Source of the DNA: Candidatus Hermodarchaeota archaeon
Lineage (GTDB): Archaea > Asgardarchaeota > Lokiarchaeia > Sigyniarchaeales > SOKP01
Assembly: GCA_048885535.1 (NCBI GenBank)
Contig: JBHLLO010000026.1
Coordinates: forward strand, 1-40,949
Length of the DNA: 40,949 nucleotides
Reading direction: 5' to 3'
In this document: one piece after another, positions 1-40,949 of the stretch
Layout: every line of letters begins with the position of its first letter
Position numbering within the stretch: the first letter of the stretch is position 1
Notes under the pieces: model-generated
Told to the model about the DNA's origin: nothing
What the model saw: only the letters and a program-made list of their open reading frames with translations
Database searches by the model: none
Program-made: the position numbers and the translations under genes

Positions 1-2143
1 ATTTCAAAACTCTTAAGATTACTGTGTCTCTATCTTCTCCATTAAGGTAATCGTAACTCAGTGGTAACTTCGATTCAATTCCATCAAAAACATGAATAAT
101 CGTACTTGGCCATACTTGAGCAAATTCACGATGGATTGGTCCTATTGGGGGATATAGTGGAAGGTCATCATTAAATACCTCATCAAAAATTATGTCATAC
201 CACGCATCAAATATAGTTAAACCTGGATCATCATAAGATGCATCTACACTTGGCCACATAGGGGTTTCATAATCATTATAATGATGATTCCAAGACTCTA
301 AATAAGGTAATGCCGCTTCAATAACAGGATCACTTGATTCACTAGCAGCTTCAAGAACATAATCTAATAAATTCATCCCCGGAATATGATTATAACCAGC
401 ATCTCTGACAACTGAATTCATATCATCCCAAGTTATATCATCCATTGAAGATAGAAGTTGCATAATCCTTTTAACACGATGTCCTTCACCCCATCCAGCA
501 TCTGATTCACCATAAGGCCAATTTGCTATAGGTTTATTATTCCAATTAGCAAGCCAACCTTGTTCAGGGTTTATACAAACGGGCATTTCATCTGGTCCAG
601 TAACACCAACCCATTCTTCTTCCCCTGTACCCCATAATGGCAATCGATCATCAATAGGTCTTCCATCCTTTCCTGTTTCAGGCTTTATGGGAAAAGTACC
701 AGAATGCCAATAACCTATATTTCCTTTCTTATCTACCCAATAGAAATTATGACTTGGATGAACTAGGGTACAAGCTTCATGAAAATCGTATACATTTTTT
801 GCTTCTTGGAACATAAACCATCCTTCTTCAGCTGCTAATTCATTCTTGAAATAAGGAGTTTTCAGTGTAAAGCAGAGATGATTATCTTCATCCCATCCAA
901 TAATAGGTCCATGAATCGTTCTATACACGTCTCTTTCTACATAATAAGATTTAAGAGGTCCATAAAATCTTTCAATTCTTTTTTCCATATTAACCCAATC
1001 ACCATTATAAAAATACTGAGTATGATTTGCTGGATTCAGAACTTCAATATATGTGTCCATTACATCAGAAACTCCTGTTGTTGAAGTCCAAGCACCATTA
1101 CGACTCGCACCAATCAAGATTGTAGGTGCGTGTGGCATCATCATGCCCACTGCGTCAATCCCAGCACCATGTAATCCCACTTCTAGTACAATTTGGGGGA
1201 TAGATTGCCCCATTTGTGGACCTCCAACCTCTAGAGCATTTTTAGTAGCCGATTTTTTAGGACTTACCATAAACGCATTACTTCCAAACTTTGTTGGTAA
1301 GCCTAATGATTCAAATAATTCTGTTTGTCCCATCTGCATTTCTTTATAGTTTTGAAATACTTTAGATATACTATTTTGAAGATCAATAGGCATGCAATAA
1401 GGTTTTTTATTGATGTGTGATACATCTGGCCAAGCCCCTTCCTCAATAGGGATCGTAACTTCCGCTCCTGGATCATTTTGTGGAAAATGATCATTAAAAA
1501 TTCCCCATCCTACTTCATTACCATACTCCGATTGTAAAGCCGCTAAAGCTGTTGCGAAACTTAATTCATCACCACCACACCCGCCAAACCTCCAAGCCAT
1601 CATGACAATTATAGCAACGCAATCTTCAATAGTAAAGGGTTCAATTGGAAGTCCATAATAATAGTATTCAGCAGGCATTAAAGATATATCTCCATCATTA
1701 TAAGCCTCCATTATCTCATCGATATGAAAATTTATACCATCTACATAGGCTAACATCATTTCTTTTAACTTGGCCTTAGGATCTTTTGGTTCCCATTTAT
1801 CAAATATATCTCTCAACTCTTCTCTACTATATCCCATACTTCTAATATAGTAATCTTGATCTATGCTTGCTAAACCAAGTTCAGCAAGGCTTCCAAATGC
1901 TTGTCTTCGATATAAGTCAGCCTGCCATAATCTGTCCTGAGCCATAGCATAACCACAACCAAATGCCAAATTCTCTTTTTTGTTTGCAAATACATGAGGT
2001 ACTCCATAATCATCTCGGATTATGGTTATTTTGCTCTTCTTTTGCTTTCTTCCACATGCGCTAACAGGATCAGCAAAACTTAAAGGTAGCATCATAAAAA
2101 GCATTGATAGACATAATATACAAGCATATACTTTCTTGTTCAT
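1..2143 (-). CDS. Penicillin acylase family (peptidase S45, Ntn-hydrolase), secreted; 3' end runs off the window
   Basis: Not in the ORF track (no stop in window). Manual translation from ATG 2143: signal-like MNKKVYACILCLSMLFMMLPLSFA, then IIRDDYGVPHVFA...GYAMAQDRLWQ, and in-frame beta-chain start FG|SNAFMVSP at about 1282. Confidence 0.9.
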   Translation of the reverse strand, partial: MNKKVYACILCLSMLFMMLPLSFADPVSACGRKQKKSKITIIRDDYGVPHVFANKKENLAFGCGYAMAQDRLWQADLYRRQAFGSLAELGLASIDQDYYIRSMGYSREELRDIFDKWEPKDPKAKLKEMMLAYVDGINFHIDEIMEAYNDGDISLMPAEYYYYGLPIEPFTIEDCVAIIVMMAWRFGGCGGDELSFATALAALQSEYGNEVGWGIFNDHFPQNDPGAEVTIPIEEGAWPDVSHINKKPYCMPIDLQNSISKVFQNYKEMQMGQTELFESLGLPTKFGSNAFMVSPKKSATKNALEVGGPQMGQSIPQIVLEVGLHGAGIDAVGMMMPHAPTILIGASRNGAWTSTTGVSDVMDTYIEVLNPANHTQYFYNGDWVNMEKRIERFYGPLKSYYVERDVYRTIHGPIIGWDEDNHLCFTLKTPYFKNELAAEEGWFMFQEAKNVYDFHEACTLVHPSHNFYWVDKKGNIGYWHSGTFPIKPETGKDGRPIDDRLPLWGTGEEEWVGVTGPDEMPVCINPEQGWLANWNNKPIANWPYGESDAGWGEGHRVKRIMQLLSSMDDITWDDMNSVVRDAGYNHIPGMNLLDYVLEAASESSDPVIEAALPYLESWNHHYNDYETPMWPSVDASYDDPGLTIFDAWYDIIFDEVFNDDLPLYPPIGPIHREFAQVWPSTIIHVFDGIESKLPLSYDYLNGEDRDTVILRVLK

Positions 2144-2210
2144 TTATAGATCACTTATAAACATTTTTTTTAATTTTAGATTGGATGTAGATACCTTTTT
2201 GTTAATCTTT

Positions 2211-2225
2211 TATATAAATTTTTCC
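2211..2225 (-). promoter_or_regulatory. Canonical A-rich BRE + TATA (GGAAAAA-TTTATATA) for the acylase gene
   Basis: Read on the minus strand about 70 nt upstream of ATG 2143. Confidence 0.55.
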
Positions 2226-2250
2226 TATTAAGATAATTTTGAAAAAAAAG

Positions 2251-3156
2251 TCAAAAATAAAAAGATGTTCCCGCTTTTCCCTCTAAAGCATCTTTTATTT
2301 TTTCTATAGATGTAATAATTCCTTGCTCACCACCAGACTGTAAAAAATTAATGATTGCTTGAACTTTTGGTCCCATACTTCCTGCAGGAAAATGTCCCTC
2401 TTTCATGTAATTCTTTGCTTCTGTTATCGAGAGTTTATCAAGGTATCGATAATTGATTGTTCCATAATTTAAAGCAACTTTTTCGACATCTGTTGCAATT
2501 ATTAAAATATTAGCATCAATTTGTTCGGCTAATTTTGCACTTGCTAAATCTTTATCAATCACAGCTTCTACACCCTGAAATCTATTACCTTCCTTAATCA
2601 CTGGAATCCCTCCTCCTCCACATGCTATTACAATAAAATTTAATTCCATCAATTTCTTAATTTCCCTCCATTGTACAATCCTTATGGGTCTTGGCGATGC
2701 TACCACTCGCCTCCAACCTTTCGAAGTCTTCACATATCCTGCTCTTCTGCGTTTATATGACGGTCCTATTGGTTTAGTTGGGCGTTTAAAAGCACGATCA
2801 TCAGGATTAACTTCTACATAGGTTAAAACAGTAAGGAAGTATTTCTCAGTGTCAATTCCTAATCGCATAAGTTCCTCATCTAACGTTGTTTCAATAAGAA
2901 AACCTATTTGACCTTGAGTCTCTGCGACTAAAATCTCTAAAGGCATTTCCGTTACTTCTGTAGTTGCTTCTTGTTGAAGCAAAAGTGCTCCTACTTGAGG
3001 ACCGTTCCCATGTGTGATTATTATATTATATTCTTTAGATAATTCAGCAATCTGTTTAATAGGCGCTCTTAGATTATTTAACATCTGTTCTGCAGTTCCT
3101 CTTTCTCCCGGCTTAATGAGAGCATTCCCTCCAAGAGCAACTATTATTGTTTTCAT
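2251..3156 (-). CDS. arcC: Carbamate kinase
   Basis: IVALGGNAL, ITHGNGPQVG, PTKPIGP, GGGGIPV, VIDKD and GSMGPKV motifs. Confidence 0.95.
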   Translation of the reverse strand: MKTIIVALGGNALIKPGERGTAEQMLNNLRAPIKQIAELSKEYNIIITHGNGPQVGALLLQQEATTEVTEMPLEILVAETQGQIGFLIETTLDEELMRLGIDTEKYFLTVLTYVEVNPDDRAFKRPTKPIGPSYKRRRAGYVKTSKGWRRVVASPRPIRIVQWREIKKLMELNFIVIACGGGGIPVIKEGNRFQGVEAVIDKDLASAKLAEQIDANILIIATDVEKVALNYGTINYRYLDKLSITEAKNYMKEGHFPAGSMGPKVQAIINFLQSGGEQGIITSIEKIKDALEGKAGTSFYF

Positions 3157-3308
3157 AATATATTTCTATTCAAGAATTATGAATATTCCATTTAACTTAT
3201 TCAAAAAAATAATTTAGTTTTTACATTTTTAAAAATTTTATGATTATTTTAACTATAAAATTAGTATCCTCGTAGATTAAAATAACAAGTGAATTTAATG
3301 AATAAACT

Positions 3309-3322
3309 AAAAGTTTTATATA
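3309..3322 (+). promoter_or_regulatory. Canonical BRE + TATA (AAAAGT-TTTATATA)
   Basis: Upstream of ORF 3360, which has an AGGTGA SD. Confidence 0.55.
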
Positions 3323-3359
3323 CTCAGATTGTTTACTTATAAACATAAGGTGAAATCAC

Positions 3360-3650
3360 TTGAATGATGATACGAAATATGGATTAATTTTAATAGGTAT
3401 AGGGTTTCTCGCTGCTGTAGGGTTTACTTTGGGAATTTATGCAACATTGGTTATTAAAACGGGTCTTTATGTTAGTGGATTTTATAGTCTAATATTCGGT
3501 TTAATTGCTGCAGGAGTGCTTATTGGCACGATTGTTGCTCTCCTTTATGGTGCTATGGATGATGAATGGATATTAGCTGGATGGGTATATTTAATTTTAA
3601 TTATTATTTTTGGAATTATCGGAATTGTTTTAACTTTTTTAATTAGTTAA
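3360..3650 (+). CDS. Small 3-TM membrane protein
   Basis: Three hydrophobic segments; SD AGGTGA before the TTG start. Confidence 0.75.
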   Translation: MNDDTKYGLILIGIGFLAAVGFTLGIYATLVIKTGLYVSGFYSLIFGLIAAGVLIGTIVALLYGAMDDEWILAGWVYLILIIIFGIIGIVLTFLIS

Positions 3651-3720
3651 GAATTCTCATTTAAATCAGAGACAGAAAAAAAAAATTTAAAATTAAAAAT
3701 GATTACATATTGACATTCTC

Positions 3721-3834
3721 TTATTCTGGTTGCCATTTTATTCCTAAATTTGGTACAAAATCAGGAAGAGGGTTAAAGAAGTCATCATCTTCATCAGTAT
3801 GAAGATTAGTAGTCTCTTCCACAGCTTGAACCAT
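3721..3834 (-). CDS. Unannotated 37-aa acidic peptide MVQAVEETTNLHTDEDDDFFNPLPDFVPNLGIKWQPE
   Basis: Manual translation; AAGGAG SD upstream of ATG; T-rich promoter at 3915-3928. Confidence 0.5.
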   Translation of the reverse strand: MVQAVEETTNLHTDEDDDFFNPLPDFVPNLGIKWQPE

Positions 3835-3914
3835 ATTACCAACTCCTTTTATATTATTATAAAGTTACTACAAAATTTTTATCAAATAGATTTCTGGGAT
3901 AAAATTATCATCTA

Positions 3915-3928
3915 TATATAAAGGAAAA
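3915..3928 (-). promoter_or_regulatory. T-rich-BRE promoter TTTTCC-TTTATATA
   Basis: Strict motif copy, divergent from the copy at 3958. Confidence 0.55.
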
Positions 3929-3957
3929 TTTTAGGTAAAAGTTTCCAAAATACAATT

Positions 3958-3971
3958 TTTTTCTTTAAATA
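3958..3971 (+). promoter_or_regulatory. T-rich-BRE promoter TTTTTC-TTTAAATA
   Basis: Strict motif copy upstream of ORF 4019. Confidence 0.6.
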
Positions 3972-4018
3972 TATTTGTCATAACTATTTCTTATCAACTC
4001 TATTACTAAAAAATAAGG

Positions 4019-5104
4019 TTGAAAATTATGCAAAAAGTTGAGGTTATTAGAAAATTATCGATAAGGATTGAAGATCGCTATGAAGAGATTTTAAAATATA
4101 TCCATATTGGGATTAGCATTCCGGTATTGCCAGAATTTCATAAATATATTATTAGTGATATTGAGGAATATAATGCTAAGTCTATTTTGCTTGAGGAAGA
4201 GATTGATGAAAAAGACTTTGGAAAACAAACCGATAATGTGGTTGGTCATGCCCTTGTATATGACGATGGAGGAGAGGTATTGTTCTTTGGATTCTTCAAT
4301 GTATATGATCATGATCCAAAGAAAATAGAATTGCTAGCTGATCAAGTTATAAACTATGCTGAACAAAATGACTTTAGTATTATAAGAGGTCCAATTAATG
4401 TACCTACGGTAATATTCGGATGGGGTTTTATGGTAGAGGGGAGTAGAAAAGACTTATTCATTGGTTCTCCCATAAATCCACCTATATATCAACATATCTT
4501 CATGCAGAAGGGATTTAGTGTGAAATTTCAAGAAGATAGATACTGGATGCCCGCTCTTAAGATGGATCCCCATAATAATCCTGCATTAGTTAAGAAAGGG
4601 GTGAACTTTGCAGAATATGAATACTCCAATCCAGGTAAAGAAGGATTAATGGCAATTAAAGATGAGTATATTGGATTACATGCAACTTATATGCCTGATT
4701 CGGCACGAATCACTCCTAAAGCTTCAAAAAACTTTGATAACATTGTAGATTTTACCCATACATTTGGTGCAAACTGGATGATGTGGATAGTACGCCATAA
4801 AGAATCAGGACAGATGGCAGGATGTGGTTACATTATCCCTGATGTATTTCATTTGAATCGAAAAGAACAACTCGACTCTGTAAGTTTTCATGATTGGGTT
4901 GTCCATCCTGATCATCGCAGAAAGTATTTGTCTATGCTAATGTATGGAGAAACTTCTCTTCTAGCCAAAGATCGAAAAACACCTCATTACATCAATAGAG
5001 GTTCGTGGCCAGTAGGAGCAGATAATATTGCAAATGCGAATGCTGCAATGAAGATGGGGGGAAGAAAGGATAGAAGTCATATAATCTTGGAAAAAGTAAT
5101 ATAA
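4019..5104 (+). CDS. Tandem GNAT-fold N-acyltransferase-like protein (start may be ATG 4028)
   Basis: FFGFF...IRGPIN...GF...NPPIY pattern of YghO-like GNATs; C-terminal VHPDHRRK acetyl-CoA-binding motif. Confidence 0.7.
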   Translation: MKIMQKVEVIRKLSIRIEDRYEEILKYIHIGISIPVLPEFHKYIISDIEEYNAKSILLEEEIDEKDFGKQTDNVVGHALVYDDGGEVLFFGFFNVYDHDPKKIELLADQVINYAEQNDFSIIRGPINVPTVIFGWGFMVEGSRKDLFIGSPINPPIYQHIFMQKGFSVKFQEDRYWMPALKMDPHNNPALVKKGVNFAEYEYSNPGKEGLMAIKDEYIGLHATYMPDSARITPKASKNFDNIVDFTHTFGANWMMWIVRHKESGQMAGCGYIIPDVFHLNRKEQLDSVSFHDWVVHPDHRRKYLSMLMYGETSLLAKDRKTPHYINRGSWPVGADNIANANAAMKMGGRKDRSHIILEKVI

Positions 5105-5123
5105 ACTTTTTTTTTAATTTTAT

Positions 5124-5483
5124 TTATTTTTCTTGCTTAGTTAAGAGCTTTTCATAAATCTTATCTATTCTTGTCCTAATTTCACTTAATATTTTATTTT
5201 TTTCATTAATTTCTTCTTGCAATTGTTTATGTAATTTTACTTTATTCCTTTTGTTCTCCAGATTAGCAAAAAATGGAAAGAAATTAAGAAGTTTATTAAC
5301 AGCGTTTTCTCCAAATTGTATGATTGCCTTTCTAAGGACTAGGTCTTCCACTTTCCCCTCTTTCACTTCTTTGATCAATGCTTTAAGCTTGAGCAATTCA
5401 TCCCCGTCCAACACAATTGAAACCAAATTATTTCTTAACTCTTTTTTATAATCAATTTTTTCACCATTAATTTCTAAGGTCAT
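5124..5483 (-). CDS. Small coiled-coil protein, last gene of the membrane operon
   Basis: 3-nt gap to the upstream gene; GAGGGA SD; heptad-rich C-terminus. Confidence 0.75.
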   Translation of the reverse strand: MTLEINGEKIDYKKELRNNLVSIVLDGDELLKLKALIKEVKEGKVEDLVLRKAIIQFGENAVNKLLNFFPFFANLENKRNKVKLHKQLQEEINEKNKILSEIRTRIDKIYEKLLTKQEK

Positions 5484-5486
5484 AAT

Positions 5487-8400
5487 TTAACTTCCCTCCT
5501 CTAATTCTAGGTATACTTTTAACTTAACATAAAAGTCCTGTAAACCTTGATATAAACTTTCGCTCTCTTGTTCTAAATCTCCTTTATCTAAATCTATATT
5601 ATTACTCTTTTTCAATAAATCATCTATTTCTTCTTGAGTAAAAGGGAACTGGTCTAAATTTGAGAGTATCGAGACGAACTGATTAACATCTTTATTAGTA
5701 ATAATATAACTTGGTTTATAGTAATCTTTATAGGTATTAGTCAAAAATTTTATTAAGAAGTATTTTGAGAGTTTTAAGCTATTGTAGTAATCTTTTCTTT
5801 TAAGATATTCATGAATGTTAAATAAATCCATAATGATATTACTTCCCAAATTCTTTGCTAAAAAATACCTTATTTTGTGTTCATTTTCAAGATTAATCAT
5901 TCTAATTGCAGGAGAATCTGATTCTTTTAAAACGATATCAACATCAAATCTGCTTAATTGTTGAGAGTCGTAGTAGTCCTTTAAAGCTTGCTCATAATAA
6001 ACCCCTACTGCGTAGGAGGTTCCGACTTGCTCTGAACCTCCTGCAGATCGAGGATGACTTTCAATAAGATATTGATGGTCGATCATAATTTTAAAGACTT
6101 TATCCCGAATTACTCTCATTTTCTTTTTATTTTGGGTATATTCATTTGATATTTTAGGACTTAAAAACTCCATTAAAATCTTCTTTACTTTATCAATAAA
6201 CAAGCCCCCTACTTTATCCACAGTTTTAATACTCTCGAAAAAATTAATGATTTCAGGTATAAATTTAGAATATTCCTCAAAATCCTTTTCAATTAGAGTC
6301 TTTTTTGCCTGTGCGAGGATACGTCTTTCACTATATACTAAATCATATCCTTGTCTTCCCATATGCTCTACGATGTCATGATAATCCATCGGAGGACACT
6401 CTATTAGGTCCTTATTATCTATTACTACTGGAAATGGTTGGTAAATATCAGCTCTTTTCATAAGTGCTTCATTGGTACGCATATTCCTTAAGTAAAGAAT
6501 TTGATATGTTTCTTTCCTTTTTGTATTATAGTATCCAGTACCATGTAACTCATTTAGATTCATCAAATTGGCTAAAATACTTGTATCTCTAACATCCACA
6601 CTTCTAAATGCCATGATGTTATTAATAAAAGTAAACACGTTTGAGTGAAGATAATGAATTTGGTTAGAAAGACAAATAAGACCAAACTTATTCTGGAGTA
6701 GGGGTTCAAAAAATTTATTGATTTTACTGAAGTCTCCAATTAAGTCAAGAAATTTTCCCTCAAAAATAATATCGATATGGGGGATAAACAGATATTTCGG
6801 TACAAATCGTGAATTATTCGAAATATAATGAATGAATTTAGAGAGGATTACAAATATAAAAAGGCATTGGGTTATTTTATCATTGTAATCTGACACATCA
6901 ACTATTATAGTTTGGGGACAAGTAATAAACTCATGAGCCTTAGTTCGCTTATCATCTGGAAGTGCAGTTGCCTGGAAAAATGCTAGATCATCTTGTGAAA
7001 AAACATGAAGGGATGATAAAAGGGACTCACTTTTAGCATCTTTTTCCCAAGGTTGTCTGCTATCAATATCAACTCTAATGTTATTAAGATCGACACTCTG
7101 GTATCGACGGATACTATTTTTAAACAAGTCCATTGCATGCTTATTGACCTTGAATGTTAATCCATAGGCATCAAACATATATTCTAAATAGTGAAGATTA
7201 TTCGGATCGTTTGGAATCGTTTCAGAATGAATAGGATCGAGCGTAAACGCTTTCCCCAGCTTAAAATATAAGATATTGTTTAAATATCTAGTATCTTTAA
7301 AATACGTTAATATTTTTGCCCAATTTCCTGTAGTATCAAAGATGATAGAGGGAATATCTTTTCTGATTAGTTCTGCTACAATTTTCATTGTGAAAACCTC
7401 TCGACTTTGAGGAATACCATTTGTAATTAGAAGTGATCGTAGTTGGTTTAGCGTAAATCCCGCATCCGCTTCAATTGTGAGAGTTTCTGTATTTACTGTA
7501 TTACCAAATATTATCTCACTTTTTAGATAAGTAGGAGTATTGAATTCTGCTGCGACTTGAACCTCGAGCCCCTTTTTAAGCTCATCTGCGATATGGATGA
7601 TAAATGCTAGAGTAAGTCCTTGAAAGTAAACTTCTCTCAGATAAGAACCATTAAGTCGGATATGATGATTCTTTAAAATTTGACAACTTATTCCTGAATA
7701 TAATAATTTATTTGCCAAAGACGCGAGTTTATAATTACTATAATTTGATTTAAAAGATTGAGAAAGAATGACACCTTCCTCATTAAGATGAGAAATAATT
7801 TCAGTAAATGCGTCAGTTGTTAAGTTCCTTACCTGTATTGTATGTGATGTCGAGAGCAAAATTATTGATTTCCATATTCCCGCTCTACGAGCAAGCCAAT
7901 TTTTCTCATTAATCTCTCTAGTTACATAAGTATTTAGCTCATAATTGGTTTTGTCATTCACATATTTAAAACATTCTTTATCAAATTGGGCAAAAGTACG
8001 TGGAGTTGAGATTACAGTATAAATAAAAGGAATTGGTTTGCTTTCAGGGGCATTTATTCCCGAATAAAATTTACTGAAAGAACAATAGGCAGGATCTGTT
8101 ACTTGATTTACATTAAAAATCATAGTTCCTGTCAATTCTTGGTCCTGTGTATGGGAAAAGAGTATATATGGTGTTTTATGAAAATAATAGAATTTAACAT
8201 CCCTAAATGGATTAATGATATTAACATTCTCATAAAAAAAGACATTGTGTTTCGTAATATGGAATAGTACATCTCTCCAATATAAGAAAAAGTTAGCAAC
8301 CAGTATTATTGCATTGATTAATACTATATATAAAAACATAATTCTAAATAAAGCAAAAGATACGTTGAGAAAAACAAATAATCCTAGTGTAAATAAACCT

Positions 8401-9212
8401 TTTATCAAGTAATCCTTTTTATTAGCCTTCAATATTGGTTGAAAATCACCAAGATTCTCAGGGAGTTCAATTTCTTTTTGCATGAAAGTAGAACGAAATG
8501 CACGAATCAATTCTTGTCCTGAGAGAATTTTTACTTTAAAGTGATGGAAATTAGCTCCAAAACTTGATTGAATTCTAGTTCTAAAAGTAAACAAGTCATT
8601 TCTTAGCTGGAGTATTTTTTGTTCACTCAGTATACCTGATATAGAACTGAACACTGAAAAATATATTGTAACTGGAAACACACCAGATCTTTGCTTTCTT
8701 TGGATCACTTGGAATGAGAAGGGAATAGTAGGTTCTACCGCGGAAAGGCTTCTTAAAAATTGAATAATATTTGCATGTACAGTTTCAGGAACTACTTCAA
8801 TCCTGAATAAAGTTAATCCCACGGTAAGAAGATCAACTTTGTTCGTATAGTATATTGTTTCAGAGTCATTACTAATAATCCAAAAGATAATATCTTTAAA
8901 TGGGTTTATTGATTGAAATTGAAATAGTCCTTTTAAGCGAAAAAAAGATTCCCGAAAAATCAAGGAAAAAATAATAATGAGGAGTATTGCAGATCCTAGC
9001 GCAACATAGATATTTTTACTAAGTAAGTACACACATATTGCAAACACAATCCCTATTATTACTAAATACACCGCCTTGAATATTGCAAAAATATTATTTG
9101 TATCACTATAAGAAGGATGAATATCCCAAATCATCTTAAAATCATCATTTTTATCTTGCTTCTCGGAGTCTTGTTCGTTTCCTTTTAGAAAGCTTGAATA
9201 AAGATCAACCAT
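5487..9212 (-). CDS. Membrane-anchored VirB4/HerA/FtsK-superfamily protein with duplicated N-terminal TM module and degenerate Walker motifs
   Basis: LLITNGIPQSRE at the Walker A position followed by IPSIIFDTTGNW, FTLDP, KFGLICLSNQ...INNIMAFR and LRNMRTNEAL, matching HerA/VirB4 motif order; two TM hairpins. Confidence 0.7.
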   Translation of the reverse strand: MVDLYSSFLKGNEQDSEKQDKNDDFKMIWDIHPSYSDTNNIFAIFKAVYLVIIGIVFAICVYLLSKNIYVALGSAILLIIIFSLIFRESFFRLKGLFQFQSINPFKDIIFWIISNDSETIYYTNKVDLLTVGLTLFRIEVVPETVHANIIQFLRSLSAVEPTIPFSFQVIQRKQRSGVFPVTIYFSVFSSISGILSEQKILQLRNDLFTFRTRIQSSFGANFHHFKVKILSGQELIRAFRSTFMQKEIELPENLGDFQPILKANKKDYLIKGLFTLGLFVFLNVSFALFRIMFLYIVLINAIILVANFFLYWRDVLFHITKHNVFFYENVNIINPFRDVKFYYFHKTPYILFSHTQDQELTGTMIFNVNQVTDPAYCSFSKFYSGINAPESKPIPFIYTVISTPRTFAQFDKECFKYVNDKTNYELNTYVTREINEKNWLARRAGIWKSIILLSTSHTIQVRNLTTDAFTEIISHLNEEGVILSQSFKSNYSNYKLASLANKLLYSGISCQILKNHHIRLNGSYLREVYFQGLTLAFIIHIADELKKGLEVQVAAEFNTPTYLKSEIIFGNTVNTETLTIEADAGFTLNQLRSLLITNGIPQSREVFTMKIVAELIRKDIPSIIFDTTGNWAKILTYFKDTRYLNNILYFKLGKAFTLDPIHSETIPNDPNNLHYLEYMFDAYGLTFKVNKHAMDLFKNSIRRYQSVDLNNIRVDIDSRQPWEKDAKSESLLSSLHVFSQDDLAFFQATALPDDKRTKAHEFITCPQTIIVDVSDYNDKITQCLFIFVILSKFIHYISNNSRFVPKYLFIPHIDIIFEGKFLDLIGDFSKINKFFEPLLQNKFGLICLSNQIHYLHSNVFTFINNIMAFRSVDVRDTSILANLMNLNELHGTGYYNTKRKETYQILYLRNMRTNEALMKRADIYQPFPVVIDNKDLIECPPMDYHDIVEHMGRQGYDLVYSERRILAQAKKTLIEKDFEEYSKFIPEIINFFESIKTVDKVGGLFIDKVKKILMEFLSPKISNEYTQNKKKMRVIRDKVFKIMIDHQYLIESHPRSAGGSEQVGTSYAVGVYYEQALKDYYDSQQLSRFDVDIVLKESDSPAIRMINLENEHKIRYFLAKNLGSNIIMDLFNIHEYLKRKDYYNSLKLSKYFLIKFLTNTYKDYYKPSYIITNKDVNQFVSILSNLDQFPFTQEEIDDLLKKSNNIDLDKGDLEQESESLYQGLQDFYVKLKVYLELEEGS

Positions 9213-9213
9213 T

Positions 9214-10038
9214 TTATCTTTCTCCTCTCTGAAAACATTTTAGATATAATAGAAGAGTAATTAAACTACTCCCAAAGAATAATATAAGATAAATGCTGAC
9301 AGCCATTGTCAGATAAGGGAACATTATCATTTCATAGAGAATAGCACTTCCTATTAAGGAGAATACAATTATTATCCCTATCATTATGTACCTTAAACTT
9401 GAAGCTTCTTTCATACTAAGCTTTCCAGAGAAAGAGAGAAATCTTTTTGGCTTAGTAATTGAATTTTTTAATTGTTTCATATATATGGCTTGTTCAAAAG
9501 ATTCCTTATTAAAGTTCTGTTGTAATGCCCTCTGTAAAGAAATTTCTTTTTGGTGTATGTTATGAAGAATTAGTTGCTTTGTTTTACTTGACTTTTTGTC
9601 TTTATTAGTTGCCATGGTCATAAATAGGTTTAAATCAGTATCTAGGGGGATGAAATCTTTTCCTAAAACCTGATAAATATTTGGTATATCAATCTGTTTT
9701 AAATCATAGTATAGCTCGAAAATCTCCTTTATATAATTACTAGGAAGCTCTCCTCTAAGTTTTAAAAATATTAATTCTGATACTTTAAGGCGTTCAATAA
9801 TTGAGGTGTGGAAGATTGGACTTTTTATGAGATTATGAAATACGCTATTAATGAACTCTAAATACCTATGTAACAGCTCATTCTCTTGCTTTTTCCGAGC
9901 ACGAATACCCAAACGAGCACTGATCTCATCAATTGTATTACTCACTAGCACAAATCCAACCACTGCCATCTTTTTATAATTTTGAGTCTGTTTGCATAGA
10001 TGGATTAAATGCTTTAATTTAGAATCAACAATATTCAC
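9214..10038 (-). CDS. Hypothetical protein, helical N-domain + C-terminal TM hairpin
   Basis: GTG start overlaps the upstream stop; two C-terminal hydrophobic helices. Confidence 0.8.
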   Translation of the reverse strand: MNIVDSKLKHLIHLCKQTQNYKKMAVVGFVLVSNTIDEISARLGIRARKKQENELLHRYLEFINSVFHNLIKSPIFHTSIIERLKVSELIFLKLRGELPSNYIKEIFELYYDLKQIDIPNIYQVLGKDFIPLDTDLNLFMTMATNKDKKSSKTKQLILHNIHQKEISLQRALQQNFNKESFEQAIYMKQLKNSITKPKRFLSFSGKLSMKEASSLRYIMIGIIIVFSLIGSAILYEMIMFPYLTMAVSIYLILFFGSSLITLLLYLKCFQRGER

Positions 10039-10742
10039 GTTTTTACCACACTCTTCTCTTTTTTGATGATTTTATTATTTTTAGTTGAAATTTTATTTTG
10101 ACCGAGTTCAAGTTCCTCTTCTTGAATAAACTTGTCTAAATCGATAGGCTCTTGAAGTTTTTGTATATATTTATCCAATAATCCTTCAGGAGAATGAGAT
10201 TCTTGCTCTAAATAAAGCACCATTCTATAGTAATAGATTGTATATGGGAATACCAAAATAAAGCTAATCCCTTCCATAATGTATCCAATTTGCATAGTAT
10301 ATTGAAAAGTGACCTCTAATGAGGTATCATAAAAAGAGATCCACGGAAAATAATATTGATATGGGATGAGATAGATGACAGGAAAAACAAAAATAAAAAA
10401 TCCAATTAAGAGGACTGAGAAAATATTAATATATCCTGGAATTTTGCGTGGTGTTCGATACATTATACCGATTAGAGCGAACCCTAACGAAACAAGGAAA
10501 CAAACAATTAGCATAAACGGAAGCGGCTCTGCGTTGGGTGTATAGAGTTCATTGAATACCGATCCTTCCTCAAAAATGGTATACCAACTAAATATAGGAT
10601 TATAGCTCCAATATACTATAATCATACCGTTCTGGTCAACTGCTTGGAACACATACCAATCAAAAAATGTGAAAACTGCTGCGATAATGATTCCTACTAT
10701 AAACATTAATCGTAGAGAATTAGAAACTTTGATTATCAACAC
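10035..10742 (-). CDS. Polytopic (about 4 TM) membrane protein
   Basis: Four hydrophobic segments; coupled to both neighbours. Confidence 0.8.
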   Translation of the reverse strand: MLIIKVSNSLRLMFIVGIIIAAVFTFFDWYVFQAVDQNGMIIVYWSYNPIFSWYTIFEEGSVFNELYTPNAEPLPFMLIVCFLVSLGFALIGIMYRTPRKIPGYINIFSVLLIGFFIFVFPVIYLIPYQYYFPWISFYDTSLEVTFQYTMQIGYIMEGISFILVFPYTIYYYRMVLYLEQESHSPEGLLDKYIQKLQEPIDLDKFIQEEELELGQNKISTKNNKIIKKEKSVVKT

Positions 10743-10745
10743 CTA

Positions 10746-12698
10746 TTATTCTGCTAAATATTCATCTATTTTTGAATGATATGTATCTTCTTCTTGCTCA
10801 AATAAGTCCTCCAAATTTTTCTCTTGCGTATTCCAAATTGGAGTTGTAATGACTCGCTCAGACTTTTGTTGTTCAAGTTTATTTAATAACTTATATTCAG
10901 AGTTTTTACCAAAACATTCATAACCAAACTGTAGCATAAGATCATCTGTAAAATCTTGATAAATAATCTCTAAACTTGCTTCGTCTAAAAGTACCGATTT
11001 TTGATACGTTGGAACTATGTACTGACTTATTAAGTTCTTTTTTTTAATTTTGAAATTATAAAATAGATATCCTATTATTACGCCATAGACAATTAATACC
11101 ATATAGCTTAACCCAATGAACGGAAGGAGCAAGGAAGGTATTTGAGCTAATGCCATAATTATGGCAATTCCCCCAAAAGCACATAGTATAAGAGAAAATT
11201 GTAAAACTTGCTTTTGGAACTTCTTAGTTACTTTATCTAGGTTATCTTCAACTCTCTGTGTCTTGTTATATTCCTGAATAAATTTATGTTTCTTTTCTAA
11301 AAACATCAAAAATGTCTCTAATTGATTTTCTTGGATATAATGAATATTTGAACTCTTTTGATAAGCAAAAGGGATAGATTTTTCTAAGAATTTGACTTCC
11401 TCTGGTGACAGTAAAATTGGATCAACATGTACTATATAATTATTATTGACATCCATGCTGACCATTAAGAAATTTTGGATATATTCCAATAAAGTTCCGT
11501 GTGTGGCAATATCTTGTATGATAAGTTGCTGGACATCGTCTAAATTTGATGTATAGGCGTTAATCATTAGATTATGCTCTATTTGTTTCTGATATTGAAC
11601 AGAATCTTCAGAAACTACAAGAGTACCATAATTAGGAACGAATTTAATTGGAGAAATAAGTAGCATCGGTTGGTCCTGGTTTGAAGACCCCAATTTAAAG
11701 CATACTATATCTATTTCTTGAAACAGATCCTTAATTCTACCTAATGGTATCGAGAAATACCCTTGAAGATCTAATTTTTTTATGATTTTAGCATGATGAT
11801 TATTAGCAGATATATTAACCGATTCTTTATGAACAGAAATATTAGAATTAAAAATTTCAGGCTTACGCAATATCTGCTTAGCAATTTCTTTAAATTGTTT
11901 TTTTTTAGGAATTTTAAAATCTACTTCGTTTTCATCATCTGATTCTACGTCTTCCTCAACAATAGAGGATTCTAGATTCTCCTCATCAAATTTCTCACTC
12001 TTAATTTCACCATTATCTAAAGACTCCTTTTCCTCCAAAAAAACTTGGTAAGAAAATTTACTTTTTTCTTCAACTCCTGATTTATCTTCATTCAGTTCAG
12101 ATTTAGATTTTCTAGAAATAGAATGAGTAAGTCTATTTGGTTTAAATTTATCTTCAAACCAGGGGGACGATTTTTGTTCAGATTCCTCTTTATTGGGAAC
12201 TTTACTTCTTGTTTGTAGACTAAGAAAGGTTTGTTTTGTCTTAAAATCCTCATCTAAATCAGAAATCACATTTGAAATTCCCAAATGTTCTCGTGCTGAA
12301 TTGACGAATTCTTTTGCTGTTTCCATCCCAATTCCCTTAATACGAGCTAATGTATTTGGATTAGCTTTAGCAATTGATTCAATTCTATTATATCCTGCGT
12401 TCCATAATTTACGCTCATGTGATGGACCTACTCCTTTTATTTTAGTCAAATCCTCACAAAAGTTCTCTCCTTTCCTTTGTTCTTTCTCAATTGGCGTAGT
12501 TGAAGATTGCAATTTTATAAGTATTTGAGATAGTTCTTCAAATTTAGATATCCATTCAACATCATTATTTGATACTGACTCCTTTATACCTTTCTTGGAC
12601 AGCTTTATGGCTTGATCTATATCTCCAGCTTCTAATGCTTGCTGAGTCAGGTCATATATATAACTCAAGTCACACTTCTTTTCCATTGTGTTTTGCAT
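10746..12698 (-). CDS. Membrane protein with tandem HhH DNA-binding domain, acidic linker and C-terminal TM hairpin
   Basis: DLTKIKGVG...LARIKGIG HhH2; E/D-rich linker; two TM helices near the C-terminus. Confidence 0.8.
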   Translation of the reverse strand: MQNTMEKKCDLSYIYDLTQQALEAGDIDQAIKLSKKGIKESVSNNDVEWISKFEELSQILIKLQSSTTPIEKEQRKGENFCEDLTKIKGVGPSHERKLWNAGYNRIESIAKANPNTLARIKGIGMETAKEFVNSAREHLGISNVISDLDEDFKTKQTFLSLQTRSKVPNKEESEQKSSPWFEDKFKPNRLTHSISRKSKSELNEDKSGVEEKSKFSYQVFLEEKESLDNGEIKSEKFDEENLESSIVEEDVESDDENEVDFKIPKKKQFKEIAKQILRKPEIFNSNISVHKESVNISANNHHAKIIKKLDLQGYFSIPLGRIKDLFQEIDIVCFKLGSSNQDQPMLLISPIKFVPNYGTLVVSEDSVQYQKQIEHNLMINAYTSNLDDVQQLIIQDIATHGTLLEYIQNFLMVSMDVNNNYIVHVDPILLSPEEVKFLEKSIPFAYQKSSNIHYIQENQLETFLMFLEKKHKFIQEYNKTQRVEDNLDKVTKKFQKQVLQFSLILCAFGGIAIIMALAQIPSLLLPFIGLSYMVLIVYGVIIGYLFYNFKIKKKNLISQYIVPTYQKSVLLDEASLEIIYQDFTDDLMLQFGYECFGKNSEYKLLNKLEQQKSERVITTPIWNTQEKNLEDLFEQEEDTYHSKIDEYLAE

Positions 12699-12722
12699 AC
12701 GTTAAGATAAATAATATCCCTA

Positions 12723-12737
12723 TATATAAAGGAAAAA
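12723..12737 (-). promoter_or_regulatory. T-rich-BRE promoter TTTTTCC-TTTATATA for the membrane operon
   Basis: Strict motif; TATA ends 24 nt before ATG 12698. Confidence 0.7.
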
Positions 12738-12748
12738 TTTTGCGTATA

Positions 12749-12763
12749 TTTTTTCTTTAAATA
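12749..12763 (+). promoter_or_regulatory. T-rich-BRE promoter TTTTTTC-TTTAAATA for the Hel308 operon
   Basis: Strict motif, back-to-back with the copy at 12723. Confidence 0.7.
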
Positions 12764-12793
12764 AGTAAGAAAATTAGAATTAGATCGAGGTAA

Positions 12794-13102
12794 ATGATCA
12801 TGGGTGTTGATGTTAGAAGCGAAAAGAATATGAAGCTTATAACTAGAAAATTTTTCAAATGTAAACATTGTAGTTTGTTAATCGAAATTGAACTAGATAG
12901 TAAGGTTTTAAAACAATTTGAAAAAAAAGATCAGTTTATTATTCCCCATCTTCATATTCATGGGAGCCCCTTACATGGAGTTCTCTGTCATTTTGACTTA
13001 AATGGAGATATACGAAATATAGAAGTGATAAAAAGCATTTCAATTTCAAGAGAATCAAATACGCTTCAGCAAATATTGGATAAATGGTCAAATTATTTTT
13101 AA
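12794..13102 (+). CDS. Small putative Zn-binding protein
   Basis: CKHC plus HLHIHGSPLH; GAGGT SD. Confidence 0.7.
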   Translation: MIMGVDVRSEKNMKLITRKFFKCKHCSLLIEIELDSKVLKQFEKKDQFIIPHLHIHGSPLHGVLCHFDLNGDIRNIEVIKSISISRESNTLQQILDKWSNYF

Positions 13103-15639
13103 AAGGAATACAGATGACTCTTAATAACTTTATTAAAGAAAAATTGAAAGGGTCTAGCCAACAGGACGAAGAGATCTTCAACTATATTTCCGATGAGCGA
13201 ATTCTTAGAGTATTATTTGAACAGAAAATTTTTCGTTTACGAGAAATTCAAAAAAAAGCCATCGAAAAAGGTTTATTTTTTCGAAAATCTTTCTTAATTT
13301 GTTCTCCCTCTGGAAGCGGAAAGACTCTAATAGGAGAAATATGCGCATTTCAAAACATATTTAACAACTACGGAAAGACAATCTACCTAGTTCCTTTTAA
13401 AGCCTTGGCTACCGAAAAATATTATTACTTCAAAAAGTATTATGACCGATTTAAAATTAAAATAGAACTATCTATCGGAGATTATGATGTGGATGATTCT
13501 GATTTGGAAAAAGCAGATTTGATTATCACTACTTATGAAAAGTGTGATTCTATTCTAAGAAATTTTTACGATAAAGAGTGGATTCATGGTATTTCTACAA
13601 TTATAATCGATGAAATACATATTATTGGAGAGCCTGATCGTGGTCCACGTTTGGAATCCCTAGTAGTACGGTTAAATGAATTCCTTCACCACCCCCAGAT
13701 AATTGGATTATCCGCTACAATTGCTAATCCTCAATTTTTTAATGAATGGTTAATTTCGTTAGGAAATGATACAATTTTAATAGAATCTGAGGATCGTCCC
13801 GTCCCTCTCCATTATCAAATTACTACGACTCAAAACAAAGATTCTACTATCAAAAAAATTGTGAAACAAACATTAGACCAAAAAGGGCAAGTATTAATAT
13901 TCTTGAACAAACGAAAATCCACGCAACAAACATCTTTTTCACTAAAAAATGTGGTTAAAAATCATATCGATGAAAGTGACCTGAATAAATGTAAAAAAAT
14001 CGAAAAAAAATTAGGAGAGATTAGAGGGGGACATAAGGATTTAAAGAAGATTGTGAAATACGGTCTTGCGTTCCATCATGCGGGATTATTACCAAAAGAG
14101 CGAAAGTTAATTGAAGATGGATTTCGAAAAAAAATGCTAAAAGTCATATGTGCAACAACCACACTTAGTGCTGGAATTAATACACCTTCACGAGTGGTTA
14201 TCCTTCGAGACTTTAAGAAATACATAACCTCTGGAAATAATATCAGAAATTTTTCTGGATATTATGAAAATGGTGATGGATTTTCTTATTTTAAACCTTT
14301 CTCTCCTAATCAAGTATTCCAAATGCTCGGTCGAGCAGGAAGACCAGGACTTGATTCAGTAGGTTATGGAATAATACTAGTAAATAATGTAGAAGAACGA
14401 AATTGGGTTGAAGACAACTATTTTCAAAATATACTAGTACAAAAAAAATTAATCCCGAAATACAATAATCTGCTTTCAGGTTTAAATAAAATACATACTC
14501 TTAAAGAACAGGTATTACTGAGAATCTATGAAGAGGGAAATATTACCCTTGAACAACTCAAGACCTATTTTGAACGAACATATTTTTGGTTTTTTATTAA
14601 ACATAAAATGAAAGAGCAAAAAATACCTATTGAGCAAATATTAATGATTCAAGAAATTAGTCCAGCAAATATTCTAAAACTTCATACTGATCCAATTAGA
14701 ATCCAACAATTAATAACAAAAAAATATCAAGTAAAAATCACCGAAATAAAGAATAATAGTATTGGAGGGCTTTTAAAGACTGAATTCGGAGTATTTACTT
14801 GCCGATTTGGTATTGATCGCGGAATTGAATGTACATGTGGTTTTAAAAATGGAATTTCAGATAATTTTACAAATGATGAATTTGCTTTTGAATTCTGTAA
14901 CCATATTACATATTTCTTGAAGTATTTAATTAATATTCCTTCACCGAATTTTCAAAAATATGTTTCAGATATCATACCAAAGTCAATAAAAAATCAGTAT
15001 ATTCTTAATTATTTATTTGAGAAAGGATTAATCGAGCGAAATAATGATAATACAGTAAAATGTAGCCAATTTGGAAAATTAATTATACGTTTGTATCTTT
15101 ATCCTATGTCTGGGGTGTTAATTCGATATAAGCTAGAAAACTGTCAACTACTAACCTCTCAAGATATTATTAAAGAAGCCTATGACGTTCTTAGAGCAGA
15201 ATATAAAGTAAGAAACTATAAAATGCTCCCCCCAATCTTGGAATGGACAGATGAAGTACCTATCGAAGAAATCTTAGAGCGCTATAATATTATGGCCGGT
15301 GATTTAAACTCAGTACGAGATAGTTTAGAACGCATAATAATTTTCATAGGAATTATTGCTATTCATTTAGGTGAGAATGAACTTAGAATTCAAGATAAAA
15401 TGGTCCAAGTAGCAGAGATGGCTGAAACACTTAAGATTCGAATACATTATGGAATAAAAGAAGAATTATTTGATCTGGTTTTACGTCTAAATAATGTAGC
15501 AAGAGTGAGAGCCCGAATTATCTATGATGCGGGATATCATACCGCTACCCAAGTACGGAAAGAAAGTCATTATATCTTACACCGCAAAACTGGATTAGGA
15601 GTAAATTTATGTAAAAAGATCATTGGAGATAAAAAATAA
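13084..15639 (+). CDS. Hel308/Ski2-like SF2 DNA helicase paralogue with inserted SWIM Zn finger (start may be ATG 13114)
   Basis: SPSGSGKT, DEIH, LSAT, FHHAGL, TLSAGINTP, QMLGRAGRP; C-terminal YGIKEEL...RVRAR HhH typical of Hel308; CTC-x18-CNH insertion. Confidence 0.9.
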   Translation: MVKLFLKGIQMTLNNFIKEKLKGSSQQDEEIFNYISDERILRVLFEQKIFRLREIQKKAIEKGLFFRKSFLICSPSGSGKTLIGEICAFQNIFNNYGKTIYLVPFKALATEKYYYFKKYYDRFKIKIELSIGDYDVDDSDLEKADLIITTYEKCDSILRNFYDKEWIHGISTIIIDEIHIIGEPDRGPRLESLVVRLNEFLHHPQIIGLSATIANPQFFNEWLISLGNDTILIESEDRPVPLHYQITTTQNKDSTIKKIVKQTLDQKGQVLIFLNKRKSTQQTSFSLKNVVKNHIDESDLNKCKKIEKKLGEIRGGHKDLKKIVKYGLAFHHAGLLPKERKLIEDGFRKKMLKVICATTTLSAGINTPSRVVILRDFKKYITSGNNIRNFSGYYENGDGFSYFKPFSPNQVFQMLGRAGRPGLDSVGYGIILVNNVEERNWVEDNYFQNILVQKKLIPKYNNLLSGLNKIHTLKEQVLLRIYEEGNITLEQLKTYFERTYFWFFIKHKMKEQKIPIEQILMIQEISPANILKLHTDPIRIQQLITKKYQVKITEIKNNSIGGLLKTEFGVFTCRFGIDRGIECTCGFKNGISDNFTNDEFAFEFCNHITYFLKYLINIPSPNFQKYVSDIIPKSIKNQYILNYLFEKGLIERNNDNTVKCSQFGKLIIRLYLYPMSGVLIRYKLENCQLLTSQDIIKEAYDVLRAEYKVRNYKMLPPILEWTDEVPIEEILERYNIMAGDLNSVRDSLERIIIFIGIIAIHLGENELRIQDKMVQVAEMAETLKIRIHYGIKEELFDLVLRLNNVARVRARIIYDAGYHTATQVRKESHYILHRKTGLGVNLCKKIIGDKK

Positions 15640-15957
15640 ATGAATAAAACAGAAAAACCTGAAGAAATTGAAGATTTTCCCTGGGAAAAATTTATTACAA
15701 GGAGAAGGGAAGAACCTGAAAAAGCTAAAATTCAAGAATTCATTGTATATCAAAAGCCAGGTCAAGAACCAAACGAATATGTCATTAAAAAATTTGATAA
15801 ATCAAAAGAACAGAATCTGGAAATATTAAATCTAATTAAAGAAATTCTTAATAATACAGCTAAACTTACACCAAGACAAATAATTGATTATTGTAATAGT
15901 CAAAGATATTTTATAAAACTCTATTTTAAACAATTGCAAGAAAAAAATAACTTATAA
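15640..15957 (+). CDS. Hypothetical protein
   Basis: ATG directly follows the helicase stop codon. Confidence 0.7.
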   Translation: MNKTEKPEEIEDFPWEKFITRRREEPEKAKIQEFIVYQKPGQEPNEYVIKKFDKSKEQNLEILNLIKEILNNTAKLTPRQIIDYCNSQRYFIKLYFKQLQEKNNL

Positions 15958-16071
15958 ATTAGTAAATTTTCAGTCTAATATCATTTTTCTATTAAATCCT
16001 TGATTACAAGACTAATTTTTTTTTTAAATTATACAAAAAACATGATTATTTAAAACAGTAGGGGATAGAGT

Positions 16072-16302
16072 ATGAGTTTAGAAATTATAGAAAATGAAGA
16101 GTATAATGAAAATAAAAAAGAAATTACTGATTTAGAATTAGAATACATATTAGCTAATGCATTTATTCCTTTTTCTATGTTCTTAGACAAAACAAGAGAA
16201 CCAGATATATATAATGGGAAAGAAAATATCCCTTTTGAAAAAAGACATCCTATATTTAGAGCTTTAATGCGAATCGAGTTTGAAAGTAGAAAAGAAGGCT
16301 AA
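16072..16302 (+). CDS. Small acidic hypothetical protein
   Basis: GGGGA SD; T-tract + TTTAAAT about 45 nt upstream. Confidence 0.6.
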   Translation: MSLEIIENEEYNENKKEITDLELEYILANAFIPFSMFLDKTREPDIYNGKENIPFEKRHPIFRALMRIEFESRKEG

Positions 16303-16367
16303 CTGAAATCAAGAATCGCTTTAAATTTTGTTTTTAAACAAAATTAAAAAATAAAAAAATTTTGAAT

Positions 16368-16529
16368 TTATTTTTTCCGAAAAATTTTTACAATCTGATC
16401 CCACAATGAAGGATTGGAAAATCTATCTTCTCTAATTTCTTGTAGTAATAATTCTATCTTATTTCGTATTGGAAAGAGATGAGTAATGAATTCTATTGTT
16501 TGCGTCATTTTTAGCTTCTCTTTTATCAT
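16368..16529 (-). CDS. Unannotated 53-aa protein MIKEKLKMTQTIEFITHLFPIRNKIELLLQEIREDRFSNPSLWDQIVKIFRKK
   Basis: Manual translation; GAGGT SD; variant promoter TTTTTTA-TTTATATA at 16583-16597. Confidence 0.55.
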   Translation of the reverse strand: MIKEKLKMTQTIEFITHLFPIRNKIELLLQEIREDRFSNPSLWDQIVKIFRKK

Positions 16530-16629
16530 AGGCAACCTCAATCAATAAATTTAATTATCTTGAAGATCATCTAATACAGGAATATATAAATAAAAAATTT
16601 CAGATATCAAGATTTATTTTAACATAAAA

Positions 16630-16806
16630 TTATTTCTCTTCAAGGCGATCTAATTGAATAAAAGCGGTGTATCTTTGCGACATTCCACCATCATTCGACA
16701 CAGCCACTAATTCTGGATTTCTTTCCTGATAATTAAATACTATCTTATTAATTTCTTCAGTTAGACGATCAACATTCTTATCTTCAATATATACAACTTC
16801 TTTAAT
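16630..16806 (-). CDS. Unannotated 58-aa protein with probable ATT start, (M)KEVVYIEDKNVDRLTEEINKIVFNY...RYTAFIQLDRLEEK
   Basis: GAGGTGA SD 6 nt before ATT; in-frame TGA just upstream excludes a longer ORF; protein-like composition. Confidence 0.5.
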   Translation of the reverse strand: MKEVVYIEDKNVDRLTEEINKIVFNYQERNPELVAVSNDGGMSQRYTAFIQLDRLEEK

Positions 16807-16901
16807 TTTATTTCACCTCTTTTTGTCTATTTTTTATTTTTGGAAAGGGTCGTATAAGAAGTTAATTATGGAAAAAATCGTATTTTTTCATTCGCTTTGA
16901 A

Positions 16902-16915
16902 TTTTTCTTTATAAA
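16902..16915 (+). promoter_or_regulatory. T-rich-BRE promoter TTTTTC-TTTATAAA
   Basis: Strict motif upstream of ORF 16964. Confidence 0.6.
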
Positions 16916-16963
16916 GAATTGTTATTTTTAAAATGTACTAAAATTATATGATTTAAAAATAAC

Positions 16964-18190
16964 ATGATTACCCAGAAAGTATTACCCTTTTATATCTTGC
17001 AGGATGAGGAACTGTTTCCTAATAACATTGATGAGTATTTAAATAAATTATTCCCTTTGGCAGATGTTAATATCGCTAATCGAGTATGTTATCCATTTGA
17101 GTTAGAAACCAGATTAGGAAATACAAAAATCAATCCCTATCTGCGAATAGCTAAACCAGATGATGCCCCTATTATTGCAAATATTTGTAAAGAAGTCTAT
17201 GATTACTCATACCCATATAAGGAAATGGAAGATGCTAATAACATACTTGAAATGATTAATTCTCCTGAACACTACTTTATTATTTTTGAAACTGAAACTG
17301 GAGAAAATGCGGGATGTTTTCGTTGCGCTTTAGATTTTGAACATAAAAAAGGGTATATGGGGGGATTTATGGTTCGCAAAAAGTTTCAGGGAAAGCTGGA
17401 CGTAGTAAGGGCAATTATGGGATCCTACATTTGGATGTGGAATAGTTTTAAGGATGAAATTTTAGTATGGTATTGTGAGAACCGGACTGCTCTTAGCTCA
17501 TCTCAATATATAACTGCCATTTGTGGGATAAATACTATTGCTATATTCCCAAATAAAGATATATTTTTTGAGGAAGTTGAATCTGATGTAATGGGAATAA
17601 TATATGTGGAAAAAGTATTGCGAAAAATGCGGAATCCTCAAATTCCTCACTTTATCGAAGCTGTAGAGAAACCATATCTTTATTCTAATAATTTGTATAA
17701 TCTTGGTGACTATCAAATTATTAAACCAAACCTAAAATTAAATAAACAGAAAATTAAAGAACTTCAGAAACGTTTTAGATGTCAAGTGTCCAAGGATCGC
17801 TATGGATATGAATATTATCATTTTAATATCGAGCAAAATCAGTCGTATTTTAAAATTTTGCATAATACTCATATCCAAAATCTTGAAAAGGCAAAGTTTC
17901 ATGTTAAATCTTTAGAGGAATTATATGTTTACATTCAAGAACTTAAGAAATGTATGTCTAAAATGAATATAAGGTATTGTGAGATTTTTGTTTCTGCTTA
18001 TGAACCAGAACAGCAAGAATTATTTTACAATGCCGGATTTAGGCCAAGGGGCTTTGTCCCTTGTTGGAATTATGACATTAAAAAAAAATATTTCGATGAC
18101 TATATAGTCTTTAACTATTTTGAAGGTCAAATCAGAAATATTGATCTATTACCTCAAGGCTATACACTACTAAGCTGTGTTGAACTTTAA
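16964..18190 (+). CDS. GNAT-family acetyltransferase-like protein (two GNAT-like halves)
   Basis: LRIAKPDDA...YPYKE, VRKKFQGK motif A, C-terminal FYNAGFRPRGFVP. Confidence 0.75.
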   Translation: MITQKVLPFYILQDEELFPNNIDEYLNKLFPLADVNIANRVCYPFELETRLGNTKINPYLRIAKPDDAPIIANICKEVYDYSYPYKEMEDANNILEMINSPEHYFIIFETETGENAGCFRCALDFEHKKGYMGGFMVRKKFQGKLDVVRAIMGSYIWMWNSFKDEILVWYCENRTALSSSQYITAICGINTIAIFPNKDIFFEEVESDVMGIIYVEKVLRKMRNPQIPHFIEAVEKPYLYSNNLYNLGDYQIIKPNLKLNKQKIKELQKRFRCQVSKDRYGYEYYHFNIEQNQSYFKILHNTHIQNLEKAKFHVKSLEELYVYIQELKKCMSKMNIRYCEIFVSAYEPEQQELFYNAGFRPRGFVPCWNYDIKKKYFDDYIVFNYFEGQIRNIDLLPQGYTLLSCVEL

Positions 18191-18221
18191 TTGCATTCTT
18201 ATAAAAATAGGAAACCTCTCA

Positions 18222-18722
18222 TTAAATTTTGAATATATATTGAAAGTTCCTATTTTTAAGGGAGATAAGTATCCTCTCTTTGATGAATCTTTTAATTAAT
18301 AAATCTATTTCTGAGCAAGGAATCTGATAATCCTCCGCCATAATTTTAATCAAATAAAGAGGAAATTCATTATATTTTGCAGAAAGATTCTTCAACAACG
18401 CATGAAAAGTATTATCTAAACTCTCATTAGAACTTATCTCTTGTATTTTTTTCCTCGAAATTATTGCAAATTCTTTTTCAGCAGACAATTTTACTTGACC
18501 TAAATTATTTTGCAATTCCTTAACCCTATCAACCGCTTTTGAGATTCCATATACAACTTCACCTCTTTCTTGAATCAATTTAACTTGATGTGATCTCCCA
18601 CAACGTAGACACTTCTTGCTTTTCTGGGTTGTTTTCATATAAATATATTGTTGACATTTCATACAAGCAAAAATTAAGTAAGGAGTGGTATCTTTTTTCC
18701 ATCTCATATGTTCCATAATCAT
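18222..18722 (-). CDS. Zn-ribbon (DUF1922-like) + winged-helix protein
   Basis: YLIFACMKC...KKCLRCG; helical C-domain; overlaps the Hef stop. Confidence 0.7.
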   Translation of the reverse strand: MIMEHMRWKKDTTPYLIFACMKCQQYIYMKTTQKSKKCLRCGRSHQVKLIQERGEVVYGISKAVDRVKELQNNLGQVKLSAEKEFAIISRKKIQEISSNESLDNTFHALLKNLSAKYNEFPLYLIKIMAEDYQIPCSEIDLLIKRFIKERILISLKNRNFQYIFKI

Positions 18723-20860
18723 TCCTCGACTTTTGGAGCTTTTTCAAATATGCTTTTCAAGATGAACCATAACTCTTCAGTATCTTGTATTGGAATTATT
18801 TTATAATGATGTAGGTTAGCAAATTCTCGGACTTTCTTTTTGATCACCCTTAATTCTCCATTAATTTGTTCTTTAAAATCAATATAATCTAAGATGATGA
18901 TGATAAGAGAATAGGTTTGTTGGTGCTTGTTTATAAAACGGGATAATTCATTTTGAAAAGTTTCATCAAAACCTGCTTCAGTGTAAATGTGTATTAGCAC
19001 TTTACCATGAATAATAATATGTTCCCATTTGTTACTACGCGTATAATTAATACCCTCTTTTTGAAGTCTCTTGCGAAGTCCAAATTTGACAGGTACATCT
19101 TTACTTAAAATAATCTTCTCTTGGCTTTGTTTTTTTTCCAAATTTTTTGCAGGATCCATAAATTTGTATAATTGCATTTGGCCTACTTTTTTTATAGAGT
19201 GCTGTAGGGAGTCTCCTTTTTCAGGTATCTCTTCCTTTTCAAATACTTGGGTTTGTAGTTTTTCTTGAGCTTTGAGATGGATCTTCATACGTTTTAGTTT
19301 ATTCATCGCAATTTTTAAATAAATCTCATCATGAGTGCCTTTACAGTAAAGTATGATCACTTTTCCTTGCCTTTGGCGAGCTGTTCTTCCTTTTCTTTGA
19401 ATAAACCTAATCTCTGACGTTACTACATCGTAAAATATGACTAGATCGCATTCGGCTATGTCCAGTCCTTCTTCCCCTACATTTGTGGAAACTAGGACAT
19501 TAATTGACCCTTGTTTAAAATTCTCTAAAATTTCCAGCTGCTTTTTCTGTGATAAGCCTTTATCATGTTTAGATTTAGTAGCCTGCCCAACAAAACGGGA
19601 AGCTTTTATTGGCCCAGTTTCATTTAATTTTTTTGTAATATTCTTTACAGAATCTCTTAATTTAACAAAAACCAATATTCGAGAATTGGGTGTTATTTCT
19701 AATTGTTCTATAATTATCTTTTCAAGGACTTTATACTTAGGATGGATTAATACTTCAGGATTAACATCATCATATTTCATTAATTCTAAAAACATTTGGT
19801 GTAGTCGATTTTCTGATGCAAGAATTTTGATAGCTTTAGAGCTTGTTTTTCTTCTCGCGTCTTCCTTAATTTTTAGCAAGTATTTGAAAAGTACATCTAA
19901 TCCTTGTTGCTCAATAAGATCTAACATATGATATAATATAAGCGCTTGGGCATTTACAGAAAGTGCTGAATAAACACCTGTTTTATCTCCATCAGATTTT
20001 GTAATTGAAATTAATTCTGAGTTAAGCTTTAATAAATCCTTCCGTAGTATTTTTTCTGAAAGCTTTACGGATTTGTTTGCTGGTGTTTTTAACGAAAAGC
20101 CTAGATGGGATAAATGTCGTAATCGTTCTTCTAGTAATAGTTGGATTATTAAATATGCATCTATCATAAGTTGTGTTAAATCCACACTAACTTTATAAAT
20201 GTCCATAGGTTTTATGTAAGATTTAACATCTTGATCAGTTCTTATACGAGTATGAATGTTCTGTAGTGGTATATGAAGAATTTTACATAAATCCTCAATT
20301 TTAGATTTTGATGCCCCTGGGGATGCTGTCAAAGCCAATATGTTTCCATCTGGGTTCTGATCTAAATATTCATCAGCAATGAGTGGGTACGGATAATCCC
20401 CTGAAGAATGGTGTGCTTCATCAAAAATCGTTAAACAGGTCGTATTTAAAGTATATTTCTTTTTTACTAAATCGTTTCGTAAAGTTTGAGGAGTATAGAA
20501 AATAATTTGATGTGTTTCAAAAATTTTCTTTCGGTTACCTGGATTTATTCTCCCTGTTAATATTGCGAAATTTTCCTCAGAAAACTTGAGTAAATTCTTA
20601 AATGTTTCAAAGTGTTGATTAATTAATGGTCGTGTTGGAGCAAGAACAATAACTTTACTGTTTTTTGGATATAATTCTAACGTATAAGCTGCCACCAAGA
20701 CGGCTATAATTGTTTTTCCAAGACCCGTGGGTAATACAACCAGAGAATTATGATTTACACATTTTTTTGCAATTTCTACTTGATATTGCCGAAATTCTAT
20801 CTGCATTTCTTTAAGATACTGATTCTTTAAACCGTTTCTTTCGGAGTTTGTAGAGATCAA
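18719..20860 (-). CDS. hef: Hef/FANCM/Mph1-family SF2 helicase with degenerate C-terminal ERCC4-like domain
   Basis: RQYQ, LPTGLGKT, APTRPL, DEAHH, LTASPG, RFVGQA, GEEGLDI, QRKGRTAR. Confidence 0.9.
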   Translation of the reverse strand: MISTNSERNGLKNQYLKEMQIEFRQYQVEIAKKCVNHNSLVVLPTGLGKTIIAVLVAAYTLELYPKNSKVIVLAPTRPLINQHFETFKNLLKFSEENFAILTGRINPGNRKKIFETHQIIFYTPQTLRNDLVKKKYTLNTTCLTIFDEAHHSSGDYPYPLIADEYLDQNPDGNILALTASPGASKSKIEDLCKILHIPLQNIHTRIRTDQDVKSYIKPMDIYKVSVDLTQLMIDAYLIIQLLLEERLRHLSHLGFSLKTPANKSVKLSEKILRKDLLKLNSELISITKSDGDKTGVYSALSVNAQALILYHMLDLIEQQGLDVLFKYLLKIKEDARRKTSSKAIKILASENRLHQMFLELMKYDDVNPEVLIHPKYKVLEKIIIEQLEITPNSRILVFVKLRDSVKNITKKLNETGPIKASRFVGQATKSKHDKGLSQKKQLEILENFKQGSINVLVSTNVGEEGLDIAECDLVIFYDVVTSEIRFIQRKGRTARQRQGKVIILYCKGTHDEIYLKIAMNKLKRMKIHLKAQEKLQTQVFEKEEIPEKGDSLQHSIKKVGQMQLYKFMDPAKNLEKKQSQEKIILSKDVPVKFGLRKRLQKEGINYTRSNKWEHIIIHGKVLIHIYTEAGFDETFQNELSRFINKHQQTYSLIIIILDYIDFKEQINGELRVIKKKVREFANLHHYKIIPIQDTEELWFILKSIFEKAPKVEE

Positions 20861-20879
20861 GATTCTTACCTCCTTCCTT

Positions 20880-21458
20880 TTAATTTTGAATAGTTATCTT
20901 ATAGTTCAAAAGATTAATTTTTCTAATTGGTTTATTACCTCTTTTATATGAGAGAATATGAGTTCCGAGATCGATTGCTAATTTAGTAGGATATGTTAAC
21001 CCATTTCCTCTATGTTCAAAAAAATATGGATGGTTATTCTTTAGATGCTTTACTTTATGAATCAACTCAGAATTATTTTGGTTGAGATTGAATCCTTTTC
21101 CGATGTTTATATGTTGGAAATAATAAATTATATCACTAAGCACATTAGAATGTTCAATATTGATAGTTATTTCATGTGATTCAGCAGTTTCGATTTTTTC
21201 TACTTCAGATTGTGCCTTCAAGGTTAAATAGAGTGTGGTATTTCTCCTCTTTTTACAAATAGTAAATCCCTCTAAGTGTGAACGAAATAAACTCTGAAAG
21301 CGGAATATCATATCTAATAATTCTTCTCCCTCTTTCGGAAGTAGTTTTAGTCCTTTACATAATTTGCTGAAGTTGAACTGTGCTTGTGGATGGTCTTGAA
21401 ACTTTTCTAAAGCATGAATGATATTAAGTAATAACTGAAATTTATCACTAGGGGGCAT
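20880..21458 (-). CDS. Hypothetical protein, possibly tandem winged-helix
   Basis: Two similar halves (FNFSKL.../FNLNQN...); first gene of the Hef operon. Confidence 0.7.
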   Translation of the reverse strand: MPPSDKFQLLLNIIHALEKFQDHPQAQFNFSKLCKGLKLLPKEGEELLDMIFRFQSLFRSHLEGFTICKKRRNTTLYLTLKAQSEVEKIETAESHEITINIEHSNVLSDIIYYFQHINIGKGFNLNQNNSELIHKVKHLKNNHPYFFEHRGNGLTYPTKLAIDLGTHILSYKRGNKPIRKINLLNYKITIQN

Positions 21459-21480
21459 CTAACTAAATAAGTTGTGCCCA

Positions 21481-21495
21481 AATAAAAAGAAAAAA
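21481..21495 (-). promoter_or_regulatory. T-rich-BRE promoter variant TTTTTTC-TTTTTATT for the Hef operon
   Basis: Box ends 22 nt before ATG 21458 (leaderless spacing). Confidence 0.6.
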
Positions 21496-21560
21496 TGTCT
21501 TAAAAAGGAAATCTAATAGATATAAAATAATTAAATGTACACCTTTCTATTAATTTTATT

Positions 21561-21893
21561 ATGAGACCTATTAAGGAAATATTTTTTTTTATCATTGCTG
21601 TAGCTTTGAATATATGTATCGTCTTATTATTTGGAGTATCAACTGGATTGATTTTTTATCCTAAGACTTGTTATCCACAAGATCTTACTTACTATCTTAT
21701 CATTGATCTTTTAGCGAGGCTTTTTTGGCAATTACCATTTTGGGTTATGATAATGGGATTTATATTACTCTTTTTAATAACAAACAAAAATCAGAAGAAA
21801 ATATGCATAATTGACTGGATTCTCATACTAATTTTCATTTTTTTGCTAATTCCACTCGTGATTATTTTTGGTTCACATGGTTGTGCATTTTGA
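21561..21893 (+). CDS. Small 3-TM membrane protein
   Basis: Three hydrophobic segments. Confidence 0.6.
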   Translation: MRPIKEIFFFIIAVALNICIVLLFGVSTGLIFYPKTCYPQDLTYYLIIDLLARLFWQLPFWVMIMGFILLFLITNKNQKKICIIDWILILIFIFLLIPLVIIFGSHGCAF

Positions 21894-21914
21894 TAGATGA
21901 ATAATTAAAAAAGG

Positions 21915-24245
21915 TCATAATTTTGGTTTTTTACCCGATAATACTTTTTTCTTAAGATTTATGAAATGTATCCTTTTTGATGTAGTAAGAAGAACGATAC
22001 TTGGAATTCCGATCAAAATTCCACCCAAAATTATGGTATGAATAAATTCACTGCTAAAGTCCCGAAAGAAATTTGTATCTTTATAATCTGGATTCGTAAA
22101 ATATTTTTCTAAACTACATACCCAATAGAATCCTTCATAACAAATTGCTATCTCTTCAGTAGATTCATAAAATTCATAAAGAGTATTATCATATATCTCT
22201 GAAATTAATGCTTGAATTGAGGGAATATCAAAATAGATGCTTAAATTCAAGAAATCTGAAAGTTGATAGCTGTAATATACATTTTTAAGGTTAGTATAGT
22301 TGAGGTTAATATCCACATAATTCTTTATTTTTGTAGAATCTAACTCGTAAGTTCCTAAAGTTTTCAATATATAGACTGCATAGTAGGTATATTCTAAGAT
22401 GAGTTCACTATTTCTTATATTTCTGGGAGTGAAATATATTTCATCGGCAGTCTCATTAATCTGATTGAGAATATAATAATTTAATGCATTAATATCAAAA
22501 GCAAACGCTGAGATGTTATCCAATTGCATGTAGTTTGCCAATAATTCCAAGGCTCGAATTGCGAAGTAGGCATCACTGAAATCCACACACTCATTCTGAT
22601 ATTTTGAGCTAGCCCTAATCTTAAAAGAAGGATTAGGTAAAAAGCCACCATAATTCGTGTAATTCCCTTCTAAAAATTGACTATTTATAATATTATTAAG
22701 GATTCCAGATAATCCATAGCTAAGCTCGAAGATATTCAATTTTGATATTAAGTTTAGAGAATCTAATGCCAGAAACATGTTTTTTTGAGAGATCATACGT
22801 TCTATTCCATATATAATTCTTTGATTTCCCACTGAAAAGTATTCAAGCGGAAAAGAGCGGTACATAGGCGCATTAAAATCCATATTTATACTCCCTATAA
22901 AATTATTATCTATACTATAACAACTTTCAATTGCGAGATATAATTGGGAAATGGGAAGATCAGATAAACGATCAAAAATATCATATGAGTTAATCAAATA
23001 ATTAATTAAACGTAAAGAAGTATAATCTTCTGAAAGAAGTGCATACCCTCCATGATTGAAGTAAAAGTCTAAAGCTGTAACTATCATATTTTTTTCACTC
23101 TCAACTAACACTGAAAGCCCGTTAACATTAAATAAAGATCGTGTAATCTGGAACGTATCGATTAGTTCATGGTAATGAATATTGGTTGATTGATCCCAAA
23201 TACCCCATGAATTTTTATTGTTAATTACAAACTCTATACATAAGGCTTTGTCATATCCCGAAAAACTCGTCAATTCTGCTAGTTCTAAAGCTAATGCTGT
23301 TCCTACTATATTTAATTCATCATCATTAGTGTGACTTTGAAAACCAGAGAAATGAAAGCTGTGTGTACCTAGTTCGTACACATTGTTAAGATAGCTATGG
23401 AAATTATTTATATTAATGGCATTAAGTTCTCCAAGAATATCAAGAGTCTTTATATTATAATATGCTGAAAGTAAGTTAGGTTCTAACATCATGAGCGCAC
23501 TTATATTACCTTTGCTGCTATAGAATCCCCCAAACCACTTTGGATCACTCATGGTTAATTGTAAGCTCGAGACAAATTCGGAAATCTTGTTTTTTGCTAT
23601 ATTATATAAATCCCAATTATCCAACAGTTCAATTACTTGCGCGGCATAAAATGTATTATCCATAGTAGGATCTTTTAAATATGCGGGTAGATTTACATCA
23701 AAAGGCATACCGATAAATCCCCCAATTACGGGATTATAGCAGTCCCAAATGAAATCTATCATATCTAATGAGTCAATCAGATGTAAACTCCCCAAAATTT
23801 CTAAGGTTAATACAGCATAGCAGTTAATCTCTAGTAAAGATGCTAATGGATACACAATTTCTCTGTTATAATTAGCATCTAACCATCGTTCTGCATATCG
23901 GTCAACAAAAACACTTTCATTATGATTATAAAACGACATAATATAATTAGTAAAGTGAGTAGTGTTAATATCATCCAGTCTGCCAATTGCAGCTAATGTT
24001 GCTAGTGCATAATAAGTTGCTTGAATTGATGGTTCATAAACTTGAGGAAAATAACCTTTAATACCATACTGCTCCAACTTTTTGTTGTAGATTTTGTTAA
24101 TTAATCCTGAATATCCTAATGAAGAACTAGAGACCTTCTCTGGATTATCATAATCTTTTCCATTTGTATTTACAGATGAAAAAACGACAATATTAATGGT
24201 GATTAATGTTAATAAAAAAATTACCACAAATTTATTTTTCTTCAT
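21915..24245 (-). CDS. Secreted, C-terminally anchored prenyltransferase/squalene-cyclase-repeat (alpha-alpha toroid) protein
   Basis: Signal peptide; repeated GGF...T(F/Y)YA..L.LL motifs; C-terminal TM helix with basic tail. Confidence 0.8.
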   Translation of the reverse strand: MKKNKFVVIFLLTLITINIVVFSSVNTNGKDYDNPEKVSSSSLGYSGLINKIYNKKLEQYGIKGYFPQVYEPSIQATYYALATLAAIGRLDDINTTHFTNYIMSFYNHNESVFVDRYAERWLDANYNREIVYPLASLLEINCYAVLTLEILGSLHLIDSLDMIDFIWDCYNPVIGGFIGMPFDVNLPAYLKDPTMDNTFYAAQVIELLDNWDLYNIAKNKISEFVSSLQLTMSDPKWFGGFYSSKGNISALMMLEPNLLSAYYNIKTLDILGELNAININNFHSYLNNVYELGTHSFHFSGFQSHTNDDELNIVGTALALELAELTSFSGYDKALCIEFVINNKNSWGIWDQSTNIHYHELIDTFQITRSLFNVNGLSVLVESEKNMIVTALDFYFNHGGYALLSEDYTSLRLINYLINSYDIFDRLSDLPISQLYLAIESCYSIDNNFIGSINMDFNAPMYRSFPLEYFSVGNQRIIYGIERMISQKNMFLALDSLNLISKLNIFELSYGLSGILNNIINSQFLEGNYTNYGGFLPNPSFKIRASSKYQNECVDFSDAYFAIRALELLANYMQLDNISAFAFDINALNYYILNQINETADEIYFTPRNIRNSELILEYTYYAVYILKTLGTYELDSTKIKNYVDINLNYTNLKNVYYSYQLSDFLNLSIYFDIPSIQALISEIYDNTLYEFYESTEEIAICYEGFYWVCSLEKYFTNPDYKDTNFFRDFSSEFIHTIILGGILIGIPSIVLLTTSKRIHFINLKKKVLSGKKPKL

Positions 24246-24293
24246 TTTTAGCCTATATGATTATATTATACTGAGATGAAAATATCGTGAGTA

Positions 24294-24308
24294 TATTTAA
24301 AGAAAAAA
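24294..24308 (-). promoter_or_regulatory. T-rich-BRE promoter TTTTTTC-TTTAAATA
   Basis: Strict motif upstream of ATG 24245. Confidence 0.6.
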
Positions 24309-24377
24309 TGAAAAAATCTCAATTCAAAAAGAAAGAAAAAGAGAAAGAGCATGTAGATATACTCTTTACAATTGATT

Positions 24378-25631
24378 TTATATAATTAAGGGTGGATCCT
24401 TTACCCTCCAGATTGCTAGGTTAAATAATTGATCTTGTTTGGCATCTGGATCAGGAATCACTTCTGGTGGTTTATCATTTTTTTCAAATATATTTACAAT
24501 GTTTTTCCTATCAACTGCCATTGAGAATAGAATTGGTTTATTTTCTAAATCTTTTATCGCATAGAAATAATAATCAAAAGTGTCAAATGCATTAAATACT
24601 TGCATCCCATTCCCTAACTCAATTTCTAAAATCTCATCATCTTCATTAATTTCTTCGTTAGTAAATTCTTCCATTAGAATTCCTAGTTTTTTCATAACTT
24701 CTTTGAGTAAGCGAGCCGATTTTACTAAGGATACAAATCCAGGTATTCGAAGTTTTTCAAAAATTTTACGTTCCACTTGTTTATGAATTGTACTCATACG
24801 AATGTTTAATCTATTACAAATTTCACTTACAGTTACTACTTTTTCAGGTAAACATAAGGCAGAAATAGAAGTAACTACGCCTGCAATAACACTATCTTTA
24901 GTGTTTTTTACCATTTCCCAAAGCATATCTAATACTTTTTTTGATTGATAAAAGAAATACATACCTAATCCAAAATGCTCAGTAATCTCCAGGATTTTTT
25001 GAACAATATACTCCCTTCGGTCTCTTTCTTTATACTCTGGTTTAAATTCACATATTTGGAGCTTGAAAGATTGGAAATCTTTTTTGTCAATATTAGAGAC
25101 TACTAATAAAGCTTGCTCGTCTATTGGTTTACAGTCATATTTATATGTAAAATAGATCACTAATGGAACTAACTTCTCTGGACTTCTATATTTTGTACCA
25201 CGAATAATTTTTGAACGAATTTCCATAAAATTCCCAATAACTTTTGCTTTATCTGATTCAGGTAATGACAATACTTCAAATATACGATTGATTTCGATCA
25301 TAGCTTTCATTTTCACATTTTCTTCATTTGACTTAATGGAATCAAGTTTATTGAGTCGCTTTAATTGATATGATTTGGGATTCTGCACCCTTTCTTTTGC
25401 AGATCCAATTTGAGTCTTCCCAAGTGGAGCATATTGCAAAATATCTTGATTATAGGGCTTATGATATTCTAAAATCTGTAAGTCAAGCATAATTCCGCAC
25501 TCCTTACAGACATACCCAGACTCATTCTGAGTGATATCATCCGAGCCACATACATCACACTGCAATGATGCTTCTGACTCAAATTGGCTTAATTGAGATT
25601 TATTCAAACTTGCCAACTTACTCACGATCAC
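24378..25631 (-). CDS. tfb: Divergent transcription factor B (TFIIB) paralogue
   Basis: CDVCG...YVCKECG Zn ribbon, LGKTQIG, LKRLNKL linker, two cyclin-fold repeats, acidic C-terminal extension. Confidence 0.85.
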   Translation of the reverse strand: MIVSKLASLNKSQLSQFESEASLQCDVCGSDDITQNESGYVCKECGIMLDLQILEYHKPYNQDILQYAPLGKTQIGSAKERVQNPKSYQLKRLNKLDSIKSNEENVKMKAMIEINRIFEVLSLPESDKAKVIGNFMEIRSKIIRGTKYRSPEKLVPLVIYFTYKYDCKPIDEQALLVVSNIDKKDFQSFKLQICEFKPEYKERDRREYIVQKILEITEHFGLGMYFFYQSKKVLDMLWEMVKNTKDSVIAGVVTSISALCLPEKVVTVSEICNRLNIRMSTIHKQVERKIFEKLRIPGFVSLVKSARLLKEVMKKLGILMEEFTNEEINEDDEILEIELGNGMQVFNAFDTFDYYFYAIKDLENKPILFSMAVDRKNIVNIFEKNDKPPEVIPDPDAKQDQLFNLAIWRVKDPPLII

Positions 25632-25777
25632 AAATTTTCTTAATTACTAAGAAAATGAAGATGGGGAGTGGGCTTTTTAAATGTTACGGTTGGGATCGAA
25701 TTTTTTGGATAGAAAGCTTTTCCTCACAATGTAGAATTTTGCATATGAGCAAAAAAATGTGATTTTTGCATTCTGTC

Positions 25778-25810
25778 GATCACCTCCTCAAGATCTGAAT
25801 CGAGGAGATC
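25778..25810 (-). promoter_or_regulatory. Hairpin sequestering a perfect SD (GGAGGTGATC) upstream of tfb
   Basis: AUCUCCUCGA pairs with UUGAGGAGGU (10 bp, 2 G-U) around an 8-nt loop. Confidence 0.45.
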
Positions 25811-26045
25811 AATGGGGATATATTCATATTCTTAGGAGTAGGTAAGCTTAAAATCATCGGGTGTTGGAGAGGTTAAAGTTCTGGATTCTGGCATAATATT
25901 AGAATTTTAGGTTTCATCGATTTTTTGGACACAATTGTGAAATTTTGGAAAAATATTTAAAATGAGTTTGAAAAATATTAATATATAGAAATCATCAATT
26001 AAAACGTCAATTATTATTTATATAAAAATAAATAAGTGGGTAAAT

Positions 26046-27737
26046 ATGCCAATTAGGGTATATATTAGTTATTTATTAAAAGATTTTGATAATTTTAAAA
26101 TTGGTAAAATAGCGGATCTGTTAAGTGCAAAACCTGAAATCGAAGAAATTTTATATTGGCAAGAAAATGCTACGGGAAATATAGAAAAATTCATGAGGGA
26201 TAGTCTTGTTAAATGTAATATAATGCTATTATTCTGTTCTAAAGGAACCAATGAATCTGACACGCAAAAAGACGAATGGACTTTTGCAGAGTATCTCCAA
26301 AGAGAAAGATACCGTTTAGAAATATCCCCAGTTATTATCCCCGTTTACCATAAGTTAGAGCATATCCCTACACCTATTTCGACCGAATATAAAGGTATTG
26401 AGTTTGATTTTCAGGATTTTGAAAAAACCTTTATAAAAATATATAGTAGAGTTAAATATATAAGTGAGTTAGTGCAGCAAGGTAAGTGGGTCGAGGAAAA
26501 TGAAAAAGAAAAAAAATATAAAAAATTAGTTAGAGCTGATCATAAGGGAAGTTTTGGAGGGGGAGGGAGAAATAAAGAATACTATGAAGATATTTTAACT
26601 AAAAAAGAATCAGCTAACGAGTTAGTAGCCCAACAAAGGGATGAGCATATAATGGCAGAACATAGAGTAGTAGAATGTCAACATAAGAATATTGAACAAA
26701 AGGGGGGATATTTAGTTTGTAAAGACTGCGGTTTAACTTTTGAAGACCGCATTGCTTTTGAGGAATCATTATCTCCCATCTCATATTCAGATTCCCAAGT
26801 AGATTATGAACGGAAAATTAGGTTAAGTGATTCAAAAGCAACTCATGACCCAAAAATTAAACAAAAATATGATCAAATTAAAACTCTAGACAAATGGTAT
26901 AGGGATTATCATATACGGTTACAATATATAGCTAGGGATACTTTAGAGAAAGTTTCTTTTTCCGTTTACGCACCTTCCTCAATTTATCCTGGCTCTAAAT
27001 TCATTTTAGACGTTTGGGCTTATTTAAAGACACAAAAATCAGAATTAGAAGAGATTGCGATTAGGGAAGGAGCTTATGAGAAGATTGAGGAAAAAGGTCC
27101 AATAGAGGCCAAAAGGGGTGATGAATTTCAGATTTTACTTATTCTAGATCCTCCTTTTGAGGTTCATCATGATGTCGATTCAATTAGCTGGCTTGGAGAG
27201 ATAACAAAGGCTTCCTTCCCCGTAATTGTTCCTGAGACCATAGAAATTGGTATTTATTCTGGAAAGATAGAAATATTTATTGATGGAATTATTAAACTTC
27301 GCATTCATTTTACCTTGAAGGTTGGAGACTCTGTAACTCAAATGGTAGACTCCACTCAGACAATTAAAGAAATAAAATATTATTTTGCATCCTATTCAAG
27401 CCAAGACCAAGTTGAAGTGTTAAAAAGAATTCAAGGTTTTATGGTTCGATCAGGGGCAGATGTATTTGTAGACTGCTTATCTATGAATCCCGGAGAAAAA
27501 TGGGAACAAAAAATATATGAGAAAATATTGGAATCAGATACATTTCTATTGTTTTGGTCATCTGCAGCAAAACAATCAGTATGGGTTAAAAAAGAATGGA
27601 CTTATGCTCTTATTAAAGGATTAAATTTTATCCAGCCAGTTCCTTTAGAAGATCCAAAGACCGCACCCCCACCAAAGGAATTAGAAAGCTTACATTTTCA
27701 CGATCGTTATCTAATCTGGATGAAAGGCTTAATTTAA
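26046..27737 (+). CDS. Double-TIR-domain protein with internal TFB-like Zn ribbon
   Basis: N-terminal VYISY...LLFCS...KDEW; C-terminal FASYSSQD...FVD...LFWS.AA..S.WVKKEW; central CQH...YLVCKDCG. Confidence 0.85.
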   Translation: MPIRVYISYLLKDFDNFKIGKIADLLSAKPEIEEILYWQENATGNIEKFMRDSLVKCNIMLLFCSKGTNESDTQKDEWTFAEYLQRERYRLEISPVIIPVYHKLEHIPTPISTEYKGIEFDFQDFEKTFIKIYSRVKYISELVQQGKWVEENEKEKKYKKLVRADHKGSFGGGGRNKEYYEDILTKKESANELVAQQRDEHIMAEHRVVECQHKNIEQKGGYLVCKDCGLTFEDRIAFEESLSPISYSDSQVDYERKIRLSDSKATHDPKIKQKYDQIKTLDKWYRDYHIRLQYIARDTLEKVSFSVYAPSSIYPGSKFILDVWAYLKTQKSELEEIAIREGAYEKIEEKGPIEAKRGDEFQILLILDPPFEVHHDVDSISWLGEITKASFPVIVPETIEIGIYSGKIEIFIDGIIKLRIHFTLKVGDSVTQMVDSTQTIKEIKYYFASYSSQDQVEVLKRIQGFMVRSGADVFVDCLSMNPGEKWEQKIYEKILESDTFLLFWSSAAKQSVWVKKEWTYALIKGLNFIQPVPLEDPKTAPPPKELESLHFHDRYLIWMKGLI

Positions 27738-27861
27738 TAGATGTTTGAGAATTCAACAACGGAAGAGTGCTTTACTAAAGTTGAAAGAGTTCATTCATTA
27801 ACCTTATGGTATTTTTTCCAATATTGTTTTTTAACAATTCTTATTTAAAAAATCTCTTCAG

Positions 27862-27876
27862 TTTTTCCTTTATAAG
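27862..27876 (+). promoter_or_regulatory. T-rich-BRE promoter TTTTTCC-TTTATAAG
   Basis: Strict motif; 21 nt before in-frame ATG 27898. Confidence 0.7.
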
Positions 27877-27897
27877 TATTTGGAAGATTTGTATTAT

Positions 27898-28671
27898 ATG
27901 ACCTTAGTTGATATGTTCTTTTGGTTTTTCATAATATGGTTTATCTCTCTTGGGTGTAGGGAGCTTTATGTTAGAAGTAGCAGTTTTAAGCGAGCAATTT
28001 TTAACGTAATAGCCTTTATTGGGGTATTTGTTCACGAACTGGGACATACTTTAATGTGTATTTTATTTCGAGTCCCGTTTACTGGGTTTTCAGTGCGAAT
28101 TCGTCAAGGAAATAAAATTTCTCCTCATGGTCGTGTGACTTTAAAGAATCCAAATAGAAATTCCTTTTTGCAAGATTTTATGGTCACTTTTGGACCATTA
28201 TTTCTCTCCACGTGGGTGTTCTTGTTATGTCTTGACATGATATGGGTGCAAGGAGTTGATATCGTTATAGGAATTTTATTGATAGGGATTATGGTTTCTG
28301 TTGTTTTTGGGGCAAGTCCTTCACGTCCTGATTTGAACGGAATGTTTCATGCTTACTCAAATAACCCGTCATATTCAACATATCAACTCCTGTTAGCGGT
28401 CTTATCAATCATTATTGTTTACTTTACGATTGATTTTCCTGCAATAATTTACTTACCAATGGAATTATTCTATTATATAGTAGTATTTTTTACGGTTGTT
28501 TTTGTTTATTACCTTCTTAAGTATTTCTTTAGGCTTATTAGCCACATTTTAAAAAAAGCTTTCAAAATATCAATTACAAGTACCAAAAGGTTAACACGTC
28601 GAAGACATAAACCAAGTAAGCATTATAATTATGAATATCAGAAAATATTGAGGGAGTTTGATAGTAAATGA
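27898..28671 (+). CDS. Membrane zinc metalloprotease-like protein (M50B-like); start moved from TTG 27880 to ATG 27898
   Basis: VHELGH in a TM context, FGP, SPSRPD third-ligand-like motif; TTG 27880 lies only 3 nt after the TATA box. Confidence 0.75.
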   Translation: MTLVDMFFWFFIIWFISLGCRELYVRSSSFKRAIFNVIAFIGVFVHELGHTLMCILFRVPFTGFSVRIRQGNKISPHGRVTLKNPNRNSFLQDFMVTFGPLFLSTWVFLLCLDMIWVQGVDIVIGILLIGIMVSVVFGASPSRPDLNGMFHAYSNNPSYSTYQLLLAVLSIIIVYFTIDFPAIIYLPMELFYYIVVFFTVVFVYYLLKYFFRLISHILKKAFKISITSTKRLTRRRHKPSKHYNYEYQKILREFDSK

Positions 28672-29015
28672 AGATATTGTGCTATCTTATAATAATTGTA
28701 GCATTTTTAATGTATTACCAAAAAAATCCAATTTATACTATAGTAATAATTGGAATTGGAATAAGCCTTTATATATTTTTTAGATCAAGAAAAGGAAAAG
28801 GAGGAATTCTTGGAAAATTTTTAGGAGGAACTCGTTCCGACACCGATGAACGTATGGATGATTTAATTACATTATTCATGTTGCAACAGATGTTTAATAA
28901 TTCACCTCAAAGACAAGCAAGAGCAAATGGAGAGGAGGATAACATTAAGAATAAGCGTTACGAGGAAATAGAAAAGACAAAGCAAGAAATTCTTGATTTA
29001 TTAGAGCGTGATTAA
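28668..29015 (+). CDS. Small membrane protein with N-terminal TM hairpin and helical tail
   Basis: ATGA overlap with the upstream gene. Confidence 0.75.
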   Translation: MKILCYLIIIVAFLMYYQKNPIYTIVIIGIGISLYIFFRSRKGKGGILGKFLGGTRSDTDERMDDLITLFMLQQMFNNSPQRQARANGEEDNIKNKRYEEIEKTKQEILDLLERD

Positions 29016-29720
29016 GTGCAACAAAACTTCTTTAGTGAGATATTATTATTAATTGAGCAAAATTGTATCATATCTATACATGGTAAATCAGGGACGGGAA
29101 AGACTTCTTTAGCATTACACCTTGTAGGATGGTTAATAACCAAACATAAACCTTATCAGGATCAATGTTTATGGATACAAGCTAGTGAATTCTTCCCTTC
29201 TAAAAGATTGAACCAAATTTTTAATGATAATGATGAAAAATTGCAATATATTCGAAACAATATATTTATAGCACCCTTTAAGTGTCCATTTCCATCTTAT
29301 AAGGAACAATTTGAATTCTTACTGGAGTTTAAGGTAAAAATCCTGCCTCCTGAATTAAGATATATTGTCATCGATAATATATCTCATCATCTCCGCTATG
29401 AACTTTCTATTTGCTCTACAATTAAGGAAAAGACAATGCTATTAAATTTGTTCTATCAGAGACAATTATTACCTTTAATAATTTTTTGCCAGAAGAGTGG
29501 CATTGTTCTTATTTTGATCCATGAGGTATCATATAACCCTCCATTAGGAAAAACCCTTCCCTTTTTTCATAAGTTATATGACCGAATAGAATGTATTGAG
29601 ATATATCTTCAAAATGAGTTCAATCAAAGACAACGATCACTCTCTATAAAATATTTGGATCTTCAAAAAAGGATTGAATACCAAATATTTAAGAAGGGAT
29701 TTCAATGGATACACCCTTAA
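29016..29720 (+). CDS. RadB/Rad51-paralogue-like RecA-fold ATPase (no N-terminal domain)
   Basis: GKSGTGKT, WIQASE.F...RL, IVIDNI, LIHEV. Confidence 0.8.
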   Translation: MQQNFFSEILLLIEQNCIISIHGKSGTGKTSLALHLVGWLITKHKPYQDQCLWIQASEFFPSKRLNQIFNDNDEKLQYIRNNIFIAPFKCPFPSYKEQFEFLLEFKVKILPPELRYIVIDNISHHLRYELSICSTIKEKTMLLNLFYQRQLLPLIIFCQKSGIVLILIHEVSYNPPLGKTLPFFHKLYDRIECIEIYLQNEFNQRQRSLSIKYLDLQKRIEYQIFKKGFQWIHP

Positions 29721-29762
29721 TAATTAGTATTTAAAGTAAAAATTTTCCTATACTTTTTTCAA

Positions 29763-29776
29763 TTTTCCTTTAAATA
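29763..29776 (+). promoter_or_regulatory. T-rich-BRE promoter TTTTCC-TTTAAATA
   Basis: Strict motif; 20 nt before ATG 29797. Confidence 0.7.
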
Positions 29777-29796
29777 GATCTACTGTATTATGTTTT

Positions 29797-30180
29797 ATGG
29801 CGCATGATTTTAATCAATTACAATCTAAGAAGATTGAATGTGCGATTTGTCGTGCCGACATAAAGTCTCTTAAGGATACATATCAATCGTATGAATTTCA
29901 CTCTATAGTATGCAAGGAATGTATTAAGAAATTTCCATCTGGAGATATTGATATGATGATCTCACTGTTTTATATCTATGGAGGATATTATGGTCAAAAG
30001 AAAGATACTCCATTTATTATTGAAGATCTTCTTCCATTAATTGTTGATGATTTGAGTAAGCAGGGGTGCAGTATCAAAGAAAATATCGAAGAATTTAGTA
30101 AAAAGTCGTTTCATCAAGCACTTCTCCACGGAATTAGTCCAGAAGAGTACATTAAATCTTTAAGATCCTTATTAGAGTAG
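29797..30180 (+). CDS. Small C4 Zn-finger protein
   Basis: CAIC...VCKEC. Confidence 0.7.
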   Translation: MAHDFNQLQSKKIECAICRADIKSLKDTYQSYEFHSIVCKECIKKFPSGDIDMMISLFYIYGGYYGQKKDTPFIIEDLLPLIVDDLSKQGCSIKENIEEFSKKSFHQALLHGISPEEYIKSLRSLLE

Positions 30181-30274
30181 AGATTTTCCCTTCTTCTTAT
30201 TTACTTTTTGATTTTTCGAATCTAATTAGCTAATAATTGAAATCAAATCTTTTATATACTGGTAAATTGTATCT

Positions 30275-30718
30275 TTGTTCATGAATGAAATCCATATTAA
30301 ACCAATAGGTTTTATAGAAAGAATATCCATTGATGAAGATGATAAAGATAGAACTCTTACTTCCAAGATTATAATTAATAAGAGTTTAACAGAAGCATTG
30401 GATGGTATTACGGACTTTTCCCATATCTATGTAATTTTTTGGATGGATAGAGTAGAAAATACAAGTTACTTACATCATCCTGGCAAAATTCAAGATCGAA
30501 TAGGAATTTTTGCTACGAGGGCTCCAATTCATCCAAATCCTATTGGTTTGACACTCGTTGAGCTGTTGAAACGTGAAGGCAATGTTCTTTGGGTAAAGGG
30601 TCTCGATGCTTATGACAACACTCCCGTTCTAGATATTAAACCCTATCCTGATTGGGAGCATGGGAAATGTATTATAGTAAATAATTATCGAGTTCCTAAA
30701 TGGTTGAAAAAAAGTTAA
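30275..30718 (+). CDS. tsaA: TrmO/TsaA-family SAM-binding tRNA methyltransferase
   Basis: IKPIG, GIFATRAP.HPNPIGL, GLDAYDNTPVLDIKPY. Confidence 0.9.
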   Translation: MFMNEIHIKPIGFIERISIDEDDKDRTLTSKIIINKSLTEALDGITDFSHIYVIFWMDRVENTSYLHHPGKIQDRIGIFATRAPIHPNPIGLTLVELLKREGNVLWVKGLDAYDNTPVLDIKPYPDWEHGKCIIVNNYRVPKWLKKS

Positions 30719-30732
30719 GTTGTGATTATAGA

Positions 30733-30747
30733 TTTTTTCTTTATAAA
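30733..30747 (+). promoter_or_regulatory. T-rich-BRE promoter TTTTTTC-TTTATAAA for radA
   Basis: Strict motif upstream of radA. Confidence 0.65.
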
Positions 30748-30789
30748 TTCAGATTCCTATTTCAATCTAATAAAAATTATAAATAGGAG

Positions 30790-32040
30790 TTGAATGGAAA
30801 AATAGCTGATTTAAATCTTGTTAAAGGAATTAATGCTCGTCAGATCAAACTCCTCCAAGAAAACGGGATTAGCACTGCTGAAGCTTTAGCTATGTCTCCT
30901 CACAATTTTGTATCCGAAATTGATGGATTAGGAGATAAAACTGCGAAGAAGCTTATTTGGAATGCTCGAAACGCTTTAGGCATGACTGAATTTACCACTG
31001 CCGAAGAAATAGATGAGGATACCCAGTATATCAATACGGGATCATCCGAACTCAATCGAATCATGGGAGGTGGACTTCCCACAGGTAAACTCACTGAAGT
31101 GTTTGGACCATTTAAGTCAGGGAAGACCAATTTTGCTCACACAGTTGCAGTAACTGTTCAATTACCAGAAAAACAAGGTGGTCTTAATGGAGCTGTAGCT
31201 TATGTAGATTCCGAGAATACATTTTCAAAAGAAAAGATCAAGAGGATCGCACAGAGATTTGGGCTTGATCCTAAAAAAGTGTTATCTAGAATTCATCATG
31301 CAAGAATATATAGTTCCGATCACCAACAACAAATGATTGCAAAGGCAGAAGCTTTATGCAAAACTCGTGGAGTTAAATTGATTGTAATTGATAGTCTGAT
31401 GGCCCTTTTGCGAAATGAATATATCGGGATAGGGATGTTGGCAAGACGGCAAAATGTATTAAATAATATGATCCACGCACTGTCTCGAACTGCTGAGACC
31501 TATAATTCTGCCATTTTAGTTACTAATCAAGTTGCAACCAAAATGATGGGTATGTTCTCAGCTGAAGATGCAATTGGAGGGAATATTATTGCCCACGGAT
31601 GTCATATACGGATGATGTTCAAGACAAAAGGATTCTCTTCTAACACATCCCTCAAGAGAAGAGCAGTAATTGTAGATGCCCCAGATCTGCCACCTGAAGA
31701 GTGTGAGTTCTACATTACATCAGTTGGGATTGCTGATAATGAACAAACTGATAAGGTTGAAATGAAGCAAAAGGAATTTGATATTGAAACTTTATATGAG
31801 GAATCCAATAATGAGAAAGGAAGAGAATCACCTAACGATAAAAGTGAAAATAATGTTGATTTAACAAACATAAAAGGTATTGGAAAGGGTATTGCTGAAA
31901 ATCTAAAAAGTCATGGAATTTTAACAATAACTCAATTGATAGAGTCTGATCCTACTGAATTATCATCTAGGATAAGTGGCGTTTCGATTAAAAAAATAGA
32001 GGAATGGCAAGCCAGCGCACGAGCAATAAGTAAAACCTAA
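30790..32040 (+). CDS. radA: RadA/Rad51-family recombinase paralogue with extra C-terminal HhH domain
   Basis: N-terminal HhH, FTTA polymerisation motif, GPFKSGKT, DSENTF, VIDSL, TNQV, GGNIIAH, DAPDLP; tail DLTNIKGIG. Confidence 0.92.
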   Translation: MNGKIADLNLVKGINARQIKLLQENGISTAEALAMSPHNFVSEIDGLGDKTAKKLIWNARNALGMTEFTTAEEIDEDTQYINTGSSELNRIMGGGLPTGKLTEVFGPFKSGKTNFAHTVAVTVQLPEKQGGLNGAVAYVDSENTFSKEKIKRIAQRFGLDPKKVLSRIHHARIYSSDHQQQMIAKAEALCKTRGVKLIVIDSLMALLRNEYIGIGMLARRQNVLNNMIHALSRTAETYNSAILVTNQVATKMMGMFSAEDAIGGNIIAHGCHIRMMFKTKGFSSNTSLKRRAVIVDAPDLPPEECEFYITSVGIADNEQTDKVEMKQKEFDIETLYEESNNEKGRESPNDKSENNVDLTNIKGIGKGIAENLKSHGILTITQLIESDPTELSSRISGVSIKKIEEWQASARAISKT

Positions 32041-32068
32041 TTACCTTTTTTTCTATTAACATCACTCT

Positions 32069-32083
32069 AAAAACCTTTATATT
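32069..32083 (+). promoter_or_regulatory. Canonical BRE + TATA (AAAAACC-TTTATATT)
   Basis: Upstream of the transglutaminase-like gene. Confidence 0.5.
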
Positions 32084-32100
32084 ACCTAACAAACAATATA

Positions 32101-32829
32101 ATGTTAAGTAGCTTAACAAATTTGGCTAAAATTTTTAAGGTTTATAAGGTGAAAATTAAGATATCAATGGAAGATTATTTAAAACCAACAGAATTTTGTG
32201 ATTATAAGAATCCCGTAATATCTACTGCTGTAAAAGAACTTACAAAGAATGATAAAACTCCTAGAGAGATGGCACTAAGCATTTTTCATTTTGTACGAGA
32301 CCAGATTAGGTTTTTAATGGTTAGTGAGGATGACAAGGCATCTAATACACTTATGAAAAAATTTGGAGATTGCGGCACTAAAACAAATCTTCAAGTTGCA
32401 ATGTTACGCGCATCAAATATTCCAGCTAGATATCATAATGCTTCATTACATAAAGAATGCCTTAAAGGCATTGTTTCAAAATTATTTTACAAGATATCTC
32501 CAAAAATATTAGAACATCATCTGTGGTGTGAATGCTATCTCTCTGAGAAATGGATATCATGTGATGGTCTTCTTGATAAACCTTTAGTTGAAGTCTTATT
32601 AAGAAAAGGTATTATAACTAAAGAACAAATAAAATCAACAGATTGGGATGGAGAAAATAATCTAAACACAATGGTAAATTGGATGATACAAGATAAAGGT
32701 ACTTTTCCCTTTCTTGAGAATCTAATGCGAGAAATCAAACAAAATTCAAAAAAGTATCCAATTAAGCTTGTAGGGTTCATTATTAATCAATCCAATAAAT
32801 ATACAAATAAAATAAGAAGTCAATTTTAA
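32101..32829 (+). CDS. Transglutaminase-like protein (start may be ATG 32167)
   Basis: YLKPTEFCD, FVRD.I, GDCGTK (Cys), HLWCECY (His), WISCD (Asp). Confidence 0.85.
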   Translation: MLSSLTNLAKIFKVYKVKIKISMEDYLKPTEFCDYKNPVISTAVKELTKNDKTPREMALSIFHFVRDQIRFLMVSEDDKASNTLMKKFGDCGTKTNLQVAMLRASNIPARYHNASLHKECLKGIVSKLFYKISPKILEHHLWCECYLSEKWISCDGLLDKPLVEVLLRKGIITKEQIKSTDWDGENNLNTMVNWMIQDKGTFPFLENLMREIKQNSKKYPIKLVGFIINQSNKYTNKIRSQF

Positions 32830-32863
32830 ATAAAAAATCAAAATTTTGTCTTAATGAATTAAA

Positions 32864-33877
32864 TTAGTCTTTAATTTTAATTTTGAAATGATTTTTTTTC
32901 CGGTTAATTACTATACCCACAACAATAACCCCCATAAAACTTCCTATTCCAATAACAGTTAAGAATCCCCACTCAAGTGGAACCCAAAAATAGTGTTCAA
33001 CTGAGGTTTGGTTGCTATCAGGAGGAGGATCACAAATCTTTCCATCATCTATGATAGCATATGCGACACTCATCCATGGCACCTCAAAATAAAGTTCAAT
33101 GTCAATGGTATACATACCTGCTACCGCTGTTCCAAATGTAAATATATTCACATCGGCGATTCCAGCTAAAGAATTATTGGCATATATTTGAAATTCTCTA
33201 TAGGAGGGATCTGAAATATTAAAAAATATATCCCCACGATTACTCAATAGGATAGAAATTGAAGAAACTCTCCCAATATAGAACTTGTATCTTTGTTCAG
33301 TTAGGAATGAAATATCATGTTGAATAAAGTATCCATTTGAGAAGCATGTAACTTCATAAAAGATAATCCTACCATGTTCCTCCATTGGAATCTTATCATA
33401 AAGACAAATGATTCCATTATTTCTTATAGTTATTTTTATATTGAGGTTGACTTCAGTTTCCACTTTAAATTGAAAGGAGTAATTCCCTGATATGGCCGTT
33501 CCAAATGGAGTGCTAATTTCTCCACTACCTTGGGATATAGTGGCATAAAAAATTTGGAATTCGCGATCTATAGAGTCCCATAATGTTATATTCATTGTAC
33601 AACTATGAGGAGTAACTACTTGTAGTATAATAGAATGCATGTAAGCTTTCGGTAAGTTGTAAACTAATATATATGTATTTATGCTTTTGGTAAAAGTGAA
33701 TACTTTGGAAATATATTCATAACCATTAATACTCAGCTTATCGGTGGAAATATCTGGTTTTGATTGTGTTGTTACATTTGAAGAACTAACAAATTGGTTC
33801 TTACTTGAGGAACTCATAAGTAGAAGTCCACTAATCAAAAATAAAATTAAAGCAATATAAGATTTTTTAATAGCCAT
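32864..33877 (-). CDS. Secreted, C-terminally anchored beta-rich protein with two internal repeats
   Basis: Signal peptide; REFQIF...PFGTAISGNY and REFQIY...TFGTAVAGMY; C-terminal TM helix with basic tail. Confidence 0.8.
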   Translation of the reverse strand: MAIKKSYIALILFLISGLLLMSSSSKNQFVSSSNVTTQSKPDISTDKLSINGYEYISKVFTFTKSINTYILVYNLPKAYMHSIILQVVTPHSCTMNITLWDSIDREFQIFYATISQGSGEISTPFGTAISGNYSFQFKVETEVNLNIKITIRNNGIICLYDKIPMEEHGRIIFYEVTCFSNGYFIQHDISFLTEQRYKFYIGRVSSISILLSNRGDIFFNISDPSYREFQIYANNSLAGIADVNIFTFGTAVAGMYTIDIELYFEVPWMSVAYAIIDDGKICDPPPDSNQTSVEHYFWVPLEWGFLTVIGIGSFMGVIVVGIVINRKKNHFKIKIKD

Positions 33878-34184
33878 ACACCTTTAGTTCTTTAAATTCT
33901 GACTTCAATTCTTTTATTATAGCGCATCTATCAGAATCAATACAACTAAAACATGGCTGATCTGTCCAAAAATATGCTGGCTGATGAGGAAGCTCTATAA
34001 TTAAAATAGGTAACTTATTTCTAGGACAATCAAGAGCAGAATTATTTATCTTACCTCTCCTTGGTAGAGCATAAGAAGTCTCACATATTTCACATTTAAC
34101 TAATCGTTTATAATTCGAAGTTTTATACATTAAAAGCGAGCATTGACACTGTGGACATATCCCGATCTCATCCAATCTTCTCAT
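33867..34184 (-). CDS. Stand-alone topoisomerase-I-type Zn-ribbon protein
   Basis: IGICPQC...VKCEIC..SYALP..G...CP, CFSC...C; GTGGTGA SD. Confidence 0.7.
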   Translation of the reverse strand: MRRLDEIGICPQCQCSLLMYKTSNYKRLVKCEICETSYALPRRGKINNSALDCPRNKLPILIIELPHQPAYFWTDQPCFSCIDSDRCAIIKELKSEFKELKVYGY

Positions 34185-34229
34185 TCGTTCACCACTTAAA
34201 ATAAATTTAGAACAGTTTATTGATTGCGA

Positions 34230-34244
34230 TATATAAAGAAAAAA
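34230..34244 (-). promoter_or_regulatory. T-rich-BRE promoter TTTTTTC-TTTATATA
   Basis: Strict motif upstream of ATG 34184. Confidence 0.65.
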
Positions 34245-34417
34245 TTAAAAAATTAGAAATTTGCCCAACACAGTTCATTTAAATGCGGTTTAAATTGTAT
34301 CTAACTAGATTCTCATTCGTTGATAACTTAAATACTACTTTAGAGGTTAGACATACCTTCCTAACCTCTTTTTCTCATATTTTTCACTTATAATATTAAT
34401 TTCTTTTTTTTTAGAAA

Positions 34418-34432
34418 TTTTTCATTTAAAAA
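34418..34432 (+). promoter_or_regulatory. T-rich-BRE promoter variant TTTTTCA-TTTAAAAA
   Basis: 21 nt before ATG 34454. Confidence 0.55.
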
Positions 34433-34453
34433 ACCCTAATTAAATAAGAGAAT

Positions 34454-34678
34454 ATGGTTATATTTGATTATTTTGATGGGTTTTTAGCAGGTATAGATTT
34501 TTTAATCGCTTTAGGATCAATAATTGGTTTATTAGGAGTTATTGTTGGATTTATCTTTTTTATGTGTGGTAGCAACCGAATGCGAACTCGAATGTTAGGA
34601 GTTATTATTGTGTCTTTAATATTGCTTGCTATATGTGGTACACAAACAGGACTCAGATATTTTAGTATTTATCGCTAA
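34454..34678 (+). CDS. 74-aa two-TM hairpin protein, possibly VirB2/TrbC/CedA1-type pilin
   Basis: Gly-rich helix, short basic loop NRMRTR, second hydrophobic helix; pilin identity is inferred from size and pattern only. Confidence 0.65.
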   Translation: MVIFDYFDGFLAGIDFLIALGSIIGLLGVIVGFIFFMCGSNRMRTRMLGVIIVSLILLAICGTQTGLRYFSIYR

Positions 34679-34709
34679 TTTTTCTTCTTTGTTATTTTTG
34701 TATTAAAAT

Positions 34710-35075
34710 TCAATGATATCCTGGCGGCTGATTAATTCCTAATTGGAATCCAAACAAAACAAATACTTGTCCAGTAAGGAAATATCCTGCCCATAAAAGT
34801 ACTATGCTGAATATCATAGCTTTAAAGTAAATCTTTCGAGTGACAAAAATTAAGAGAATTAAGAATCCAAGTATTACCCAACCAGCTAAAATGCATACTT
34901 CGCCTAATTTAGTAAAAATAACATAGAAAATGGAACCGATTTGATATTGTAGATTCATACCAAAAAATGGAACCCAGACTGCGATAAAAGCTAAAATTCC
35001 AAAAAAGAAAATTGTAAAACCTCTTGATCTTCTCTTTTTCTCTCCATAAAATAGAAAAGGATCTTTTTTAACCAA
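34710..35075 (-). CDS. Small 3-TM membrane protein
   Basis: GGAGAG SD before TTG; basic N-terminus followed by hydrophobic helices. Confidence 0.75.
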   Translation of the reverse strand: MVKKDPFLFYGEKKRRSRGFTIFFFGILAFIAVWVPFFGMNLQYQIGSIFYVIFTKLGEVCILAGWVILGFLILLIFVTRKIYFKAMIFSIVLLWAGYFLTGQVFVLFGFQLGINQPPGYH

Positions 35076-35117
35076 AATACTCTCCTTATGTAATTTCTTA
35101 ACAAATTCAGATAATCC

Positions 35118-35132
35118 TATTTAAAGGAAAAA
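35118..35132 (-). promoter_or_regulatory. T-rich-BRE promoter TTTTTCC-TTTAAATA
   Basis: Strict motif upstream of 35075. Confidence 0.65.
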
Positions 35133-35143
35133 CCTCAAGACTA

Positions 35144-35158
35144 TTTTTTGTTTAAATA
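35144..35158 (+). promoter_or_regulatory. T-rich-BRE promoter variant TTTTTTG-TTTAAATA
   Basis: Back-to-back with the copy at 35118; precedes two small ORFs. Confidence 0.55.
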
Positions 35159-35207
35159 GATCTAGAAATTGAAGTTATAAGCTAAAAGAAAGCTTAGGTG
35201 AAATATA

Positions 35208-35342
35208 TTGCCAGGAATTTATGATTTTGAAAGATATATAATGTGGAAATGGTGGAGAAATCAAATAAAAGAACAAATGATAAAAAATAAACATGCTAAA
35301 AGAAGACGATACAAATCAAAAAAGAAAAGGGAGAGATTATGA
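35208..35342 (+). CDS. Unannotated 44-aa basic, Trp-rich peptide MPGIYDFERYIMWKWWRNQIKEQMIKNKHAKRRRYKSKKKRERL
   Basis: AGGTGA SD before TTG; ATGA overlap with the next ORF. Confidence 0.55.
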   Translation: MPGIYDFERYIMWKWWRNQIKEQMIKNKHAKRRRYKSKKKRERL

Positions 35343-35434
35343 AAAAAACGCAGATTGACACTTTAGCTTTAGTTGCAGCGTTTGGAGTCCTAATTAGTTT
35401 AAGTGTTTGGTTTGCCTTTTTCATATTCTTTTGA
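35339..35434 (+). CDS. Unannotated 31-aa single-TM peptide MKKTQIDTLALVAAFGVLISLSVWFAFFIFF
   Basis: GGGAG SD; ATGA translational coupling. Confidence 0.5.
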   Translation: MKKTQIDTLALVAAFGVLISLSVWFAFFIFF

Positions 35435-35473
35435 AAGAAAGGTGATTTATTATTATTTTATTGATTTTTCTGC

Positions 35474-36256
35474 TTAGTTAGTAGGTTTATCAATTTCATC
35501 AAGCCATTTCTTAATAGTTATCATACTCTCATCTAGTTCATCTGCGATATCTTGAATTGATCTACCTAATTCATAGTATTGATGCTTTAACCATTGCGGA
35601 TCTCCTTTTTTTTCTTGTATTCTTTCTTCTCTATCTACTTTTTCTTTATGTTTTCGAAAATAACTTAGAATCGTACTAGAAATCAGCCCTACTCCTATAA
35701 TCATGAAAGCAAAACCATAAGATCCAATACTATAAATCCAAGGTAAAAACCTCATGATTAGATCGTTAACATATATTCCAACAGGTATGAGAATAATACC
35801 TATGATTATTAAAATGATATTTGCAAGAATTTGATCAATACGTAAATCGTCTTGAGGATTAGGATGGTGTCGCTTCAGTCTCCTCGTTATATCAAGATAA
35901 GAGGCAACTATAAACAGTATTAGTATGATTATAGGTATAATAGCGAATATTATACTATTAGGTAGAGTTAATAAAAATATAATTGGTATGGCTACTAAAA
36001 AGACAACTATACTCCATCTTAATATAAAGTCTCCTATTAATCCATATCTTTTTACAATATAAATACCTAATAGGCTGATAAGAATAATTATAGTTCCAAT
36101 GCCATAAATGCCAAAAACAATGATAAGAAATAATGTGTTATATGATGTTATTAGTAAAATTACTAAATCTATCCCAGCTATCATGAGAAATATTCCAAAT
36201 ACAATTGAAATATACCAACCGAGTTTGAGACCATATTCATATAAATCTTCACTCAT
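35474..36256 (-). CDS. 6-TM membrane protein with C-terminal HTH
   Basis: WLKHQYYELGRSIQDIADEL...TIKKWL HTH pattern; canonical promoter CAGAAATA-TTTATATT at about 36303-36318. Confidence 0.8.
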   Translation of the reverse strand: MSEDLYEYGLKLGWYISIVFGIFLMIAGIDLVILLITSYNTLFLIIVFGIYGIGTIIILISLLGIYIVKRYGLIGDFILRWSIVVFLVAIPIIFLLTLPNSIIFAIIPIIILILFIVASYLDITRRLKRHHPNPQDDLRIDQILANIILIIIGIILIPVGIYVNDLIMRFLPWIYSIGSYGFAFMIIGVGLISSTILSYFRKHKEKVDREERIQEKKGDPQWLKHQYYELGRSIQDIADELDESMITIKKWLDEIDKPTN

Positions 36257-36355
36257 TTTTTAATCTCGCAATTTTTTTAATAAATAAATGTAATTTGATT
36301 TGAATATAAATATTTCTGTAGCTAATGAAATTGGACTATTTGATTTAACTTAGAG

Positions 36356-36369
36356 TTTTTTTTTAAAAA
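36356..36369 (+). promoter_or_regulatory. T-rich-BRE promoter variant TTTTTT-TTTAAAAA
   Basis: 21 nt before ATG 36391. Confidence 0.5.
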
Positions 36370-36390
36370 GAAGTATAAAAAATCAAACCT

Positions 36391-37485
36391 ATGGGAGTAA
36401 AGTTAAAAGATATTATAATTCGGAATAATATAAAGGTTTCCGAATTAGCAGGAAGTATCATCGCTATTGATGCTCCGAATATCATAATGAGTCTATTTAA
36501 TTTCACGCGGAAAAACCCAGACGGAAGAAATGCAGGACTTCTTATGGATAAAACTCAGCGTCCTATATCTCATTTATACGGGTTACTCTATCGAATTAAC
36601 TTCCTTTATAGCAAGCTTATATTCCCGATATTTTGTTTCGATGGAAAAGATTCTGAATTAAAGCGGAAAATTCCTAATGATCAACTTAAGGATTTTCTTT
36701 TCATGCAGAAGTGGTATCGATCAACTATAGAATCAGGAGAAGTAGAGTTTGCTAAAGCTATTGCAGCTAATCGGGAATATCAATGGCAGACCATTATTAT
36801 GGAGTCGAAAGAATTATTGAATGCACTAGGAGTTCCGTATATTAATTCCCCTGCCTCAGCAGAATCTCAATGTGCTCAATTAGTTAAGGACCAGATTGTT
36901 CATTTTTCTAATTCTCAAGATTTTGATTCCTTGTTATTTGGATGTCCTCACTTGCTACAAAACCTCTCTAAAACATTGCGAAGAAAAATTCAGGGTAAGT
37001 GGATCTATCAAAGATTAACTCCTGTAAGAATTGATCTTGGTTTTAACTTAAAAAGTCTTGATATAAATCAATTTCAATTAGTAGATATGGCTATCTTGAT
37101 TGGATGTGATTATTTCCCTGGTATCAAAGGAATTGGTCCAAAAAAGGCACTAAATTTAATAAAGAAACATATTGGTCTAGAAGAAGTCATTTCCCAAGAA
37201 AAGGGTAAGTTTAATTTTGAAAACGTTACTCCTGAGTTAATGACTCGCGTAAGAAGAATTTTCTTACTTCCAGATGTATTTCAAGGTTATTCAGGAATAT
37301 CGTGGAACATGCCAAACGAATCTCTGGTCTATTCTTTCTTATGTGAAGCCCATTATTTAAATAGGGAACGAGTTCAAACTAATTTAAGGCGCTTAATTCA
37401 AAGCTATGAAAAGTGTAGGGCATATTTTATTAACCAAGACAGAATATCACCAAAATTACAGATGACTTTGGATCACTTTAGATAA
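36391..37485 (+). CDS. fen: FEN1/XPG-family flap endonuclease paralogue with PIP box
   Basis: MGVKL, IAIDA, SHLYG, FDGK, SQDFDSLLFG, GCDY.PGIKGIGPKKA, C-terminal QMTLDHF. Confidence 0.9.
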   Translation: MGVKLKDIIIRNNIKVSELAGSIIAIDAPNIIMSLFNFTRKNPDGRNAGLLMDKTQRPISHLYGLLYRINFLYSKLIFPIFCFDGKDSELKRKIPNDQLKDFLFMQKWYRSTIESGEVEFAKAIAANREYQWQTIIMESKELLNALGVPYINSPASAESQCAQLVKDQIVHFSNSQDFDSLLFGCPHLLQNLSKTLRRKIQGKWIYQRLTPVRIDLGFNLKSLDINQFQLVDMAILIGCDYFPGIKGIGPKKALNLIKKHIGLEEVISQEKGKFNFENVTPELMTRVRRIFLLPDVFQGYSGISWNMPNESLVYSFLCEAHYLNRERVQTNLRRLIQSYEKCRAYFINQDRISPKLQMTLDHFR

Positions 37486-37499
37486 TTTTTCTTTATAAA
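37486..37499 (+). promoter_or_regulatory. T-rich-BRE promoter TTTTTC-TTTATAAA
   Basis: Strict motif upstream of the 37554-RPA gene pair. Confidence 0.6.
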
Positions 37500-37553
37500 T
37501 GTCTATTTTACATTTTCAATAAAGAATAGAGCTATTCTTATACTCGATGAATT

Positions 37554-38183
37554 ATGACAGATACCTCTAAAAGTAAGGTATTGATGGTAACAAATATAGT
37601 TAAGAATAGGGGTATAATGGCAAGTGTATTAGAAAGCGCATTCATAAATTTTAGTTCAAAATCGGCTACTCTGAATTACATATTTCGAAATGTAGGTTTT
37701 ACAGATTCTCACGGTAATATAATCGTTTTTCCTGATTCTCTCATTAGAAAGGTATGCCGAGAGGTAAAAATCACAGGGGAAGTAGCAGATGGGATCATTA
37801 ATGAGTTTCTATTAAACACTCTATGCTTTAAAAGACTTCTGAATTGTAATACATTCACATGGAAGAATGATCTTTCAAAATTAAAGCGAAAGTTGAGGAT
37901 TTATTTACATAAAGCTTATTATATTGCTCCAGTTTTCAATTACAGGCGAGCGAGAATCAATAGTGAAATACTGATTAGCTTGATGCAAAAAAAGTTTTAT
38001 TTTCCACGATTTACCACTCAACTTGCCTTGGTAATATTTGTGACTGATGCAAATAATAAAAATAAGTTATTTGATACCCCTCTTCTTCAAAAGAATCTTC
38101 GAGCATTTTGTGATTGTTCTGCATTTGCATTTCATCGAGCTAGAAATAAACTAAGAATAAATAATCAGGGACACATTTTTTAA
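37554..38183 (+). CDS. Basic protein with C-terminal TFB-like cyclin fold/HTH
   Basis: QLALVIFV...PLLQKNLRAFCDCSAFAFHRARNKL resembles a TFB repeat (AAaLY...tQkeia..a.vs..tir). Confidence 0.6.
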   Translation: MTDTSKSKVLMVTNIVKNRGIMASVLESAFINFSSKSATLNYIFRNVGFTDSHGNIIVFPDSLIRKVCREVKITGEVADGIINEFLLNTLCFKRLLNCNTFTWKNDLSKLKRKLRIYLHKAYYIAPVFNYRRARINSEILISLMQKKFYFPRFTTQLALVIFVTDANNKNKLFDTPLLQKNLRAFCDCSAFAFHRARNKLRINNQGHIF

Positions 38184-38192
38184 TGATAAACT

Positions 38193-39122
38193 ATGAATTC
38201 CAAAGCTGAAGAGATATATCAAAGGTTATTAGATTCAGGAATTTCTGAAGAAGAGTTGGAACATAAAATTCAGAAAAAAGCACACGAATATTCTGGATTC
38301 ATGTCTAAACAAGGAATATTGTTTCTTATAGCTAAGGAATTTGGAATTGAATTTAATGAACCTGATACTGATTCTTCAATTTATGAAGAAATTGAGAATG
38401 GAATTGATTATGACGAATTTACCATTCCAATAGAAAAGGTGAGAGATGGAATGGTAAACATTGTTCTGTTAGCTAAAATCTTAAAACTATCCCCGATCCG
38501 GCAATTTATTCGAAAAGATGGTTCCCAAGGGGTTGTAAGTTCACTTATTGTTGGAGATAAATCAGGATTAATTAAAGTGGTTATTTGGAATGAAAAGGCA
38601 AATGCTATCAGGAGTAAATTTTTCAAAGAAGGGGAAATTATTCGTATTCTTGGTGATTATTCAAAAACCAACAAAGAAGGTGAGATTGAGGTCCATATTA
38701 GCAAAAGAGGAAAGATTATCCTAGCTCCTATAGATATTGACTCTATTACTAAACAAAACTTAGAGAAAATCAAACCTATGGATATAAAATCAGGTAAAAA
38801 ATTTTCCCAGAATCAGTTTATGATTAATGTATTGATTTCTAAGTATTCGTTTATTAAGAGAATACAAGGGCAAGTTTACATTGAAGAATTTAAAGAAATT
38901 ACTAAAAAAAATGGCGAAAAGACCTTTTTATTAAAATTCATTCTGCAAGATGATTCTGGTTATGTACGAGTAAACATTTGGGGCATGACTGCAGCAGAGA
39001 CTCTTAAGATCATTGAAGATGGAATACACATTAGAATAATAAATGTTATAGTTAAAAAAAATGACTTCACAAATGAAAAAGAGTTAGTCTTTACTAAAGC
39101 TTCTTCAATTGAAGTTATTTAG
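38193..39122 (+). CDS. RPA/SSB-like ssDNA-binding protein (helical N-domain + two OB folds)
   Basis: FIRKDG..G.V.SL.VGD.SG.IKVVIW and KKNGE.TF...LQDDSG.VRV.IWG. Confidence 0.85.
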   Translation: MNSKAEEIYQRLLDSGISEEELEHKIQKKAHEYSGFMSKQGILFLIAKEFGIEFNEPDTDSSIYEEIENGIDYDEFTIPIEKVRDGMVNIVLLAKILKLSPIRQFIRKDGSQGVVSSLIVGDKSGLIKVVIWNEKANAIRSKFFKEGEIIRILGDYSKTNKEGEIEVHISKRGKIILAPIDIDSITKQNLEKIKPMDIKSGKKFSQNQFMINVLISKYSFIKRIQGQVYIEEFKEITKKNGEKTFLLKFILQDDSGYVRVNIWGMTAAETLKIIEDGIHIRIINVIVKKNDFTNEKELVFTKASSIEVI

Positions 39123-39138
39123 AAGATAAAGAAAGAGA

Positions 39139-39153
39139 TTTTTTCTTTATATA
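39139..39153 (+). promoter_or_regulatory. T-rich-BRE promoter TTTTTTC-TTTATATA
   Basis: Strict motif; 21 nt before ATG 39175. Confidence 0.7.
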
Positions 39154-39174
39154 TAAATAGTAAATAAAGGGGGT

Positions 39175-39582
39175 ATGAGTGATTTGCACAAAAACAGTGG
39201 AACTCAGACAACAGAAGAGAGAAGCACTCGGTATTATAATGATTGGCTTGACGGTAAACGTGTAATTGCATGCTTCATTGATCAAGAGAACGATAACAAA
39301 TGGTACGATTACTATACAGGAGCAGAAGCTTCATGTATCAAAAAAGGAACTCTACTATTTGATAGTCAGTACAAAACCTACTATAAAATAAAGGAATTGT
39401 TCTTTACAATTGATGCTTCAGAGCTATATGTGTATGTGGAGCAAGTTCTTCAAGAAGATTTAGATATCTTGCGTATTAGGTATGATCTCACTCAAGGACC
39501 TGAATGGAAGAAGCAGGGTGAGAAGAATGTTTCTTCTCAAGTTGACTCAAAAGTTGACCAGTATAACTTGTATTATCTTTAG
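39175..39582 (+). CDS. Hypothetical protein
   Basis: Clean ORF with promoter at leaderless spacing. Confidence 0.75.
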   Translation: MSDLHKNSGTQTTEERSTRYYNDWLDGKRVIACFIDQENDNKWYDYYTGAEASCIKKGTLLFDSQYKTYYKIKELFFTIDASELYVYVEQVLQEDLDILRIRYDLTQGPEWKKQGEKNVSSQVDSKVDQYNLYYL

Positions 39583-39586
39583 AATA

Positions 39587-39769
39587 TTAGACATATATAA
39601 GCTTTACATCTTTAGCCATTTTTTTTGAGCGTATTTTCATTAGAATCTTCAAAATTAATTCTATCAGCTTATCTTCTGACATTTCATGGAGTTCTTCATC
39701 AGAGTTCTCTTTAAGTAGTTCTTGGTAAACTTGAGTTTCTTCTGCTAGAGTGAGCTTTAGCTTTTTAAT
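39587..39769 (-). CDS. Possible unannotated helical protein of about 60 aa (IKKLKLTLAEETQVYQELL...KDVKLIYV); start uncertain
   Basis: Open frame filling the gap, with no ATG/GTG/TTG at its 5' end. Confidence 0.35.
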   Translation of the reverse strand: MKKLKLTLAEETQVYQELLKENSDEELHEMSEDKLIELILKILMKIRSKKMAKDVKLIYV

Positions 39770-39871
39770 CCGTTGATTTCTGAAAAAACAAGGAATAATA
39801 AGGTCACTTCAAATAATTCTATTTTTTAATAAGAATATCTGCTATAAATGATTTATTTAGGTTGGTATAGA

Positions 39872-39886
39872 TTTTTTCTTTAAATA
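39872..39886 (+). promoter_or_regulatory. T-rich-BRE promoter TTTTTTC-TTTAAATA
   Basis: Strict motif upstream of the roadblock-GTPase pair. Confidence 0.65.
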
Positions 39887-39935
39887 GGCTTCTTTTATTC
39901 TCCTCTTAGAACATTAATGGACGTGATAATAAAAA

Positions 39936-40469
39936 GTGTCATTTTATGTACCGAAAGTATTATATGAAAATGAAATTGCTGATGTTTTAGATGAAATTCG
40001 TTTAAGTTATGGCAAGTTAACCAGAAAAGGATTTATCTATGGACTAATCACTATTGATCAAGACGCTAAAATTATTGCAATTGACTCTCGATTTGATAGA
40101 AAACTTAATTATTGGGATTTAAGCTCAATTGGAGCGGCACTATATGGCGTGGCTCGCCAAGCACAAGACTTTTTTGAGGCTCAAGCTTTAATTCGTGCCA
40201 CTCTTATCTTTAAGGATTTACAGTTATATGTAAAGTCAGTCGGCAAAATAGACCTTCCCAACAAAGGTGATAGAGAAATTTTAGTAATCCTATTAGTGAA
40301 TAATGAAGTAAATATTGGGGTGCTAATCCTTCAAATGAGTAAATATGCCGAGCAAATACGAAAAGCCATCAAAAAAAGTAATGAAATCATGACTAAGTTG
40401 GAAATGAATGAAGCTGAGCTTAAAAAGTATCTGAGAAACTTAAAGCAGAAAGTATTTGGATCCACTTAG
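39936..40469 (+). CDS. Roadblock/LC7 (MglB-like) protein
   Basis: ITIDQDAKIIA...LSSIGAALYGVA...VNIGVL roadblock pattern; directly upstream of the GTPase. Confidence 0.75.
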   Translation: MSFYVPKVLYENEIADVLDEIRLSYGKLTRKGFIYGLITIDQDAKIIAIDSRFDRKLNYWDLSSIGAALYGVARQAQDFFEAQALIRATLIFKDLQLYVKSVGKIDLPNKGDREILVILLVNNEVNIGVLILQMSKYAEQIRKAIKKSNEIMTKLEMNEAELKKYLRNLKQKVFGST

Positions 40470-40494
40470 GACATTTTTGGAGGGAATACTCAAA

Positions 40495-40949
40495 ATGTCA
40501 TCTGATTCAAATGGAAAAAGAATGTCAAAGAAAAAAGATATAAATGTTAGTAGAAAAACTACTCCGAAAGCACTCAAAGAAGTCTTGCAGTTCAAAATTG
40601 TGTATTGGGGTCCTGGTGAAAGTGGAAAGACTACTAATTATTTTCGCTTGAGGGAAAAATTTAACGGGATTGTGCTTAATAAGGGAATTTCAATCGAAAC
40701 CACAGATGGTAGAACTCTTTGGCAAGATTCTATTCGTGTATCTTTTTTTATTGATTTAGGGGAAGTCAAATTTAACGTTATAACTCAGGTAGTAACATGT
40801 ACTGGGCAAGAGCGTTTTTTACAAACAAGGGAATATGTTCTTGATGGAGCAGATGGAGTTGTATTCGTTGGAGATTCTGATCCGGAAAAGATTGAACAAA
40901 ATAAGAGAAGTTTTAGGGAATTAGTGAGTTTTACTAAGAAGATTAAAAT
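40495..40949 (+). CDS. MglA-like small GTPase; 3' end runs off the window
   Basis: Manual translation: KIVYWGPGESGKTTN, ETTDGRTLWQD, TCTGQERF, GADGVVFVGDS; GGAGG SD. Confidence 0.9.
   Translation, partial: MSSDSNGKRMSKKKDINVSRKTTPKALKEVLQFKIVYWGPGESGKTTNYFRLREKFNGIVLNKGISIETTDGRTLWQDSIRVSFFIDLGEVKFNVITQVVTCTGQERFLQTREYVLDGADGVVFVGDSDPEKIEQNKRSFRELVSFTKKIK

What the first reader, a model, noticed from the sequence alone, without database searches (positions are those of the whole stretch)
3915..39886. Shared non-canonical promoter (T-tract in place of the BRE) defines a candidate alternative-TFB regulon
Seen: TTTT(T/C)C-TTTA(A/T)A occurs 14 times, at 3915-, 3958+, 12723-, 12749+, 16902+, 24294-, 27862+, 29763+, 30733+, 34230-, 35118-, 37486+, 39139+ and 39872+. 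Variants lie at 16016+, 16583-, 21481-, 34418+, 35144+ and 36356+. Copies are intergenic or at gene boundaries and point into the next gene. In seven cases the TATA box ends 20-24 nt before the ATG, the spacing expected for leaderless transcripts. Interspersed genes (acylase, 3360, transglutaminase, 36256) instead have A-rich BREs. Known: TFB reads a purine-rich BRE directly upstream of TATA. Inference: a TFB paralogue with altered BRE specificity switches these genes on together, like a sigma factor.
Basis: partly seen in the sequence, partly recalled or inferred. Interest (0 to 1): 0.92.

Follow-up and report, generated by a model that had tools for sequence, protein, structure and literature searches.

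The report
Island-specific promoter with its own TFB-like factor
A 37-kb gene island of an Asgard archaeon, full of spare DNA-recombination genes, uses one sharply conserved unusual promoter found almost nowhere else in the genome and also encodes a very divergent TFIIB-type initiation factor that may read it.

Summary
TTTTYCTTTAWA occurs 14 times in the window against 0.43 expected. All copies are intergenic and point into genes.

The motif is not this organism's general promoter. The window is one whole contig, C26. It holds 13 of the genome's 35 copies of the 14-mer TTTTYCTTTAWAWA, 44 times the density elsewhere.

C26 carries a conserved island of divergent extra copies of RadA, a RadB-like protein, Hel308, Hef helicase, FEN1 and RPA, plus a membrane HerA/VirB4-like ATPase. 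The island is syntenic in related Asgard genomes and lies inside contigs of 169-343 kb.

The motif is kept upstream of first genes across orthologues, for example RadA 23 of 23. Operon-internal genes lack it.

The 24378-25631 protein is a divergent TFIIB-family member with a changed putative DNA-reading helix. It was found in one family only. Its own promoter is purine-rich, with no T-tract.

That this protein reads the T-tract is inferred. No binding, TSS or expression data exist.

The parts
3917..3928 (-). T-tract promoter, exact 12-mer; faces only a 38-codon ORF (about 3835 down to 3719)
   Evidence: sequence read
3958..3969 (+). T-tract promoter, exact, for the 361-aa ORF 4019-5104
12725..12736 (-). 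T-tract promoter, exact, 26 nt before the ATG of the operon 12698 down to 5124: HhH membrane protein, two membrane proteins, 1241-aa HerA/VirB4-like protein and a 119-aa ORF
12750..12761 (+). T-tract promoter, exact, for 12794-13102, the Hel308-like helicase 13084-15639 and 15640-15957
16017..16028 (+). one-mismatch variant before the 76-aa ORF 16072-16302
16585..16596 (-). one-mismatch variant; no target gene identified
16902..16913 (+). T-tract promoter, exact, for the GNAT-like 408-aa ORF 16964-18190
21483..21494 (-). one-mismatch variant, 24 nt before the ATG of the operon 21458 down to 18222 (192-aa ORF, Hef-like helicase, DUF1922 protein); kept in 6 of 6 orthologues at up to 1 mismatch
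24296..24307 (-). T-tract promoter, exact, for the 776-aa prenyltransferase-toroid protein 21915-24245; 7 of 7 orthologues
24378..25631 (-). divergent TFIIB-family protein (Zn ribbon, two cyclin folds, changed C-terminal helix, extension of about 90 aa): the candidate reader of the T-tract promoters
25632..25700 (-). own promoter of the TFB-like gene: purine-rich stretch, TATA box, then a conserved ACTCC box; no T-tract; conserved in 23 distinct upstream regions
27863..27874 (+). T-tract promoter, exact, 23 nt before ATG 27898: membrane protein, 115-aa ORF and RadB-like protein 29016-29720
29763..29774 (+). T-tract promoter, exact, 22 nt before the ATG of the 127-aa Zn protein; 14 of 14 orthologues
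30734..30745 (+). T-tract promoter, exact, for the RadA paralogue 30790-32040; 23 of 23 orthologues (18 exact)
34232..34243 (-). T-tract promoter, exact, for the 105-aa Zn protein and the 337-aa protein; 18 of 18 orthologues
34419..34430 (+). one-mismatch variant, 23 nt before the 74-aa ORF 34454-34678
35120..35131 (-). T-tract promoter, exact, for the 121-aa membrane protein; 10 of 10 orthologues exact
35145..35156 (+). one-mismatch variant, divergent partner of 35120-; no target identified
36356..36367 (+). one-mismatch variant, 23 nt before the ATG of the FEN1/XPG-like gene 36391-37485; 13 of 16 orthologues at up to 1 mismatch, spacing 23-27
37486..37497 (+). T-tract promoter, exact, for the 209-aa ORF and the RPA-like OB-fold protein 38193-39122; 10 of 10 orthologues
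39140..39151 (+). T-tract promoter, exact, 23 nt before the ATG of the 135-aa ORF
39873..39884 (+). T-tract promoter, exact, for the 177-aa ORF 39936-40469 (which I called roadblock-like from reading the sequence; Pfam and NCBIfam gave no hit) and the ORF 40456 to the contig end (which I called a small GTPase the same way); 11 of 11 orthologues
1..3700 (.). flank outside the island: penicillin-acylase-like and carbamate-kinase-like genes (my naming from the translations, not scanned against Pfam) and ORF 3360, with purine-rich promoters and no motif

Best explanation
TTTTYC followed directly by TTTAWA(WA) is a dedicated core-promoter class. It drives about 20 transcription units of one conserved accessory island (window about 3.9 kb to the contig end) and essentially nothing else in the 3.09-Mb genome.

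The TATA half is a perfect archaeal TATA box. The six bases where the purine-rich BRE normally sits are a T-tract ending in C.

The island encodes a very divergent TFIIB-family protein (24378-25631, minus strand). It has a Zn ribbon, two cyclin folds and a family-invariant but non-canonical helix at the position I recall to be the BRE-reading helix.

My model has two tiers. The TFB-like gene is transcribed from an ordinary purine-rich promoter that carries a conserved ACTCC box, a likely control site. Once made, the protein, together with TBP, recruits RNA polymerase to the T-tract promoters and switches on the whole island at once, as an alternative sigma factor does.

The island's cargo is a set of divergent extra copies of RadA, a RadB-like protein, Hel308, Hef helicase, FEN1/XPG and RPA. 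It also holds an operon of membrane proteins with a helix-hairpin-helix DNA-binding protein and a HerA/VirB4/TrwB-fold ATPase. The likely output is DNA transfer coupled to homologous recombination.

Shown: the motif, its geometry, its restriction to the island, its conservation per orthologue, and the fold and distribution of the factor. Inferred: that these sites are promoters with a TSS about 24 nt downstream, that the TFB-like protein is their reader, and what the island does.
For: Motif and restriction to the island:
- 14 exact sites against 0.43 expected.
- 14 of the genome's 107 copies of the 12-mer lie on 1.3% of the DNA, binomial P 1.9e-10. For the 14-mer the count is 13 on C26 against 22 elsewhere. 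The reversed control gives 0 against 23.
- Outside C26, 61 of 93 copies lie inside ORFs.
- With up to 1 mismatch, promoter-like sites outside C26 number 127 against 112 for the control.

The island:
- The rest of the genome holds other copies of RadA (41% and 39% identity), FEN1 (36%), Hef (43%, 38%), RPA (30%) and Hel308 (32%).
- The island copies score below most NCBIfam cut-offs.
- 25 related loci hold the RadA orthologue at 60-81% identity with conserved synteny, and 24 of 25 carry the motif.
- In relatives the motif is at control level genome-wide but clustered at the island. One genome has 8 hits between 118.6 and 157.5 kb of a 169-kb contig and 1 hit in the first 118 kb. Another has 7 hits in 29 kb of a 343-kb contig.

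Footprint at up to 1 mismatch:
- First genes: RadA 23/23, o29797 14/14, o33867 18/18, o34710 10/10, o37554 10/10, the 39936 ORF 11/11, o21915 7/7, o27880 8/8, o20880 6/6, FEN1 13/16.
- Operon-internal genes: 0/6, 0/13, 0/5, 0/8, 0/5 and 1/8.
- Spacing is conserved within each orthologue group.

The factor:
- hhalign against six canonical TFBs of this genome gives probability 97.3%, E 2.6e-11, over 259 columns.
- Foldseek top hits are TFIIB, TFB, Brf1 and Brf2.
- The four Zn-ribbon cysteines are invariant in 40 homologues.
- The helix reads [IV][RK]MST[IV][HQN]xQ[IV] where canonical TFBs have VTE[VA]T[LIV]RxR.
- It was found in 30 of 40 genomes of one family and 0 of 160 other genomes of the phylum sampled.
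- Four family members without it also lack the island RadA and show the 14-mer near control level.
- 20 of 22 regions around TFB-like genes in five genera hold 2 or more YC-type 14-mers, where about 0.14 per 20 kb is expected from G000's own background rate.
- The TFB-like gene has the motif in only 1 of 10 orthologues, at 139 nt. It has its own conserved purine-rich promoter.

ATPase: Foldseek places residues 520-1000 of the 1241-aa protein with HerA (E 4e-10), TrwB and VirB4.
Against: - There is no direct evidence. No RNA run holds this DNA, so TSSs and co-expression are unknown.
- The link from factor to motif is guilt by association. Both sit in one island that is gained or lost as a unit, so their co-occurrence is partly trivial.
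- Covariation between the variable helix residues and the base next to the TATA box is inconsistent. C is kept in 39/43 sites for H-type helices and 50/62 for Q-type. Two lineages with helix variants have relaxed C (4/11, 2/4 and 1/5 per genome). But one genome with the same IQ variant keeps C in 8/9.
- One genome without a detected TFB-like gene has three tandem motif promoters on a 10.9-kb contig.
- The island also encodes several small Zn-ribbon proteins that could be the true T-tract binders.
- The genome has seven canonical TFBs, and any of them could serve these promoters.
- A dA:dT tract has similar shape on either strand, so a canonical TFB might tolerate it (inference).
- C26 is compositionally atypical, ranking 38th of 40 large contigs by tetranucleotide distance. 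That leaves room for a foreign origin with simply strong promoters.
Confidence: 0.55

Rival explanations
1. The sites are a real island-specific promoter class, but the T-tract ending in C is read by a separate sequence-specific activator or repressor. Candidates are an island-encoded small Zn-ribbon protein or a host factor, in the way Orc1-2 reads A(N)TTTC in Sulfolobales. A canonical TFB and TBP then do the initiation. The TFB-like protein would have another role, or act only as a co-factor as TFB3 does.
For: - The Sulfolobales DNA-damage regulon uses a very similar non-palindromic hexanucleotide, 5'-A(N)TTTC-3' (ATTTTC at upsX). It acts with weak BREs, and the authors proposed that a regulator binds it (passages of PMC5817253).
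- The abstract of PMC6061795 names Orc1-2 as a key regulator of that response. That Orc1-2 binds this hexanucleotide is my recollection.
- The island holds conserved small Zn proteins that are themselves under the motif: o33867 18/18 and o29797 14/14.
- Helix-to-base covariation is inconsistent.
- Seven canonical TFBs are available.
Against: - The T-tract abuts the TATA box with fixed register, exactly where the BRE lies. That leaves no room for a normal BRE beside an upstream activator site. The Sulfolobus element lies at -44 to -39, upstream of the BRE.
- The TFB-like protein keeps the full TFIIB architecture with an invariant, changed helix.
- It is the only syntenic island gene outside the motif's control.
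Confidence: 0.25
2. No special factor exists. The island is, or descends from, an integrated mobile element whose genes carry uniformly strong near-consensus TATA promoters read by the host's ordinary TBP and TFB. The T-tract is a shape element (UP-like) or a spacer preserved by common descent.
For: - Distribution is patchy: 30 of 40 family genomes, and absent from one genome of the same genus at 95% completeness.
- One genome has four copies of the TFB-like gene; the two copies whose surroundings I fetched sit beside the 1241-aa homologue.
- C26 is compositionally atypical.
- A HerA/VirB4/TrwB-like ATPase with membrane proteins is typical of conjugative elements.
- Many ORFans are present.
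Against: - No integrase or viral hallmark turned up in the 30 ORFs scanned with Pfam. PHROGs gave 0 of 10. There is no tRNA and no Rfam hit. No relative of the TFB-like protein was found in viral contigs.
- The same gene set is kept with shuffled order across five genera, inside contigs of 169-343 kb.
- The 12-14 nt consensus is held at orthologous promoters while proteins diverge to 30-60% identity. That needs selection for specific recognition.
- Non-syntenic genes inserted in the island use purine-rich promoters.
Confidence: 0.12
3. The repeats are not promoters at all. They would be oligo-T terminators of upstream genes, insulators, or recombination or replication sites.
For: Oligo-T runs terminate archaeal transcription (general knowledge, recalled). 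No TSS data exist.
Against: - Three divergent back-to-back pairs (3917-/3958+, 12725-/12750+, 35120-/35145+) have no upstream gene on the same strand to terminate.
- Orientation always faces a gene. Spacing falls into two conserved classes, about 23 nt and about 44-58 nt.
- The C and the TATA half are invariant.
- The arrangement does not occur elsewhere in the genome.
Confidence: 0.03

Closest known systems
Sulfolobales DNA-damage regulon (TFB3, Orc1-2, A(N)TTTC promoter element; Ups pili and Ced DNA import)
   Same: - A TFB paralogue is tied to a stress-type regulon of DNA-transfer and repair genes (abstracts of PMC6101594 and PMC11868833).
- A non-palindromic T-rich hexanucleotide ending in C lies in the promoters, with BREs lacking the usual purines (passages of PMC5817253).
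- Ced has membrane proteins (CedA, CedA1, CedA2) and CedB (abstract of PMC11868833). That CedB is a HerA/VirB4-type ATPase is my recollection.
   Different: - There the element lies at -44 to -39, upstream of a separate BRE. Here it abuts the TATA box and replaces the BRE.
- TFB3 lacks a DNA-binding domain (PMC5817253 passage). The protein here has both cyclin folds and a C-terminal helix.
- Here the regulon is one physical island of paralogous recombination genes.
- No homology of the island's proteins to Ced or Ups was tested. UV induction cannot be tested.
Sulfolobus acidocaldarius TFB2 cell-cycle regulon (bioRxiv 10.64898/2026.09.06.749720; passages read)
   Same: A full-length TFIIB paralogue occupies and activates a defined promoter set and sits under separate control.
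   Different: The TFB2 and TFB1 promoters have near-identical TATA boxes and similar BREs that differ only in spacing (passage). Here the BRE position is a different sequence class, and the factor is far more divergent (13-20% identity to canonical TFBs).
Bacterial alternative sigma factors, such as competence or sporulation sigmas (recalled, no call)
   Same: It works alike: one dedicated initiation factor, one distinct promoter consensus, and a factor gene under a different promoter, so the system forms a cascade.
   Different: The protein family and polymerase system are unrelated. Here a TATA box and TBP are presumably still used.
Eukaryotic promoter-class-specific TFIIB-family members (Brf1, Brf2)
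   Same: TFIIB fold with a C-terminal extension and a dedicated promoter class. Brf1 and Brf2 chains are among the Foldseek hits.
   Different: Archaea have one RNA polymerase. No specific similarity of the extension to Brf was shown. Any evolutionary link is speculation.

Membership tests
TFIIB/TFB family (protein 24378-25631) | N-terminal Zn ribbon with four Cys | tested here: met
   C25, C28, C42 and C45 are invariant in 40 homologues. Pfam Zn_Ribbon_TF matches at E 8.6e-4, below its cut-off.
TFIIB/TFB family (protein 24378-25631) | two cyclin-fold repeats | tested here: met
   hhalign against six canonical TFBs gives probability 97.3% over 259 columns. Foldseek top hits are TFIIB, TFB and Brf; chain 1ais_B has TM 0.65 normalised by target length. 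Model pLDDT is 70.8.
TFIIB/TFB family (protein 24378-25631) | reaches the curated Pfam TFIIB (PF00382) or NCBIfam TFB threshold | tested here: not met
   No PF00382 hit at E up to 0.01. The whole-genome PF00382 search finds seven other genes and none on C26. NCBIfam NF001658 scores 24 bits against a cut-off of 384.
TFIIB/TFB family (protein 24378-25631) | C-terminal helix-turn-helix that reads the BRE | tested here: inconclusive
   A helix aligns at that position, but its residues differ from the canonical ones and are invariant within the family. Which residues contact bases is recalled, not tested.
TFIIB/TFB family (protein 24378-25631) | binds TBP and RNA polymerase | not testable with these tools
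   This needs biochemistry. The one complex prediction gave no verdict (see Tried and rejected).
Canonical archaeal BRE-TATA core promoter | TATA box facing the gene at a fixed distance | tested here: met
   TTTAWA extends to TTTAWATA (T 72% and A 87% at the next two positions, 126 sites). Spacing to start codons is conserved. The position relative to a TSS is inferred.
Canonical archaeal BRE-TATA core promoter | [quoted passage not shown] | tested here: not met
   The six upstream bases are TTTTYC at all sites. Six non-motif promoters in the window have purine-rich runs there.
Canonical archaeal BRE-TATA core promoter | mapped TSS about 25 nt downstream | not testable with these tools
   No RNA run is listed as holding this DNA.
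Sulfolobales-type DNA-damage regulon | A(N)TTTC at -44 to -39, upstream of a separate BRE | tested here: not met
   Here the element abuts the TATA box, unlike the position given in PMC5817253.
Sulfolobales-type DNA-damage regulon | truncated TFB3-type factor without a DNA-binding domain | tested here: not met
   The factor here is full length, with both cyclin folds.
Sulfolobales-type DNA-damage regulon | cargo of DNA-transfer and repair genes induced by damage | tested here: inconclusive
   Recombination paralogues and a HerA/VirB4-fold membrane ATPase are present. Induction cannot be tested.
Integrated mobile element (provirus, plasmid or ICE) | integrase, att or tRNA borders, or viral or conjugative hallmark genes | tested here: not met
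   Pfam on 30 ORFs shows no integrase. There are 0 tRNAs. PHROGs gives 0 of 10. No relative was found in viral contigs. The right border lies beyond the contig end, so the test is incomplete.
Integrated mobile element (provirus, plasmid or ICE) | patchy distribution or multiple copies | tested here: inconclusive
   Found in 30 of 40 family genomes, with one genome carrying four TFB-like copies. Yet the gene set is conserved across five genera inside large contigs.

The most novel reading that the evidence does not exclude
One family of Asgard archaea has evolved a TFIIB-family initiation factor with re-programmed promoter specificity, reading a T-tract ending in C in place of the purine-rich BRE. 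The factor acts as a sigma-like master switch for a self-contained 'DNA exchange and recombination' module. That module holds a membrane HerA/VirB4-type translocase with a helix-hairpin-helix DNA receptor, plus dedicated RadA, RadB-like, Hel308, Hef, FEN1/XPG-like and RPA paralogues. It would be the first archaeal general-factor paralogue with a categorically different BRE. It would also be a prokaryotic precedent, in the closest relatives of eukaryotes, for promoter-class-specific TFIIB-like factors and for a separately regulated recombination toolkit.
Probability: 0.4. Interest if true: 0.92.

Novelty: new variant of a known kind. Interest (0 to 1): 0.8.

Why it matters
Archaeal TFB paralogues are known to bias transcription. 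The documented cases, however, use the same or nearly the same BRE (TFB2, passage) or lack DNA binding altogether (TFB3, passage).

A TFIIB-family protein paired with a promoter whose BRE is replaced by a different sequence class would show that the archaeal and eukaryotic initiation system can be partitioned by promoter sequence, as bacterial sigma factors do.

The case is unusually clean:
- about 20 near-identical promoters in one island;
- background levels elsewhere in the genome;
- conservation across five genera;
- a regulator gene that sits outside its own regulon.

This gives a directly testable system: recombinant factor plus TBP on a 14-bp element. The lineage cannot yet be handled genetically.

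The cargo also points to a separately switched recombination and DNA-transfer programme in Asgard archaea. That bears on how they exchange DNA.

My searches of the held literature found no description of this promoter, this protein family or this island.

Tried and rejected
Mis-binned contig whose motif is another organism's general promoter: rejected. In relatives the island lies inside contigs of 169-343 kb whose remainder has background motif density. The genome's contamination estimate is 1.9%.

General promoter of this genome: rejected. An EM search on 2139 upstream regions gave only a fuzzy T-rich/A-rich profile of about 3 bits (one search timed out first). TTTAWATA sites in upstream regions outside C26 have background flanks. 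TTTC followed by TTTAWA has the lowest promoter-like fraction of the common 4-mers outside C26, 27 of 344. Upstreams of 12 tRNA genes gave no clear consensus.

Extra regulon members elsewhere in the genome: 8 exact promoter-like sites against 5 for the reversed control, so there is no excess. One of them precedes an Mre11-like gene (my naming from its N-terminal motif). Only 2 of 5 orthologues keep the motif there.

Residue-to-base covariation between the helix and the base next to the TATA box: inconsistent.

Expression: no RNA holder was listed, and read laying was not used.

Complex prediction of the TBP core with the TFB-like cyclin core: no verdict (score 0.20, mark 0.32). This counts neither for nor against binding.

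Viral origin: PHROGs gave 0 of 10, and no relative of the TFB-like protein was found in viral contigs.

The 1241-aa protein: no PDB sequence match, and no Pfam family on any of the 120 listed homologues except PF11977 on two. Only the language-model lead and then the fold placed it with HerA, VirB4 and TrwB.

The ACTCC box of the TFB-like promoter was sought genome-wide. C26 is the only promoter-like hit of 14.

Paper supplements were not requested.

My gene calls for whole-genome counts come from a crude longest-ORF caller, not a trained gene finder.

Full report
**1. The observation**

The pattern TTTTYCTTTAWA has 14 exact matches in the 40,949-bp window, against 0.43 expected from dinucleotide shuffles (largest 3 in 100).

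All 14 exact sites are intergenic. Thirteen face an ORF of 50 aa or more that starts within 150 nt. The fourteenth (3917-) faces only a 38-codon ORF, which I read by eye.

Seven sites, four exact and three variants, end 22-26 nt before an ATG. That is the spacing expected for leaderless mRNAs if the TATA box lies about 26 nt upstream of the start, which is an inference. The other sites end 32-58 nt before the start codon.

Aligning 126 exact sites from the window and related loci extends the motif. It becomes (A)T-TTTTYC-TTTAWA-TA, with a purine favoured 8 nt after the 12-mer (A 61%, G 31%) and no further conservation.

**2. It is not the genome's general promoter**

The window is the whole of contig C26 of a 3.09-Mb, 112-contig genome. 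That genome is 91.6% complete with 1.9% contamination.

- The genome holds 107 copies of the 12-mer, and 14 of them are on C26 (0.342 per kb against 0.0305 per kb elsewhere; binomial P 1.9e-10).
- For the 14-mer TTTTYCTTTAWAWA the counts are 13 on C26 and 22 elsewhere, a 44-fold difference in density.
- The reversed control gives 0 and 23.
- Outside C26, 61 of 93 copies lie inside ORFs.
- Exact copies in promoter-like position outside C26 number 8, against 5 for the reversed control.
- With one mismatch the comparison outside C26 is 127 against 112.

An EM search on 2139 upstream regions outside C26 found only a weak T-rich/A-rich profile. TTTAWATA boxes outside C26 have background flanks.

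Six promoters in the window that lack the motif have purine-rich runs abutting the TATA box. These are the acylase, ORF 3360, the TIR gene, the transglutaminase, ORF 36256 and the TFB-like gene.

**3. What C26 is**

Pfam and NCBIfam identify:
- a RadA with an extra C-terminal HhH domain;
- a small RadB/Rad51-like protein;
- a Hel308-like helicase;
- a Hef-like helicase, matched only over the helicase part of the Hef model;
- a FEN1/XPG-like nuclease;
- an RPA-like OB-fold protein;
- a 650-aa membrane protein with a helix-hairpin-helix domain;
- a prenyltransferase-toroid protein;
- a GNAT-like protein;
- many ORFs with no family.

Most of these score below the curated equivalog cut-offs. The rest of the genome holds other, more ordinary copies: RadA at 41% and 39% identity, FEN1 at 36%, Hef at 43% and 38%, RPA at 30% and Hel308 at 32%. 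The island genes are therefore divergent extra paralogues.

The central part of the 1241-aa protein (residues 520-1000) was modelled with 26 sequences (pLDDT 71.4, pTM 0.73). It matches HerA (E 4e-10), TrwB and VirB4 in the PDB. This agrees with an earlier language-model lead. The protein has N-terminal hydrophobic stretches. It lies in an operon with two membrane proteins and the HhH protein.

I found no tRNA, no Rfam family, no integrase among the 30 ORFs scanned, and no PHROG hit for 10 ORFs.

**4. The island is conserved and embedded in chromosome-sized contigs**

The RadA paralogue has relatives at 60-81% identity in 25 loci of Asgard metagenome-assembled genomes, on contigs of up to 250 kb. 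Gene order around it is largely conserved. The motif occurs in 24 of the 25 loci.

Genome-wide in five of these genomes, the motif count is close to the reversed control: 192/134, 75/86, 184/136, 163/149 and 131/119. The copies cluster at the island.
- In one genome, 8 hits lie between 118.6 and 157.5 kb of a 169-kb contig, and only 1 in the first 118 kb.
- In a 10-contig genome of another genus, 7 hits lie within 29 kb of a 343-kb contig.

That second genome holds the same gene set in a shuffled order. Its promoters read as a T-tract, one variable base, then the TATA box.

The genes of the window that lack the motif have no counterpart in any of the 25 loci: the TIR protein, TrmO, the transglutaminase, ORF 35474 and ORF 3360. 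They look like later insertions.

C26 is compositionally somewhat atypical. It ranks 38th of 40 large contigs by tetranucleotide distance, with GC 0.310 against a median of 0.301.

**5. Phylogenetic footprint**

For each island gene I asked how many orthologues, with at least 160 nt of upstream sequence available, carry the motif with up to one mismatch within 160 nt.

First genes of transcription units nearly always do:

| Gene | Orthologues with motif |
|---|---|
| RadA | 23/23 (18 exact) |
| o29797 | 14/14 |
| o33867 | 18/18 |
| o34710 | 10/10 |
| o37554 | 10/10 |
| ORF 39936 | 11/11 |
| prenyltransferase | 7/7 |
| o27880 | 8/8 |
| o20880 | 6/6 |
| FEN1-like | 13/16 |
| RPA-like | 6/11 |

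Operon-internal genes do not: 0/6, 0/13, 0/5, 0/8, 0/5 and 1/8. Spacing is conserved within each group, for example 23-27 nt for the FEN1-like gene and mostly 44-49 nt for RadA. This is what promoters under selection look like.

**6. The candidate reader**

Pfam sees only a weak Zn ribbon in the protein at 24378-25631. The genome-wide TFIIB search finds seven canonical TFB genes elsewhere and none on C26.

A profile of 40 homologues nevertheless aligns with the six canonical TFBs I extracted. The alignment runs over 259 columns, from the Zn ribbon through both cyclin repeats (hhalign probability 97.3%, E 2.6e-11). An AlphaFold model (pLDDT 70.8) has TFIIB, TFB, Brf1 and Brf2 as its best PDB matches. 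The four Zn-ribbon cysteines are invariant.

I recall that the helix near the C-terminus of the second cyclin fold reads the BRE; I did not test this. At that position the canonical TFBs of this genome have VTE[VA]T[LIV]RxR. The island family has [IV][RK]MST[IV][HQN]xQ[IV], with MST and Q invariant across 40 sequences of 42-93% identity. A further 90 or so residues follow, with predicted strands.

The family was found in 30 of 40 sampled genomes of one family (five of its eight sampled genera). It was found in none of 160 other sampled genomes of the phylum. No relative turned up in viral contigs.

Four family genomes without it, at 95-99% completeness, also lack the island RadA; they have only the two 39-43% paralogues. 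Their 14-mer counts are near control: 29/24, 40/34, 30/18 and 18/27.

Around TFB-like genes in 22 regions from five genera, 20 hold at least two YC-type 14-mers. About 0.14 per 20 kb would be expected from G000's background rate.

**7. The regulator sits outside its own regulon**

Only 1 of 10 TFB-like orthologues has the motif within 160 nt upstream, and that one lies 139 nt away.

Instead, 23 distinct upstream regions from the five genera share a different promoter. It has a purine-rich stretch, a TTTAAAA box, a conserved ACTCC box a few bases downstream, and a conserved GTGAT at the start. In this genome the combination of TATA box and ACTCC box occurs in promoter-like position only there (1 of 14 matches).

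This layout fits a cascade. A signal acts at the ACTCC box, the factor is made, and the factor turns on the island.

**8. What argues against, or is missing**

- No RNA run holds this DNA, so TSSs and co-expression are unknown.
- The complex prediction gave no verdict and counts for nothing.
- Because factor and promoters share one island, their co-occurrence is partly trivial.
- The covariation test is inconsistent. The base next to the TATA box is C in 39/43 sites with an H-type helix and 50/62 with a Q-type helix. It is relaxed in two lineages with helix variants. One genome with the same variant nevertheless keeps C in 8/9 sites. Related genomes are not independent.
- One genome without a detected factor has three tandem motif promoters before small Zn proteins on a 10.9-kb contig.
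- Several small Zn proteins of the island, or one of the seven canonical TFBs, could be the true reader.

**9. Comparison with what is known**

The nearest system is the Sulfolobales DNA-damage response.
- It involves a TFB paralogue, TFB3, which lacks a DNA-binding domain.
- Its promoters carry a non-palindromic A(N)TTTC element at -44 to -39, upstream of weak BREs.
- Its targets include the Ups pili and the Ced DNA importer.

These points come from passages of PMC5817253 and from abstracts of PMC6101594, PMC6061795, PMC11868833 and PMC9905601.

Here the T-rich element has a very similar sequence, but it replaces the BRE and abuts the TATA box. The factor here is full length.

TFB2 of S. acidocaldarius drives a cell-cycle regulon. 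Its promoters differ from TFB1 promoters only in BRE-TATA spacing (passage of bioRxiv 10.64898/2026.09.06.749720).

In function the arrangement resembles an alternative sigma factor with its own promoter consensus; that comparison is recalled. I file it as a new variant of a known kind, the general-factor-paralogue regulon, and not as a member of any of the named systems.

Searches for prior descriptions found none in the held library. Supplements were closed.

**10. Verdict**

The promoter class is island-specific and conserved across genera.

The rivals are:
- a separate T-tract-binding regulator (0.25);
- factor-independent strong promoters of an old mobile element (0.12);
- sites that are not promoters at all (0.03).

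Noticed in passing
window 26046-27737 (+): A 563-aa protein with TIR domains at both ends and a weak TFIIB-type Zn ribbon in the middle sits between the TFB-like gene and the next T-tract operon. It has a purine-rich promoter and no counterpart in any of the 25 related loci. An 81-residue stretch is 90% identical to a fragment on contig C87. It looks like an inserted defence-type gene.
   Followed up: partly
G140:C70 (locus L071, about 6.5-8.3 kb): A 10.9-kb contig of a family member with no detected TFB-like gene carries three tandem exact motif promoters. They face small Cys-rich proteins of 74, 107 and 116 aa that have no similarity to the island's proteins. It may be another element that uses the same promoter class.
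   Followed up: partly
G000:C11:46291-47617 (locus L063): An accessory 431-aa gene, Mre11-like by my reading of its N-terminal motif, has an exact copy of the motif about 30 nt before its ATG. Only 2 of 5 orthologues keep it. The gene was found in 3 of 15 same-genus relatives searched.
   Followed up: partly
G173 (loci L037-L040): One genome of a sister genus has four near-full-length copies of the TFB-like gene. Both copies whose surroundings I fetched lie next to a homologue of the 1241-aa HerA-like protein. This suggests a tighter functional pair, or a duplicating module.
   Followed up: partly
window 5487-9212 (-), residues about 595-610: By eye, the P-loop position of the HerA/VirB4-like domain lacks the usual Gly-Lys-Ser/Thr, although the surrounding residues are invariant in 26 homologues. 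The ATPase may be non-canonical or inactive.
   Followed up: no
window 25660-25700 (-): An ACTCC box a few bases downstream of the TATA box of the TFB-like gene is conserved in 23 distinct upstream regions. In promoter-like position it is unique in this genome. It is a likely binding site of the upstream regulator.
   Followed up: partly
G000:C19 about 6100-6190, C22 about 3820-3910, C10 about 21920-22010: Two thermosome genes share a nearly identical upstream element of about 45 nt, and the third carries what looks like its reverse complement. It may be a heat-shock regulator site.
   Followed up: no
G000: C18, C12, C25, C49 (histone genes): All four histone-fold genes have the same strong Shine-Dalgarno-like leader directly before the ATG. 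Leadered and leaderless genes therefore coexist in this genome.
   Followed up: no
G000 whole genome: The genome has seven canonical two-cyclin TFB genes and one fragment, one TBP, and one 432-aa ORF with a single TBP repeat. That is a large complement of general factors.
   Followed up: partly

What the first reader, a model, noticed from the sequence alone, without database searches (positions are those of the whole stretch)
5124..39122. Candidate DNA-transfer/competence plus recombination system in an Asgard archaeon
Seen: the motif-bearing units encode a VirB4/HerA-like membrane protein, an HhH membrane protein, several small membrane proteins including a pilin-like hairpin, surface-anchored proteins, and a divergent recombination set (RadA, RadB-like, RPA, Hel308, Hef, FEN1). 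Known: in Sulfolobales the TFB paralogue TFB3 induces the Ced DNA-import system (VirB4/HerA-like CedB, pilin CedA1), and bacterial competence regulons couple uptake genes with recA/ssb. Inference: this is an analogous but differently built chromosomal programme for DNA exchange, repair or cell fusion. It could be relevant to the ancestry of eukaryotic recombination programmes. I cannot confirm that it is undescribed.
Basis: inference. Interest (0 to 1): 0.88.

Follow-up and report, generated by a model that had tools for sequence, protein, structure and literature searches.

The report
Asgard membrane-linked recombination gene cluster
A group of about thirty neighbouring genes, kept together in several lineages of Asgard archaea, pairs membrane and cell-surface proteins with a spare set of DNA-recombination enzymes behind their own promoter signal, so it may be a dedicated programme for exchanging or repairing DNA in the closest known relatives of eukaryotes.

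Summary
The window is a whole contig of a Promethearchaeota (Loki-type) genome. It carries a five-gene membrane operon, Hel308, a Hef-like helicase without a nuclease, a RadB-like ATPase and surface-anchored proteins. It also carries extra, divergent copies of RadA, FEN1 and RPA; canonical copies lie elsewhere.

The operon includes a 1241-aa HerA/VirB4-fold protein (Z 24-25) and an HhH membrane protein.

New here:
- The HerA-fold protein lacks Walker A and B in every family member seen.
- A T5-6-C-TATA promoter motif is almost confined to this contig and is conserved before orthologues in the genus.
- The cluster encodes a very divergent TFB.
- The core set recurs in other Asgard families. This set is the HerA-like protein, Hel308, a RadA paralogue, a RadB-like protein, a FEN1-like protein, the Hef-like helicase and a small GTPase with a roadblock-like protein. 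The other families include Jordarchaeia-named relatives, and one homologue is identical to a Ca. Prometheoarchaeum syntrophicum protein.
- The module-linked RadAs form one clade.

No Ced/T4SS pilin or channel homologue, integrase or known defence system was found. DNA exchange coupled to recombination is my leading reading (about 0.4) and is not shown. No description was found in seven literature searches.

The parts
3957..3971 (+). promoter motif TTTTTTCTTTAAATA, exact, 47 nt before the 361-aa ORF
4019..5104 (+). 361-aa protein with no family; carries the motif. 87% identical in G010; weak relative in the G038 module
5124..5483 (-). 119-aa protein, last gene of the membrane operon; no family
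5487..9212 (-). 1241-aa membrane protein. Four hydrophobic segments in the first 305 residues, a HerA/VirB4-fold domain (residues about 552-958) without Walker A or B, and a C-terminal winged-helix-like part
9214..10038 (-). 274-aa protein with C-terminal TM helices
10035..10742 (-). 235-aa polytopic membrane protein; no recognisable relative of VirB6/CedA
10746..12698 (-). 650-aa protein, first gene of the operon. TPR-like N-terminus, RadA-NTD-like HhH domain (residues 81-139), acidic linker, conserved alpha/beta domain of unknown fold, two TM helices and a conserved tail
12723..12763 (.). back-to-back pair of motifs (12723-12737 minus, 12749-12763 plus) between the membrane operon and the Hel308 operon
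12794..13102 (+). 102-aa Cys/His-rich protein, first gene of the Hel308 operon; relative in the G038 module
13084..15639 (+). Hel308-type helicase, 851 aa; the best Hel308 match in the genome
15640..15957 (+). 105-aa protein, conserved in the genus
16016..16302 (+). motif variant (16016-16030, 2 mismatches) and a 76-aa conserved protein (16072-16302)
16901..18190 (+). weaker motif variant (16901-16915, 12.9 bits) and a 408-aa protein with a weak GNAT match. In other genomes it lies on the other side of the HerA-like gene
18222..18722 (-). 166-aa zinc-ribbon protein (DUF1922), in an operon with the Hef-like helicase
18719..20860 (-). Hef/FANCM-type helicase, 713 aa, without the XPF nuclease domain
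20880..21458 (-). 192-aa protein with no family; conserved in the genus
21915..24308 (-). 776-aa surface-anchored protein with a prenyltransferase-type alpha/alpha toroid domain (21915-24245), with an exact motif at 24294-24308
24378..25631 (-). 417-aa divergent TFB/TFIIB-like protein (zinc ribbon, two cyclin-like repeats, C-terminal extension); no motif upstream
27880..29720 (+). operon of a polytopic HExxH membrane protein (27880-28671, weak M50 match), a 115-aa TM protein (28668-29015) and a RadB/KaiC-like ATPase with Walker A (29016-29720)
29728..30180 (.). motif pair (29728-29742 minus, 29762-29776 plus) and a 127-aa Cys-rich protein (29797-30180, plus strand)
30733..32040 (+). motif variant (30733-30747) and the RadA paralogue (30790-32040, 416 aa) with an extra C-terminal HhH domain
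32864..34244 (-). operon of a 105-aa zinc-ribbon protein (33867-34184, 62-69% identical in the genus) and a 337-aa surface-anchored protein (32864-33877), with a motif at 34230-34244
34454..34678 (+).
34710..35158 (.). 121-aa TM protein (34710-35075, minus strand) and a back-to-back motif pair (35118-35132 minus, 35144-35158 plus)
35474..36256 (-). 260-aa polytopic membrane protein; no match in the ten related loci
36391..37485 (+). FEN1-like nuclease, a second copy below the family cut-off, with a degenerate PIP-like C-terminus
37485..39122 (+). weaker motif variant (37485-37499, 12.9 bits), a 209-aa protein (37554-38183) and a short RPA-like OB-fold protein (38193-39122)
39139..39582 (+). 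motif (39139-39153) and a 135-aa protein (39175-39582)
39872..40947 (+). exact motif (39872-39886), a roadblock-like protein (39936-40469) and a small Arf/Ras-type GTPase cut by the contig end (40456-40947)

Best explanation
This is a conserved, separately regulated Asgard gene module that couples a membrane and cell-surface complex to a dedicated homologous-recombination set.

The membrane and surface part consists of a HerA-family protein without ATPase motifs, a membrane-tethered HhH DNA-binding protein, polytopic membrane proteins and large surface-anchored proteins. The recombination set consists of a RadA paralogue, a RadB-like ATPase, Hel308, a Hef/FANCM-type helicase without nuclease, a FEN1 paralogue and a short RPA.

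Proposed mechanism:
1. The cluster-encoded divergent TFB reads the unusual T5-6-C element that sits where the BRE should be, directly 5' of the TATA box. It switches on about a dozen transcription units together (inferred).
2. The surface proteins make contact with a partner cell or with external DNA (inferred).
3. The membrane complex holds DNA at the membrane (inferred). An SF2 helicase such as Hel308 or the Hef-like enzyme, not the HerA-like protein, supplies the motor, much as ComFA does in bacterial competence (inferred).
4. The RPA-like protein, the RadA paralogue with its RadB-like partner and the FEN1-like nuclease integrate the DNA by recombination (inferred from the established roles of these families).

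What is shown: the genes, the fold, the loss of the Walker motifs, the motif and its specificity, the paralogy, and the conservation of the linkage across families.

What is not shown: that DNA crosses the membrane, and who reads the motif.

My odds are about 0.85 that this is a real co-regulated module and about 0.4 that its job is DNA exchange or uptake coupled to recombination.
For: Genes and fold.

Extra paralogues:
- Canonical RadA copies on C74 and C6 score 459 and 447 bits; the window copy scores 321.
- Canonical FEN1 on C8 scores 421 bits against 267.
- Full Hef with nuclease on C8 scores 872 bits against 545.
- RPAs of about 570 aa lie on C22 and C63.

Promoter motif:
- 15 matches against 3.6 expected.
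- Genome-wide at up to 1 mismatch there are 40 hits, 9 of them on this 41-kb contig, which is 1.3% of the genome. Four of the 5 exact hits are here.
- Seven of the 9 hits lie 21-49 nt before an ORF start. Elsewhere, 2 of 31 hits lie within 60 nt of one.
- Among 266 TATA contexts elsewhere, the 7 nt upstream show no such bias.
- In the PWM scan, 12 of the 22 upstream regions scoring at least 12 bits are on C26, out of 2,796 regions. Three of these 12 were not training sites.
- The non-syntenic inserts (TIR, TrmO) and the flanking amidase lack the motif.
- The motif recurs before the orthologues of the HhH operon, Hel308, the surface protein, RadA, RPA and the Zn-ribbon operon in 8 loci of the genus.

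Divergent TFB: profile match to the TFIIB core, E 0.0075. All ten best family-bearing Atlas neighbours are TFIIB-type. At least seven canonical TFBs lie elsewhere.

Synteny:
- The whole set is syntenic in the same genus.
- Identities between genus loci are 63-98% for Hel308 and 32-93% for the HerA-like protein. The window RadA is 69-82% identical to its orthologues.
- The core set recurs in G038 (f2, 13 genes within 56 kb), G078 and G087 (f23), G083 and G151 (f16) and G088 (f19).
- In each of these loci the HerA-like gene sits with genes for TM proteins; a large surface-protein gene adjoins it in f23, f16 and f10.

Module RadAs form one clade: 6 of 6, SH-aLRT 95.

Precedent: Ted loci co-localise with HerA and Rad50, and TFB3 co-regulates Ced, Ups and HerA (passages read in PMC9905601). 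HELQ/Hel308 contacts RPA, RAD51 and the RAD51 paralogues (passages read in PMC13623763).
Against: - The HerA-fold protein has no GK[ST] Walker A and no hhhhDE Walker B in 17 of 17 aligned Loki-type members. Walker A is also missing in 4 of 4 split distant forms and in 142 of the 146 best representatives examined. It is therefore unlikely to be a DNA pump.
- No Pfam hit to VirB4/TrbE, ComEC, pilin or relaxase families appeared in any of the 39 ORFs.
- No sequence or Atlas link of the 74-aa or 235-aa proteins to T4SS or Ced parts was found.
- Neither the HhH protein nor the large HerA-like protein has an N-terminal signal-like segment, so their soluble domains are most simply cytoplasmic (my inference).
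- Eight of the 39 window ORFs have no match in the ten related loci. Two of them, the 135-aa and 209-aa ORFs, carry the motif.
- One genus copy (G017 C68) holds only the first eight genes within the 40 kb fetched.
- The motif was not found in the G038 locus at up to 1 mismatch. Only a loose T-run plus TATA pattern is seen there, and it is not clearly above background.
- The PWM was trained on C26 sites, so 9 of its 12 C26 hits are circular.
- The RadA clade rests on a quick tree of 20 rows with flagged long branches.
- There are no expression data.
Confidence: 0.4

Rival explanations
1. The module acts on the cell's own DNA at the membrane and nothing crosses the membrane. It would carry out recombinational repair, replication restart, or pairing and segregation of chromosome copies. 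The HerA-like protein and the HhH protein would tether DNA or repair foci to the membrane, and the Arf-type GTPase with its roadblock partner would set the place.
For: - The soluble domains of the HerA-like and HhH proteins are most simply cytoplasmic.
- The HerA-like protein lacks motor motifs and ends in a winged-helix-like domain.
- Its nearest active relatives by profile are HerA/DUF87 proteins, which work in end resection (role of HerA as stated in passages of PMC9905601).
- Hel308 in the cluster seems to be the only Hel308 of the genome and is well conserved (63-98% between genus loci), as a housekeeping enzyme would be.
- The GTPase and roadblock pair is part of the conserved core.
Against: - Large surface-exposed proteins and polytopic membrane proteins sit in the same operons or next to them in distant lineages. 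A purely internal repair task does not explain this.
- Canonical RadA, FEN1, Hef, HerA and NurA already exist elsewhere.
- The surface and membrane parts evolve much faster than the enzymes, as expected for parts that face partners or viruses.
Confidence: 0.3
2. The cluster is a domesticated or still mobile genetic element, either a conjugative element or a virus relic. It would bring its own transcription factor, promoters, replication and recombination genes and a HerA/FtsK-type protein.
For: - It has its own promoter type and a TFIIB-like factor whose nearest Atlas neighbours by features are mostly viral TFIIB-like clusters.
- It carries second copies of replication and recombination genes.
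- Some MAGs hold two or three diverged copies.
- The flanks differ between G000 and G016.
Against: - No integrase, transposase, capsid or relaxase family appeared in the 39 ORFs.
- Of the 10 family-less ORFs scanned against PHROGs, none gave a strong hit and two gave weak ones.
- There is no tRNA and no Rfam family.
- GC content and tetranucleotide make-up lie within the genome's range: correlation 0.994, range 0.981 up to a median of 0.998.
- There is one copy in most good genomes, and the family is present in 54 of 68 genomes of the family.
- The core is conserved across Asgard families, with the RadA paralogue forming one clade across families.
- In G008 the similarity between copies runs on for more than 46-60 kb beyond any cluster edge. 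This fits co-binned relatives or a large duplication better than an element with ends.
Confidence: 0.08
3. The cluster is an anti-virus defence island built around a HerA-family protein and helicases.
For: - Structural neighbours include DndH-C and the HerA partners of the Sir2 and DUF4297 defence systems (Z 20-25).
- Hel308 gives generic matches to Hachiman HamB (142 bits).
- A TIR-domain gene is inserted in the cluster.
Against: - PADLOC has no match for the HerA-like, HhH, 274-aa, DUF1922 or FEN1-like proteins. It gives only helicase-core matches that score far below the Hel308 and Hef family scores.
- The TIR gene is absent from all ten related loci and lacks the motif.
- The presence of RadA, RPA, FEN1, TFB and GTPase genes is not a defence pattern.
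- The defence HerAs are active ATPases with Walker motifs (recalled from my own knowledge).
Confidence: 0.07
4. There is no system. Housekeeping repair genes happen to lie beside unrelated membrane genes, and the motif is just this organism's strong promoter.
For: - Archaeal replication and repair genes often cluster.
- The promoter motif includes an ordinary TATA box.
Against: - The motif's T5-6-C part is not seen before TATA boxes elsewhere in the genome. High-scoring sites are concentrated on this contig.
- The linkage of the HerA-like gene with Hel308, the RadA paralogue, the RadB-like and FEN1-like genes, and in three of the four families the GTPase/roadblock pair, survives across at least four further families.
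- Canonical copies exist elsewhere.
Confidence: 0.03

Closest known systems
Ced and Ted DNA-import systems of Sulfolobales and Thermoproteales, with the TFB3 damage regulon
   Same: - A membrane machine with a HerA/VirB4-superfamily protein and small two-TM and polytopic membrane proteins.
- Genomic or regulatory coupling to homologous-recombination genes (HerA, Rad50).
- Control by a TFB paralogue (passages read in PMC9905601; abstract of PMC6101591 seen in the listing).
   Different: - Here the HerA-fold protein has lost Walker A and B, whereas CedB/TedB are described as ATPases.
- No VirB2-like pilin or VirB6-like channel could be recognised.
- The TFB paralogue keeps both cyclin-like repeats and may read its own BRE-like element. 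TFB3 lacks the DNA-binding core (recalled from my own knowledge).
- The recombination set is much larger and consists of dedicated paralogues.
Archaeal HerA-NurA-Mre11-Rad50 end-resection operon
   Same: - A HerA-family protein linked to recombination genes.
- The nearest active sequence relatives of the 1241-aa protein's core carry DUF87 'HerA central domain'.
   Different: - There is no NurA, Mre11 or Rad50 in the window. NurA and four DUF87 genes lie elsewhere.
- The protein is membrane-anchored, about twice as long, and lacks the ATPase motifs.
Bacterial natural-competence regulon (ComEA, ComEC, ComFA, SsbB, DprA, RecA under ComK or sigma-X); parts recalled from my own knowledge
   Same: The logic is the same: an HhH DNA-binding membrane protein, a polytopic membrane protein, an SF2 helicase as a possible motor, a dedicated ssDNA-binding protein and a recombinase, all switched on by a dedicated transcription factor.
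   Different: - No homology of parts beyond the HhH motif and the RecA-fold and OB-fold classes.
- No ComEC or competence Pfam family was found.
- The HhH domain here is predicted to lie inside the cell, not outside.
Second RadA clade of Asgard archaea (Matsuo et al. 2025, PMC12722695)
   Same: [quoted passage not shown] 1 legend and passages read). Here a third, divergent RadA forms one clade across four families.
   Different: - In the passages I read, the paper treats the recombinase alone and mentions no gene neighbourhood.
- Whether its clade is the module clade was not tested.
- Supplements were closed.
Eukaryotic HELQ, RAD51-paralogue and FANCM recombination network
   Same: The module unites Hel308 (the HELQ homologue), a RadA paralogue, a RadB-like RAD51-paralogue-type ATPase, an RPA-like protein and a Hef helicase without nuclease. 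The second-best solved relative of that helicase is FANCM (E 2.5e-65). HELQ binds RPA, RAD51 and BCDX2 (passages of PMC13623763).
   Different: No specific orthology to the eukaryotic paralogues was tested. The FEN1-like protein is nearest to archaeal FEN1, not to EXO1 or GEN1.

Membership tests
FtsK-HerA superfamily (HerA, VirB4, TrwB, DndH-C) | ASCE P-loop ATPase fold of the core domain | tested here: met
   VIA Z 24.7 (DndH-C), 24.6 (VirB4 C-terminal domain), 24.1 (HerA) and 23.0 (TrwB), with 318-350 residues aligned at rmsd 3.9-4.6. Foldseek E 1e-11 to TrwK/VirB4.
FtsK-HerA superfamily (HerA, VirB4, TrwB, DndH-C) | Walker A GxxxxGK[ST] (consensus recalled) | tested here: not met
   The window protein has no GK[ST], and no aligned column has it conserved in 17 of 17 members; the strand-loop-helix reads LLIxNGxxxxRE. 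It is absent in 4 of 4 split forms and in 142 of the 146 best representatives.
FtsK-HerA superfamily (HerA, VirB4, TrwB, DndH-C) | Walker B hhhhDE (consensus recalled) | tested here: not met
   The Loki-type members read TIIIDLS. The distant split forms read hhhhDD.
HerA (DUF87, PF01935) clade | Sequence match to PF01935 | tested here: not met
   The window protein gives no Pfam hit, and PF01935 does not find it in the genome search. A profile of the family's core does reach DUF87 proteins with intact Walker A at E about 1e-24 (P0180, P0181, P0186). It is therefore a derived relative, not a member by the family's own model.
Type IV secretion, Ced or Ted DNA-transfer system | VirB4-family ATPase | tested here: inconclusive
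   The fold ties with HerA, TrwB and DndH-C. Full-length alignments to TrwK also cover the N-terminal domain, but at rmsd about 19. There is no VirB4/TrbE Pfam hit, and the ATPase motifs are missing.
Type IV secretion, Ced or Ted DNA-transfer system | VirB6/CedA-like polytopic channel | tested here: inconclusive
   The 235-aa polytopic protein gives no match in the PDB profile search and no named Atlas neighbour. Ced and Ted parts show no recognisable sequence similarity even to each other (PMC9905601), so a blank decides nothing.
Type IV secretion, Ced or Ted DNA-transfer system | VirB2/CedA1-like two-TM pilin | tested here: inconclusive
   A 74-aa two-TM ORF exists. phmmer against solved chains finds nothing relevant. 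No structure test was done.
RadA recombinase | Family score, Walker A and B, N-terminal HhH domain, FxxA polymerisation motif (motifs recalled) | tested here: met
   NF003301 321 bits against a cut-off of 259; TIGR02236 282 bits, below its cut-off of 361. GPFKSGKT, LIVIDS and FTTA are read in the sequence. There is an extra C-terminal HhH domain at residues 357-411.
TFB/TFIIB | N-terminal zinc ribbon plus two cyclin-like repeats | tested here: inconclusive
   PF08271 scores 19 bits, below its cut-off of 29; PF00382 is not reached. A profile of 7 orthologues hits the TFIIB core at E 0.0075. The ten best family-bearing Atlas feature neighbours are TFIIB-type, with structure TM 0.40-0.62 to TFIIB clusters. 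The fold is likely TFB-like, but the family thresholds are not passed.
FEN1 | Family score, acidic active-site residues, C-terminal PIP box (residues recalled) | tested here: inconclusive
   TIGR03674 scores 267 bits against a cut-off of 352; the canonical C8 copy scores 421. The nearest solved relatives are archaeal FEN1, E 1e-54. One Glu of the SE.E pair is Ser in the window and G016 copies. The C-terminus reads QMTLDHFR against QLTLDSFF in the canonical copy.
Hef (helicase plus XPF nuclease) | Both the helicase and the nuclease domains | tested here: not met
   NF010337 scores 545 bits against a cut-off of 610, and only profile positions 5-552 of 781 are matched. The C8 copy scores 872 bits over positions 2-780 and also hits the Xpf model.
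Hel308 | Family score and archaeal helicase domain 4 | tested here: inconclusive
   NF002654 scores 403 bits against a cut-off of 887. PF21280 domain 4 is present. It is the best Hel308 match in the genome.
Integrated mobile element or provirus | Integrase or transposase, capsid or packaging genes, tRNA or att ends | tested here: not met
   No such Pfam family appeared in the 39 ORFs. Ten family-less ORFs were scanned against PHROGs: none gave a strong hit and two gave weak ones. There are 0 tRNAs.
Known anti-phage defence systems (PADLOC) | Match of the signature proteins | tested here: not met
   Ten of the 39 proteins were scanned. There were no hits for the HerA-like, HhH, 274-aa, DUF1922 or FEN1-like proteins, only generic helicase-core hits, and TIR hits for the inserted gene.

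The most novel reading that the evidence does not exclude
The module is an ancestral Asgard programme for contact-dependent DNA exchange or cell fusion between cells. It would have its own recombinase paralogue, RAD51-paralogue-like partner, HELQ- and FANCM-type helicases, flap nuclease, ssDNA-binding protein, Arf-type GTPase switch and a private TFB with a private BRE-like element. That would make it a prokaryotic forerunner of the separately regulated, meiosis-like recombination toolkit of eukaryotes.
Probability: 0.12. Interest if true: 0.95.

Novelty: new variant of a known kind. Interest (0 to 1): 0.8.

Why it matters
Asgard archaea are the closest known relatives of eukaryotes. How a dedicated recombination toolkit, and eventually sex, arose is an open question.

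This cluster shows that several Asgard lineages keep a second RadA-type recombinase, and some also a second flap nuclease, physically linked to three things:
- Hel308 and a FANCM-like helicase;
- a small GTPase;
- membrane and surface proteins.

In the Loki-type genus studied here the cluster also has a promoter element of its own and a private TFB-like factor.

The question becomes testable because a homologue identical to a Ca. Prometheoarchaeum syntrophicum protein lies in such a module. Induction conditions, TSS use, TFB specificity, localisation and DNA uptake could therefore be tested in a cultured Asgard archaeon.

Two further points would matter if they hold. The module offers a natural case of a TFB paralogue with a candidate cognate BRE variant. 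It also offers a long-lived HerA-family pseudo-ATPase whose role is unknown.

Tried and rejected
- **Virus reading.** Ten family-less ORFs of the 39 were scanned against PHROGs and gave only two weak hits.
- **Defence reading.** PADLOC on ten proteins gave only generic helicase and TIR hits.
- **tRNA and Rfam.** Nothing was found.
- **Foreign or mis-binned contig.** GC content and tetranucleotide profile lie within the genome's range.
- **Structure of the 650-aa HhH protein.** The model had pLDDT 63. Only the HhH domain found relatives: the RadA/Rad51 N-terminal domain at 31-35% identity over about 62 residues, and the POLQ/Hel308 HhH domain. The alpha/beta domain at residues 300-463 had no clear match (Z 8.9 at best), so nothing can be said about its fold.
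- **VirB6 or pilin likeness of the 235-aa and 74-aa proteins.** PDB sequence searches and the Atlas gave nothing usable.
- **Complex prediction.** The N-terminal half of the 1241-aa protein (residues 1-560) was tried with the neighbouring 274-aa protein. The result was no verdict, with scores 0.00 and 0.00 and the controls not run. This is evidence neither way.
- **Expression.** The look-up of sequencing runs listed no RNA holder: 7 DNA-type sediment or mangrove runs from 3 studies, 2 of which may be the source.
- **De novo motif search in the G038 locus.** It gave only T-run plus TATA patterns, not clearly above the background of the 59 other upstream regions.
- **Copy number.** Two or three copies occur in G008 and G017. 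Similarity between the copies continues over more than 46-60 kb, so co-binned relatives and real duplication could not be told apart.
- **Flank conservation.** The G016 flanks map to other G000 contigs, which does not decide mobility.
- **Literature.** Seven searches found no paper describing this cluster, the motif or the HerA-like family. One search was too loose to be useful. I read passages only of PMC12722695, PMC9905601, PMC13748450, PMC12993045 and PMC13623763. Supplements were closed and may hold gene-neighbourhood tables that bear on novelty.

Full report
**What the window is.** The 40,949-base window is the whole of contig C26 of a 3.09-Mb, 112-contig genome (GC 0.30; completeness 91.6%, contamination 1.9%). 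Public homologues of its largest protein carry the names Promethearchaeota, Promethearchaeia and Lokiarchaeota. GC is even along the window (0.28-0.37). The contig's tetranucleotide profile correlates 0.994 with the mean of the other 55 contigs of 20 kb or more (range 0.981 up to a median of 0.998; fifth lowest). There is no tRNA and no Rfam family.

**Check of the observation: the genes.** I called 39 main ORFs and scanned all of them against Pfam.

- A tight five-gene operon on the minus strand runs from 12698 to 5124. It encodes a 650-aa HhH protein with two TM helices, a 235-aa polytopic protein, a 274-aa protein with C-terminal TM helices, a 1241-aa protein with four hydrophobic segments in its first 305 residues, and a 119-aa protein.
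- The recombination genes are:
  - Hel308 (13084-15639);
  - a Hef-type helicase (18719-20860) preceded by a 192-aa gene and followed by a DUF1922 zinc-ribbon gene;
  - a RadB/KaiC-like ATPase (29016-29720);
  - RadA (30790-32040) with an extra C-terminal HhH domain;
  - a FEN1-like nuclease (36391-37485);
  - a short RPA-like protein (38193-39122).
- Two proteins (776 aa and 337 aa) have an N-terminal hydrophobic segment and a C-terminal anchor.
- Further members are a polytopic HExxH protein, several small TM proteins and, at the right end, a roadblock-like protein and a small GTPase cut by the contig end. Their G038 orthologues match MAPKK1_Int weakly and Arf above its cut-off.

**The large membrane protein.**

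- It has no Pfam, NCBIfam, PADLOC or PHROG match.
- Forty full-length relatives, all unnamed or 'hypothetical', were found.
- An AlphaFold2 model of residues 331-1241, built with these as the alignment, has mean pLDDT 81.
- Foldseek ranks TrwK/VirB4 of R388 first (E 1e-11), followed by HerA.
- The second look with VIA-align gives Z 24.7 to DndH-C, 24.6 to the VirB4 C-terminal domain, 24.1 to HerA and 23.0 to TrwB for model residues about 222-628. These scores are tied.
- 'VirB4/HerA-like' is therefore right at the level of fold.
- The Walker A signature is absent. No GK[ST] occurs in the window protein, and none is conserved in 17 of 17 aligned members. The strand-loop-helix reads LLIxNGxxxxRE, and the Walker B strand reads TIIIDLS.
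- A profile of the core domain was searched against 1.84 billion representatives and found 2,257 proteins at E up to 0.001. Of the 146 new ones among the best 150, only the four lowest-ranked have G4xGK[ST]. The three of those that I scanned carry DUF87 'HerA central domain' (10 of the 150 were scanned in Pfam).
- The family is thus an old, HerA-derived lineage that has given up the canonical ATPase site. Its C-terminus looks like a winged helix (weak Pfam hits in relatives; alignment).

**Are these the housekeeping copies?** Mostly not. A phmmer search of the 39 proteins against all ORFs of the genome, followed by NCBIfam scoring, gave the following.

| Protein | Copy or copies elsewhere | Window copy |
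|---|---|---|
| RadA (NF003301, bits) | 459 and 447 (C74, C6) | 321 |
| FEN1 (TIGR03674, bits) | 421 (C8), above the cut-off | 267, below it |
| Hef (NF010337, bits) | 872 (C8), full length with nuclease | 545, helicase only |
| RPA | two of about 570 aa (C22, C63) | 309 aa |

- Hel308 is the exception. The window copy is the best Hel308 match in the assembly (317 bits in the genome search; the next is 146 bits).
- Four DUF87 genes and one NurA gene also lie elsewhere.
- The canonical FEN1 ends in QLTLDSFF. The window copy ends in QMTLDHFR and has Ser for one Glu of the acidic pair (residue roles recalled).

**The promoter motif.**

- Repeats pointed to TTTTTTCTTTAAATA. In the window it has 15 matches at up to 2 mismatches against 3.6 expected, and no shuffle out of 100 reaches 15.
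- In the whole genome there are 40 matches at up to 1 mismatch. Nine are on this contig, which is 1.3% of the bases, and 4 of the 5 exact ones are here.
- Seven of the nine lie 21-49 nt before an ORF start on the same strand. Of the 31 elsewhere, five have any ORF start within 200 nt and two within 60 nt.
- I examined all upstream regions that hold a TTTA[AT]ATA box. The 7 nt before the box show no preference in 266 cases elsewhere. Nine of the 12 cases on C26 read T5-6 then C. The three exceptions are the flanking amidase and the inserted TIR and TrmO genes.
- A PWM made from these nine sites scores at least 12 bits in 22 of 2,796 upstream regions, 12 of them on C26. Three of those 12 were not used for training: RadA, the 209-aa/RPA operon and the 408-aa gene. 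The other nine are circular.
- Looser variants precede the Hef operon, the HExxH/RadB operon and the 74-aa gene. The TFB-like gene has none.
- Three sites are back-to-back pairs 26-34 nt apart.
- The T5-6-C element lies where archaeal promoters have the purine-rich BRE that TFB reads (established knowledge, recalled).

**The TFB-like protein.** The 417-aa product of 24378-25631 matches only the TFIIB zinc ribbon, and below the cut-off. A profile of seven orthologues hits the TFIIB core domain of solved structures at E 0.0075-0.018. In the ESM Atlas, all ten best family-bearing feature neighbours are TFIIB-type, and its stored model aligns to TFIIB/Brf clusters at TM 0.40-0.62. The genome has at least seven canonical two-repeat TFB genes elsewhere. 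A private, very divergent TFB beside promoters with a private BRE-like element is the basis of my regulatory inference. No binding was tested.

**Conservation in the genus.**

- The 1241-aa protein is found in 29 of 41 relatives, and in 20 of 24 genomes of the genus without G000.
- I fetched ten loci and compared all 39 proteins with them.
- From the HerA-like gene to the RadA gene, the set is present in the same order in six loci: three G008 contigs, G017 C32, G016 and G012. G010 matches as far as its contig reaches.
- G016 and G008 C12 also have the Zn-ribbon operon, the 74-aa and 121-aa genes and FEN1. G016 alone also has RPA, roadblock and GTPase.
- Results against the reading:
  - G017 C68 holds only the first eight genes in the 40 kb fetched.
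  - Eight of the 39 ORFs have no match anywhere: the 96-aa and 110-aa TM proteins, TIR, TrmO, the transglutaminase-like protein, the 260-aa TM protein, and the 209-aa and 135-aa proteins.
  - The left-flank genes match G010 only.
- The enzymes are well conserved: between genus loci Hel308 is 63-98% identical, and the window RadA is 69-82% identical to its orthologues. The membrane and surface parts are not: the HerA-like protein is 32-58% identical between genomes and the surface protein 35-58%.
- The motif recurs at up to 1 mismatch before the orthologous HhH operon, Hel308, surface protein, RadA, RPA, Zn-ribbon operon and others in these loci.

**Conservation beyond the genus.**

- A profile search of 301 genomes of the phylum found the family in 70. 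These include 54 of 68 genomes in the window's family, 3 of 7 in f2, and scattered shorter matches in six other families.
- I fetched those loci and searched them with the window's proteins.
- **G038 (f2).** It holds the following within 56 kb: Hel308, RadB-like, the RadA paralogue, FEN1-like, the 102-aa and 105-aa zinc proteins, GTPase, roadblock-like, TFB-like, a 1234-aa HerA-like protein, the Hef-like helicase and the two GNAT-like proteins. That 1234-aa protein is 100% identical to one that a public source names from Ca. Prometheoarchaeum syntrophicum.
- **G078 and G087 (f23).** Close relatives carry Jordarchaeaceae and Freyrarchaeum names.
  - In G078, 18 kb hold the GTPase, roadblock-like, FEN1-like, RadB-like, Hel308 and RadA-paralogue genes.
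  - Both loci hold an operon of a surface protein of about 885 aa, a 150-aa TM protein, a TM protein of 282-294 aa matching the middle of the Loki protein, and a soluble HerA-like protein of 512-520 aa.
- **G083 and G151 (f16).** G083 has Hel308, RadB-like, the RadA paralogue, an HExxH-type membrane protein, FEN1-like, the Hef-like helicase and the split HerA-like pair. G151 has the split pair next to the Hef-like helicase.
- **G088 (f19).** It has Hel308 and the split HerA-like pair.
- **G044 (f10).** It has the HerA-like gene next to a 939-aa surface-protein homologue.
- **f25.** Only the N-part homologue was seen, without module neighbours.

**The RadA paralogue.** G016, G038 and G078 each have two high-scoring RadA genes and a third, lower-scoring one that lies in the module. 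G083's only RadA at this threshold lies on the module contig. In a quick IQ-TREE of 20 rows, the six module RadAs form one clade (SH-aLRT 95), inside RadA and outside the RadB-like rows. Long branches are flagged. A second Asgard RadA clade is in print (PMC12722695; abstract, Fig. 1 legend and passages read). In what I read, no gene context is given, and I did not test whether it is the same clade.

**Rivals.**

- **Mobile element.**
  - Against: there is no integrase, transposase, capsid or relaxase family, no tRNA and host-like composition.
  - For: some MAGs hold two or three diverged copies. Record titles show equal coverage for such contig pairs.
  - In G008, however, the similarity between copies runs on for more than 46-60 kb without an edge. 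These MAGs are larger than their kin and have 8-9% contamination. Co-binned relatives or a large duplication fit this better, but it is not settled.
- **Defence island.** PADLOC gives nothing specific. The TIR gene is a non-syntenic insert without the motif.
- **Chance neighbourhood.** This is excluded by the cross-family linkage and the contig-specific motif.

**How it most likely works.**

- Shown:
  - a conserved linkage of a membrane and surface complex with a dedicated recombination set;
  - a shared, private promoter element;
  - a private TFB-like gene;
  - a HerA-fold protein that cannot be a canonical ATPase.
- Inferred:
  - The TFB-like factor reads the T5-6-C element and switches the units on together.
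  - The complex holds DNA at the membrane through the RadA-NTD-like HhH domain (31-35% identical to RadA N-terminal domains) and the winged helix of the HerA-like protein.
  - An SF2 helicase provides movement.
  - The RPA-like protein, the RadA paralogue with its RadB-like partner and the FEN1-like nuclease complete recombination.
- The fast-evolving surface proteins in the same operons, in distant lineages, are the main reason I put DNA exchange or uptake (0.4) ahead of purely internal, membrane-tethered repair (0.3).
- The missing motor motifs and the probably cytoplasmic DNA-binding domains are the main reasons it is not higher.
- The logic resembles the Ced/Ted systems with the TFB3 regulon (PMC9905601) and bacterial competence (recalled). 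No defining part of either family was recognised, so it is not filed as a member.

**Novelty.** Seven full-text searches found no description of the cluster, the motif or the HerA-like family. Supplements were closed, and subscription papers are not in the library. I rate it a new variant of a known kind, that kind being HerA-family-linked recombination clusters regulated by a TFB paralogue. There is a 0.12 chance that it is something categorically new, an Asgard DNA-exchange or fusion programme ancestral to the eukaryotic recombination toolkit.

Noticed in passing
window 26046-27737 (+): A 563-aa protein with a TIR domain (PF13676, E 3e-24) and a weak TFIIB-type zinc ribbon sits inside the cluster. 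It is absent from all ten related loci, lacks the cluster motif and has seven paralogues elsewhere in the genome. It looks like a defence-type insert.
   Followed up: partly
window 30275-30718 (+) and 32101-32829 (+): TrmO-like and transglutaminase-like genes flank the RadA paralogue. They are not syntenic in any related locus. TrmO lacks the motif.
   Followed up: partly
G000 contigs C22, C30, C48, C2, C29, C25, C3: The genome holds at least seven canonical two-repeat TFB genes besides the divergent one in the window. That is a large TFB family for one archaeon.
   Followed up: no
G000 C102 4396-4782, C85 3959-4180 and 8701-8922, C33 16492-16746: Small second loci hold paralogues of the cluster's small proteins (the 127-aa Zn protein, a DUF1922-like protein and the 76-aa protein). 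The C102 copy has the motif 21 nt upstream.
   Followed up: no
G008 C12 and C49, G017 C32 (loci L028, L030, L031): The module RadA ORF is shorter or interrupted there (ORFs of 291, 192 and 266 aa; tblastn segments of 192-304 residues). The cause could be an intein, a frameshift or the locus edge.
   Followed up: no
G008 (C20, C12, C49), G017 (C32, C68), and contig pairs: Some MAGs carry two or three diverged copies of the whole region. The HerA-like proteins are 75-93% identical within a MAG, closer than between MAGs. Similarity runs on for more than 46-60 kb. Whether this reflects co-binned relatives or real duplication is unresolved.
   Followed up: partly
window 12723-12763, 29728-29776, 35118-35158: The motif occurs three times as a back-to-back inverted pair 26-34 nt apart. 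The minus copy at 29728 and the plus copy at 35144 have no ORF of 50 aa or more downstream.
   Followed up: partly
window 13084-15639 (+): The Hel308 is 851 aa, longer than the NCBIfam Hel308-type profiles of 674-739 positions. It has an unmatched, Cys-rich stretch between about residues 505 and 690.
   Followed up: no
window 2-2143 (-) and 2251-3156 (-): Penicillin-amidase-family and amino-acid-kinase-family genes form the left flank. They are shared only with G010 (84-91% identity) and lack the motif.
   Followed up: no
L042 12251-12766 (G078): An Imm5-like immunity-protein gene (PF21805, E 3e-44) lies just after the HerA-like pair in the f23 locus.
   Followed up: no
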